A stretch of 64,000 nucleotides of DNA from Dicyema japonicum (GCA_011109175.1 RDEW01000007.1:743712-807711); one strand, 5' to 3'. Shown: positions 1 to 64,000, numbered from the stretch's first letter. Notes: generated from the letters alone by a model not told the origin. Program-made: numbers and translations.

Positions 1-49
1 GTGCGGAATCAATGGCTCTCGATGGGTTCCACAGAAAACAGCTTTAGAG

Positions 50-520
50 CAGAGCTTTTCAAAAAATAATTCTCGCGGCACACTAATCGTAAAAAAAATA
101 ATCCACGGCACACATTAAAAAATAAAAAATTAATTTTTTAAGATGTGTAAACTAAGAACAAAAATTGGTAATTTAATGCCAAAATTTTTATTAATAAAAA
201 AATGAATTCTTAATTATTATTGTTTTTGCATATATCATCAATATCAGGTCGAATGGTTAACAAAGGCACTTCGCATTTCAGCACAAATCGACGAAAAACA
301 GTGTTAACTGACAAAGGTATCTTCATTATTTTTTGTTCGTATTTATGACCAACATAGTCCGAGCAATAACACGACAAGCAGGGATTATCAAGTTTTTCGC
401 CAATATTGTGAGGTTTTAGTTGTTTTGCTATCACTTCTGAGATCAGGTATGAACATTTCAATGATTCCTTTTGTTTAAAAAAGTTTCACTGAAACATCAT
501 TTGACTAGATCTACGATTCC
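50..520 (-). mobile_element. hAT (Buster/Charlie, ZBED5/ZBED8-like) transposon remnant
   Basis: ORF 210..461 reads SYLISEVIAKQLKPHNIGEKL...KIPLSVNTV, resembling Buster transposases (SYxVAxxIAKxKKPHTIxE...IPLSNNTV). A terminus-like CAGAGCTTTTCAA lies at 50, with CGCGGCACAC-like subterminal repeats. The inner boundary is approximate. Confidence 0.7.
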
Positions 521-592
521 GTTTACCACGTAGCACTTATGTAGAGTTGACTGACTGAGATTATTAAAATAAGAAAATAATTAAAAGTAATA

Positions 593-3404
593 TTATAATT
601 TTAAATTGTTTCCGATAATTAGATGATTATTTTTTACACAATATTTATTCAAATAAGATATTTCTATTAATTAATATTATATTACTTTTCAGTCTCATGT
701 TGTCTATTAAATTGTTTTCCCATGTTGCCAGTAATATGTTGTAATAACCCGGAGATTGATCAAAAAATTTCAAATATTTGTTCGAGTCCTCACTTGGAAG
801 TATTCTATCAAATTCTCCCTTTCGGTTGAACTCGTCCTCACTTTGGATGAGAATCCTCGCATCGTCTGGTGTCAAGTCATTTATAATCGAGTTGGTGTTC
901 TAAGTAAAGGCGCTTCACTACTTTTTTTTCTTGCCAATTTTTCACATAGTCAATATGTTTGTGTTTTTCTTCGCAGGTGAGGACAGACCGAAACAATCTC
1001 TCGTCGAACATTAAATGAGAGTGATTTCTGGCAATTGATAGCAGTGAATACCGATCAAACGTGCACGACATGGACCTAGTTAGTGTTCTGTCATTCAAAT
1101 TAGGCAACATCCAGCCGGCAATGTTGAACATGTCCCTTACGATGAGTTCTTTCAGATTAGCATCCAATTGGGAGGTTGAATGTAGACTGGGATAACAATT
1201 CAATCACCTTGGGGATATATTTACTTCCAACAGCCACGGTTTTAATTTCGAGTCTAAGATAATGTCAAATCCGTAAAGTTCATGCACAGAGTACCTCGAC
1301 ACACCAGTGCTTCTTATGGCAGCATTAATGGAGTTTTCAGCACTAAAACATGTTTCAGAAAGGAACCTGATCACAGTTTTTACGACAATGTCATATATTT
1401 TTTGTTTGATAACGTCTGGATTAATATACACGGATATATATCTCCAGAACTGATCAAGACTCCATTTGTCGCTGTTTACATCAAAGTCGAGGTCATTACT
1501 CCCATTGGGCCTGTAGTTGGAGTTCTTTTTGTTGACTGAATAGTTTGTCAGGTGAATAAAACGGTTTTTAACATCATTTTGAGAATATCTGGGATAATAC
1601 CAAGCTTACTTTTCCGATGCAAAGCGAACAAGCCCAGATCTATGAACGTAAATGCGAAGGGGGTTAAAGCAGGAAATATACACGTAAATTCGCAAATCAA
1701 ACTTTTTTCCGTTTATTAAAAATGGGTCGGATATGTATCTAACTGTAAACTGAAAAATACCTTTGAATTATCAACGCACTGCTTTTCGATTATATTTTGT
1801 AACCCCTGAACAACCCTTATGCCTATTCCACGTGCTGACGCTGGCTTTGCGTTATATAATCCTATACTGGCTTTAATATCCATTTTGAGTTCTTTTTGCT
1901 GTCCATTAACACAAAGTCGTAATCTTTCGGGAGACAATATGTTTTGGGGAAAAAATTGTATTCTTCCCCAAATTTTAAATAAGCCTTCTTTAGATTTCTA
2001 GACAGCAAGTCCTTCCTCCCCAAATTGGAAGCGCCGGGAAAGTGGTTCAACTACGGAGAAACGACAAGTTAACTTTCTGGTATTTCAAGAGCAGTCGGTA
2101 TTCGTTGGCTTTAATTTGTTTTCCGAAGTATCCTATCCATTTTTTGTTATCTAAAATGCCCAGTAAATTGTACCGCTGGAAAAATGGAAATTTGACCGAA
2201 GAATAGCGGCTTTGACGATATTTGGAGTCAGGGAATCTAATTTCCACCTCAACATCTTATGAAGAGTTGGTTCTAATCTTGGAACTTGAATATCTTAGGT
2301 ACACAAACCTCGATTTCCTGATAATACAAAATTTATTGTGGGGGGAACATTAGCGAATAAGCTTTCAGTTAAGGCGGATACGTTATAGCTTTGTCTTCTC
2401 TGAGGATTTATGCTGATATATGAGTTCTACCGTACATATTTTTAAATACTGATATGCTTCTCCCGTTTCTCAGGGGGTAATAAAAACTAAAACGACTGAC
2501 GGCTTAAAATATAGTTATATACTAACAACTATCGCTTTCATCGTCACTTTCAAAGTCCTCTTCTTTGTCAAGTTCCGGTTCCCTTTCTTTAAGGCTAACA
2601 TCCACACTTGCTCTATGTTCATCCGTGATTTTGTGGAAATCCTCAACATTAATAATCTCATTATTTTTGACTTCCTGGTGTTATTGAGTTACTTACACTG
2701 ACTTCAATCGATTCATTGAGGAGATCAGCGTTTTGTGGTCTCTTGAAAGCTGAGGGAGACTCGGGTAACGATCCCACCAATGAGATTGTGTTTTCTCGTA
2801 CAATGTCGACTTTATATACAGGATCTATGAAATAATTACAATTTTACTTGAATTTAAAACTTCATTTTGTTTTTGGTAAAAATTGACGTTTCTGATTCTC
2901 TCGGGCAGTTTTGGCGATGTTGTTGTTCCGGGAAGACGCTGGAATCGAGAATAACGCCGATCTGCACTCGAACTGACTTCTGGCGGTAACTGAAGTCAGC
3001 TTTTTGAGCGAATTTTTAAAATCTGAAATAATTAAAAATTAATTATAAAAACCTTTACTAGACTTTATAATATTTCTATCTGAGATAAAATGGTGGGTTT
3101 TATGATCTCGTCTGTCGATCGGAGTCATTTTATGTGGTTTGCAAATTCCACACGTGGACGAGGCCTTTTGCTTAAAACTGTGACATTCGGCATCATCTCC
3201 TTTGTGTACACTGTGAATTTTGACTGCACTTATATCGAACGATCGAAGAAAGGGATTTTCGGAAGTACTCTTGGCTATAATAGTAAAATATTGATTACGC
3301 GTGAATGTGTCGTCCCTTGTGAATTTATCCCCAGTTTCAACGTAATTTTGAATAATCTTTTGGAGGTTCTTGGCAGTGATTGGACTATTAAATGGACTCC
3401 ACAT
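593..3404 (-). CDS. TTLL4: Tubulin glutamylase TTLL4-like, multi-exon
   Basis: The spliced translation contains SLFANVPPTINF, LRWKLDSLTPNIVK, NHFPG...GRKD, WILKPPASARGIGI, KFDLRIYV, HLTNYSVNK, ELYGFDIILD...PWLLEVNISPSLHS and LTPDDARILIQSEDEF. GT-AG introns are 21-24 nt (e.g. 1187-1207, 1343-1366). The start codon and one junction near 1780-1805 are uncertain. Confidence 0.9.
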
Positions 3405-4155
3405 TTAAAATGACCTTAAAACATTAACTGTTGCTATGATATGCGTAACTAATTTTAATAACATAGGAACATAACGGTATTCACTAAATTTGTTACAACA
3501 TTAAATCAATATTAATCAATTTTAAATTTTAAATTTGTCGATAACAATTATGGTACTTTCACTGGAAAAAAAACTTATTATGGGTTTTTGGCATTTTTAT
3601 TAATATATTGTGTTTCCCTGGGTTCTACTTATTAAGGAAGCGGATTTGCTGTATAGTGTTAATTTCGGTACAGAGCGTTGAATGTCATGCTTTGATGTTG
3701 AAAGCCTTCACCGGAAAATTAGAATTTAATTAGTAGAAATAATTAAAATGCATGTAATTATTAAATTCCAAATGATTTATCACAAATTAGTTGACCTCTT
3801 CACCAAAAAGTTCTGCGTCACGGTCTTCACTGTACGTGGGCAGCTTAGCTCCAAACATTTGATGATACTATTTGGTGTAAAGCCTTGTAAAACCGCTTGG
3901 GGTTAATTCTGACCAATGCTCCTTTTCTTTTCTCATCAGGTGAAATAAGTCGCTGAAAGAGTGGCATAGCAACTTGTGTGAGTGTCAGGGACATTTATAG
4001 ATAATCAAGGAAGCACTCTGGTCCATTAATGTACGTAAATATACCTTTCTGTCTTTGTTTTCTTATATAGGCTCAGATATCTGTCATGAAATTTCTTTGT
4101 CGATTATTTTTCTGTTCTTTCAAAGTTGAATTTTATATTCATTTTCGATGAACAT

Positions 4156-4361
4156 GACGAGTGACGCCGTCATCAGTGGAGTCTCACTGCGGAACTGGAT
4201 TGTCTAAAAAGGACCCACACACAAGAAAAAGAAAATAGAAGTGAAGATCATTCCTTGGTTCTACGATTAGTTAAAATTAACTGTTCTTTACTTAAATAAA
4301 GTGTGTGTCCTGCCTATGCGGAGCTAATACCACGGCTCCGTGAAAAAGGCTATTATTATTA
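4156..4361 (+). mobile_element. 5'-truncated tRNA-derived SINE copy with 13-bp target-site duplication
   Basis: It matches the 3' part of the SINE at 28395-28718 and ends in a (TAT)n tail. TTTCGATGAACAT flanks it at 4143-4155 and 4362-4374. Confidence 0.85.
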
Positions 4362-4469
4362 TTTCGATGAACATAATTAATTGTGCTTAGAATGAATTGT
4401 TTTATTTTAACTACAAAAACAGTTAACAACGACTATAAGTTCCTTTCAGTCAAGAATGGCCGCCCTCAG

Positions 4470-4830
4470 AATTAAAACGCATTAACACAGACGATTTGCA
4501 AGGAAATGCGCTCAATGAACCAGCTCTTTTCTTTCATATTTTTTTTCCTCCTTGCAATAAGCGGTCCGATACGGCTCAGCAAGGACAGTCATCTGCTTCC
4601 AATATGTCCTGATGTTTCCACGGCGATTGGATCAAAAGTGAACTGTCAACCGAGATATTCATATTTCTTCTTTACAGTCTCAGCCCTTTCCGATGCCGAT
4701 CCTGGGTGAGTTTTGTCATTGAAAAGTTAAATGGAGAGAGGCCATCAGCACAGATGGCATCCCAAACGAAATATCTACCGCTTTTATATGGAAAGAGAGT
4801 TGTATCGACAGTTCTTTTGTTGGCTGGGAG
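4470..4830 (-). mobile_element. Degenerate CRE-clade non-LTR retrotransposon 3' fragment
   Basis: VWDAICAD and FDPIAVETSGHIG resemble the restriction-like endonuclease region of ORF 33123..34178. Confidence 0.7.
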
Positions 4831-7348
4831 GCTCTGAACGTGAAATCTGGTCGTCATCCGATAGCGTTCCAAGGGAGGTGCATGGGAATGTTATGAGTCA
4901 TGTACCACTTTCGTTCGTCGAAGAAGCTAGACATGTTAGACGATGCTGGTAAAGTTCAGGTCTTATTTCATCAATAGTTTTTGACCATAATAGTTTACCC
5001 CACTTACCGAGCCACGCATGCTACTGGTTCAGCATGCGATCCGTTAATGTAGCGTAGGTTCTTAGGAGGTCCATGTCGAAATAACCAATGCTTGGTTAAA
5101 GTCGTCCTCTGTGCAAGCGACTTCAATGAGGAATGGTTGTGAAACACCCGTTCATGTGCACTTCTTACTCCAGAGAATCTCGTTTTTATGGCGTAGGAAC
5201 GGAAAGTCAGGGAGAAGATCGTTCGCTCTCAGACGGGTGCCAAACAAGGAGACCTGTTGGGACCCCTACTATTCACTTTAGTGACCGACGACGTCACACG
5301 TGAGTCAGTAGCTAAGATATTCTGAGCATCAGGTGCTCACGTTAGTTTAAATGTAAACTTCCAATTACTATGGGTGGTCATCAGTCTGAGATGAATGTGG
5401 CATCTCCTGCCTTTTCGTATGCTTCAAGCTTCACATGTGAATCTTACGTTACTCCTCGAGATATCTAGAGTCAGTTGGATTTCCATCTCTGATCTTCCTG
5501 GGTAAAAATTCTCCCATTTTCACATGGTGGATCTCTCTTTTTGATGAGACGTTCGTACATTCATTAACTGCTTCATCATTACATCATCTGCTCATTCTGA
5601 TTGCTAAAATCCCGACTCCATCAAACGGAGAAAACTAAAAAAATACTCATCTCTTCCGCTTCGTCCCAATCGGCTTCAAACTTGGTAGTTAATACTTAAG
5701 ATTGTCCTGGGGTGAGTTTTTGTTTCCTTATTTCTTCCACTCAAACTCATCAGCAAGCAGCTTCCCCCAATAGCATGTCATCCGTCGATCGTTCAAATGT
5801 CGATATCAGTTTCCGTGTGACCAATCAATATTCATGTTCCACTTTAATGATCTCAGAGATTTTATCGATTACAATGCTCTGAGTATATGCTCGTTTAGGA
5901 TCATCCACTTTATTGATTTATTGGTTTATCAACCCCAGACTTACACTCTTTGGTATCCCCATCACAAACAGTCACAACTAATTAATCCAAGGAAGGAACT
6001 CAAGAGAGAACGTCAGTTTGTGCCAACCAAATCCATCCTCTAAAGGTGGAGTAGTAGGTTCGTCCTCTTCCATTTTCATCACACTTTCTACCGCCGAGGA
6101 CATCGATCAAATACATCCTCCAAAAATGAAGAAGTAGGTTTGACCTCTTCCAGTTTATCACACTTTCTACATCACTTCACCTTCAGCGTAAGAGTTTTGA
6201 TAAAGGTAGGTGGATCATCCCTTTCAACAACTATGTTGTGTTAGAAGGACTCTTCGCCTCACGGTGATCTGTTGACGAGAATTGACCTTCGTTGAACACT
6301 ACTATATTCAGTTTAGCACACTTATGTACTTCTCCACTCTGATTTGCGTTATGGGCAATCGAGAAGTGATCCCAACTACGATCAAAATGATCTTTTTCTT
6401 CACTTCGTCAAAAACGAGACATAGTCGTATCCACTTGAATCTCAACAGCCTCATTAGCACTATCAACTGTAAAAATGAGTTTTCAACTTCCTCAAATTCC
6501 TTATCCCGCATTGCGGGCGAAGATGGAGGTGTATTCACCTCACAACTTGGTTATGGTAACAGTTTTCTTGGTGGAGTTCAAGTGGTAACAATTAACCCTA
6601 CCATTTTTTAAATGCTGTAATCTTGAGTCTGACATCATTTCTACTCTAATCCGATTGAGTGAAGAAATATTCTCTCACTCTACCTTTCAAAGTTGGTTTC
6701 TCTGCTAGTTTCACATCCTCTCCGATCGAATCCCACAGACAAATATAATACGATAAACCAGTAGATAAACCAGTACTGAAAAAATTAAAAGTACAAATTC
6801 TCCATTAGCTGATTCATTTACATGGAGATGTGGCTGGAAATCTAGACATAACAATACTTTGCATTTGTTCCCATTATTGAGACACATCTAAAGACATCTC
6901 CACGCATATAAACTAACCAGTTCTCCCACGAAAAAGACAACCTACCCACAGAAGGATTCGTTATTACCATTGAAACAAAGAGAACGCTCGTTACCCATCC
7001 TGTTTAGCTTTAATTTCTTGAATAGTCATCCCCATCCAAACTTAGACCAGAAGCACACAAGATGCCCTAACCTATGACCACATGTCAGATCCATACAAAA
7101 AGGTTAGTCAACAGTGATTAACAACAAATGTGTGGTTCCATTGCATCCTCGACACACAAATTCCAATGTCGACTAGGTGCCGGATATTTGAGAGAATCTT
7201 AATTGTAATCTGGGGAATAGCCACGCAGTCGGCTGAATGTTGTATGATCCTCGAATTGGTTGTTTAACGATTTTTTAAAATAAAAAAACTTGGACAAAAA
7301 AAACAAAAATGAAAAGTAGTGGACTGAAATGTAATTACTAATTAAAAA

Positions 7349-7918
7349 TCAATTATTTTTCCCGCCTTCCCTGCAAATGTTGAAGGAAAGAATGTCCACG
7401 ACGGATCTCCCATCAGAAGATATCACACGTCCTCCGTTAGGGCTCTCGCTCACATAGTTAAGATCCTTCAATGTCTTCAAGGAATAACGGGCGACACTTC
7501 GAGATCCCTTGCAGAAGTGAGAGGGACGACTCCCCCGCCTCTGTTTAGCTGCAAATCAGACCCAATCTTACAGCCATAGATCATTTGGAATCTCTTTAAA
7601 CCAATCGGTCTCTTAGTTCCGTAAAGTTTGAGGAGCATGGAAGCTGCGATGGACAGAATAGAGTACCTGTGCGAGTAACGAACCAATCAGGATCCATTGG
7701 ACTGAGTTCCTTGGCGTTACTGGTTTTCACGTAGTTCATACAAACAGGGACCTTGAATTTGTCGTTTCTACAATATCCCTAAGAAAGTAACTTTTTGATG
7801 TAGTCAGCGATAGCCTTTACTAATAGGTCCTGATCCACATCCTTTCCGCTGATTGCATGGACTGCTGACAGATTCTGGATTATTAGTAAAATAAAACATT
7901 TATGACTGAAGAGAACAT
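7349..7918 (-). CDS. RPS19: 40S ribosomal protein S19 (eS19), 4-5 exons
   Basis: Removing introns 7768-7791 (24 nt), 7644-7666 (23 nt) and 7549-7571 (23 nt) gives KDVDQDLLVKAIADYIKKNDKFKVP...KELSPMDPDWFVTRTASMLLKLY...IYGSKQRRGSRPSHFCKGSRSVARYSLKTL...GGRVISSDG. The first two introns sit at the same codon and phase as in vertebrate RPS19. The first exon (ATG 7918, intron 7875-7906) is tentative. Confidence 0.9.
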
Positions 7919-8279
7919 TACACACGATAAGAAAAGACCACGTTTTTTTTTAATTTTTTAATTTAAATTATTAAAAAATATTTAATTAATTATTAATTTT
8001 TAATACTAATTTAAACATTCTTGCCCTCACCAACTCTCCTCCAATTTTCTAATCGTTCGACTATATTTTTTTCAATTTCCTAAAAATAACACGAGACAAT
8101 ACATATTTGAGATCTACTACGTCATACTATCGTCGATAGTAATATAAATTAATATTTAACGATACCGATTAATTCTAAGCCTTCTGATTGGCTTTTGATA
8201 ATACTATCATGCTTTCCGAACGAATTCTCAACAGGAAATCCACATAAAGGTAGTATTTATTGATAAAAATGTCATACAG

Positions 8280-8540
8280 CGGCCACTCTGACTGGATGGC
8301 TCTCCCTCTCAGGATGGTGATCGAGACTCGCTCAAAGCGCTCACGAGGATCTCCTGTTAAGATGATCATTTTCTGTCACTTCTGAAAAGATCGAATTGTT
8401 CGAGAATGGAGGGGTGTCCGGCAGCGTTCAAAGCTCGCTTAACAACTTCGTTCAGGACGCGTGTCTGGGAGATCTGCCTACACTCTTCCTGCACGAGAGA
8501 GGGTCAATCTGATCTCCGCATCGGTATGGACGCGGCACAC
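8280..8540 (-). mobile_element. Degenerate CRE-clade fragment
   Basis: DPLSCRKSVGRSP, NEVVKRALNAAG and ERVSITILRG resemble the C-terminus of ORF 33123..34178. Confidence 0.6.
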
Positions 8541-8909
8541 AGAGAGATAATATACTCGCAGTGAACATTCGGTTAAGAGTGCGTTGTATTTAACTTTGCT
8601 AAAACATAGTTATGGGTATTGCAGAACATTTGGATAATTTTGCACAATTTTCCTTTTATTTTGTAAAATCAATAAATTCAGTTATTACGACAAGGTCTCC
8701 ATTACGGCGTTGAGCAGTCCCTCATGATCACAAGTCCAATGTTGTGAAAGAGCCATCGTGTCATTCTAGAATTGGTGGCGAAAATGTAATTTTTATTATA
8801 TTTTAAATCGCTGAATTTTTGACCTCCTCTAACTCGGGGACATTTTGATATCTTATTTACTAAGAATTAACATTTAATAAAGGTAACCCGTAAAATCATC
8901 ACAAATCTA

Positions 8910-9200
8910 CCACCAGATCTCCACAGTGGTCAGTCTCTTGTGTAGACTGAGCGATCTTTCCGAGTAGCTGAGAATGTAAAGGCGTCGTCAAAGGATAACC
9001 CCTGGAAGTAAATGTCTTGAGGTTCATTCTGAAATGAACATTAGGTACCCTCTAGGCGTCGCTAAAACTTACAGAATTGATTTACCACTCTTGCCACCCA
9101 TTTCCGAAACTCTTGGGACATGTCCAAAGAACTGCCATTTCGCCGAAGTCACTCTGTTTCCAGTAACTCTGTAGAGCTCGTACCACATAACGCTAATTAA
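8910..9200 (-). mobile_element. RTE-like LINE 3' fragment
   Basis: WQFFGHVPR and FQGYPLTTP resemble the RTE C-terminal RWxxFGHxxR and RGRPxTT motifs. Similar fragments lie at about 36640-36900 and 61100-61250. Confidence 0.5.
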
Positions 9201-10089
9201 AATATTTCCACGCACCATAAATATCATGAAATCTCAACTTATTTTAAATATAAATTGTTAAATTAAAATTTTTTTTAAATAAAAGTAATTTAAATTTAGT
9301 CTCTTGTAATGTCCAACTTGCAGCCAACCAATGTTTCGGCTTTAATAAAAGTATGATTTAAATCTCAAAATTAGTGTTCCCGATGGTCTCTTTTGCTACT
9401 AGGAGTAGGTTACGGAGTAATCAGGAACAGTAAGATTCATTGAGTCCATAAAATAGGGTACCTCTGCAAGAACGAGGTTGAACCTCAGGAAATTTTGGCA
9501 AGGTTCGACAAGAACGAAAGATCAGAGACGAGGAGACCCGAAAACATAATGCACGAGGTTGTGTCTTTACTTATCGGCAGTTGAGATCGATAATCTAGCC
9601 ATTCAGTTGGGAATGATGGAGTCCCCTGGGCAGATGCCTGAGACTAACCCACTTCTCAAGTAACTAATTTACTTTTCTAACCAACTAATTAAATTCGTTC
9701 TTTATTCGCTAAAATGTTGACACTACCACGTGTCCTAATTAGGTGACTTTACCCTGAGTAATATCACTTTAGCGTGAGTCTGAATGGCCCCGACCTAGGA
9801 TATTGCCTAGATCTTACTTTGAATTGTCTGTATTGTTCAAAACGCCATTGAAGATCTCACGTGCTTCAACGGGACTATGTGGTTTTCCATTGTGCTGGAT
9901 GATTCTAACCTGGTGTCTGTGATCCACCTGTCCAAGAAGGCGTCCAATTTAGGATGCGTGAACTGGGGTCACTTAGTTGAGGACTTTCTTTTCTCTAACC
10001 CGTGGTCCTGGGGCAATAAATAACCAGGAACCTCTGTGAGAGAGTCTTTAGTCGCTCATTTAGTCCTTGATGTGGTAAGATACTGAGAT

Positions 10090-10584
10090 GGGTAATCATA
10101 TTCCTCCTATACGATGGACATTTGTATTCAACCACTCAACTTAGAAGTTAGTTTAATGATATTAGGTGGATGATCAATTAGACCTGCACCATAATTCTGT
10201 CTCAGGATTTTCTAACATATGTAGAAAGATATTTCAAGTTGACTTGCAAATATAAATTCTATCACACGAAAATCAAAAGGAATTATGTCCAATCATCTAT
10301 TCATCCTTGTTGACCTTTGTAATCGATTCCACTAACCTCATTTACGTGTTTTTAATTTTCCGTACCCTGTTTAACATGGTTTATTAACAATTTTTTATTT
10401 CCTGAGCTATTTCTTATCTAAAACTCAAGACTATCACAAAGAGGCGTCAAGACAAATTAATTGGGCAATCTCAGCTACAAGCCTGACTTTCCTGAATCTT
10501 AAATTTGACTCCAAGGAATTGGGTCACATTGAGCTCCCCGAACGGACACAGTTGAGTACATTCTCCCTATAGATCAATGTGCAC
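10090..10584 (+). pseudogene. Inverted innexin-derived sequence (partial pseudogene)
   Basis: 10501-10584 is the reverse complement of innexin CDS 11919-12003 with 6 substitutions and 1 indel. Upstream peptides (HIPPIRW, DFLTYVERYF, KFYHTK) weakly resemble the innexin intracellular loop. Confidence 0.65.
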
Positions 10585-10719
10585 CAGCGATCCTATCGTT
10601 TTCTAAAAGTGCCGAAGAAAATGTTATTAAGTAGGAAGTTTTTTTAAAGATTAAGCCTATCTGACTAGCTACCTCAGAACAAAAATTGAAAAAGACATTG
10701 TTAAATCAAGAAAACTCAA

Positions 10720-11566
10720 TAGACATTATCCCCCTGTATATCTCTCGTCAATAATTGACTTTGATACCCTTGTCAAGAGGATTCCACACTCCCTCTCGAA
10801 TTCTCTACTGACCAGATTTCGGTCGCGCACGTGAAGTCTAGAGCCGTAAAAACCTGCTGAAAGTCATTTGAAGATTTACTGGTGTCGCCTAACCAACACC
10901 GTCGTATTTATTTGTTTCTGGAAAAGTCGTCCAAAAGTGGAGTTAAGATACCTTTCTGGATGATGAATGCGTTCGTATTGGAATCTCACCATGACTCGTT
11001 TGAATGTCTGTGTGTCATCCATGCCGATGCGAGAACTAGATTGACTGTTTTATCTCGCATCCACTCTCCTGCAGGAAGAGACACGTGGTCGTGAACAAAG
11101 TCGTTAAACGAACTTTGGATGCCTGACTCCCTTCTATGCTCGAATAAGTCGGCCTTTGCAGACATGACGGAAGAAGACCTCCCTTTAAAGCCGGGAAACC
11201 TCTTGTCTGGGACGCTCTTACACCGACCTTCGCTCCTATCAGCCTACTTCAGAGTGCCTATAGAGCCCGCTCGACCGCTATAAAAGCCAAAGTTCGAAAA
11301 AATATGATGACTTACCCGATGCAATGCAGTTTATTCTTCTCGCTGTGAAGACTTCAGATGCCATAAGACCATCGAACAATGGAATTTCTTAATTGATTTG
11401 GGAGTCAGAATTCCGAGCGTACGGACGATAATCCCTATAATATCATTTTCTTCAATTCGTCAAATAATCCTTGATATTGAAGGGATCAGTCTTAAATTCA
11501 ATTTTATTGAGTGTCCATACTATCCGCTAATATGGTTAAGTCTCTGATTAATGATGAAGTCCACCT
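10720..11566 (+). mobile_element. Degenerate CRE-clade insertion between 36-bp direct repeats
   Basis: Remnants of HPLSCR, GRDT, LVWDA, KYDDL and FILLAVKTS motifs are present. AATTGAAAAAGACATTGTTAAATCAAGAAAACTCAA flanks it at 10684-10719 and 11567-11602. Confidence 0.65.
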
Positions 11567-11598
11567 AATTGAAAAAGACATTGTTAAATCAAGAAAAC

Positions 11599-12780
11599 TC
11601 AAATATCAAAGTCATAAGGCTTGGGGAACTCCGAATGGGTCATCGTATATTTATGGAACAATTTGGAGACCAGTTTCTTCACAACAAGATCACTTGTGTT
11701 GTCCGCCACCAATCGAATTACAAAAATGCCGTCATAACACAAATATGAGTTAATAAAAAATTTCTTATGAGAATTGAGTTCTTTCCCTCCCAGAAGTGAA
11801 ATCATGTACCCCTGGTGGACAAATCTGAACCAGAGGTACCAAATCCACTTCAGAATCCCAATAAAGTTGATTATACCCCCAAAGAGGAGATAAAGCCAAT
11901 ACACAGCAAAGAGAATATGTGCATATTGATTTATGGGGAGAATGCACTCAACTGTGTGCGTTCGGGGAGTCTCAATGTGACCCAATTCTTTGGAGTCAAA
12001 TTTACATAAAACAGATCGCGGAAAAAACGTTGTTTCTACGCTCTTGAAGACTTTAATGAAATCCCAAAACATAATTTCGCTGAAACTCCTCCTTGTCTTC
12101 CATATAACAGAATATTCTATAATGGCAATCTGAGACCACGTGATCACCAAGTACATGAATTTGACCAGAATATACATCGATGAAATGGACTGCAGTTTTT
12201 TTGTGTGGAAATGAATAAATTTTAAAATTTTATTTTTTGGAAGTCCCTCGCAATCCATCTGCATTCTCGAGTTTCTATATTTGTCGAAATACTCCAATAA
12301 AGTGCTGAATTCCTTCGATTTATTCTCTTCAGAGTCAACATTTCCACATTTGATTGACAGTTCAATAATCTGGTTAACGTTAATGTCGCTAACTGAACAC
12401 GTGCGACACCAAAGAATATACGGCAGTCGATACATTAAGGCAAGAAGCATTGTAATCACAATCATCCAGTGGAAAAACTCCCCCGATATAACGAATTCCA
12501 ATTTGTCCTCCTTTACAGGCGAGTTGAAGTAGAACCTTCCCCCGGTAAAACAAGACTGTTCTGCATATCTCACCATATCGCCTAAAATGAATAAAATTTG
12601 ATTACTCGTAAAGTGTGTTGGGCACCAGCAGTGGATTGGGTCCCCCACTAAGTTTTTTGTGGAGATGATCACGGATATTAAGACCAGCAGTGTGACCCCA
12701 TAATAGTGGTTAAACTTTCCGTAAAAATCGTCGTTTTTGTAAGATTTAACACGATTCTTCAAAGCAGCTACCAAATCCAT
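11599..12780 (-). CDS. Innexin (gap-junction protein)
   Basis: Motifs DDFYGKFNHYY, GDPIHCWCP, YAEQSC, LPYILW, FFPRSVLCKF, HTVECILPIN and DGIFVIRLVADN, with four hydrophobic segments. A probable in-frame 24-nt intron lies at 12582-12605. Confidence 0.95.
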   Translation of the reverse strand: MDLVAALKNRVKSYKNDDFYGKFNHYYGVTLLVLISVIISTKNLVGDPIHCWCPTHFTSNQILFILGDMVRYAEQSCFTGGRFYFNSPVKEDKLEFVISGEFFHWMIVITMLLALMYRLPYILWCRTCSVSDINVNQIIELSIKCGNVDSEENKSKEFSTLLEYFDKYRNSRMQMDCEGLPKNKILKFIHFHTKKLQSISSMYILVKFMYLVITWSQIAIIEYSVIWKTRRSFSEIMFWDFIKVFKSVETTFFPRSVLCKFDSKELGHIETPRTHTVECILPINQYAHILFAVYWLYLLFGGIINFIGILKWIWYLWFRFVHQGYMISLLGGKELNSHKKFFINSYLCYDGIFVIRLVADNTSDLVVKKLVSKLFHKYTMTHSEFPKPYDFDI

Positions 12781-13092
12781 TTGACTTATTTTACGTAGTT
12801 TTTGTTTTTCATTTGAGGAACTTCCTATTTAGGAAGCAAGTGTTCTTCCTCTTTAGAAGGCATAGAAATATTAATTCAAACTTTCTGGGACTTTATTTTA
12901 ATACTCTTGTTTTTTATTTATCACAAAAATAAAAATCAATCGAAAATGATGCTCGCGTTTTTGGCAACTATGCCATGTCACGTGGCCCCAAAGTTAGTGT
13001 GGTACTATGTGGCTACATGAATTGAAAATTATTTGTTTTATTCTTCTGCTCCTCATCTTCCATTTTGGCTTCAGGGAGATATAATTGTTAGC

Positions 13093-13290
13093 CTGCGTCA
13101 TGTGGTTCACCATTTCTGGTGGCGCCAGATATAATCATAAATTATATTCAAAAAAACTATTAGTCAACAACCTTCCAGAGGAGTTTTCCTGGAAGGCACT
13201 TCCCTCAAGTCCGAGCATCCGAAGACTGAGGGAGGCCGGGATCACCTGATTTTTTCAGTCTGGCTATGACGGTGATTTTGATTCAATAAA
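13093..13290 (+). mobile_element. Short non-autonomous derivative of the 2A-LINE family with HDV-like 5' structure
   Basis: It shares GCGTCATGTGGTTCACC and downstream blocks with the LINE leader at 61646. A 3' stem GATCACC/GGTGATT is followed by an AT-rich tail. Confidence 0.6.
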
Positions 13291-13299
13291 TTTAAAAAA

Positions 13300-13800
13300 T
13301 TAAATAATTGAGGTTGCGTTGCCTCTCATGGTCGCAAAAGAGATCAACTGGAGAAGCCACCAAGTCTCACATGATTTTTTAATGTAGCTAGGCGTCCAGT
13401 TTCTTTAGGAAACGAAGGGATTTTCCGCTTATTCCTCATGTTGTCTCAATTGAGATGGGGCAGAACGTGCAACCTTCGTTTTTTTCTCCTTTGCTTTTAT
13501 TGTTTTTTTCCGCGGCATACAGTGTGTCTACGGTGCTCCCGACAATGTTGGATGGACAAAGGGGGTCTATGCACGTAGCATCCCGAACCAAAGTCTTCCC
13601 CTCCTCGAATGGAAAGATTGTATTTTTCGTCTCCTCTACTCAGGCCAACAGGTTCAAGTATGGAGTGGTATCCAGCAGACTCCAGGCCTCGCTTAACAAT
13701 TCCTTTGATCGCCTTATGTCTTGGGAATCGTCCTGCACTTTTTCGACAAGAAAGGCATAATGTCCATAACAGTCGAGAATACCCCCACACCGGGGATAAT
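13300..13800 (-). mobile_element. Degenerate CRE-clade 3' fragment
   Basis: CGGILDCYGH, CLSCRKSAGRFPRHKAIKGIVKRGLESAGYHSILEPVGL form the CCHC and restriction-like endonuclease region. Confidence 0.8.
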
Positions 13801-13869
13801 CAATAATAATAACACTAGAGACCACGGTTACACAAACTAAATAATCACGTGATCCCAGCACGCTCTAGC

Positions 13870-14340
13870 AGAGACTCGAATTTCCATCTTAATCGATTTC
13901 AACATAAATTGATGATGCAGTAGGGGCAGAATCAATTTCTTAACAATTCGCAAAATATATTCTTCTTGGAAGTGCAACACTTCAAAATAAAGAAATTGGG
14001 TATTTTCTTCCATTTATCTGTGCCTCGTCGATATCAAAAAAATATTATCCACTTACAATTATTTAAATGAGGAACCTTAAATATACAACAATTTCATTCA
14101 TTTTCGCAAGAAATCTGCTTTACACGTGTTTTGGATGTCGTTTCTGATAGTAATGCACAAGTGTCCTCTTCAAAAGACTTAAAGGGATATATGGGCACCT
14201 CATCTTATAAAGAGGGATATTTGCTTCGATGAAAGCTTTGGTAGCTTTCACACAAACTAACTCGATCACTGACATTATCTGACATAAATGTCTGCACATT
14301 TTTAATGAGCTGTCATCCAACGGTAAAAATAGAAATTACA
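13870..14340 (-). mobile_element. hAT-related (CGGBP1-like) transposase remnant
   Basis: AFIEANIPLYKM and a PTASSxxVE-like C-terminal motif are present, but the region is heavily disrupted. Confidence 0.4.
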
Positions 14341-14439
14341 ATCTGTCCCTATAGATACTTCCCGGTTTTACAATGTGCATCATCAGTGTAACCCTATTAC
14401 ATTTATTGTCTTCATCTCTTCACGGTTGATATTAAAACC

Positions 14440-15750
14440 CTTAAATCTTTCTAATAATAATGATGTTCAGATATCGTCGGTTCCAGCATGGTGTGCTTGG
14501 AATATTTAAATCCCAGTCGGATAGAAATCTCGATATGGACTGTATTACCGTCGTAATGGTTCCCAATACTCACAGTAGGGAGAGCATCGATCCATAGCAC
14601 GCTCCCCTATAATCTCTTAACAAGGATACGAAAGTGCTGGTCTCGATTTGAGCTTTTCAGTATTCTCTCAATTTTATATTCTCATGGGATTTTACAGAGG
14701 TCCTTCTCCTCAGCGGCCAAACATGAGTACCTCGCATTGTTGGTCTCTGATGATTATGTAAATATTTATTTGCTCGCCACAAAACTGATCCAACAGTATT
14801 GTCGAAATAATCGGTCGACTTAAAAAAAATAAAATTTACTCTCCTTAATAAAAATTTACCAAAAAAAAATTTATTTATTTCTATCACCATTTTGAAATTT
14901 TATTTTTTAATTTTTTTAGAAATTAAATTTTATTAAAATTTTAAAAAAATTCCACCATTCATTGCTCTGTACATACTGTTCTGGATAGCCATGATCCTCT
15001 CGGGTCTGACCAGGGGATGGATAGACCCCTACAAATGGCACTTCTAAGATAGCACATTTAGATATACTTTAGTGTTTTCTAGATAGGATGATCTCCCCAC
15101 GTGGATTGATCTCGCATTTTGTCGGCACAGTGAGGAAGGGAATACAATGTCTAAATGAGTTTATGTTTATTCTTGTTAAAACGTCAAAATCAGGAGCATC
15201 TTTGAAAGCTCCCGCAACGAAAACAAAATCGGACTTAGAGGTGTTGATAATCCCCGTCTTCGAGTCATTATTAAGACTCTTTAGAGACTGAAAATGACAC
15301 GGAGGTCTTCCAAAACGGAGTCGCTGGGCCTTCGATTGTAACGTCATCCAGATACCTGCTTAAAGAGGCAATTCGTCTGACACGTTGGAGATATCAAGTT
15401 TAACATCAATAAGATTCCCCCAGGGTCTTCGGAATCAAAGAAGATGTTGAATGAATACAAGCCTCGCAATCATTCCTGTCGCACACTCCAATATTCACGG
15501 GTAACAATTCTTAGGCGACCCGAATACTTACACGTTTTGCAGCAATTTTTTAACACGGACGTAGGAGGTAATTTCTTACAACAATCTGACAGACTCCCCC
15601 CGTTTGTTAAACACGTGGAGGCTAGCGCTCGCTTAACCTGTGACACCACCATTGAAAATTTTCTAAACAAGACGCTGAATAGCGGATAACAGATTTCGCT
15701 CGACTCTGCCGTAGCCTTGATGTGACGGGGGGAAGTGCTTTACATACTTA
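14440..15750 (-). mobile_element. Degenerate CRE-clade reverse transcriptase fragments
   Basis: YLDDVTIEGP near 15340-15360 is an RT catalytic motif. IDALPTVSIG...ISIRLG lies near 14520-14590. Confidence 0.6.
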
Positions 15751-15803
15751 ATTTCAAAGAAGGCAATGTTATTAGAGTCTAAAAGATAACTTTAGTACTA
15801 AAA

Positions 15804-18800
15804 TTAATAAAATTCTATTAAGAACGGGGACCCACTCACAGTTTTCCCATTAAATTCTATGACCATCCAATATTTCCCAGGTTTTGTGGTGAAATAGTCG
15901 ACATTAAACGAATCCTCTTTATCCTGTTTTACCTTAAACTCAAACATTTTCTTTTCTTCCGACACCATTCCAACCATTAGTCTATTTTGGCCTAACATAA
16001 GTTGAGAAATCAACCAGATCCGTCCGTAGTAATCTGCAGCGAGTGTTCAACTCCACAGGCTTACTTGGAGACAGTCCGTAGATTTTCACAGTCCCGGGAG
16101 TTAGATTTACCTCTTCATTTTCTACCCTTCCTAGCAAAGGGACCATATAAGTCGCTCGATAGTTATATTTAGACGAAAAACCCTTGGAATCCACTAATTC
16201 ATGAAAAACAGGAAAACTCGTTGAGACAATCTGGGGACTGTTTTTTACGTGGGAGGCATGATCTCCAGTTTCATCAAACTTATCGGATACTTTGATTGAA
16301 ATAAGATAATCTCCGGTGGAGTCCACATTATATGTGAACACATAACTTGAGTTTCCTGCACTTTGGACATCATCACATCGAATCACGGCGTTTGAAGGAC
16401 CGTCAATTGTCACATACAAGTTCCCCTCAATTTCTTCGTCCACATTAACAGTAAAGCTATTTTCCTTGTCTAAAAAATGGTCAAATTCAACGACCTAATC
16501 TTATCATCTTCAATCCTGGTCCACTCATACTGATTTTGTCGCATTTTATCGCACTTTTTGCTACTGTGAAGCTTAAGGGAGACTGAGGTAAGGTTTCACC
16601 GTCCACTGACACGTGCAATTGATAGGTCCCGGGAATTCTGGGGACATGCTCAACACGGTAAGAGCCTGTGGCATAAGAGACTGAATGTACCGTCGCTGAT
16701 CTTCCTCATCGAGCACTCTTCGGCCTGTTTGGAGGGGTTATTCACATAGGAGGAAATTTCTCCTTTAATATTTTTGATAATAAAAACTGCTGGACTATCG
16801 GGGGTCTGAAATCAGCAAATTGTGGCTAACCAGAGAGTTTAAGTCGTTTTGTAGAGTAACAGAACCGGTCGCTTGATCGTCCACAATGTCCACTATATAG
16901 GGGGAATCTGAGGTTTTCTCGTTGTTGTGATAAATAAATATCTTATAAGTCCCTGAGAAATGACTAATCGCTCACCTGGCTCGAGACTGTGTAGGATACC
17001 TGAAAGTAGTCGTCGTTGTATTCTTTGTCAAAAAGTACGTGGCCTTTGATGGCCCATAGACTGAGACTCCGAAATTTCCAGCGTCCAATCCGTGCGTGTA
17101 AACGTTGAATAAGCCTAAAATGAGTTTTACGGTAAACAGGGAGAGTTCGTTTTTCCGCCGGATAACCCGGGTCCATTTAATTTAAGGTTAGTCGAGGTTA
17201 TTGGGCCGACGGAAAACAAAAATGGTGACCCTAGAGCATAAACACCACAAATACCGGAAAGTGGAATCCCCTGTCTAAAAATATTCACTTTGTACTCCCC
17301 CAATTGCCGTGGAGTAAAATTCACATCAAATTTGTTTCTTCCGACCTCCTTAATGGCACAGGGTCTTTGATTATTGTTGGAATCTGTGACTGTACAGGAC
17401 AGCTCATTGAGTGAACAGTCTAAAATACCGACAAACGGCAGAAACCCTGAATTTCCAACGAATACGTGCAAGGCTTGCCAATATAGTACCTCGGGGTTTG
17501 CAGATATGATACTTCGTAGATCGATTCGTCCACCACATTCACCATAAACGGAGATTCTACAGATTATTCAATAGAAACAACTGGGGACAACTTCATTCTG
17601 AAATTTAACCATAACTTCATAGCACCCGGGCTTATCTGGTCTGAAGAGGACCTCAACGGAAGAATCCTTCAAATGCTTAAATTTTATTTCGCATTTGCTG
17701 GGTCCTTTGATTTTAACCGAAAGGACTCCGTGACCAGCATTTTTGGTTTTAACAACGAATAAGTTCCAGAAACCGATTTTTCCTTCCCCAATAGGAATCA
17801 CTTCCACTAGAAATGGGGAAGCTAAGACATTTTCGGCTATTAAAATCTCAAATGGACTGTTATCGATGGGTACCCCCTTAGATAACACGTGGAATAGGTG
17901 TTTTCCGCTTTCATAAGGTAGGAAATCCACAACTAGCATATTCACGGAATACGAACTTATGTGAGAATCCGTCACTTCACGGATCTTGCATTCCTGTTTA
18001 TTGTTAGATGGAGAGAGAGATGGCGAAGACTTCCAGACTTTCCGGGGGATATTTTTTTGCTGATTTGAGTAGCATGGAAGTTGGGCAAGTCAGCTGAGAA
18101 TCAGTGAATATTGGGGGAGAATCTAACATATGTAAAACAACGAAAACCAAGAATGACGACGTTGAATGGAGATCCTGGAATTTGGTTTCCGTTATTGACG
18201 ATTTTTATTAGGTATTTTCCCGGTTTTGTGGGGAAATATTCAATTTTTGAGATGTTGTCCTCGACTTTCTTGCATACTACGTCAGCCTTTGAAGGACCGA
18301 ATATGTCAATCGTCGATTCCAACGAACTTTCTAAGGAATAAGGACTTTAAATTTACTGATAGCCTTCTCGCCTTCAAGGAAAAACGCACATGGTTCATTT
18401 ACAAAGCCAATAGTCAGTCCTTGGCCGTAAGCCTTAAGGGGGGAGTTTCCCTCGTTGACGAAGAATTCGAATTCGGGGGCTGAATATCAACATCTCTTAC
18501 TTTTATCGAAGAGACTAACGGGAATGTTCCTTATTTTATATTTCCCGCAGTTTTTGGCTGATATTTCAGGTATAATTGATCATCGGTGAAATTGACCTCG
18601 TCAAATCGGTTATATTCCCCAGACGGCAGTACAACTAAATATTATTGTCACGTGCAATAACCCTGAATTTGTTCATCCCCGAATTCGAATAGAGGAATGG
18701 TGAATTCCACACAGTTAAAGTCACGTGTGTTCAGACAGTTGTAGTATTCCTCAGTTATCACCTAAATTTAATGAATCTTGGCTACGCTAATTTCAACGGG

Positions 18801-21800
18801 ATCAATTGGGAGAGGCTGTCCCCCAAATTTAAATTCCAGTTCGTAGCTGCCACAGTTTGGGGGATCAAAGTACGCCACAGTTGTTTTGTTTCTTTTTTCG
18901 GTTCTGACTTTTGATTTCCGTCCATTTTCGTCCCATGCGTTACACAAAAGATTTCCTTCTCCCCCACGTGAGGTATCGAAGACAAGTTCGGTCGTTTTTC
19001 CGAAGCAGACAACCTTAGGGAACTCGTCTAAGAATTATTACAAATAAGGTAATCTATTATAACACGTGGTACATCTCCAAGTTTATAATTAGTATTAACC
19101 CACCGTTTTTTGTTATCATTGATGGATTTCCTGTGGCACGTGCTCTCATTTTCTTAGAAAAGACATCCGCTCCCCCATATTCAACGTTTATGAAGTACGA
19201 TCCAACATCCTCTGGTGTATAGGAGACTTTATATTGTCCTGCCCTGACCTCTGAGACTGCATTCAGCAGAGATTCGCCAATTTCGCTCTACAAATAATTG
19301 TGGGGGATACTTTTATACTCACATCCAGTTTATATTGGCCAGCATTCCGCGTAACAATGTAGAATTCGTTTGTGAGACTTGCCGGGGTTTCCTCTATTTT
19401 CTGTACGTCAACACAGGTCTTGTCATATACAGGAAACGTGGAAAGTCTAAACTACTCAATAAACGACGACATTGAAGACTGGTTGTGAGTCTTCTGGAAT
19501 GCCTGCAGTTTATAGTGTCCCCGAACAGTTGGAGTCCAAGAAACTATGAATTCGTTGGTTGATTTGCCGAACGTCGTAGTTGCATCAACAACCTCGTCTA
19601 AGGTTACCCACAAAGAGAACCGCAAGGATTGAGAATCTGAAATTTGAGGGGACGGTTTAATGATGTTTTGGCAGTCACAGTGCAGGGATTTCCAACGAAA
19701 TGTATAGTTGGTGGATCATTAACGATTATGTCGTAAATATTGACGTTGAAGGGACTCCCTAAAGCTATGGTGGATGGAATACCGTCAATGTCGACATCAC
19801 ACAATTTGACAGAGTAGTTGTAATTTCCAGCAACAGAAGGCACGTAGGTGACGTCTTCCGTGCCATTTTCGTTTGTTTTGATGTTTCCGTTTATCGAATC
19901 GGTTGGTCCGGTAATAGTACACGTGATTTCTCCTGAACCAGCATCGCAGCAGTCGATGGTAAAATTCATGACTGTGTTAACCAGGGCGTTATACATCCCA
20001 CTTCCGTAAACGGAAACGAGAGAGGGGTCGAACCCCGCCTTTCCGGTAATCCTGACGGGGGATAAACCAACCTGAGAGTCTTTATAGGACACGAATATCT
20101 TATGATCCCCTATATTCGGAATTATTCGAAATAGAACCTTCATTTTTCAGAACATAGATGACTTGGCACTGATACTCATTCAAAGGAACTATTTTGGTGC
20201 CCTGGAAACTGCTCTGAGGGGTCAGAACACGTGCTTTTAGATGACCGATCAGGAAGTTATCAAATTCTGAGTAGTCAATGATGAGTTTGGAATAAGAGTC
20301 AATGAAAGTTTCTAAAATGAAGGAAGTGATCACCGGAGGGAGGGTTTTTTATGATAATTTTGGAGGTGTCCTCAAGGGAGTTAACAAAGAATGAAAGGGG
20401 ACATCCAGGGATCGATTTGCCGTCGAAAAACACGAAAACTCGATACTCACCTCCTCTTTCGGGGGTGAACACAACATTATAGACTTCTTCCTCCTTCTGA
20501 ACGCTCAAATTTACTTCCTGTTCCAAATCATCGGTTATATAAAAGTCCAGATCTCCTGGAAGGGTCAAATCAGCTAAAACCATATCCCCCATCTGAGCAG
20601 TCAATGTAACAGTTAGTCTCCTCATTTTGAACCACCGACCCTTCAAAACAAGGTCCAAATACTCGAATGTCTGCTGGTTGTCCTTTTCTGACTCCATAAA
20701 GCTAAAATAAGGACCCAGGGTACAATATTCGGCTCATAGTGGACAGGGACTCCTCGGTAGGTAATAAAAACGGTGTTTTGGTCAGCAAGTAAGTCATATG
20801 ATGACTTATTGGAGTATCCATCACGTTTGAATGGGATTTTCCGCGAAAACCTGTAATCCTGGTAAACATTGGCGGAGAATTCGTTATCAACCACGGAATC
20901 CGGGAGATCCAAGTCGAATTCCACCGTACTTCCAATTGGTAGGAAAGAATTGTCATTTCTCTTAATATTAATCTATAATGTGATTTGAGAGAACAACGTC
21001 TTCTGGGGAAAATCCCGGGTTTTCTAAGACATTGATGTGGTAAGGAGAATTTTGGATGTCCTCGTTTTTGTAGGAAATTCGCATGACATATTCTCCAGCC
21101 ACGGTCGGGACAAAATAACAGTTTTTTCCGTATTTTCCATAATCACACAGCTTTATTATACTTTTTGATGGACCGCGTAAGTAAAAATCTAAGTTATTCG
21201 GTGAAACGAACCAAGGTTGTCAATCTCCGCTGTACTTTCGTGGAAGAAGACAACGGGAAAGCCTACATAACCAGAAGAAGCTGAGGGCACAATCATTTTG
21301 ATCGAATATTTTGAAGGAGGAGAGACTTCTACTGTGAAGGGACTTCCGACGACGTTTTCTCCGTCAAATAAAACGGAGATTTTGTGCGACCCGACAGATC
21401 GCGGAATATACTGGAAGTTGAATTCATTCACTTCTTCCGAAGGCCGGGGACCAACAAATAGCATAGAACCATCTTTGATTTCACATTGAAACTACCTGGT
21501 TTTTCCCCGAAAACTGATAGAAGACTGTTGTCATCCGTTGGTGAGATTACCGTGAACTCTGTCTCCTCGTCAATTTGGATTCCTCTGTTGGACAATCCAC
21601 GTCCCCTCGTCCGACATTCAGACACATCAAATGCTTTAATATGAGGCGTGGATTACCCTTATCAACGGTAAACCTGAAGTTTGATATATTTTTGTCGTTG
21701 TAGTTTATTATTAGGGTGTAAAAACCAGCCATTTGTGGAGTATAGAAGCAGTCGACTTGGTTGGCTGAGACATTCTTTCCTTTAATTTCTACAATTTCCT

Positions 21801-24800
21801 TAATCTCGTCGTTTATTATGTAATAATTGAAGCCATCTGCTGAAAATTACCGCAAAATGTACGATCAAAGGCATTTTCGTCCCCTTCTGAGCTGCTGTCG
21901 ACAAATCTCTCGATATCTAGTATAAGACATTCGCTACCCTGCGTGGGGTGAGTGATGGATATCACGATTGGTCCTCCGACCTTAATCCTTTGCTTTGGTG
22001 ATATTTCTACGGTAACGTCAGGGGTTTTCCGTGGAATTTTCAGCTAAAATAAAAAACCGGCTTCTACTATATACGGAGATAAGAAAAGGGGGATATTTTT
22101 GTACTCAATCGTGATCATATTCCAGCGCTTCCTCACGTAGAAATCACACTGAATAATCTGCATAGTCGTCTGTTTCATGTTCATTGGAGTGACTTTCCCT
22201 GTTTTTTGAGTAACACAGGATTTTGAAGTCCCTCTTGTTTGCCTGGGCCCCCACTCCCTCAATTAGAAATTTCACGTGTTCTCCGTATTCCACGCTGTCC
22301 CTGCTTTCCAGTCCAACTACTTTGAACTGTTAATGTCAATAACTGTAATCGTACTAAGTTGCAGTTGATTTCAGGTTCGGGTTTGACCACCAGTTTTAAC
22401 GGAGATTGCGGAATTTCTTTGTTATCCGCGAAAACACGGAGAGAATATACTCCCTGCAAGGGAACCTCGATAATATTGGCACAGAAATAGGAACTCATTG
22501 AATCAACCGTTGTTATCGAGGCATTGGAAGGTCCACTGATCTCAAAATCTACCGATAATGTCACATGTCTACCGTATTTGTTGACCTTCAGATTTCTACT
22601 TCCAACGACGAAGAAGCCGGGGACATTGGCGTAAATATTTCCCATCGCGCTGCCCCAAAAGTAAAACGAATCTCTGTCCCTCACTAAAATCTAAATTCAG
22701 TAGTGAAATAAAAAATACGTCGAATGGAGATCCTGGGAGGGGTTCGCTTGAATGTTGGATATCAACGGAATATCTGCCGGTTGCTTTCGGCAGAAAATAG
22801 CAGTTATATACGGAATCCGTGGCATTCAGTAGGACTTCAGTCTTCAGTCCATCTAACTGTAAGTCACAGGTTTACCAGGAGATGTGACAACGGAGAGTAA
22901 TTCAGGATTTGTTTTATTTCGAGAAAAAATTTCAAAGTTCAATTCTAAGTTGACTTCGGTTTCTTTGTTGAAAACGGGGGAAATTGAGCACAAATTTGGG
23001 TCAAACACTAAAGTTCATAAAAATCAGTCACCCTCTTCCACGGTTACATTGTAGGGCTTCCCTGGGAGTGGTACATCAAAAAATCTCAGATCCAGTTTAT
23101 AATCTCCTGAGACGGCAGGCACGTATGAGCAGACGTAGAAATTCTCCGTTTTCTGCCGAATTCTGCACGGGATGACTTCCCGATTTGCCGAGATTAGTGT
23201 TGCCTGCAGAAAGTCACAAGAATTCAGCTTCTCTGGGTAATTTCCTATAACAAATAAAGTTGAATTAAACTTAGATCAATGTAAAATTCTGCTTCTTCCC
23301 CCACATTAGGGTTTTCTTCGACTCCGCTTCCGTAAATTTGAAAATTTCTCGGTAAAATTGGATCAAGGCAACTCATCTACGGTAAGGGTTCTGATATTAC
23401 TGAGTATGGCGAGTCTCCGATTAGGGATTTACTGCAGAGGATCCATAAACAGTAGTTTCCGCGATTACTAGACTGGTAAAAGCAGTTGAAGTCATTCCTC
23501 ACTCTCGTTGATGAGGAAATCTCCAGTTCTCCTCCTCCGATGCTGTAGGAAATGAACTCCAAGTCAAGTTTTCGTCGATATGGAGTCGCATCAACACAAA
23601 ATGACCCGGTCTTCCCGCCATGAAATATGTGTCCTTGCAAAGTCCCGTGATTTTTATCTGCCATTAATTTTACTCCAACCTTTGAGGGGTCAATCGACGG
23701 AGTTTCAGTCTTCAGGAAAAAGGGGGAGTTTTTGATGTCCTTTCCTTTGACAGTCAAGTAAATCTCGTAATTCCCAGGCTTCGTCACTCCATAGGAGTAA
23801 CTGACCAGATTTTTCGACAATTGGGTGATCTGAACGTCAGTTGACTCTGGTCCGAGTATTTTACACTCTAAGTTGTTATTTCACGGAATACCCGGAATCG
23901 ACTGTCCCGGCTTAAGACAGGCAACAAAATTCGTTCTCTGATCAATAAACAGTCTTTCAAGTCCGGGACCGAAGACGTTGTACGAATATTGTGATTCTGG
24001 GAGAACATCGACCTTCGAGTCAAAATTAAGAAGACTATAAATGGACTTCCTTGGAGTTCGATTCCTTGTGTTTTGATCTGTATGCGATGAGGTCCTACCG
24101 TGGTAGGCTCAAAAACATATCTCCATGTATTTTCCTTCACTTTATCAGCAGAATAGATTATTTTTTTATCTAAGATAAAACCGCTAATTTACTTGGATCA
24201 ATAACCGTAATTTTCGGAGTACTGTTTACGGTCGTCGCAGAGGTAATCAAAATTTCATTACTGTCCCCCACTCTTTGTCCCGTTCTGGAACATCCTTTGC
24301 CAGAGACTGAAAACAAAGACGGGTCAGGAGCTGGTTTCAGTAAGTAGAGTTACATTTTTCGACATTCACGGCAATTGGAGATACCGGATGGGGGACCCCG
24401 TTGAAGGAAATTGCTATCATATGAGTTCCCGGGACAGTAGGCTTGTACTTGCACTGATATTCCCTCTCACCGATCCGCTTTATGGTGGCGGGTATTTTCT
24501 GATTCAATCCGCGGTACAAATATGAGACTGAAACACGTGGCTCTTCCATTTCTGAACCACCAGTCTCTGAAATTGATTTCCAAGGCGAATTACCGTAAAA
24601 TTCTTTGAAGAATCGCTTCCATCAAAAATCGATGACTCTCCTACAAATTAGTATAAAATAAGAGCCACCAGTAAAAATTCTGAAGTAGTTATTAACGTCG
24701 GTAAGTCCAGTTTTTATTCCTCGTCCCCCAACAAGGATCTGCTCAACGTCGAATGAAGTCTACACTAAGAAACTCCAAAACCTCCACATCGAACCGAAAT

Positions 24801-26042
24801 GGCTCTGAACTGATATTTCTATAGTCGTATTTTATCGACGCCACGTAAACTCCCAGCTTTCGGGGGACACAAGAACACAGGTAATAATCATCCTCTTCTA
24901 ATTGCACGTTGACCTTAAGAGATCAATAGAGTAAAGTGCTAATCACATAAAATAGCATTTATTAGCTGAATGATAGCAATATTGCTTATATGACACATAA
25001 ATTGAGTCTATCTGTCATGCAATGAACAACTAATCGAACTCTTTGGTAGGCAAACTTACAGTAATTCTAAGCCAAATTCCGTCTCCACCGTCATTTCTAT
25101 GTCAGTGTTGGGTATCGGCTGAGTCACGTGCACCAGTATTTGGTAGACTTCTCCCGTTGCTCCGACCTTGTTGAATCCTTGAATATATATAGGATTTAAC
25201 CGGGGGAACAAACTACAGCCTTGAAGGGAGGCTCAGGTCTCTTTAAAGGAGCTCCTTCTTTGACGGAAGCCTTGCCGAATTGAGCCACGTAAGTCATCAC
25301 GGATTTCTCGTCGACTTTGGAACTGATTATTTCCTCCGGGGTTATCAGCTGTGAGAGTTAAATAGTTTCGTGAAAAGTCACAAAATTAAAAAAATTAATT
25401 TGCGGTTTTATAAAATACCATTGGAACAGACAGCCAGTTCTGTGCAGTCTCCATCGCCTCCGTGGTGTTCTCCAGGATCCGCGATCCGTCCCAATATCGC
25501 CAGTTCGGACAGAGACCCGGCTTGAAGGAATCCACGAGAGATCCGACGATTTTTCCGTCATTCCACTGGGTCGTAAAGTTGGTTATAGGGATCTCCGTCT
25601 TATTCGCGACCCACGTGAGTAATTTTTCCTTGGGAGTCGAATTTTCTTTTGTTTCGAAGACATATTTGTCAAACGAGAGAGAATAATGTAGAATTAAGGC
25701 CCAGATTAGACCGAGGATCAGTTTCAAATTTTGATTCACAATATGACTGCTATCTAATTTTAATTATACACAAAAACCGATGTTAACTAGTTTGATCCCT
25801 TCTAAATGTATTAGGTCGAGAGCCTTGGTAACATTTTCTAGTTTTTGTGAAATGAAGCGGGGATTTTTGTTGTAAGTTCCAACAGATTTGTTTGATAAGG
25901 CTTCAATTAGCTTTATCAACGCGACTCCATTCTCAAAATCTGTTTCCAAATTTTTTATGGAGATGTTGCATTTTTCTAAATGCTTATTAACGAATCTGGT
26001 GAAAGTCTTTGTCTGTATATTTATCCAGGAAGGTTCCTGCAT
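15804..26042 (-). CDS. FLN: Filamin (two CH domains plus many filamin Ig repeats), many mostly 21-27-nt introns
   Basis: CH1 reads WINIQTKTFTRFVNKHL...QKLENV...GIKLVNI|DSSHIVNQNLKLILGLIW. CH2 reads TPKEKLLTWV...NFTTQWNDG. Ig-repeat motifs GSPF, GPSK and YxPxxxGxY recur across 10 kb. The intron after LVNI is 24 nt. Confidence 0.95.
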
Positions 26043-27367
26043 TACACTGGAAAAATTTTATTTAAATATTTTTTTATTTAAATTTAAATGAATTGTTAAC
26101 CATTATAAATATAAATAATATTATTTAAAATTATTTTATTTATAATCTAAATAGTTTTTAATTCGTGTATTACCCTTAAAAGTACTTTTCATTTTTAAGA
26201 TTATTAAATCACATAATATTCAATTATTAATAATTTATCATCATTTTTCTATTAAAAATATTAAATTTAAATTTTAATAATTTAAATTTTGTGATAGATG
26301 ACTTCCTCAAGTTAATTGCTCATTGCATTTACGCACAATCGGTCATTGAATAATTGTCTTACATTCTTAAAACTATTTTTAACCACAAAGGCGGAAATCA
26401 ATAGTTAACCACTTCACTTAACTTTTCAATCAATATAATAAACTTAATATCTAGGTAGGGACAGATTAATGCTTGAAACTGTCGCTGTTGCCTAGCACTG
26501 ATGTGCCTTTAAATGTAAAATCTTATTTAATTTTCTAACCAAAATATTTGATTGTCTGAAAGCAATTAAAATGCCTATTAATTTACGTTGAAGGATTAAT
26601 TAAAACCTTTTTAGATTTTTTAAAATTCTTCATCTGTTTCTCAGCAAAACCAGAGTGAATGTGGTCGGTATTTGAAGTTGAGGAGGATCACCACTAATCA
26701 AAGTTTTTATGGTAGATTGGGGTTCAAGTTATGTGCGGTTTTTATTTGTGACGTATTTGATCTGTGGTTATTTACTTCATGAATATTAGAAGAATGGAGA
26801 CGAAACACCAGATGACTATTTCATGAGAACGATTAGAGAACACATTAACGTGACTCTATTTAAGGCGACGGAAAATACTTTGCTGGTATGAAGAGGTCGT
26901 TAACTTGGCTTGTGAATGAGAATATCACCCTGAGGCAATTGCCATGCTCTGTTTTCTTCAGAATAAAAACATTCTTTCCCGATATGCCCACAATGTTTGT
27001 CAACGTAAAAAACCCGGTGTGAGAAAATGCTAAGCTTTGATTATCCCTGGACACAGCTAAATTGTTCTATGTGTACTTCTGAAACTATAAGGTAGATTGA
27101 GCTTGCATATAAAGCGGATATTTCTGTTTGGCAAAAACATCGAACTGGGGGTTACTTGCTGGACAATTAATGTTCGCCATGGGAACAACTTTATAAATAT
27201 ATGCTATTTGACTATGGATGATTCATAAGGCCAACGTCAGAATTGTCGTAATAATCTGAAATGTCTTAGTAACCTCATTCTTTGAGAAGTACATGGAAAT
27301 ACAATACAATGTATTTGCGTATGCAGTCCGACCTCGACCTGGAAAAAATCGAGATTTTAACTTAAAG

Positions 27368-28378
27368 CAGTGGTGTCAAACTCATTTATTCCGCGGGCCG
27401 GACTATTAAATTTTGATTTAACAGGATATTTGATTCATACTATGATTTTTATAATATTTTGATTTTTTTATAATTTAAAAACATTTAACAACATATTTAT
27501 TAATTTTTATAATTAAAATATGTTCCTGAAACTTGATATTTTTTTTCCTTCATAATAGCGTCAATATTTGGTGTAAAATCCTGAGTTACCGTCAATCTTA
27601 AAATTTCACTTAGATAAGTGTGTGGGTGGGGTGACATTTTTATTGACCTTAAAAAATCAGCAACAATGTCCTCTGTCACACTGTTTAACACTTACAAAAG
27701 ACAGCTATGTATCAAACCAAGATCTTTATGAAGAACGAAGCTATTCCTATTAACAAAGCACTGAAAGTTCTGGGAGTAACCTTTGATCAGGACTTACCTT
27801 CATTCGACATGTTGAAAACAAAGCAACTTCTGCTCTGAAAAAAATGAGAATTTTAAAAGTGCTCTCAAATACACTTAGAGACCAAACTGATGGCTTTACC
27901 AAGATTTATGAACATTTATCCAACCAACGATGACGTATGCAAGGCCCTCATGGGCAATGCAAATTTCACGATCCTCCTCATTGAAACTATCCACAATCGA
28001 GAGACTGCAATAGGATAATTGGAGCAGAGCACAAAATCCAGAAAATTTCTTAATCAAATTACAACGGAAACTCTTAAAGGAGGTTAGTTGACCTAGCTGT
28101 CCATACACTATCAAAATATCCACAATCATACATAAATTTTTAGCCCATGTCATGTCCAATAAGAAACGCTGTTTAGGATTCTCGAACCCACCGGACTCGT
28201 TCTCTCCTTTGTCGGTCTGGGATCACTTAGTTAGATGAGAACTTTTATTTCTTTTTCTTTGACCCAGTGATCTTGGGGGTAATAATAATAATATTTTGTG
28301 TTAAATAATAATTCTATTGCATGCGATTTATTTTAAATACACTTTTAAACTCATGTCACCGTATCTTTGACACCCCTT
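27368..28378 (-). mobile_element. hAT element (SPIN/GTF2IRD2-like remnant) with nested LINE fragment
   Basis: TIRs CAGTGGTGTCAAA and TTTGACACCCCTT, with 8-bp TSD ACTTAAAG at 27360-27367 and 28379-28386. The peptide YLSEILRLTVTQDFTPNIDAIMKEKKYQVS resembles a hAT transposase C-terminus. Confidence 0.85.
27700..28292 (+). mobile_element. LINE 3' fragment nested in the hAT element
   Basis: KVLGVTFDQ is a post-RT motif. The fragment ends in stem GGATCACT/AGTGATCT followed by GGGGG(TAA)n. Confidence 0.7.
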
Positions 28379-28394
28379 ACTTAAAGGTTATAAA

Positions 28395-28718
28395 TAATTA
28401 ATAATAATAAAGCCTTTTCACGAGAGCCATAGTATTTATAGCTCCGCCATAGCAGGACACACACTTTATTAAGTAAAGAACAGTTATTTTAACTAATCGT
28501 AGAACCAAGGAATGATCTTCACTTCTTTTTTCTTTTTCTTGTGTGAGTGTCCTTTCTAGACAATCCAGTTCCGCAGTGAGTATCCACTGATGACGTCGTC
28601 ACTCGTCAAACCCTTTCTGCATCGTAGATGCGTGGAACCTTCCACCAGGTGAACAGCAGCGAGATTCGAACCCGTAGCCTAAGCCACTTAAGCCCGACAC
28701 CTAACCACTAAGCCACCC
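28395..28718 (-). mobile_element. Full-length tRNA-derived SINE (about 320 bp)
   Basis: The minus strand has Pol III A box TGGCTTAGTGG and B box GGTTCGAATC, a body shared with 4156-4361 and 32365-32602, and a (TTA)n tail. Confidence 0.85.
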
Positions 28719-28739
28719 ATAATCATAACTCTATGAAAT

Positions 28740-29400
28740 AATATATAAATAAAACTCTATCGAGAGAGAACAAATTGGATGTCTGAACAACCACTTTATG
28801 GAACTCATTACGCGGATGATGTCGATTTCGTCGCGGAAGACGTTATTTTGGAGAAAGCGAAAACAATTTTGAGTAAATGGTATTGTCCACAATAGCACTT
28901 CAAAATTACAATCTATTCTAAAAAAATAATTAAATTCCTACTAAGATGCAGTTACGCTTATATAAAGGATTTGCTCGATTAGTCTTCTGTACAACGCAGG
29001 TACTTGGGGAGACTCAGACTCATTTCACAGAGGCCAACTAAGAGAACTCCTTGGATACTTTTGGCCAAAGTAAATTTTAAACAATGAATTACACAGACTG
29101 ACTGATTGTGGATCAATAAGTCTGAACGTACTTGAAATCCGCTGGCGCCTTTTTAACATATTCTACGGATGAGTGAACAGACACTATACAATGCCGCCAT
29201 GGAAGAATTTTCCAGCCATACTGAATTTTCTACATTCAGAGGACTCCCAAGAAGTTGTCTGCCCAGGACATTTTCTGAGAATTATGTTGCGATCGGAGGC
29301 CGATTGATGAATGCAGACGATCTTGACGAATTTAAGAGGCGAGCACGACTCGAAAGGGATGGAGATTGCTAACGGCAAAAATAGTCGAAAAAACATGGCA
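28740..29400 (+). mobile_element. RTE-like LINE remnant
   Basis: YADDVDF at about 28809, then EIRWRLF, HILRM, AAM and FRGLPR motifs. Confidence 0.7.
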
Positions 29401-31595
29401 CAAGAGAAACCATAAACAGTGTGGTAATGCGTGTGCTTTCACTTGACTAACTAATAAAACTCAACAAATTTTACTGTGATGTATTGGCAAAAAATGTTCA
29501 ATTCTACTCCCAAATCCAAATTTCATTTTCATGTTTAGCTGCAGTTTTTTCCTAAATGAGTAAAACTCAGAGAATCCGGAGCGATATTTAAAATGGATTC
29601 TTCAAATCATTAATTTGTTTGATAGTTCCATTTATTGTGTAATTTTCTCCAAGAGATCTGACTGGAGTATTTGGTTCTGTGCAAAACTCAAAGTCGGACC
29701 CGGACAAAAGAAGTGTTTGATCGTCAAGAAGGGGATTTTCTTATTCTGTACAAATAGGAACTTAAACCCAAGTGTTGACCTCCAGGGTATACCAAACATT
29801 TGAATATTATAATTAAAAAGTTCCTTAGTTGGGGAAGGAAAAAGCAACCTTGGTCTTCTATGACTCTGAAAGTGATTATTTAAAGAAATAGCCATCATTA
29901 GCTAAATAATTGAAAAATAAAACATAATTTGGGACGTGGTATGATTGATAATTTTTTAGTTTATAATGCTTTAATTGCAAAAAAACCAAATAAATATGAT
30001 TACAAAATTAATTAATTAATTAAAAATTTATTTATTATTATTATTGTATTGAAATTTGAATACGTGGAATGGGTTTGTGCGATTGTGAGCACAGGAAGGT
30101 GACAAATTATTTTTGCTTTGAACACAGACGAAACGTATGCGACAACTGTGTGGTAACAGAACATAAAAAGGTACCTTCAAAGCATCCTTATCTCCCAGTG
30201 TATAGTACATACTTACTCTGATTGGATCAAAGACAGTGATCATGAGGCCATTTGCACAATATGTAGAGAACCTTTTGGTAATAATCAGCTTATACGGCTC
30301 GGTTGTTATGGTAACGTTGCTGATTAAACCCAGATCTGTTTCATACTGGCTGCATCGATAGTTACGGCGAAAACCTACCCACGTGGACTGCCCCGGCTGG
30401 ATACACGTGTCCTCTGTGTTCTCAGCCGATGTTTTCTAGCACTGATAAGTCCATCGTCTACTCAGCGTTTATTTCCATGGTATCTCAGCTGGCTTGGGGA
30501 TCACGTGTGTTGAGTATCGTCCAACAAGTATTATTTATTGACATATTTTGGCAAATGAGGCTGAAAAACCTGTGATTAAGATTCAACTCCCACAAAATGA
30601 GAGAAACAAAAACGTGGGTTCCCGTAGAATGCTTCTTATGAATTATTTGCATATAAAATGTTCATCATGTAGGTTCCATCATTGGAATTTATTCATATTT
30701 ATTACCTTTGTCTTTGTATTTGGTTTGTTGTATTTGTTTTACACAAACTAATTTAATTTATGATGTTATTTTGGGTTTTAGTTTTATTAGGGGTTTGTGG
30801 ATTAGTTTGGGGTGTTTGGTCAGTTTCTGATCTTGATGGTTCGTGATTGAGTGATAGGTTGGTAAGCTTGGTTTAAAAAGGAAGAATTGACGACTGTGTC
30901 CCACTTTAAGATAACAACGTGTTGGAGAGCAATCAGCATTGTAAATTGCTATCAGGTTTGATCTATCATACATGTGCTGTGGGCATAGTCTATCTCTGGG
31001 TAAAGTAGAAGCTGAGATCTATTTTTGGCATAGACCACCAATGCCTCTCCGATTGGGATATTTTTGTTATTTAGGCATTTAACTCTGACGCATATAGATA
31101 ATCCAGAAAATAGCAAGTTTTTATAATTTTAAATATAAAATAATAGCAAAAAATATCACATAAAAATTTCTAACACTGACAATTTATGAATCAAAATAAT
31201 CTTAAATATAATAACGTGAGATTAAGTGGGGATACTCGCACCGTATTATTATTTAACCGCAGTTTTACAATTTTCGGTAAGTCCAGAACAAACAGTCATA
31301 ATTAGGGCGATTTTTTGACTTTTTAAATCCGAAATTTTGACCTAATAATTTAACTTTAAAAATTTTGACCATTTATGTCCTCATGAGCACTGCTGATTAT
31401 TTGAGCGAATCTCGCTCGCCATCATGACAGGAATTAGCCAAGCAGTCAGGGTAGCCGCTATATAACCGTTTACTCTCGTTTACTTCCTTAATAAAAAACT
31501 TGATTTATTAGCCGCGTGGCGCCATGTGGTGCTTCGTGGCTAATTGGTTCAAGTTTATGTTTGATTGTCTGTTCTCCTCTCTCTTCCTACTAGAG

Positions 31596-31830
31596 TGGCG
31601 TCATGTGATCCACTTGTCTAGGTGGCCCCCAGTGCCAGGCCGGCACGAAAAAGGATCATTTGCTTTCCCCCACTCCCACTGGAGAGGTTTCCACAACTGC
31701 AATCATGGACGCCTTTTACCCTTTATGTTGATTCCGGATGGACTCTGTTTCTATGGAAACTGGATACACTTAATTAGTTTTTTACTTTAACTTCTTTCTC
31801 GGTGTATCCGGGTTAATAAATAAATAATAA
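31596..31830 (+). mobile_element. Short non-autonomous derivative of the 2A-LINE family with HDV-like 5' structure
   Basis: It has a GGCGTCATGTGATCCAC leader, ATCATGGACGCC (compare ATCATGGAAGCC at the LINE start 51257), a 3' stem GGATACAC/GTGTATCC, and GGGT followed by a (TAAA)n tail. Confidence 0.6.
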
Positions 31831-32364
31831 AAAGTTTTTTCTGAAAAATTTATTTATAAAAATTTTATTTAATATGAAAAAACTAATCTAAATTTTATCA
31901 AAATATAGAATAATGTAATTAAAAACGCTTTCAGGTTAAAAGTTTTGGTCTTTAGATAATAATTTTAGCAATAAAATTTTTTTCTGAATAGATAGAAGGA
32001 TATTTCTCAAATGGCAGTATTTGCATGGGGAAATATGTTGTTTTTTATATTTTTAATAGAAAAAACTTATTAACAGAATATATAGATTCTAGCCGGGTGG
32101 CATAGTGGTTATGTGTAGGACAAGTTGAATATTTTTAAAAATATGTAAAATGTCTATAAAGTTTGGTTGATTGTTGAAAGCGACAGATTTTTTTACATCG
32201 GAAAGAGCATTTTGTAAAATTTTAAAGTGAGTGATGTATCCTCTTAAATTTTTGTATCAAAAAAAGACATCAGATGTTTTTTTTCCGTCCACAATTATGT
32301 ATCGATGATAAACAATTTGCAGTATTTTATATTTTTAATGACGGACACGACTGTATGGCATAGA

Positions 32365-32602
32365 GGCGGGTGGCATAGTGGTTAGGTGTCAGGCTAAAGT
32401 GACTTAGGTTACGGTGCTGTTCACCTGGTGGAAGGTTCCACGCATTTATGATGCTAAAAAGGCTTGACGAGTACGCCGTCATTAGTGGATATTCACTGCG
32501 GAACTGAATTGTCTAGAAAGGACCCACACACAAGAAAAGAAAGATTAGTTAAAATTAACTGATCTTTACTTAAATAAAGTGTGTGTCCTGCCTATGCTAT
32601 TA
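32365..32602 (+). mobile_element. tRNA-derived SINE copy with internal deletions (B box lost)
   Basis: The head GGGTGGCATAGTGGTTAGGTGTC and body match 28395-28718. An isolated head also occurs at about 32095. Confidence 0.8.
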
Positions 32603-33122
32603 ATATGTCGCGAGAGAGGAGCGCACACCAGAATTTTAAACTAAAAAATTATGGCGACCAATTTTATAAACCCAAGAACAACAACCGCGAACAGATAACA
32701 TGATTTATTCGCAAAACCCCAACTAACTAAACAAGGTGAGAGCCATTAACTAAAGAGGAAAGCCAAGATTTGGGGTCGTCTATATCGGGGCACTCTCATG
32801 AGACACCGTATATCTCTTCTCCGTAAAAAGCCCCAATTACAATGCGAGTTTCCACAAGCAATGTAATAAATCTCCGATTCTTCTCGTTTTTCTTTCGTAT
32901 TCGTCATCAATTTCAGATGCTAAATCCAATCCATGTGCTTCAATTTAGTTTCGTTCATAATTAGAACATCCATCTGGATCGTGCTGGCTATAGCAACCAG
33001 CACTGAGGCCCGTTTGCGAAGAGAACGGGCATAAATCAGGGTTATCCTGACTACTTCTGGTTTTTCGGTGGCTGCCCTCTCTTCTTAAGAGCGCCACTCT
33101 TCTCTCTGCGAAAAAAATATCG

Positions 33123-34178
33123 TTGACTACAAAAATATTCAATAATAAAAGTTGCCTCAAAAGATGTACTGAATTCGTACTTAACGTTTCTCTTGACACC
33201 CCTGGATGGATACAGACTCAATTACCGATATCATTGGGTGGAATCGGTCTTACTACTCCCTGCCAAATTGCTGGCCCGGCGTATTTTGCCTCTAAACTTT
33301 CATGCAAAAACCAAGTGGACTCAATTCTTTCAAAGCTTCCATCTCGGAAACTGTCCAATGACTTGGTTGAATACATGGACGTGTGGCGGAGTGAAGGGCT
33401 TAGCGAGCCGCGTAACCCAGACCAACAATCGTCTTGGATGATCCATAGATGGAATGCTCTGGCATCCAACCTAGTCAGCCGGCTCTCTGGACATCGCCTG
33501 GATTGTTTCCAAAATTCGAGGGAGGCGGTTGATGGATCTTGGCTTGGGGTTTACCCATGTCAAGAAGTTGGTGGATTGTTGGATGATGACTCACTTCGTA
33601 CAGCTGTATGTCTACACCTCGGATTGCCTGTTTGCACCAAATCGAAGTGCAAATGTGGCTGTCTATCGGACGAACTGGGTCTCCACCTCCTCTCATGCCG
33701 GAGCGGAATTGGCAGATCTTCTCGACATTCGGCAATGAACGGCATCATTAAGAGGGCATTAGAATCGGCTGGATTCCGTTGCCGGATCGAACCGACTGGT
33801 CTATTTGACAACGGAAGACGCCCTGACGGCATGACCTCCTTTCCTTTTGAGCGAGGGCGAAACCTTGTATGGGATGTGACCTGTGTCTGCTCTTTCGCCC
33901 CAAGCAAAAAAAATTATTCACCGGGCAGACCTTCTTCTCAAGCAGAGGAAGTAAAAAATGCTAAATATTCGGATATCAGCGACAGGTACATTTTCGCACC
34001 TGTCGCGATTGAAACTTCGGGGAACTTTGGCCCTAAAACGCTGAAGTTCCTGAACCATTTGGGAAAACTACTAACTGACAAAACTGGTGATCTTCGTGAG
34101 ACGAGATGGCTCAAGGAGAGGCTCTCGTTGGCTGTTGTCCGTGGGAATAGCTTGTGCATCTCCCAACAGCTGAATTAA
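33123..34178 (+). mobile_element. 5'-truncated CRE-clade non-LTR retrotransposon, open ORF with CCHC finger and restriction-like endonuclease
   Basis: Motifs QLPISLGGIGL, GSWL, CKCG...HLLSC, RHSAMN, EPTGL, RPDG, VWDVTC, KNAKY and FAPVAIETSG. Confidence 0.9.
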
Positions 34179-34474
34179 AATTAACTAGTGCAAGTTAAAA
34201 AATAACTTAAATAGAAAATAATAAGTTATATCATAAGAAATAACTAAACATGCGGCCTTCGGCCGCTGTTCTTCAGATTGACACTAATTCCCTTTTTTAA
34301 GTCTTTTTTATGAACTTTATATTCTGATACATCCTCAAGATTATTTGATAATTTTTCTTTAATTGTTACTTTTTTTGTTCTTCAGATTGAAACTAATTCC
34401 CTTTTTTAAGTCTTTTTTATGAACTTTATATTATGATACATCCTCAAGATTATTTGATAATTTTTCTTTAATTG

Positions 34475-34702
34475 TTACTTAACGAAAAAACGTTCGCGAC
34501 ATAACTTTTCCAAAATGTTTTGTCCACAATGAGCTTGCCGATGTAAGTCTTCTGCAAGCAAAGTCATAAGAGCATCATTATCAAACGTTATAACCAGCTT
34601 GTGGTTATTAAATTGGTCCTTAAGATATAAAGATCCATCGAGTAGTATAAATAATTCTGCTTTTTTGCTGAGTCTTCGTTTTTTAAAAGCGATCAATATC
34701 AT
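34475..34702 (-). mobile_element. Integrase zinc-binding (HHCC-like) fragment of a Gypsy/Ginger-type element
   Basis: FILLDGSLY...LHRQAHCGQN...RERFF resembles the N-terminal region of retroviral-type integrases. Confidence 0.55.
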
Positions 34703-35149
34703 GATTCGAAGGTGACTCCAATTCTAAGCCTGGTATGTCTTCACCGTCCTTGGATCCNGAAACCTGCTTAGAAAAAAAATGAACCGGGCAGAGGAATTCC
34801 GGTCTGTCATAAAAAAGTGCACTATAATTAAATTCATCTAGAGACGGGGACGTCGCCACTCAAAGAGGACAGCTGGATTGTTCGAGAATTCGAAGAACAT
34901 TGGAGGCCGGAATCACGGATTCATAAATAGAGAAACGATTTTATAAGTTAAAATTGAAAAGGGTATTATGAATTGTTAATACAGAGTGAGAAAAATAATT
35001 ATAAAGGCCCAATATAACAATTCATGAGAGATTCTGACACTTTATAGTCAATTTATAATCAATTATCTCAGTTTTTTTGTTAATTAAAAAGAATTTCTAA
35101 AAAAAATAATATGCAGATTTTTAGAATTTATAAACTTAGTGAACTAGGT

Positions 35150-35344
35150 CAGAGGTCGGCAAAAGCTGGCTCGCGAGTCTTTGGTGCTCTTTAAATTTTA
35201 AGTAGACTCTTTCAATTTTATTATTTTTATTCCTATTTATTTGTTTTTTATATATGATTTTGGTAAAAGGCGGCTTTTCAATATGTCGAAATTTCAAAAA
35301 ATGTCAAAAATTGGCTCTTCTCCAAAAGTATTTTCCGATCCCTG
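35150..35344. mobile_element. hAT MITE (195 bp)
   Basis: TIRs CAGAGGTCGGCAAA and TTTTCCGATCCCTG, with a perfect 8-bp TSD AACTAGGT at 35142-35149 and 35345-35352. Confidence 0.85.
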
Positions 35345-35616
35345 AACTAGGTGAAGGAATCTTATTGATTACCGACCACTTTATTTACTGTTAAATATGC
35401 TAATGCAGCGAAATGGTGGGAGATTTAATGTATTAACACGTTTCTGGCAACCTTTGTTTGCCCACCGGGGTGTACAGATGTGATAACCACGGATTAGAAA
35501 GATTGTCTTCATCATTTTGAAGAGTGGTTGCAATCAGGGAATGTGACTATATTTTTAGTTAATATTTATAATTAATTTTCTCCATAGAAAGAGAGTAGTT
35601 TTAAATAAATATAATA

Positions 35617-36421
35617 CAGTGGGTTTTCATTTTAACGAAAATTTAAAATAATTTTCGTTAAATAAAAATAACGAAAATTCGAATTTATTTATTTTTACAC
35701 ATAAAATCTTTTTTATATCTAGCATGACATTTCGTAATTTACCCATAATTGGTATATATGAAAATGAATTTGAAGAATAAACTTTTCCATAGTCTCAATT
35801 GCGCACATTGCATCAGCGAACCAATTTTCTCTATATCTTCATAATTTTTAATCTCTTGATCTTTATCTTCACAATACGAAACCAATTTTCTTTGTACCCA
35901 AAAATTCGTCATCATTGTTGCTGCAAAATTTTATATGTACAATTTTTCATTTTCATCTGAAACCTGAAAGTCCTCTTAATAGTAGTCATCATTTATCTGC
36001 TTTGCCCAATTGCTAAATGCCTTTTCAAAGCAATTCCTCACTGCCGTTCTTGAAATATCATCCCGAATAATCTTTTATTCTGAATCAACTAGTTTGAAGC
36101 TTCTGATTTTTTCATGAAAATTGATTTTATTAACGTAATATTCCTCATCAGGAGGTTGAGATCATAGGATGACATTTTCGATAAAAAAAGTCAGCATGGC
36201 TTTCATGTAAAAATATAGGATTGACTAATTGTTCGTTTCCTGATATAGTACGAGATTTTATTCCAAATTTATTCTTAAAAGAATTAATCCATGTGCTTGA
36301 AGCTTTAAAATTCGAAAATGGAATTTTTTTGAAATTTTTATTGCCATTTGTTGTAGCATTCCATTTGTAAAAGTATCGCCGAATAAACGAAAATTTTTTC
36401 CGTTAAATTAAAAACGTACTG
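35617..36421 (-). mobile_element. Tigger/pogo-like transposon, internally deleted
   Basis: TA-flanked imperfect TIRs (CAGTGGGTTTTCATTTTAACG and CGTTAAATTAAAAACGTACTG) and a CENP-B-type HTH peptide FKASSTWINSFKNKFGI. Confidence 0.8.
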
Positions 36422-37779
36422 TATTTTCTTTCACAATAACGCTCGAATAACCAGCGGCGTTTACGAAAAACAATAGCACTTAAATAAAAATAGAATTTAT
36501 ATTAAAAAATCGTTAAGATATCCTATTTATAAAAATCGTTAAACAAATCCCGAAATACCGAAAAAACGCCAAGGATACAGAAAAGCTGTAGAAACCGTGA
36601 AACACCAGCTTTTTGAAGATATGACGAAAAAGTGAGAGGTGAGACTATTTGGACACATTCCAAGAATCGATCTAACGATACGTGTGAACTATGTCATGAG
36701 AACATATTTTGATTGTACTCTTAGATATCGAGGACCTTGTAATTGAAGAGGACCTAAAACTGCAAAAATAAAGCTATAAGACTTGAACGACCTGATTCGT
36801 TCTGATAATCGCATCCTCGAGAGGAGACTAGAATCATATGACTGCCAAGATTCTTCATAGCACAAGCAACGGAAAGTTAATAGAGTCCAAGAAAGATTAA
36901 CAAAAAAGAATACTTATATCGCAAAACGTCACGTGATTCAATTACGTAAGGCATTACTTTTGAAAGATAGTCCCAATCTCTCCATTCCGTGGATGGAGTC
37001 AAATCTTGCTCCTCCCCTGCAGTGACCTTGAGCGAAATCAGGAACGGATCTCACCATAACTAAATCACATTAATGATATTCAAGGACAGTTTCTCAAACT
37101 GGGGAGATGTCAAGTCCCAAATTTGACCGTCAGAAGAGACCGTTCGAAGATCTGACTAAGAGTGACAGAATCCATGAAGCTTTCGACAGATTTATTAATT
37201 TATTTCGAAATCCACTCTGGCTTGAATTAGCGATCCATCGATTTCGTCCATTAAGGACGAGATAGTCCTCACATTTTTTGGATTTCTTTTGCTGATTTTG
37301 CATTTTTTTAATTTGTGAGGGTAACTGACTTTGGTAGTTCTGTAACTCCATGATTTTCCGGGGTTAGCTGTGTTTTAGCTTTGAAGCGCAACTCTTTCTG
37401 GTAAACAAATAACTTCTCAACTTCTTGGTCATATTTACGCCTGTTTTATGGGGGAGGCTTTCTCTAAAAATTATTTTAATGGGAGATGGATTGAAAAGGC
37501 ATTTTTATTAAATATTTGAGAGTTTTTTAATAAAGTAGCAGTCATCGTTGATGGCTTCTATTAAATCGACTTGAAAAACACGTTTGTCAAAATACTGGGC
37601 TCCTTCCTCGGTCGTCAGGCTTACGAACACTTCTTTGGNGCTGTGTTTTAGCTTTGAACGCAGCTCTTTCTGGTAAATAGATAACTTCTCGACTTCTTGG
37701 TCATATTTACGCCTGTTTTATGGGGAAGGCTTTCTCTAAAAATTATTTTAATGGGAGATGGATTGAAAAGGCATTTTTA

Positions 37780-38781
37780 TTAAATATTTGAGAGTTTTTT
37801 AATAAAGTAGCAGTCATCGTTGATGGCTTCTATTAAATCGACTTGAAAAACACGCTTGTCAAAATACTGGGCTCCTTCCTCGGTCGTCAGGCTTACGAAC
37901 ACTTCTTTGGACTCATCGTACTTTATTAGATTCACAATGCTGAGTTTGTCACGTGGCCTTGCATTATCGTCGAAAATTATCTGTTTTACAGGATCACTCT
38001 CATATACGATGAAAGGCTTCCCCCAGTAGTGAGAATATTCGTGTGCTTCCCACGAGGAGTATTCGTCCACTATTCCCACTATTCCGACCGTAGATTTAGT
38101 CCACTCGTAAAATTCGAGGATATTCGAGCAGACAGTATCCCCATTTGAATTTCTCAAAATTAAATTCTCCGTTCTTTCGTCTCGTTTAACACAAAATGGC
38201 TCCATGTTTAGCGGAATGGAAGAATTCGTGGTTATTTTGAAAAGGGGGTGTTCGTTCCGCAAGAACTTGTCGATGCAATTAAGGACTGCTGGGCAGTCCA
38301 TCCCGAATGTGCGAATAATCAGGGAAAATTTAATGTCCAGAGATATCAAATGGTCCAGTAAGTTAAAAAATGACGGCAATAAGAAATGATACTTCTTTTT
38401 GGACCCTCCTTCGATGTAAAAGTCATCCGAGGGGGAGTCTTTTGGCTTCCATTCCAACTTTGTTAGCAATTTTTCGTACAGAGGCTTCATATCTTTGCCA
38501 GAATTCGAATTTATGAACTCACCAGTCATCTCCCGAATCTTTCTTCTGTCATGAGTTTCGCCTTCTTTACTCTCGACGTATTTGTAGTAGGAAACAAGAC
38601 CACTGTCTGGTTGTTGGAACGATAAATTACTGCAGGTCATACTCCAATCTCCATTTTCTACCTTCCCCCAGGCGACACTGCTCAAATACGACGCCAGAGC
38701 CGCTTCCACGCTTGTATTTGTAAATGTATCGGCCACAAGTGCTGTGTTACGAAGATCAATGTGAACTATGAGCTTTTCCAT
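37780..38781 (-). CDS. Uncharacterised intronless protein, 333 aa, probable HAD-like fold
   Basis: An uninterrupted ORF from ATG 38781 with ordered motifs LIVHIDLRNT, IIRTFG, WGKP and IIFDDN resembling HAD motifs I-IV. Confidence 0.75.
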   Translation of the reverse strand: MEKLIVHIDLRNTALVADTFTNTSVEAALASYLSSVAWGKVENGDWSMTCSNLSFQQPDSGLVSYYKYVESKEGETHDRRKIREMTGEFINSNSGKDMKPLYEKLLTKLEWKPKDSPSDDFYIEGGSKKKYHFLLPSFFNLLDHLISLDIKFSLIIRTFGMDCPAVLNCIDKFLRNEHPLFKITTNSSIPLNMEPFCVKRDERTENLILRNSNGDTVCSNILEFYEWTKSTVGIVGIVDEYSSWEAHEYSHYWGKPFIVYESDPVKQIIFDDNARPRDKLSIVNLIKYDESKEVFVSLTTEEGAQYFDKRVFQVDLIEAINDDCYFIKKLSNI

Positions 38782-38994
38782 ATTCAATTTAATTGTCGTC
38801 AATATAATTTTATAGTTATTTCGTGACAATTTGGAGGACTGATTGCTTGGTGACGCAGTTTGACTGCGTTATCTTTCGTTTTAGTAATCCATAATAAGCA
38901 GGCACTTTGTATAGTCATCATCGGTTTCAAATTCTCCTAGCCTGGAAGGTTGGGGGACTTAGAAATCGTTTCTTTAGCTTTATTTAAGTTAGCT

Positions 38995-39160
38995 TAATCT
39001 CAGCTGCTGGGCAGAATTCAGATGCTTCTTGATCATTCCAACTGATGGTTCAATGCATCTAAGATACTTCCTGGTTTGAGGAGTGACGCCGTCAGCGGCG
39101 ATACCTCGCTTCGGAACTCGATTGTCTACATGGAGTCCCACATAGCCAACAGAAAATAAG
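38995..39160 (+). mobile_element. Old diverged relative of the tRNA-SINE body
   Basis: TTTGAGGAGTGACGCCGTCA...CGGAACTCGATTGTCTA aligns with the SINE segment TTTGACGAGTGACGACGTCA...CGGAACTGGATTGTCTA. Confidence 0.55.
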
Positions 39161-39689
39161 TTAAGATGACTTGGCCCTTTCTTACTTTTTTTCCCTCTTA
39201 AAATAGTGTTTGACTTTTCCACGTGGAAAATTAGCCAGTAGGCGTTCATCAAGATGATTTTTCGTCTCTTTAAGAATCATCAGAGACCAACAATACTAAG
39301 TACTCAGAAGTTTGACCCCCGTGGAAAATAAATTTGAGAGACTACTGAAAACCACTAATTGCTGTCCAAAGAGAGCGGCGAATGGATCAATGTTCTTCCG
39401 ATCAGAAGTATTAGAACCCACCTCGACGCTTAAATATAACATTTTGCTGTTACAAAATCTACCATATTAAATAAAATTGACTAAAATTATGCATTTTTAA
39501 ATTTTTTGAAAATTTTAAAAATCTTAAATAGATAATATTTAATGTTGACAAAGTTATGTAAATATTTAAATTTAATATTATTTAATTTTAAATAGTGTTT
39601 TAAAAATATAACATTTTGTTGTTACAGTCTGTACGCTCACATTAGAACTTCTATCCGAATGGAATTGAGAATATTTCAAACACACCAGT

Positions 39690-40150
39690 GCCGATGTGCT
39701 GAGACCGATATCTATGGACACTGTGCTCTTTCTTGTCGATGAAACGCTGGGAGGTTCTAAATACGTAATTCACTAATGATGTCATAAAACGTGTGCTGGC
39801 TCTCCCGAATACCCCCTCATGGTGGAGCTCGTTGGCTTGGACAGAGAAGACGAAATGTGGCCAGATGAATTACAATCTTTCTTTTCGATTAAGGGAAGTT
39901 AATAATCTGGACGCCATTTGTATCGACTCCCTATCTCCCACTAACATTGTAGAACCGTGCAAAGGCATGGAGAAGGCTGAAGTGAAATATACCCATGCTC
40001 CTTGACCCGTTCACTTTCCGTCTGGTTGCTGTCGAGATACCTGGGGGATAACAGAACCTAGAAGAGTCTGTGACATCTGGCCACACTCAGAAGACGTCCG
40101 CTAAACTTAGTGACTTTTTTGGTTAATCCCTAGTGCTATCGTGTGGGAAA
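39690..40150 (+). mobile_element. Degenerate CRE-clade 3' fragment
   Basis: DAICIDSLSP, KAEVKY and FTFRLVAVEIPG motifs. Confidence 0.6.
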
Positions 40151-40519
40151 CACTTCATCAATTACACTGGTGGGGATAAATTTATTTATTAACCCCCCAA
40201 TACACAGAGAAGTAAGTCAATGGTTAACAACTAATTGAATGTATCGAGTTTCCACTGTCACAGTGGCAGAGAGTCCTTCATGAATCAACAACAAATTGAA
40301 GAACTCATCAGTCCTTTCAATTTTTGATTGACCATTGACCCATTCCTGTCGTTCTGTCATCACGTGAAGAGTATTCTTACAAATAGCCTGAGGAAATTCA
40401 ACTTTCTGAAATCTATGTTTTCTTCCCTGTCCTACCGTTGCAGAAATGCTCAGTTATATTCATAACCACTCCCGGAACCTACAGTCGAATACATCCTTGG
40501 ATCCAGGGCATTCAATCTA

Positions 40520-42034
40520 CAGCGATACAAATAAAAAACGGAACAGCCAATTTCTCAATTTTTTTTCTAAATAATGATGATTAATTTTTTTGATTAATAA
40601 TGATTAATTTTTTTTAATAAAAATTGAATTTTAAATTATAAGCTTAACTAAAAATTGAATTTTAAATTATAAGCCAAACGTCAAAATTTTGGTAAGTATT
40701 TAAACCCAATTTTTTCAAACAAAATAAAAAAAAGAACAAAAATAATTTAAAATTTAGAATGACCCCCTTGAGCATTTATTACTTCTAAAATTCTACTCCG
40801 CATTGATCCAACAAGGGATTTCGCATATTCTATCGAGAGATCGTTCCAATTTTTTTTCAATTTTTTGAATAGGTCACTCTTTTTTTATAAATTCGGTTCC
40901 CCTTATTTTTTGTTTTATGAAGGCCCACACGTGCTCGATTGGATTCAAATTGTGACTTTTTGAGGGGGCCATTGTAATAACTCAATTCCGTGTTCATTGA
41001 AAAAATCTTCAGCCACCTTGCAGATGTGCTTTGGATTATCTGAAAAGTCGGAGACGGATTCCTGTTTTCTCCAAAAAAGGCAGCAAATATCCGCCAAGAT
41101 GCTTACGTATAAGTTCCCATTCATAATTCCTTTTATCCACACAAGTTCCGAAAAACATTACGATGTGAATGCGCCCCAAACCATTACGTTCCCTTTTCCG
41201 AACTTTACTGTTGTGGTAACATTTTTGTTTAAAAGCCTTTCTCCCATCTTTCTCCAGACAAATTTTCGTCCATCGGGATTAAATAGATTAAATTTCGATT
41301 CATCACTAGAGATAACTCTATTCCAGAACACATTTGGTAACATGTTCCACCGTGTGCACTGAGAAAGTCTTGTTTTTCGATAGATATGGCCTTTTCGTAA
41401 ACTGAAACGTCGATGTATTCAGTTTTTCTCGGTAGTTCCTCAATGTCTGTGATGTGACAACAGTTCCCGTTTCAGAACGTAAAATTTCAGAACATTTTAC
41501 AGAATTGAAATTAACATCATTTTTTTGTTCACGTTCAATTATTTCGAGATCATCAGAGTTAAGGGAAAATCTTCGCCCTGAGCCTTTTTTTTCTCTCGAA
41601 GGAATCATTCATGGTGAAGTTTTTAATGACTCTCAAAATAGCACTGAGGGATCTTTCGGTAAGATTTCGAATTTGTCGATANGGGATCTTTCGGTAAGAT
41701 TTCGAATTTGTCGATATGACTTTCCAACTTTATAATGAGCAATAATTTTTCTTAGTATGTAAGTTGTAAAACCATATAACAAGAAACAACACGTGTAATA
41801 AAATAAAAATGGGTTCAAAAAATTTTGGAAAAAATAGAGAATTTTTTTGTTTTCTTTTTCATTTTTTTCAGAAAAAACTGAATTTAATTACGTACCAAAA
41901 TATACGGCGTTTTAATTTTTTTAGAACGCTAAAGCTAAGTTTGTATTTTTAAAATTCTATTTTTGTTAAAAAATTAATCATTCAATAGAAAAAATCGAAA
42001 AAAATGAGTGTTCCGTTTTTTAACTGTATCGCTG
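40520..42034 (-). mobile_element. Tc1-family transposon, frameshifted transposase, long TIRs
   Basis: TA-flanked ends CAGCGATACA and TGTATCGCTG, with inverted similarity extending about 200 bp. Peptides include ISSDESKFNLF, TVKFGKGNVMVWGAF, DNPKH, WPPQ and NPIEHVW. Confidence 0.92.
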
Positions 42035-42719
42035 TATGTTTCTAATGNTTAGAACGCTAAAGCTAAGTTTGTATTTTTAAAATTCTATTTTTGCTAAAAA
42101 AATTAATCATTCAATAGAAAAAATCGAGAAAATGAGTGTTCCGTTTTTTATCTGTATCGCTGTATGTTTCTAATGAGACGAAGCTCTAGTCGTTCAGGAA
42201 AAAGATGATTCACCTACATGGCACCTTGGAGAACTTTTTCCCCATTACTAGACGACTTGTATTAGACAAAAAGGAGCCTGCTTTCTTTGCCTTTGCAGTG
42301 AGGAGTATGATGATTATAGTAATTAGTCATTACACTGCAGACGAATGTGGACTCTCACATCCTCCGGATGCGTGCCAATGTTCTAAATCGGGAAAGCGTC
42401 AATCCATAATCAGCTTCCGTCAGATCTCACAGCGATCAGACAGACGCAGTGGTTCATATTTTTAAATAATCTTTCAAATTTATCTTCACATATGATTTTA
42501 TAGTAGTCCTTCTGTTTCATCCTGGTTTTGGTTTTTTGCATCCCTTATGAGGGCCAAGCTTCTGTATACTCTGTTTCATCGGTCGATAATTCGGTAGGGA
42601 GATGAAGAATCATCTGATGGTTTTGGTTTTTTGCATCCCTTATGAGGGCCAAGCTTCTGTATACTCTGTTTCATTGGTCGATAATTCGGTAAGGAGATGA
42701 AGAATCATCTGATTTACGG

Positions 42720-43200
42720 TTTGCTGGAGTGCGGAGCGTGCTACGTCTTTTAGGGAACAAATTCCAAGACCTCTGAAGCGGACGGCAAGGGTTGCCAGCC
42801 TTGGTCTTGAAACTTTACGCTAGTAAGACGTTTAGGAAGATGGGCGTACGTGCGTCTAGAATTTCCAGCCGTGTGTACGTTGACTGTAATTGTTGTCCTC
42901 TTGTTATAGGAGCATTGTCGATTCTTCCCTCTGTTAGGGGACATCCAAGTATTTCGACTGGTTGGCTGGGGTCTCTGCGGCCATGAGAATTAGTTCACGA
43001 AACAATTGTATTGTCGACTTTCATTCGGAAAACTAGAATCCGAAATTACATATCTCGCATTTTGATGAGATGAGCGTATTCCCAACTCTTCGAATTGTGG
43101 CATCATTCTCTTAGACTATCCACTACATTAGTGGTTTGTCCTCTCATGACGCATCGTCCAAGTACCACACGTTAAACAGAGTGAATAAGTCGAGGACCAA
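42720..43200 (-). mobile_element. Degenerate CRE-clade RT fragment
   Basis: FNVWYLDDA, EILGCPL and ATLAVRFRGLGI motifs. Confidence 0.7.
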
Positions 43201-43253
43201 TCCGAAATGATCAACAAATACACAATATATTTTAATAAAAACACAAAAAAGAG

Positions 43254-43809
43254 TTAAGTACATATTGTTTGAACAACAATCCTAGTCTTCCCTTCAGGAA
43301 ATCTACTAATATGGCAATTTTGGCCCTTCCCTACAAGTTTACTAAAATGGAAACAAACCCACTCTTTTGTGAACATAAAACTTGTTTTCGAATCCGAAGC
43401 CAAAAAAGCGAGGATCAACATAAAAGTCATCATTGTCGTTGAAAATTTGATAATAAAAATTGTAGAAGGCATCCTTGAACATCGAGTAGTAACTGTTATC
43501 CTTTTCTGATTGGATGAAGGCTCCGATTCCGAATTTATCGTAAGTCTGTCTCTTCTCAGGATCCGATAGAATGCCATTTACTTGCAATTAACGACCAAAA
43601 ATTATACCAAAGTAAAGGTCCATAATGATCTCTGTGGCATTTTCTTGCTCTTCAAGGGGGACTTTATCAGGGTGATATTTTAGAGCCAATTTACGATAGG
43701 CTGACCTAATTTCTGTTTGGGTTGCGGTCTTTGGAATTCCCATGAATTTGTAAAGGTCGTCAAATTTGTTTGATGACGTAAAAACAACTAACATCAGTAT
43801 CACATTCAT
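43254..43809 (-). CDS. J-domain (DnaJ/Hsp40) protein with hydrophobic N-terminus
   Basis: [32 protein letters not shown] is followed, after a 27-nt intron, by [15 protein letters not shown]. The 3' end is uncertain. Confidence 0.85.
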
Positions 43810-44899
43810 TTTGTCTTCAAGTAAATTTAAAATATATTATTTTAATTTATTAATTTATTTAAAATAAATTTAAAAATTTTAATAATTTTAATTATTTAAA
43901 CTGTATTATACAAATTTTTTTTATTACCCCAAAAAACAAATTTTGAGTTTTACTTCCTCTAAAATAAGTTTCCTTAGTTTCTTCTCACAATTAGGACTAT
44001 TGCAAGTCGGATCACTTTGTTTTCCGATTAACGGTTGTTTTGAAATAAAATTTAATTTAAACCTTAGTAAAATGTTCCACATACCCATAGGACCCGTTAA
44101 AATCAATTTTTATAAGATTTAAAAAAGATGACTCTTTTACCTAAAGATGTCGAGGACCTTGGTAAAATGTTCCACTTACCCATAAAATCCCTTAAAATCA
44201 TTTTTATAAGATTTAAAAAAGATGATCTTTTTTACCTAAAGATGTCGTTTCGCTAAAATCTCGTTATGTCTATTGATGAACTAACCCAAAACCTGAAAAA
44301 ATTAATTAGAGGCCATTTTGAATGGACACATTGTTAAAAGTTCTTACGTGTTTCACAGGTTGCCTTTTTTGATGAGAACAGAATGCTCCAGGAAAGTAAA
44401 TTTGGAGTTGAAAGTAGCCCCAAGATGGTTAATCTTCCCTGTGACCGCCATGTGAACCTTAGAATTGGTCACTCTAGGCATTAGAATACGAAATGTCTAA
44501 GGGAGTTAAAAACTTATAAGTCTCAGTCTGAGCCTTCTGCCATCGAATCAGCTATTTTGGCATCCATGGCTTCTTTTTTAACTCACGACATTTTGATGTC
44601 ATGACTTATAAATCATCCGTCCTTCTAAGAACCTGAGATTCAGCTCCATAGTTCTTGGAAGATTACCGCTTTAGCGAGGGAATATCTAAAAATCATGCCA
44701 AATAGAGTCAAAACCCAGTCCTCCCTAAAAACAATACCAAGGTTCATTGTCTCATTTTCATTTGATTAAGCATCTGAGCGCTAAACTTCCAGATGTAGTC
44801 ACCTCAAAATCTCCCCTTACGGAACCACGTTATAATACCCGAAAGGGTGTCTCATTATGAAATCCTGGGCTCGCCTTTGGAGTTCCACTTTTTCGAATA

Positions 44900-47800
44900 T
44901 TACAGCGATGGTGAGCAGTGGGATAATTAATCAGCAACTACTAGGGTCTTCCGGGAATTTTTCTTGTTTCCTTTCGAAAACCAGTTCATGGACTGTAACG
45001 AAACCTGAGATTACCGTTATGATCAATATGGATCTTTGAGGATGAGCCACAAAGGACCGGGCTTCTTCCGACTGGACTTCCGCGACAATAACCACATGGC
45101 CGAATATATCGAGGCCATAAATGAGACCTGTCCTTTTGGATCTGACAACCACCACTTCAGAACGCTCATAACAAGACCTTGTGAGATTGTCCTCAGGAAC
45201 TTCCCTTTCTGGGTGAGTGAGAACGACCTCATTGATTACCTTCAGGAGATGGCACCCTCAACCTCGAAGGTAACCCGAATGTCAAGAGGATCGCAGCCTA
45301 TGCCTATGGCGAGAGCCTCGGTTAGTAGTAATGCGGAGGCCACATCGCTGATACGTTGTGGTTTCTACATTGGATCGAACAAGATTCTGTGTGAGTGGAT
45401 GAAGATACCCTCTCTTATCTGCTACAACTGTAAACGAATTGGTCATATTGCCGCACATTGCAGGGAGAAGAAGAGATGCCTCAAGTGTGGAGGGGAACAC
45501 GATCTTCTTGTGTGAATTTTCATCGAACGTGGAGACAAATTGTATTAATTGTGGAGGACCAGGACATAATGCCCGCTATAGAGGATGTCCGGCTATGAGA
45601 GAAGCATCCAGGAAAATGATCTCCAGACAAACAGTGTCTAGAAAAGAAGTAATCAAGCCAACACAAGAGATGAAGTGGACCAATATTTCACATACTCTTG
45701 ATGGGCCGGTGGAGCGGAGCGCTAAAAGGAAAAAAAAGAAGTAATCAAGCCAACACAAGAGATGAGGTGGACCAATATTTCACATACTCTTGATGGGCCG
45801 GTGGAGCGGAGCCCTAAAAGAAAATATATGCAGAGCGAGTCAGAAGTTTCCGAGACGGTCAAACAAACAGAAGAGATGATGAGAACCAATATTTCACCTA
45901 CTCAAGATGGATCAGTGGAGCGGAGCGCTAAAAGGAAAAATATGCAGAGCAAGGCAGGAGTCCCCGAGTCGGTGTCTCGGGAGCTAAATGAAATTATCTC
46001 ACGTCTGAACAATCTATGTACACTGCTGAAAGTGGATTTATGGAGTCTGGTGGACCTGGCTGTGGAGAGCGCAGGCCACCAACAAAAACTATGAAAAGAA
46101 ATTTGAAAGTAGTGCTGGTGAATGCCCGCTCCCTGGTGAAAAGGCATGATGAACTAGCGCTACTTGTGAGGATTGCCAAGGTGGATGTCTTGGTAGTAAG
46201 AACATGGATAAGCGTAGGAGGGCTATATACTCTAAGGACTTGGCCCGATCTTCTGCGAAAATTGTTCAATTTTTCGAAACAAACCCTATGTCGATCTTGG
46301 TAGGAGACCTGAATGCTAAGAATACGAGCTACGGATGTTGCAAAAACAACGGGGACGGACGATAGCGAAATTGGAGTTGAAATCTTGACGTCTAAAGAAC
46401 CTAACCATTTTTCATACAATGGAGGTGACATGTTGGGATTGGCTCTAGTGTCTCCACAGTTCCTGGATCATGTGGAAGACCAAGGTTGCTTTGGGACATA
46501 GGGAGTGATCATATCCCTCAGGAAATAACCATAAACCTAGAACCAAGCATTGCAGAAAATATTTTCCTATACTACGATACCTCGTCGATAGGCTGGGTAC
46601 ATTATCGTCATTATATGTCGGAGACCTTATTAATGAAGACTAATTCCTTTTCTACACCTAATGAGTTGGACGTTTTCAACTGAGAACTATCCAACACTAT
46701 GCTACGACTATATGGAAGGAAGGTTTACTCGAAGAGTTTTCTGAAGAACAAAGATTCTTGCCCATCTTCAATACGGGATCTTATTCGCGAGAGAAATACT
46801 CTGAAGGCGAAGCACAGACGATGTGTTGATCTGTGGGACAGGAAAATCCTGAAATATAGAATTTATGTGATCAAAAAAATGCTACAAGAAGCTTGGAGAG
46901 TAAACACCAAAAATAAATTGAAGAATGCAGCCTCTAAAGTTAACTGGAAGAACCCTTGTTTCTGGAAATTGTACAGGAGGCTAACAAATGGGAATTTAAA
47001 TGCAAAAAACATTGAGCTGCCCGATCAAGAGGGAAGGACAATTCCATTGGAAAAAGTTCCTTCAGTATTCAGAAATCAACTAGAAAATATACAGGGTGTT
47101 GATCCTATTAGTGTTATACATGAAAAATTTTCTGAGGAGTTGCCTAATTTCATGGATTACTCTATGGAAGATCTGGGTACTTTAGTAGAAGTCAGAACAG
47201 CGATTCGCGATTGCAAAAACAAGGCTCCGAAGGATCTGATAAATTATTGTCTGTTCTACGAGAGATGTATGACTCGAGTTTTAGGCTCGGACACGTTCCT
47301 CCTTTATGGAAACGATCTATTGTGAAGATGATCCTCAAACATGGAAAAGCCAGGAAGGATCCTCTCAGTTATAGGCCAATAAGCATTATATGTTCTACAT
47401 CAAAGATTATGGAACGTATTGTATTCAAGAGATTGAAATGATATATGAAGGAGAGCAACTTTCTACGACCTGATCAATTTGGTTTACGTCCGGGAAGATC
47501 ATGTGGAAATTGTATTTACTCACTAAACTTCGAAATTATAAATACATTTGAGAAGAGCCTTATTTGTCTCGACATATCAAAGGCGTTCGACAGTGTATGG
47601 CACAAGGCTTTATTTTGTCGGCTAGTACGTTCTAAAATATCTAAAAAATGTTTCTATGGCTAAAGGACTATTTAACTGGGAAGATATCTCACGTGGTAGT
47701 CGGTGGAAGTTATTCGGATGGAATGTCGTTTAAAAGAGGAGTGCCACGGGGATCTATTTTAGCCCCCTGTTATTTAACATATTTATGGAAGATTTTCCGT

Positions 47801-48180
47801 CTCCGCAGAACGTCAGGACCAAACTAATGATTTACGCGGACGACATTTTAATCCTGGATTCATCTCTGAAGGCATACATCTCAGAGCGGCGACTAGGAGC
47901 GTTTATCGACGAAGTCCAGGGTTGGTGCGATCGGAGAGGCATGAAACTCTCGACGGAAAAATCCAGTTACTTGAGGATAAGCATGGTTCTATACCCCCTC
48001 GAGAGAAAGGATTCTCGCCCGACTGGAGAAAACACGGCGGGCGGCAATAAAACTAGCCCTCGGGAAGAAATTGTATGAAGGCCTGACGGAGGAAGAGAAC
48101 AAACTTGTCAGGCCGATAACGGAGGATATTCGAATCAGAACGCTAAATTAAATAGACATAGGATGGATTACATAGAAAAG
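44900..48180 (+). mobile_element. Jockey/I-group LINE, near full length and degenerate (ORF1 with 3 zinc knuckles, ORF2 APE plus RT)
   Basis: ORF1 has CYNCKRIGHIAAHC, CLKCGGEH and CINCGGPGH. ORF2 has NARSL, GDLNA, GSDH, SYRPISI, QFGLRPG, LDISKAFDSVWH and YADDI. Confidence 0.9.
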
Positions 48181-48299
48181 GGGTACCGGGATGAAGAGTC
48201 CAGGCCTAACAGGCGGACTTAGTAGTACCTATTTCGTAACATGTTGATTTAATTTTTCATTTTTTTTTCATTTTGATGAAGCCTTCTGAGCACGATTTC

Positions 48300-49550
48300 T
48301 ATCTCCATTCTACTGCCCTATTCGAGTCCCCATTTGTTACGCGTGTCTCATGAGGATATTTTGTCCCCAAATACAGAACTTAGGGTGGTGGTTTTAGAAA
48401 CCTCGTTTCTTAGTATTCTCCATTAAATTCGCTAACTAATAGATCTCAATGTGACCTTGTTAGGCTGTGCTTACTAATAAGATCTACAGCAAAAAAATTG
48501 AACATTTTTAATCAATAATTGGACCAGTTCTTAGTGGTCGTTCTTAGTGTAGGAGACTGTTGATCCTCTGTTTAAGGAGAAACTGATTCTCCTCAAACCT
48601 ACATCTCCCAAGCATTCTCAACAGTATTTATCCAAGTATTATTTTACATATTCTTAAGTTTGTCCGCATGTACTCTTTAAGGATTTACTAAAGGGAGGGA
48701 TCCATCCCCTCTAACTCCACACACTTTTCTTGAAGGAAAGGGAGTCTTTTTAGCCATTCAGGTCTCCATGTTATCTGAGGAGTCAGAGTACAGGTCATAA
48801 CAATCCAGAGCCTTGGTTTGAACAGACTAGGTTAAATCAATACCCGTAGTGACTGAAACCTTGGAGATCGTAGAATCTAAATCGCTTCCCTTCTTATGTG
48901 TCATCAGATCTTTGATAACAAAAGGGGGGAGGCACCCAAGAAGGATGGCTAATTTAAGCCAACTGCTCAAGTTGTCCAGTAAATCTTGTAAGCGGCTACC
49001 AACTGGGTGAATATGGTGGTCTCTTCTTGCGACGATTATATCGTCACGATATGCGAGAACCAGTGTTATTCCTGTAGGACCCCATTTAGCAGAAATTTAG
49101 TAATAGAATTCGTGGAATTTCCAATTATTCTTAGTTAGCTAAATAACTCCGTCCTCACTAACTTTTAGGAGAAAAGTAGGAGGCAGCAAATGTTAGTCGC
49201 TCACATAGATCGGGCAGTCGTGGCATTGTAGACGTACAGTGTACTAATTCAGGACATTCAAAAATGTAATTTACTGTCAACTCGGAGAGATTGCAAAAGG
49301 AACAGAGGACATCCAGTTTCCACACGACGGTAGAAAGGGATGATGCTGGAATTTTCCCTTAATACCTTGAAGTTACCAAAAAAGGATTAGTCTGGAAAGC
49401 TAACACGAGGAATTGGAATCTCCATATCTCCCTGGGAATAATCTCCTCTCATTTCGGTCGTGATCAATTTCCTATAAGAAACCTTCATTTACTCCAATAA
49501 TCGCAAAGACCCAGGCATATATTACAGATCTCGTGGATATAAGGAGAGAT
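48300..49550 (-). mobile_element. Highly degenerate LINE RT remnant
   Basis: NGVLQ and LAYRDDIIVA near 49030-49090 look like decayed GVPQG and YADD motifs. Confidence 0.5.
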
Positions 49551-50490
49551 TATGAAATTAAAGATTCGTATTAATGGGTTTGAACTTTATATTTAAGTTT
49601 TTTTGTGTTGATCGATTCGTTTCGAAATACAAAGTGTTAGTCAAAACCAAATCTGCATAAGAAATTTCATAACTTGAAGAATTTTATTTAATCGACATTC
49701 AGTCATTCAACGTACAATCTAAAAATTCAAAGATGGAAAAATTGTGTAAAATTCAACATCAAAAGTGTATTAGGGAGACAAAACTGTCCATAGATTAAGG
49801 GACAAGTAGAGAGGTATTCTCAAATATTCAATCAATCGATACCTTCTACGAGTAATTCAAAAGGGAGATTTGGAGAAAACTATAACATTCTTCAGGGAAT
49901 TCTGACTATAGCATCATTGGACTACCCTTCAATGTTTTCATGGGCGAGTGAAAACGAATCTCTAACACTTACGGAAATTGACTCACGCATTGCTTTGAGG
50001 GAACGGACCTAAAAATTAAATATTTTGACGAACGGACCTAGAAATTGATTATAAAAACCAAAATATAGAGACAATCAAGTCTGAAAATATAGAGAAAGTA
50101 GGTGAAATAATGACACATGATGAGGAAAACATGTAGATAGGGTTTATTAAGGCAAAATTAGGATGCAAATGTATTAACCATAAAAAAGATAAACAGCAAA
50201 GCATCGAGTAATGAAAAAGAACAAATAGAGAAAGTAGGTGAAATAATGACACATGATGAGGAAAACATGTAGATAGGGTTTATTAAGGCAAAATTAGGAT
50301 GCAAATGTATTAACCATAAAAAAGATAAACAGCAAAGCATCGAGTAATGAAAAAAAACAAATCTATTTTTTGCGATACCTGATGAAAAAAAAACTACACA
50401 AAGGAAACCGGTGACAAGAATATAACCTAAATGTATTTTTATCGATTGCCAGGAAAAATAAATTTGGTTAAAAGCACTAATTTTAAAAAT

Positions 50491-51129
50491 TTAATCACAA
50501 AAAAGTCCATTTTTAGTTATTTTAAATTGAATTTGCTTATTTGTCTGTTTATTAGTAACTGTCAAGATTCCTTCATTAACAGAGGTCTCAACCGAGTGAG
50601 TAACCATTCTTCTCCAAACCCCACTAGCACTATGATAGTTCACCATTATTACTAAAAGCCCACTTCCAACGAGGGACCTTATTATAGACTCGGGGATTTT
50701 GGTTAGAGAGTCAATTATGAGTACTTCACCATTATTACTAAAAGCCCACTTCCAACGAGGGACCTTATTATAGACTCGGGGATTTTGGTTAGGGAGTCAA
50801 TTATGAGTACTTCAATGTCTGGTTTGATGAGAGTTAGTCGGTATAGACCAATAAGTTCATCGGAAGGGGACGTCGGCCTCAGAACTGAATTGCAGTCATT
50901 AGAACTGTTCGATATAAGAAGTGTTTTGATATTTCCGCAGTCTTTTATAATTTTACGAATGAAGAGAGATTTCCCACTGTTTGAAGGGCCACAAATCATT
51001 AATAAATTATAAGCTTGAAGTGGAGATTCGTTAAAGACTTCGGGACAGATATTTGACAAATCTGACGAATGAAGTACTCGTTGGAGTAACTAAAATTTTA
51101 ATATATTATACTTGACTCCCAGTTTCCAT
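50491..51129 (-). CDS. XRCC2: RAD51 paralog XRCC2-like, about 176 aa, interrupted by an 86-nt tandem duplication
   Basis: METGSQ|22-nt intron 51090-51111|LLQRV...NICPEVF matches the XRCC2 N-terminus (ESGTE|LLARL). It has Walker A GPSNSGKS, Walker B VLIIDSL and C-terminus WRRMVTH...FKITKNGLFCD. Confidence 0.8.
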
Positions 51130-51259
51130 TTATTCATAAAAAATATTTGACAACAAAAAATAATATTTTTCGGCGGCTAATATTTAAATAATTAATAAAA
51201 TTTAATAAAATAATTAAATTTTTTTTTCGACAACAATTTATTCAAATATATACATTATC

Positions 51260-53277
51260 ATGGAAGCCAACCTAATGCTTTCCGGCGATGTGAACCCAAA
51301 TCCTGGACCTCGAAAACCCATTATTTTGATTCAACTAAACATAAATGGAGTGAAACGAAAGATCCTCGAACTCAAAAACCTCTTAAAAGGTATAATACTG
51401 ACATTTGCCTACTCCAAGAAACAAGACTGACTCCGTCTTCTTCCACTCCCGTCTTCCCAAACTATCACGTTACAGGCGCGACCGCACAGCTGGGGGGTGA
51501 TGGACTGCTTACCCTTATCAAAAATGAAATTCCGTACGCAAACGAAACTTTTGTCAACCTCAAGTCTCCCGTCGAATATATTGGTATTTCAGTCAAGACA
51601 AGCATCGGAAACATAAACATGTTGAATGTGTATGTGCCATCGCTCAACTCATGCCCAAGGAATTCAGGTTCTCCCTGTCAGACATCGACAAATCAAAAAA
51701 TATGTTACTCTGTGGAAACCTAAATGCATAGCATCCGACATGGTTCGAGAACCAACTATGCGATGTCAGAGGAAACCAATTGTTATCGAATCTGGATGAC
51801 CTGATAATATTAAACAACTCTACATTCAATACAAGGACTCACTACAGAGCGAATGACAGGACATCGCCCCCCGATCTCACTCTTGCCTCACCAAACATCG
51901 CAACATTAACAAAATGGACAGTACTATACGAGACCAGCAGTGACCATAATCCCGTTATGATTACGTTTGAAGGAAGAGTGTCAATTGTAAAGAANCTCAC
52001 CAAACATCGCAACATTAACAAAATGGACAGTACTATACGAGACCAGCAGTGACCATATTCCCGTTATGATTACGTTTGAAGGAAGAGTGTCAATTGTAAA
52101 GAAACCTGTTTTATTTACCGACTACAAAAATGTCGACTGGAAAAAGTTCTCAAATTTAGTCGACGATTATCTACTTGACTTTCATTTATCCAATTTCAAC
52201 TCCATCGATAAAGCACTACACTATTTTAATGAGTGGTACGCGAGGGAATGGAAATTTGTATTAAAAGAAGGCCACTGACCATCAAGAAAGAATTCTTCCC
52301 CCAGAGCCGATCCACTCATAAAAGAAAGAAACTACCTAAAAAGCCTCAAAAAACAATCCTGGAAAACAAGATTGAGAATTCGTACATTAGAAAGAGAGAT
52401 CAGGAACAATGCAAAGAAGAAACAAGAGAAAGTTTGGAAAAACCTCATGTCCAATTTAAACAAGCAGAACTCCCTTACAAAAATGTGGAAAACACTTAGA
52501 AGCTTTAGTAACGCTGACAACCCGGCCACACGTGATGAAATGGAAAACAAGATCTTCCTAAACAAACTTATGAAGTACTACTTCTCCACGAGTTTCATCC
52601 CACACAAGAAATTCGAAGGTCCATCCATCCTAGCCCTCAAACCTAAAAGAGCCACCTCCCCGATTGTCCTCTCTGTGAGAACGTACAGAATATGGTCAAA
52701 AGTCGACTTATTCTTGTGGTCCGGATGGAATACCTACAATAGTTCTGAAAAACATAGGCCCCTATGCTATCATGGCCCTCAAAAAAATTTTCAACTTTTC
52801 AATCAACGAAAATTGTATTCCTTCCATATGGAAGCTATCAAACATACGACCAATTCTGAAACCCGGGCAACCAAAGGGATCACCAGCCTCATACAGACCA
52901 ATATCTCTCCTATGTGTTACATCAAAACTTTTGGAAAAGTTGATTCTTGAACTAATCAAACCATACCTTCCTGATGCACCTTTTCATCACGGATTCAGAA
53001 AAGGACACTCCACAGAAACGCATCTTACAAATTTCATCAAGGATGGACTAAAGCGCAAACCTCATCAGAAGTCTTTGTTATGCTCCATCGATATAGAAAA
53101 GGCTTTTGATACTGTCCCAAGAAAGTTTTTGACAAGGAAGATCTTTACGTCAAAAATTCCAGACAACCTGAAAATCTGGATTGCAAATTTCCTAAATGGA
53201 AGAAGAGGAAAAGTAACTGCTGGAAAAACTAGATCAGTGACCAAGTTTTTTCCAAATGGGGTCCCTCAAGGATCTTG
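51260..53277 (+). mobile_element. Ingi/Vingi-like LINE (2A-like motif, APE, RT), degenerate
   Basis: LMLSGDVNPNPGP, QLNING, LLQETR, PDLTL, SDHNP, SYRPISLL, DIEKAFD and NGVPQGS. Confidence 0.85.
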
Positions 53278-54736
53278 AGCTTTGGGTAAGATCGAACCTT
53301 CCCGGAAAAAATCCTCAGTCCATCTAAGAGAAAAGCATTTTACGGCTCTCCAGCTAAACATCAATGGAATTAAAGGAAAAATCAGAAGAACTCCGCTCAC
53401 TCCTGGCTTGTCAAAAGATTAACGTTGCGATGATTTAAGAGACCAAACTCTCTTTAAATGACCCTACCCCTACATTCCCAAGCTATCAGGAAAGACCGTA
53501 GAGAAAAAAGAGGTGGAGGTCTGCTCACTCTATTAAAAAAGAACTTGAAATGCAGAGAAATCTCCTCGGAAGTGAGGAAACTTGCTGGGGATGATGTAAC
53601 AGAAATAATTGGAATCTCGCTCGGGACAACGGAAGGAAGACTATTCCTTGTGAATATCTACGATCCGCCTCCTGGTTCTTGCCCGAAGAGCTATGATATG
53701 CCAAACATATCAAGACTGTCTTCATCATCTCCAGGGATTTGAATGCGAAGCATCCCTTATGGCTGTCAACTCAACTAGCTGACATGAGAGGGAAACTATT
53801 ATTATCGCAAACGGACTCCATAACGATATTGAATGATCCATCGATAAATACAAGGACACCACTGAGAGAGATAGATAAACTTACCTCACCGGACGTAACA
53901 CTCTGCTCATCGTCGCTTTCATCAAAAATTGATTGATCAGTCCTCTACGAAACAAGAAGCGACCATAATCCAATTGTGGTGAAGATCAAAAGAGAGGCCA
54001 ACGTGAGGAGAATTCCTAGCAGCTACAATTACAAAGGTGCTAACTGGAAATTGTATCGTGAAATCTCAGAAGATAAAATGAAGAATTGTTACTTGGATAG
54101 CTTCAGTTCTCTTGAGAATGTCATCATCTACTTTACCCAAATTATCTTGGAAGCAAGATCAAGGACTACAGTCTGACCTCAAAATGGGGCAGACCCAGGG
54201 GTGGGGCACCTTCGGATTTTGGGGCACCTTTTTTCAAATCAACATTTTGGCAGAATAAAATGAAAAATCAATAAAAAATTATGGAAATTTTGAGGCATCG
54301 TAAAATCATTTATTAACAATTTTTAAGATAATAAAATTATAATAAATTAATTATTTTTTGTTTTATTTTCAATTTTGTTGTGGTTATGGATTACGAAACT
54401 AAATTGAAAATTGCTAAAAAATTTGGATGGTTGTGCGAGAATCGATTAAATGCATGTTCCGAAAAGTCAGCAGTCACTCTATTTACTAAGAATAGAAAGA
54501 TGGGAACGCAAACAATTGATGTCACGTTAAATGGAGTACCTATACCACAAAAGAAATCGCAGAAGATACTGGGAGTAACTTTTGATACTTTCCTCTGCTT
54601 CTCAGCCCATGTGGAATCTATCATATCAACTTGTGCAAAGAAGATCAATTTTGTAAAGGCCTTCCTTTGGAACTGTGGAGGAATGTATCCGCCAGGTATC
54701 GGGACCCTCTACAAGCAGTATGTCGAGCCAACGATA

Positions 54737-55357
54737 NNNNNNNNNNNNNNNNNNNNNNNNNNNNNNNNNNNNNNNNNNNNNNNNNNNNNNNNNNNNNNNN
54801 NNNNNNNNNNNNNNNNNNNNNNNNNNNNNNNNNNNNNNNNNNNNNNNNNNNNNNNNNNNNNNNNNNNNNNNNNNNNNNNNNNNNNNNNNNNNNNNNNNNN
54901 NNNNNNNNNNNNNNNNNNNNNNNNNNNNNNNNNNNNNNNNNNNNNNNNNNNNNNNNNNNNNNNNNNNNNNNNNNNNNNNNNNNNNNNNNNNNNNNNNNNN
55001 NNNNNNNNNNNNNNNNNNNNNNNNNNNNNNNNNNNNNNNNNNNNNNNNNNNNNNNNNNNNNNNNNNNNNNNNNNNNNNNNNNNNNNNNNNNNNNNNNNNN
55101 NNNNNNNNNNNNNNNNNNNNNNNNNNNNNNNNNNNNNNNNNNNNNNNNNNNNNNNNNNNNNNNNNNNNNNNNNNNNNNNNNNNNNNNNNNNNNNNNNNNN
55201 NNNNNNNNNNNNNNNNNNNNNNNNNNNNNNNNNNNNNNNNNNNNNNNNNNNNNNNNNNNNNNNNNNNNNNNNNNNNNNNNNNNNNNNNNNNNNNNNNNNN
55301 NNNNNNNNNNNNNNNNNNNNNNNNNNNNNNNNNNNNNNNNNNNNNNNNNNNNNNNNN
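54737..55357. other. Assembly gap (621 N)
   Basis: Run of n characters. Confidence 1.
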
Positions 55358-55513
55358 TTCAAACTCTTTTTACTGATCGAAGTGATAAATAGACTTTCGT
55401 TCATAAAAACCTTGCGACTTCTCATATCTGTATTAGTTGATAACAAATCTAAAAAATTAAAATTTTAAAATATAGATTTACTTGTGTATTATTTATATAT
55501 ATAACTTGGACAT

Positions 55514-55587
55514 CATTTATGGGAATTGGGTCAACATTTATGGGAATTGGGTCAACATTTATGGGAATTGGGTCAACATTTATGGGA
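55514..55587. repeat. 21-bp tandem repeat, about 3.5 copies
   Basis: Unit CATTTATGGGAATTGGGTCAA. Confidence 0.95.
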
Positions 55588-55739
55588 TTGAGTGTATTAT
55601 TATTAATAAACCCCTAAATGGGGCACTTGGTGTATACCCAAACATTTCTTAAATTCGTCAAGGGAAGACGGCCTTGATTAAAGAAAGAAATCAGCTTAGA
55701 ACAAGAAATGACCCAGCGTCTTGTAGACCGATGTCACTA

Positions 55740-55836
55740 CAGTACGACCTCGGTTTGGGGCACCATTTTTATCATAGTGCCCCAAAAACCGAGGGTGGAC
55801 CATCCCTGGGGTCTGCCCCAAATCGGGGTCGTACTG
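55740..55836. mobile_element. Tigger/pogo-type MITE (97 bp) inserted in a LINE RT
   Basis: TIRs CAGTACGACCTCGGTTTGGGGCA and TGCCCCAAATCGGGGTCGTACTG with a TA duplication. A related end starts at 54169. Confidence 0.85.
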
Positions 55837-58681
55837 TACTATGTTCCATGACAAAAATCCTGGAGAGGCTTGTGCTCGGAAGAATAAAGGAATTTTTACC
55901 AGAGAAGACTTTTCAACATGGATGCAAAAATAAGAGATCCACGTCTACATACTTGCAAACATTGACCGACTTCATTCGAGTCGGATTCATAACCAAGCCG
56001 AGACACTATTCTATCGAGAAAAATATTTCAATCGGAGATCCCTGGGAAGCTAAAGCTTTGGATCACTAACTTCCTAAGTGGACGAAGGGGACGTGTTTGC
56101 CTCGGAGATCTGAAATCAATCTCACGGCTCCTCCCCAACGGAATCCCTCAAAGATCTCCTTTATCCCCTGCTCTGTTTAACCTCTTTCGGGCTGATCTCC
56201 CGACTCTTGAATCTGATAATGATGTTCGACTTGCCTAAGATATGATATTGTGTTGGCTTCGCAAGATCAGGACATCCAGAAGGCCGCAGAAACAATACAA
56301 ATTAACCTGGACAGACTTAATTCATGGATAATGGAAAACCGGCTCGTGGTGATTGCAGAGAAGTCATCTACGTCACTATTTACCTCTGACAAAAGATTGG
56401 GAAGGAAGACAGTCACCTTGAAGTTAAACAAGGTCGGCATCCCTTTTAACAGATGTCAAAGGATCTTGGGTGTGACAATTGATATGCATCTCTGTTTGAC
56501 ACGTGGAAAAGATTTTATTGAATTGAGAGAAGAAACTGAACGTATTTAAAAGTTTATCGGGAATATGGATAAGTGGTACTCACCCAGTCTTGATGAACGT
56601 GTACAAACAGTACATCGAGCCATGCTTCTCATATACATGCGCCTCGTGGGGACCAGTATTGACAAGAATCAAACACCACGTGATTTCACTCATCAGGTAG
56701 ATGTCATAATGGACCATTACGCAAAAGTGGGTCACATCGATATGAACAAATGCTCCCGTCTATGCAAATTGAAAAACGTTTAAACTCTTCAAAGGATTCA
56801 GTACGTCTGATGTCGAAAAACTCATCAAAAACGCCAAAAACTACATTTAAAGCAAATGTGAATGCAAGGACTCAAAGCAATAACAAACATAATTTCTGTG
56901 TCAATCAACAACTGCCGAATTCCTGCAATATGGAAAAATCTAAAATAATCCCAATCTTGAAGCCCAAGATAGATCCTTCGGATCCGAGATCTTTCAGACA
57001 AATTTCACTACTATCTGTAGAATCGAAAATTGTTGAACGTGTTGTATTGAAACTAATATCGGAGTATCTTCCCTTTCCTGATTTTCAACATGGCTTTCGT
57101 CCACAATACTCAACATCAACACATCTCTCTACCCTAACTCAATATATCGCTGATGGTTTTAACAATTATGATCATCCCAAACTGACTATCCTTTCATCAA
57201 TTGACCTAACCATGGTTTGATCGAACATCAAGGCGCCTAAGTAACAAAATTCTTGTATCTCAAATTTCTCCACGTCTTCAGAGCTGGCCAACAAATTTCC
57301 TCTCTGGAAGAATTGGTAGAGCTGAAATTATGTCATGTCTATCTCACTACCGACTCTTTCCAAATGGAGTTCCCCAAGACTCCGTTTTGTCACCCTCTTA
57401 TTCAACTTGCACCTAAGCGACATTCCAACCAATTCCAAGACACTTCTATTGATGCGGATGACCTGATTATTGCTTCTAAAGACATAGACGTTAACGAAGC
57501 AACGAAGGATGTTCAGAACCACTTGAACACTCTTGAAGAGTGGCTTGGAGCAAACCACTTATCCCCCTCTCCATCGAAATCCACCGTCACTGTATTCACG
57601 TCCAACCGCCGCCAACTAAATTTTCAACCAATTTTAACAATTCATGGACAAACACTCACCGCTACGAAACATCCCAAAATACTTGGAGTTGTTTATGACC
57701 AACTATTAACATTCTCTAAACATGTGGAGGATCATTGTACAATGGCCTCTCGCAAGATCAACCTACCTAAAGCTGTGTCAAGACATTCCCTTGGCCAAAG
57801 CAAAGAATCCCTAACCATCATATATAAACAATTCATTCGAACAACTATTAACTATGCAAGTCATTGCTGGTCAACCCCTGCCTTTCTTGCTTCTATTGAC
57901 AAACTACAAAATGTACAAACATCGCGCTCAGGACAATTACTGGATGTCTCAGATCAACTCACCTATTTGAATGTCAAATCACCTACAACGTTCCTCTACA
58001 ATGCCAGGACTGACCGATCCATGGGAGCGACCAACATCTTCTGCGTCCTACTTAATAGCTGCTGGCCTCCTACAAGTTAGTGAGGCTGGGGTTACTTAAC
58101 TAACTAACAGCAAATACTAACAAATAGTAAGGTTCCAACTGCAGAAGACAGTGTTATTTGCTGCATGCGATGGCATTTCCCAGGCGATGTGAAAATCATT
58201 TCAGTTTCCGGGATCCATGAACCGCGTCGCAACCGCATTCCCGATTTTGATGGATCCTTTACTATTCTTCCAACCGCTCCCGGGGTTTCGCCCATTTGTT
58301 TTCCTAACGATGGTGTCAAAAATGTTGAATCATTACGAAGCCGAAAAACTCCTATAAGGTTATGGTAATTATGCACTGGACGCATCCGTAGCTGATGGTT
58401 TGATGAATATTAGAATGATCTATCAGTTTCTACTGCTCAATGGACTGCAAACGTAAGCTTGGCGCTCATCCCGTAGCCACTACCGGGCAAACTAATAAAT
58501 AGTTGCTTGCAAGATAGAGAAGGTGGGTCTGTTGGTCACGATTGTCTGCAGTTTCCTTCATAAGACCACATGAAACCCAGGATATGAACAAGTCCACGGA
58601 AAACATGGATAAAGTAATAAATAATTACAACCATTAATATATTTAAAACAATAAATTTAAATACAATTATCTCGTGCTGTT

Positions 58682-59238
58682 ATGCTTATTCTCCGTCGAG
58701 CTGAAGTAATTTAATAATGACTGTGATAGGTCAACGACTTGCTTAAAATACAGCACTGTAATCTTCTGTGCCTCCCTGAGAACTATCAAATAAAGTACTA
58801 CATGTATCATCTCCTATCGTGGCCTCAGGCATGGTGGGTTGTCATTTCTTAGATTTCATACGTCGCGGAATCTGACGGAGAAATTGTCGGCTATTCTCTA
58901 GCCAAAATGTTATTGTTTTGGAAATAGTTTAGGGACGAGGAGACAATAAATCCACCACGTGGTCATATTACGTCCTTGGCAGTCCAAAGATCTCACAGGA
59001 AGTCAGGACTGGCTCGTAAACTGATGGAGTTGTCATCGCGTGCAATGGGTGAATCATTTGGCGCAAAGGAGTTAACTCTCCACGTGCGAATCACGAATAG
59101 AGCTGCTTTCAATTTATACAAAAATACTTTGGGCTTCGAGTTGGCTTATTTAGAAATTCTAGAGTGACTCATTTGGAGCCCAAATATTATGCTGACGGAG
59201 AGGACGCCTATTCGATGACGAAAAATATTTCTTGTTAA
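58682..59238 (+). CDS. NAA10: N-alpha-acetyltransferase 10 (ARD1), 5 exons
   Basis: Removing introns 58706-58729, 58829-58852 (GC-AG), 58909-58932 and 59140-59162 gives [32 protein letters not shown]...IVGYSLAKM...GHITSLAV...LHVR...[14 protein letters not shown]. Confidence 0.96.
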
Positions 59239-59998
59239 TTTCATTTTAATTTCCCGCCTTATAAATTCATTTGTAAATCTTACTTTATTTTCCCGCTTTG
59301 AATAATTTTAATGCTACTACGATTAATCCTTTACTTTTAGTGCTCTTTGGGAATCCCAGCCTATATTAAACAGCCACGTGTTCTTATTTTTGGAGGATTT
59401 GTAGAGGTGTGGCCCTCTGTTTTATTTGACCCTGTGACTTTAATGCTTCAATGAATGGAGGTTGGTATAGAAAGAGGAATGAATCTGACGTTCTTTTGGA
59501 TTACTAAAGAACGAAATTTCTTGTTTTGTTGAATGGAAGTGGAAACTCTCTACAGTCCACATAAAGTTGTGAGAATTCGTGCCAAACTCGGTACAATTAA
59601 CCTTCTGGTTAGGTTTAAATTTCGTTTATGGGGATAAAATGGTTTCAATTCTATAGACTTGGGAGACATTATTGTAGGAGGTGAAAATCACTAGGTCTTT
59701 TCACCGCAGTGAGATGAATTTTGACCAAAACTTATTTCATAGGTAGACTTGGGAGACATTATTGTAGGAGGTGAAAATCACTAGGTCTTTTCACCGCAGT
59801 GAGATGAATTTTGACCAAAACTTATTTCATAGGAAGAAGGTTTTATTTATTTACCCCCGTTCCCTTCAAGTGAAGAAAACCATTGACTAACTGGAAAGTC
59901 ACACCCAAGAACGGACGCTCCCAGAGATCCGCCAGGTGTATTTGATGTGGTGCAGGACTCGAAGACGGAAAAGTAACTAGAATTCTGGTCGTATAGAA

Positions 59999-60118
59999 CA
60001 GTGGTCCTCGACCTTTTTGTTGCCGAGAATTTTACCGCGATTTGGTGGTAGATTGTTTACTCGTACTAACAACAGCCCGGTATAAATTGGTCTACGGCCC
60101 ACTGGTTGGAGACCACTG
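59999..60118. mobile_element. hAT MITE (120 bp)
   Basis: TIRs CAGTGGTCCTCGACC and GGTTGGAGACCACTG, with 8-bp TSD GTATAGAA/GTCTAGAA (one mismatch). Confidence 0.8.
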
Positions 60119-61645
60119 GTCTAGAAGACAGAAAGAAAAATGTGTGAATGGAGATTGTCCGATTCTGTTCAAATAAGAATGTTAACATGGTGGTCGGTTT
60201 TTGTTTTAATTCACGAAAGTGGCGGGGATGTATGTGATTCACGTATCAGGAAAATTTCTGACCACACCAAAATAGTTATAATTTTATATCGTCCTTTTCA
60301 GAAGCAACCGAGAATTACACTTTCGTTGTCAGAATCATGGTTATTCCGGAATTAGGGGACAACAATAGTTATAATTTTATATCGTCCTTTTCAGAAGCAA
60401 CCGAGAATTACACTTTCGCTGTCAGAATCATGGTTATTCCGGAATTAGGGGACAACTCTAAACAACTGAGATAGTTTAGCGTCACATATTAGAAATGCTT
60501 CGATTCTCCTAGTTAGTTGAAGTTTAATTTACTCTGCTCCTTATGTTCTCTTGTTCTACTAGAGTAACTTCATACTATCCATCTGTCTCAGGATTAACTC
60601 CTGGGAGATCAATGCTAACGCTTGAATGCTCCAAGGTGATTCCCTATCTTTAATCTTTTTCCGTTTATCTGGAGGCTGTCAGTGTGATCTAGGATCAAAG
60701 TATACCCCCTCCTCAGTATCCAGAACTGACATATATTTGAGTAGTGGTAACTAAGGGAGAACTTGGAGGAGACAGATTTTGTAACAGTAAAGAAGACAGA
60801 TCTTGTAAGACTAAATCAAATGACGAAGGCTGAAGTTTAAAAGTTGGGATAATTACTTGGAGACCAAGAAGATGTACAAATAGGCAAATCCAAGCACTAT
60901 TAGCATCACAGAAACTACAATCGTAACGGGTGAGATACTTGCACGTGTCTTTAACTTTGATCACTACAATGAATATGTCTTTCTAGTGTTATTATACAGC
61001 TGTGGGACTTGGGGAATCAGCCAGAAACAAAATGAGAAACAAAAGCGTGAAAATGTGGGCTCAAGAAGGATCTACTTAATATGTGAGTCCCAGCCATGGA
61101 AAATGTGAAGTGGGAATTATTTGGATATAACATACCTTGAGTGCATTCGCTGATATCGGATATGAATCATACACACTCTCTGTCGCAGTTCGCGAGGTCC
61201 TAAGGAGCTAAAAATGAAGCTATAAGACTTATATGACATTCAAGAAAGGAATCTTCGAAGGAACCAAGATGATATCAGACTGACAGGATTTTCCGTATTG
61301 TTGTAAAAATGATCACTTTTCTCTTTTAGTTCTGATGTTCAATAAAAGAACAGTCATGGAGATAACCACTCAATGTTCTGTTAATTTCTGACTATTTTCT
61401 GCTTGATATTGAAATTCAATAAAATAAAATCGCTGCGACGTCTGACTACACTAAAAAGCCACGACTCACTTTTATTTAATAAAAATCATTAAAAAAATTA
61501 AATCCTTTCTGAATCCTCTAATAATAATAAATTAAAAAATAAAATGCGTGATATTAAATTATACTTATATCGATTTCCGCTCATCGGCCGTTATTCAGTG
61601 ATATCAGAATTCAGATCGTTCGAGGTTTAAATTATTTTAATTAAC

Positions 61646-64000
61646 GTGCGTCATGTGGTTCACCGTTTCTATAGTCTTAAACTATATCTAAAAAGAACCA
61701 TTTGCTCCCTACCAACCAGAGGACTATCCACTGGACGGCATTCTCTCAACGTTGGAACATTTAATAGATTGAAACTGTTGACCTCAGGAGACCGTGGAAC
61801 AAAATCCAGGCCCAACTAAGTTAACAATCCAAAGCGTAAACATAAACGGGATCAGAGTAAAGATTGCCGAACTTCCCTTATTCTTGGAGAGGAACAGAGT
61901 AGATATCTGTTTTCTCCAGGAAACGAAGCTTTCAAGTAACATTCCTACTCCTCTCTTTAATGGATACAACACAATAAGATCCGACCGTCCATCTGACCAA
62001 GGAGGGGGTATACTGACTCTTGTGAGAAAAGGAATAAAATACCTCGAGAAACCTTCTCCCTACAAAAGCCTAATGGAAGACTCGAACACGGAGCTAATTG
62101 GAATTTCTGTTGTAACTTCCATTGGAAAAATTGAAATTGCGAATGTTTATGTTCCTCCTCCAGGGTCCTGCAAGAAAAATTTCTACTTTGACCCATCGAC
62201 CTAGGACAAACTGGAGAACTTGTTTTCATGTGGAGACCTGAATGCGAAGCACCCTTCTTGGTTCCGCTACCAGGCCGCTGATAACAGAGGAAACCTGCTA
62301 TTATCCCAAATGCAAAACTTAATAATCGTCAACAATCCGAAAAAGAACACTAGGACACCATACAACACGAAGGACATGGTGACATCTTCGGATTTATCAA
62401 TCTGCTCGCCTCGTTATTCCCCGATCATTAATTGGGCAGTCCGTTATGATTGCCGGAGTGACCACCATTAAATGATAATAACGCTGAACTGAGAGCTACT
62501 TTTTGTACCGAAGCCTATTAATTTCTATGATTACAAAAATGCAAATTGGACTGGCTTTACAAATTTCGTTGATTCAAAACTGCAAAACTTCTACCCTGAA
62601 AATTTCTGTTCCATAGACAGAGCTGTATACTATTTCAACAGAACAATCATTGATGGGAGAAAAATTTTTGTCAGAAAAGCATATATAAAAAACGAAAAAT
62701 TAAAATACGACTCAAAAACAAAGAAAATTATTATGAAAAGAAACACCCTTAAAAGAATGACACATCGATCACGAGAGGTCATTAATCGAATCAGGGCACT
62801 AAACATTCTGATCACGAAAAGGACGAACAACACTCGAAGAAAGAAACTCATGCGAATCTCTGCTGTCATGAATAATCAGACCTCAATTTCCAACATGTGG
62901 AAGATGTTGAGGTGTCTGAAGAACCCAGAATACGAAGATAACAAAGAACAATGCCAGCTCAATCTGAATATATTTATGAAACATTGTATCCGAATCAGTC
63001 ACATTCCTTATAAAAAGATTAACACAGAACCGAAAATAAAGAGAAAGCCATCCATAATGGCTCCGCTGATTTATTTTTCCCTAAAGATGTATCCAAAGCA
63101 ATATCAAATCAAAAAAACAAACTCATGTGGCCCAGACGGAATTCCCCTTGTTCTGCTGAGACACTTGGGACCACCACCAATAAATGACAATCATCTACAA
63201 CACATCGCTAAACATAAATATCATATCGACTTTATAGAAAACTATCAAAAATTCGTCCAATATTGAAACCGGGAAGACCGAAGAACGATTCCGGCTCTTA
63301 CAGTCCAGTCTCCCTTATATGTGTTTTGTCGAGAATCTTGGGGAAACTTGTCCTAAAACTTATTTGCCCCTCTCTCCCACAACCTACATTCCTACATGCC
63401 TTCAAGGAAGGATTATCAACAACCTCCTTCCTAACAACACTACTGAAGTTCATAACTGAAGGACACAAGAACAAGCCAAAACAGGAAAAATCGGTCATTC
63501 AAAAAGTTCGAGTCTGTCCTAAAGAAGATCCTCATACAAAAATTATTGTTGATAAAAATTGCTGCACCACTTAAGTCATAGATAACAAATTTCTTAAGTG
63601 GATGCCGAGAGAAAGTGTGCGTCGGAAACAAGAGTTCCAGATCGAGATTGTTACCCAATGGTGTACCCCAGGGATCTCCTTTGTCACCAATCCTCTTTAA
63701 TTTGGTTCTGAACGATCTCCCCGTTCCTATGAATAATAATGACATGCTACTTTCTTATGTCGATGACATAGTTGTCGCACCTAGGGACGTAAATGTCAAA
63801 CATGCTAAAGGAAGACTACAAGGAATACTAAATAACATATTTGGATGGTTGTGAGAAAATCAATTAAATTCATGTTCCGGAAAGTCAGCAGTCACTCTAT
63901 CAACTTGTGCAAATAAGATCAATTTTGTAAAAGCCTTTTTGGAAATGTAGAGGAATTTATCCGCCAGGTATTGAGACCCTCTACAAGCAGTATATCGAGC
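61646..64000 (+). mobile_element. Ingi/Vingi-like LINE with structured leader, 2A-like motif, APE and RT (runs off the window)
   Basis: FNRLKLLTSGD(+1 nt)VEQNPGP, SVNING, FLQETK, GGGILTL, GDLNAKH, SDH, GPDGIP, NGVPQGSPLSP and YVDD. Confidence 0.9.

Follow-up and report, generated by a model that had tools for sequence, protein, structure and literature searches.

Background

The hexamer CACGTG is the core of the E-box read by the Myc/Max/Mxd/Mlx, USF and TFE bHLH-ZIP network, and E-boxes regulate genes from promoters and enhancers, without genome-wide over-representation. In Escherichia coli, very-short-patch repair, which requires a C5 methyltransferase, leaves an excess of CCWGG and a deficit of CTWGG. 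The USS and DUS of Haemophilus and Neisseria are non-palindromic 9-12-mers tied to natural transformation. Genome-wide iterated palindromes comparable to the one considered here have, to our knowledge, been described only in bacteria, where they have puzzled genomicists for over 20 years. HIP1 (GCGATCGC) is the highly iterated palindrome of cyanobacteria, and a role in chromosome structure has been proposed for it (Xu, Lawrence and Durand 2018, PMC5861425).

Dicyema japonicum is an octopus parasite with a small genome. Its CACGTG sites, studied here from a 64-kb window (the whole stretch of DNA that was analysed), resemble HIP1 in that an exact short palindrome is hyper-abundant genome-wide, inside and between ORFs and independently of frame, as neither a peptide nor a promoter signal. 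However, HIP1 is a bacterial octamer, whereas CACGTG is a hexamer of an animal nuclear genome, and its excess is about 3-fold across the genome and 5-18-fold within resident DNA, compared with 15-300-fold for HIP1. Moreover, the case for selection on HIP1 rests on between-genome conservation and periodicity, while that for CACGTG comes from one genome; no DNA methyltransferase was found in D. japonicum among the Pfam families searched; and CACGTG is bound by a family of eukaryotic transcription factors whose number is expanded in this species.

With E-boxes the sites share the identical core, a genome encoding many proteins with the matching basic-region triad, and perhaps a mild genome-wide preference for C/G flanks. 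Unlike E-boxes, they carpet gene bodies and non-coding DNA at roughly 0.5-1 per kb and fill about half of the synonymous opportunities. The oligonucleotide excess is visible at the DNA level inside genes, as with very-short-patch repair in E. coli, but the T-containing neighbour CATGTG is raised and no methyltransferase was found. As with USS and DUS, a short exact word is enriched in resident DNA, including coding DNA, and would be kept by a transmission or fixation bias, not by single-site function; we know of no comparable uptake process in any animal. The explanation that we tentatively prefer is a bias in fixation, pervasive but weak, towards the exact duplex hexamer, which would keep CACGTG dense in resident (non-transposon) DNA, coding and non-coding, with Max-type proteins as its putative readers.

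CACGTG in the window

Direct counting gives 44 CACGTG sites in the window against about 8 expected (8.1 at order 0, and 6.0, 8.0, 11.0 and 26.7 with Markov models of orders 1-4), and the hexamer ranks first of 4096 at each order from 0 to 4. The observed/expected ratio, which the first-pass annotation had proposed to check against Markov models, is above 1 in the window at each of these orders. Its count of about 44 is confirmed and the sites that it listed recur at identical positions, with 13 in filamin (16610-25612) and four in 44.8-58 kb as it had counted. It had reported none in an intact CRE ORF or from 61.6 kb on, and none is found from 61.6 kb onwards, nor in the 375-codon ORF at 33051-34175, which has no Pfam family match and is possibly the ORF it meant. 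Its estimate of about 7 expected sites assumed roughly 36% GC, and the GC content of the window is 38.2%. The neighbour words, put at about 4-11 each, are slightly more frequent on the plus strand (CACGTA 10, CACGTT 14, CACGTC 6 and GTCGAC 12), with the order of magnitude right.

The features of the window are presented in Table 1. Protein searches used single stop-free pieces, with exons left unjoined.

Table 1. Features of the 64-kb window and their CACGTG sites.
Feature	Coordinates	Strand	CACGTG sites	Basis
Host gene-rich DNA (TTL-like, innexin, unnamed genes)	1829..15617	.	14: 1829, 3151, 5297, 9727, 9858, 10828, 11082, 12137, 12398, 12979, 13846, 14123, 15098, 15612	Pfam matches TTL, innexin
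Innexin ORF, 409 codons, one open frame	11602..12828	-	2, both in codon phase 2	PF00876, E = 9e-44
Sites within the filamin gene	16610..25617	-	13: 16610, 17886, 18649, 18722, 18965, 19063, 19137, 19920, 20228, 22273, 24534, 25125, 25612	PF00630 repeats in four distinct ORF pieces
Mixed unique and repeat DNA	30380..41795	.	9: 30380, 30404, 30502, 36930, 37950, 39220, 40361, 40928, 41790	Direct count
Young 1-kb high-copy repeat with 375-codon ORF, free of CACGTG	33152..34187	+		At least 39 copies, 95-100% identical
Broken retroelement fragments (gag zinc knuckle, EEP endonuclease, three RT fragments)	44800..58100	+	4: 47690, 52529, 56500, 56677	Pfam
Assembly gap, 621 N	54737..55357	.		tblastn colinearity against LINE in L010
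Sites in a unique host stretch	58956..60947	.	4: 58956, 59081, 59375, 60942
LINE 5' part (EEP endonuclease), high-copy family	61600..64000	+	None; four CATGTG	PF03372 match, 88 genome matches

By region, the window has 27 sites against 3.6 expected in 1-26057, 9 against 1.95 in 26058-44799, and 4 against 0.45 in the unique host stretch. In the retroelement block, 4 sites are found against 1.8 expected (P = 0.10), and two of them, 52529 and 56500, are common to copies in L002 and L010 and were inherited from the element families. Hence the density in host genes that had been described holds, with transposons at background level. The gap in this block is flanked by different, non-colinear LINE fragments according to tblastn, so ORFs running through the N are artefacts; its only effect on the counts is on the denominator of the transposon block.

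Among all pairs of sites in the window, the flanks have at most 20 of 40 bases in common, which indicates that no repeat family carries the motif and agrees with the earlier impression that no flanking base is fixed. The flank logo presents no signal outside the hexamer, and the spacing of sites appears Poisson-like. An origin in adapters, misassembly, or a single repeat family or scaffold is refuted, with a probability close to nil, by the unique flanks, the genome-wide counts and independent sample described below, and one contig of read run X1 that spans 58083-61628 at single-copy depth. The summed read depth of the LINE that follows is about 350-900x the unique depth.

Genome-wide counts

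In the whole D. japonicum genome, CACGTG occurs 21,851 times, compared with about 7,360 expected from composition and 4,535 occurrences of its reversed word, GTGCAC. An independent 107-kb sample of other scaffolds (13 stretches at 9 scaffold positions) contains 46 sites where 9-16 are expected, and CACGTG is again the most over-represented hexamer after Markov correction. These values rule out an excess restricted to this scaffold, one of the outcomes that the first-pass annotation had named as fatal to its proposal. The extended word CCACGTGG occurs 2,763 times genome-wide, against 147 for its reverse.

Codon-aware analysis

We compared the positions where the protein permits CACGTG with the positions that carry it, given codon usage. 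This codon-aware test of CACGTG is new here. The CDS samples were small, at 18.4 kb for host genes and 10.9 kb for transposon ORFs. In host CDS the motif is realised at 17 of 36 permissive positions, with 1.7 expected; this comprises 8 of 16 in the window (0.82 expected) and 9 of 20 on other scaffolds (0.91 expected). In transposon ORFs only 1 of 21 is realised (0.91 expected), and the difference from host CDS is significant (Fisher P = 0.0009). Given protein and codon usage, CACGTG ranks first among hexamers in host CDS, while at synonymous positions of transposon ORFs it ranks 1681 of 4092. The control palindromes GTGCAC, CAGCTG, GACGTC and GTCGAC are realised about as often as expected. For the filamin-gene sites, a synonymous shuffle gives 0.85 expected against 8 observed.

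The excess thus persists after codon correction and uses all three codon phases, with realised fractions of 3/6, 7/19 and 7/11 in phases 0, 1 and 2; the filamin gene also has sites in each. Together with the dissimilar flanks, this excludes the single repeat family or codon pair that had been proposed as a trivial source: the excess in resident genes is independent of codon pair, phase, flank and repeat family. The odds of CACGTG in host genes are about 18-fold above the codon-usage expectation, equivalent to about 3 as a population-scaled strength. Host proteins have 36 permissive peptide positions, compared with 35.5 +/- 5.8 under amino-acid shuffling, which indicates that proteins are not bent towards the motif and the force is weak. 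In other words, the bias takes about half of the synonymous opportunities in host genes, leaves the number of permissive peptide positions unchanged, and leaves transposon ORFs untouched.

Non-coding DNA is enriched as well. DNA without an open frame of at least 30 codons has 4 sites against 0.2 expected, and at the filamin sites 18649 and 18722 the minus strand has no open frame. CACGTG density is about 0.5/kb across all ORF-length classes and about 1/kb inside CDS; with gene bodies this dense, no concentration in promoters or enhancers was seen across ORF-length classes and CDS.

These data bear on a signal acting in RNA or translation, be it a pair of codons, a motif in mRNA or a splicing signal at CAC|GTG. 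Density is indeed highest in genes, and a few sites, such as 5297 and 25612, read CACGTGAGT and resemble 5' splice sites. Yet the three phases are used (3/7/7, which rules out a single codon pair), DNA without open frames is enriched too, and splice-like contexts occur at only a handful of sites, which rules out a splice-site origin. We consider an RNA-level signal barely credible.

Methylation and neighbouring words

The first-pass annotation had suggested a methylation or repair bias and had proposed to look for acquired DNA methyltransferases. A system of the HIP1 or very-short-patch type, in which a site-specific methyltransferase acts with biased mismatch repair to restore the site, would suit a palindrome with a central CpG, and Elhai is said to have linked HIP-type palindromes to methyltransferases in 2015. 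Six-frame genome searches in which controls were detected found no match to the DNA methyltransferase families PF00145, PF01555, PF02384 and PF02086, although a missed gene is possible in an assembly with a BUSCO completeness of about 77%. MT-A70 matches are limited to two loci, the number expected for the mRNA m6A writers, which they presumably are.

In addition, the observed/expected ratio of CpG (0.80-0.86) is similar to that of GpC (0.71-0.82) whether host CDS, transposons or bulk DNA is considered, with no CpG-specific depletion in any of the three. In the independent sample, none of the nine classes of one-step neighbours is clearly depleted (observed/expected 0.76-1.38), and CATGTG/CACATG stand at 1.38-1.51x expectation, as if sites decayed by CpG transition. 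Methylation is therefore unlikely as the cause, a regenerating system of this type is highly improbable, and the methylation or repair bias of the earlier reading is not supported.

Transposons and accumulation over time

A universal mutational bias would make CACGTG in all nuclear DNA through an error preference of replication or repair, so that density reflects DNA age. The motif is missing from young transposon copies, which is what one would expect of any slow process. However, no class of one-step neighbours is clearly depleted and CATGTG/CACATG are raised. Several LINE lineages also exist, with RT identity of only 30-40% between them. Given this diversity, we take the lineages to be long-resident, and the lack of a synonymous excess in their ORFs (the 1 of 21 above) would then argue against a universal mutational process, although these ORFs may lack the motif simply because the lineages are recent arrivals.

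The LINE near-site 62894 is ancestrally CATGTG; none of 64 copies has gained CACGTG and 7 changed otherwise, a count of low power since the copies differ by only about 2% locally. A second near-site, 62227, was discarded as a gain test: it is ancestrally TATGTG in 57 of 58 copies and hence two steps from CACGTG, which makes it uninformative. Among the 40 of 572 variant rows listed for the LINE read-contig pile-up, none falls at a near-site. The proposal that the hexamer accumulates over time is therefore not borne out, as LINE ORFs are unenriched and the copies with no gains are too young for power, and we regard a universal mutational bias as very doubtful.

Among paralogue and repeat pairs at up to 82% local identity, 3 of 9 sites are conserved compared with about 1.2 expected, which is not significant and is dominated by one site of a 7-member family. 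Self-BLAST repeat masking of a 263-kb sample was dropped because paralogous HLH loci confound it. The closest innexin homologue in the protein collection is 27% identical.

Candidate readers

The genome has 37 HLH matches, and at least 14 of the 30 HLH loci examined keep the H-x3-E-x3-R basic region, the His/Glu/Arg triad that reads CACGTG. The closest solved structures in the PDB are Max, Max/Myc and USF. Five Max-like paralogues with 83-93% DNA identity lie on five scaffolds and, judging from their sequences, this family is recently amplified. The expansion of bHLH-ZIP genes that the first-pass annotation had proposed to look for is thus found. Its chromatin-binding mark is plausible given the triad-bearing loci and the amplified Max-like family, the link between motif and proteins being one of co-occurrence.

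The word CCACGTGG accounts for 12.6% of CACGTG sites genome-wide, compared with about 7.7% if the -1 base were distributed as at other CAC trinucleotides, which is the direction of the Myc/Max flank preference. In the local sample, the -1 base at CACGTG does not differ from that at other CAC trinucleotides (chi-square P = 0.42). CACGTG is probably read by Max-type proteins.

Selection, conversion or retention

Under the preferred fixation bias, the hexamer would be read as duplex DNA by an unusually large set of Max/Myc/USF-type bHLH-ZIP proteins. It would then mark resident chromatin with densely placed sites of protein binding, neither promoter elements nor methylation sites, and because of this binding, motif-creating alleles would be fixed slightly more often than motif-destroying ones. 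We lean towards selection on a collective binding function, rather than conversion bias, as the source of the fixation bias. Against this, the bHLH-ZIP link is one of co-occurrence only, some collective function would be required for selection to act on about 20,000 sites, some of them in AT-rich non-coding DNA, and a conversion drive predicts the identical pattern.

In such a non-adaptive drive, biased gene conversion or repair would favour the CACGTG allele in heterozygotes and the motif itself would be functionless; for instance, a bound protein could shield the CACGTG allele from breaks, so that cuts fall on the unbound homologue and the shielded allele serves as template for their repair. 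Resident DNA has a similar apparent strength whether it is coding or not, and the force, a weak one, is limited to synonymous sites. Transposon lineages, which are rarely homozygous at one locus for long, are unaffected, as allelic conversion bias predicts. The heterozygosity of D. japonicum is 1.24% (PMC6736024), and about 1.2% from the reads used here; heterozygosity this high implies frequent heteroduplexes, a point in favour of drive. On the other hand, known cases of conversion run in the opposite direction. At PRDM9 hotspots conversion erodes the motif, and we know of no conversion drive specific to a motif by which sites for a transcription factor accumulate. Drive is hence the strongest alternative, though an unlikely one.

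A further alternative is a retention or "self" mark, in which a CACGTG carpet read by Max-like proteins separates resident DNA from transposons during somatic chromatin elimination. The contrast between host DNA and transposons is strong, the reader family is expanded, and chromatin elimination is on record for dicyemids (cited in PMC6543705). Nevertheless, this is a special case of the preferred fixation bias with one added step, and we give it only a slim chance. Slimmer still is that of a cis-acting "keep me" mark, by which amplified Max-type proteins would cover resident DNA by binding to about 22,000 exact E-boxes and transposon-rich DNA without them would be discarded or silenced in the soma.

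Implications

A full-text literature search returned no animal case of an iterated palindrome and no paper on a CACGTG carpet. Given that the readers of CACGTG are well understood in eukaryotes and have apparently multiplied here, the purpose of an iterated palindrome becomes testable with standard tools. A DNA-level force determines the outcome at about half of the synonymous positions open to it in the genes of an animal, which matters for codon-usage models, gene prediction and transposon dating in the dicyemid lineage. If the "keep me" mark were true, an animal genome would have a system that tells self from non-self and is written in the DNA sequence.

Over-representation of CACGTG in the window and in the genome

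CACGTG occurs 44 times in the window, and every position listed in the first-pass annotation matched exactly. The expected counts are 8.1 from base composition and 6.0, 8.0, 11.0 and 26.7 under Markov models of orders 1 to 4, so the ratio of observed to expected is not near 1, and the word ranks 1 of 4096 hexamers at all orders tested, composition included. The neighbouring words, at 6-14 occurrences each, lie slightly above the annotated 4-11.

The enrichment is also not restricted to one scaffold. In the assembly of 67,542,437 bases and 377 scaffolds, CACGTG was counted 21,851 times, against a composition expectation of ~7,360 and against 4,535 for GTGCAC, the reversed word used as control; CCACGTGG has 2,763 occurrences and its reverse 147. 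An independent sample of 13 stretches at 9 other scaffold positions (107 kb read) yielded 46 CACGTG sites against 9-16 expected, again at rank 1. A single repeat family or codon pair does not account for the excess, given that any two sites in the window agree at 20 or fewer of their 40 flanking bases and that coding sites fall in all three phases. The CACGTG excess is a real, genome-wide phenomenon at the DNA level.

The published Dicyema japonicum genome comprises 67.5 Mb in 377 scaffolds, with a GC content of 36.7%, 49% repeats, 5,012 genes, a mean intron of 38 bp, a heterozygosity of 1.24% and a BUSCO completeness of ~77% (PMC6736024). Chromatin elimination in the soma of dicyemids is cited in PMC6543705.

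Distribution among host genes and transposons

The features of the window were located by protein searches with single stop-free pieces only, exons never being joined, and by copy number and read depth.

Features of the window and the basis of their assignment
Feature	Position	Strand	Basis or remark
TTL-like host gene	0.9-2 kb	minus	protein search
Innexin host gene	11602-12828	minus	protein search
Filamin repeats, host gene	16-26 kb	minus	protein search
1-kb repeat	33152-34187		at least 39 copies, 95-100% identity
Tandem copies around single N	37367-37910, 41921-42175, 51887-52103		
Block of broken retroelement pieces	44.8-58 kb		protein search
Unique DNA	58.1-61.6 kb		read contig at single-copy depth
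LINE, 5' part	from 61.6 kb		family with 88 scored matches

Against composition expectations, CACGTG occurs 27 times versus 3.6 in host (non-transposon) DNA at 1-26 kb, 4 versus 0.45 in the unique DNA, 4 versus 1.8 in the transposon block and 0 versus 0.3 in the LINE; host and transposon densities differ (binomial P = 0.002). The annotated regional counts hold: thirteen sites within 16610-25612, four in the block, none from the LINE onward and none in the 375-codon ORF at 33051-34175. This ORF, which lies inside the 1-kb repeat, is without a Pfam match, and the label "CRE" proposed for it is putative. Of the four block sites, those at 52529 and 56500 are common to copies elsewhere and were therefore inherited, not gained in place. 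The summed read depth of the LINE family is several hundred times the unique depth.

At the gap 54737-55357, the left flank matches the C-terminal RT part of a LINE in locus L010, sampled elsewhere in the genome, while the right flank restarts in an earlier RT part and is followed by a third RT fragment; the flanks are not colinear, and therefore do not form one reading frame. ORFs running through the N of this gap were rejected as artefacts, since its two sides belong to separate frames, and the only effect of the gap is a shorter transposon block. The single N at 37639, 42048 and 51995 each stand between tandem copies of 108-272 bp that are 96-99% identical, and look like assembly gap-closing artefacts. 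Read contigs from three runs lack 90 and 93 bases at 59654-59743 and 60271-60363, where the assembly presents tandem duplicates (~99% identical); this reflects either assembly duplication or a heterozygous indel. In another sampled locus, at L011:6606-7199, a histone-fold domain spans residues 69-194 within an open frame of 198 codons, which gives it an unusual N-terminal extension.

Choice among synonymous spellings

Confident host coding pieces of the window (7.8 kb) contain 8 CACGTG sites, in phases 0/1/2 of 1/3/4, where 0.85 are expected after shuffling of synonymous codons and 0.87 after shuffling of codon order (P < 1/2000). We then counted as permissive all positions whose encoded peptide allows a CACGTG spelling, and as realised those where CACGTG is present. 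Host coding sequence realised 8 of 16 permissive positions in the window (0.82 expected) and 9 of 20 in Pfam-confirmed pieces from other scaffolds (0.91 expected), whereas transposon ORFs realised 1 of 21 (0.91 expected; Fisher P = 0.0009 for host versus transposon). GTGCAC, CAGCTG, GACGTC and GTCGAC came close to their expected realisation in each of the three sets. When protein and codon usage are taken into account, CACGTG is at rank 1 of 4096 in host coding sequence (17 versus 1.72) and at rank 1681 of 4092 in transposon ORFs.

The number of permissive positions in host proteins (36) is not shifted from that after amino-acid shuffling (35.5 +/- 5.8); therefore, the force picks among synonymous spellings and proteins are not reshaped. 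Under a reversible mutation-fixation model, the odds ratio of ~18 would imply a population-scaled strength of about 3.

Among hexamers that do not overlap CACGTG, CCCGGG is the next most over-represented in host coding sequence given protein and codon usage (9 versus 1.8, in window pieces plus pieces from sampled loci L002-L038), and it takes second place among the window's palindromes (8 versus 3.1).

Non-coding DNA and sequence context

In a six-frame classification, the DNA lacking any 30-codon open frame (6.4 kb, GC 25%) contains 4 CACGTG sites versus 0.2 expected, and that with a maximum open frame of 30-45 codons contains 10 versus 1.6, with a density of 0.44-0.63 per kb across all open-frame classes. 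The distribution of bases at -1 does not differ from that before other CAC trinucleotides (248 half-sites, P = 0.42); genome-wide, the CC..GG flank pair accompanies 12.6% of sites versus ~7.7% expected, a mild C preference. For the nine classes of words one step away, observed/expected runs from 0.76 to 1.38, with no class clearly depleted, and CATGTG/CACATG are raised 1.4-1.5-fold, as if CACGTG sites decay by CpG transition.

Methylation, mutational bias and the age of LINE copies

An acquired DNA methyltransferase, which the first-pass annotation had proposed to look for, did not appear: six-frame genome searches with positive controls gave no match to PF00145, PF01555, PF02384 or PF02086 in this assembly of ~77% BUSCO completeness. 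MT-A70 has only two loci in the genome (G000:C323:1432032-1432493 and C201:40150-40634, on two scaffolds of the assembly), as would be expected for the mRNA m6A writers, which they probably are. CpG O/E (0.80-0.86) is close to GpC O/E (0.71-0.82), both being alike in host coding sequence, transposons and bulk DNA. Because of the missing methyltransferase matches and these ratios, a methylation mechanism like that of HIP1, the highly iterated palindrome of cyanobacteria, or of the very-short-patch (VSP) repair of E. coli is unlikely.

Several LINE lineages have an RT identity of only 30-40%, from which we infer that they are long-term residents; they carry no synonymous CACGTG excess, which argues against a bias that works throughout the nuclear DNA. 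The LINE pattern is compatible with selection on resident DNA and equally with an allelic conversion bias escaped by mobile lineages. Methylation and simple mutational bias are disfavoured.

Within the window's LINE family, the family state at 62894 is CATGTG, and 0 of 64 copies changed to CACGTG while 7 changed otherwise; neutrality predicts ~0.3-0.6 gains and strength 3 predicts ~1-2, and the copies are too young for a decision between them. The family carries TATGTG at 62227, two steps from CACGTG. The window copy (61600-64000) is ~10% diverged from the family, with dozens of private changes, among them the one that made CATGTG from TATGTG at 62227; the other copies are almost identical at these two sites.

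Candidate CACGTG readers

PF00010 has 37 matches in the genome, and H-N-x-x-E-[RK]-x-R-R, a pattern with the His/Glu/Arg triad by which Max reads CACGTG, is present in 14 of 30 HLH loci examined. The best solved relatives are Max for locus L022, Max/Myc for L018 and USF for L023 (95% identical to L029), and L017 is a bHLH-PAS gene. The check for expanded bHLH-ZIP genes suggested in the first-pass annotation turned up a Max-like family: five paralogues (L022, L026, L033, L041 and L042, on scaffolds C112, C124, C314, C268 and C312) share 83-93% DNA identity over ~0.9 kb, a recent amplification. Three further Max-like loci (L024, L025, L021) are more divergent, and the triad is kept in all eight. 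From their co-occurrence with the site in this genome, bHLH-ZIP proteins are candidate readers of CACGTG. bHLH is absent from the genome paper's text (PMC6736024).

A dispersed 7-copy family (L018, L019, L027, L028, L032, L035, L039) carries a small Myc/Max-like HLH ORF followed by ~1.3 kb of common non-coding sequence at 78-95% identity, and 6 of 7 copies retain one CACGTG directly after the ORF. L028 and L035 have a degenerate basic region. In L027 a long open frame upstream reads in frame into the HLH (565 codons inside the locus; 932 aa as counted by the search).

Relation to known iterated palindromes

Literature searches joining Dicyema and CACGTG found no paper, and those on iterated palindromes in eukaryotes, or on an effect of CACGTG on codon choice, gave no relevant result; of the systems described, cyanobacterial HIP1 (PMC5861425) comes closest. 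CACGTG in Dicyema is an iterated palindrome in an animal, new for that kind of system, and it may be maintained by weak selection on a protein-binding mark or by a conversion drive.
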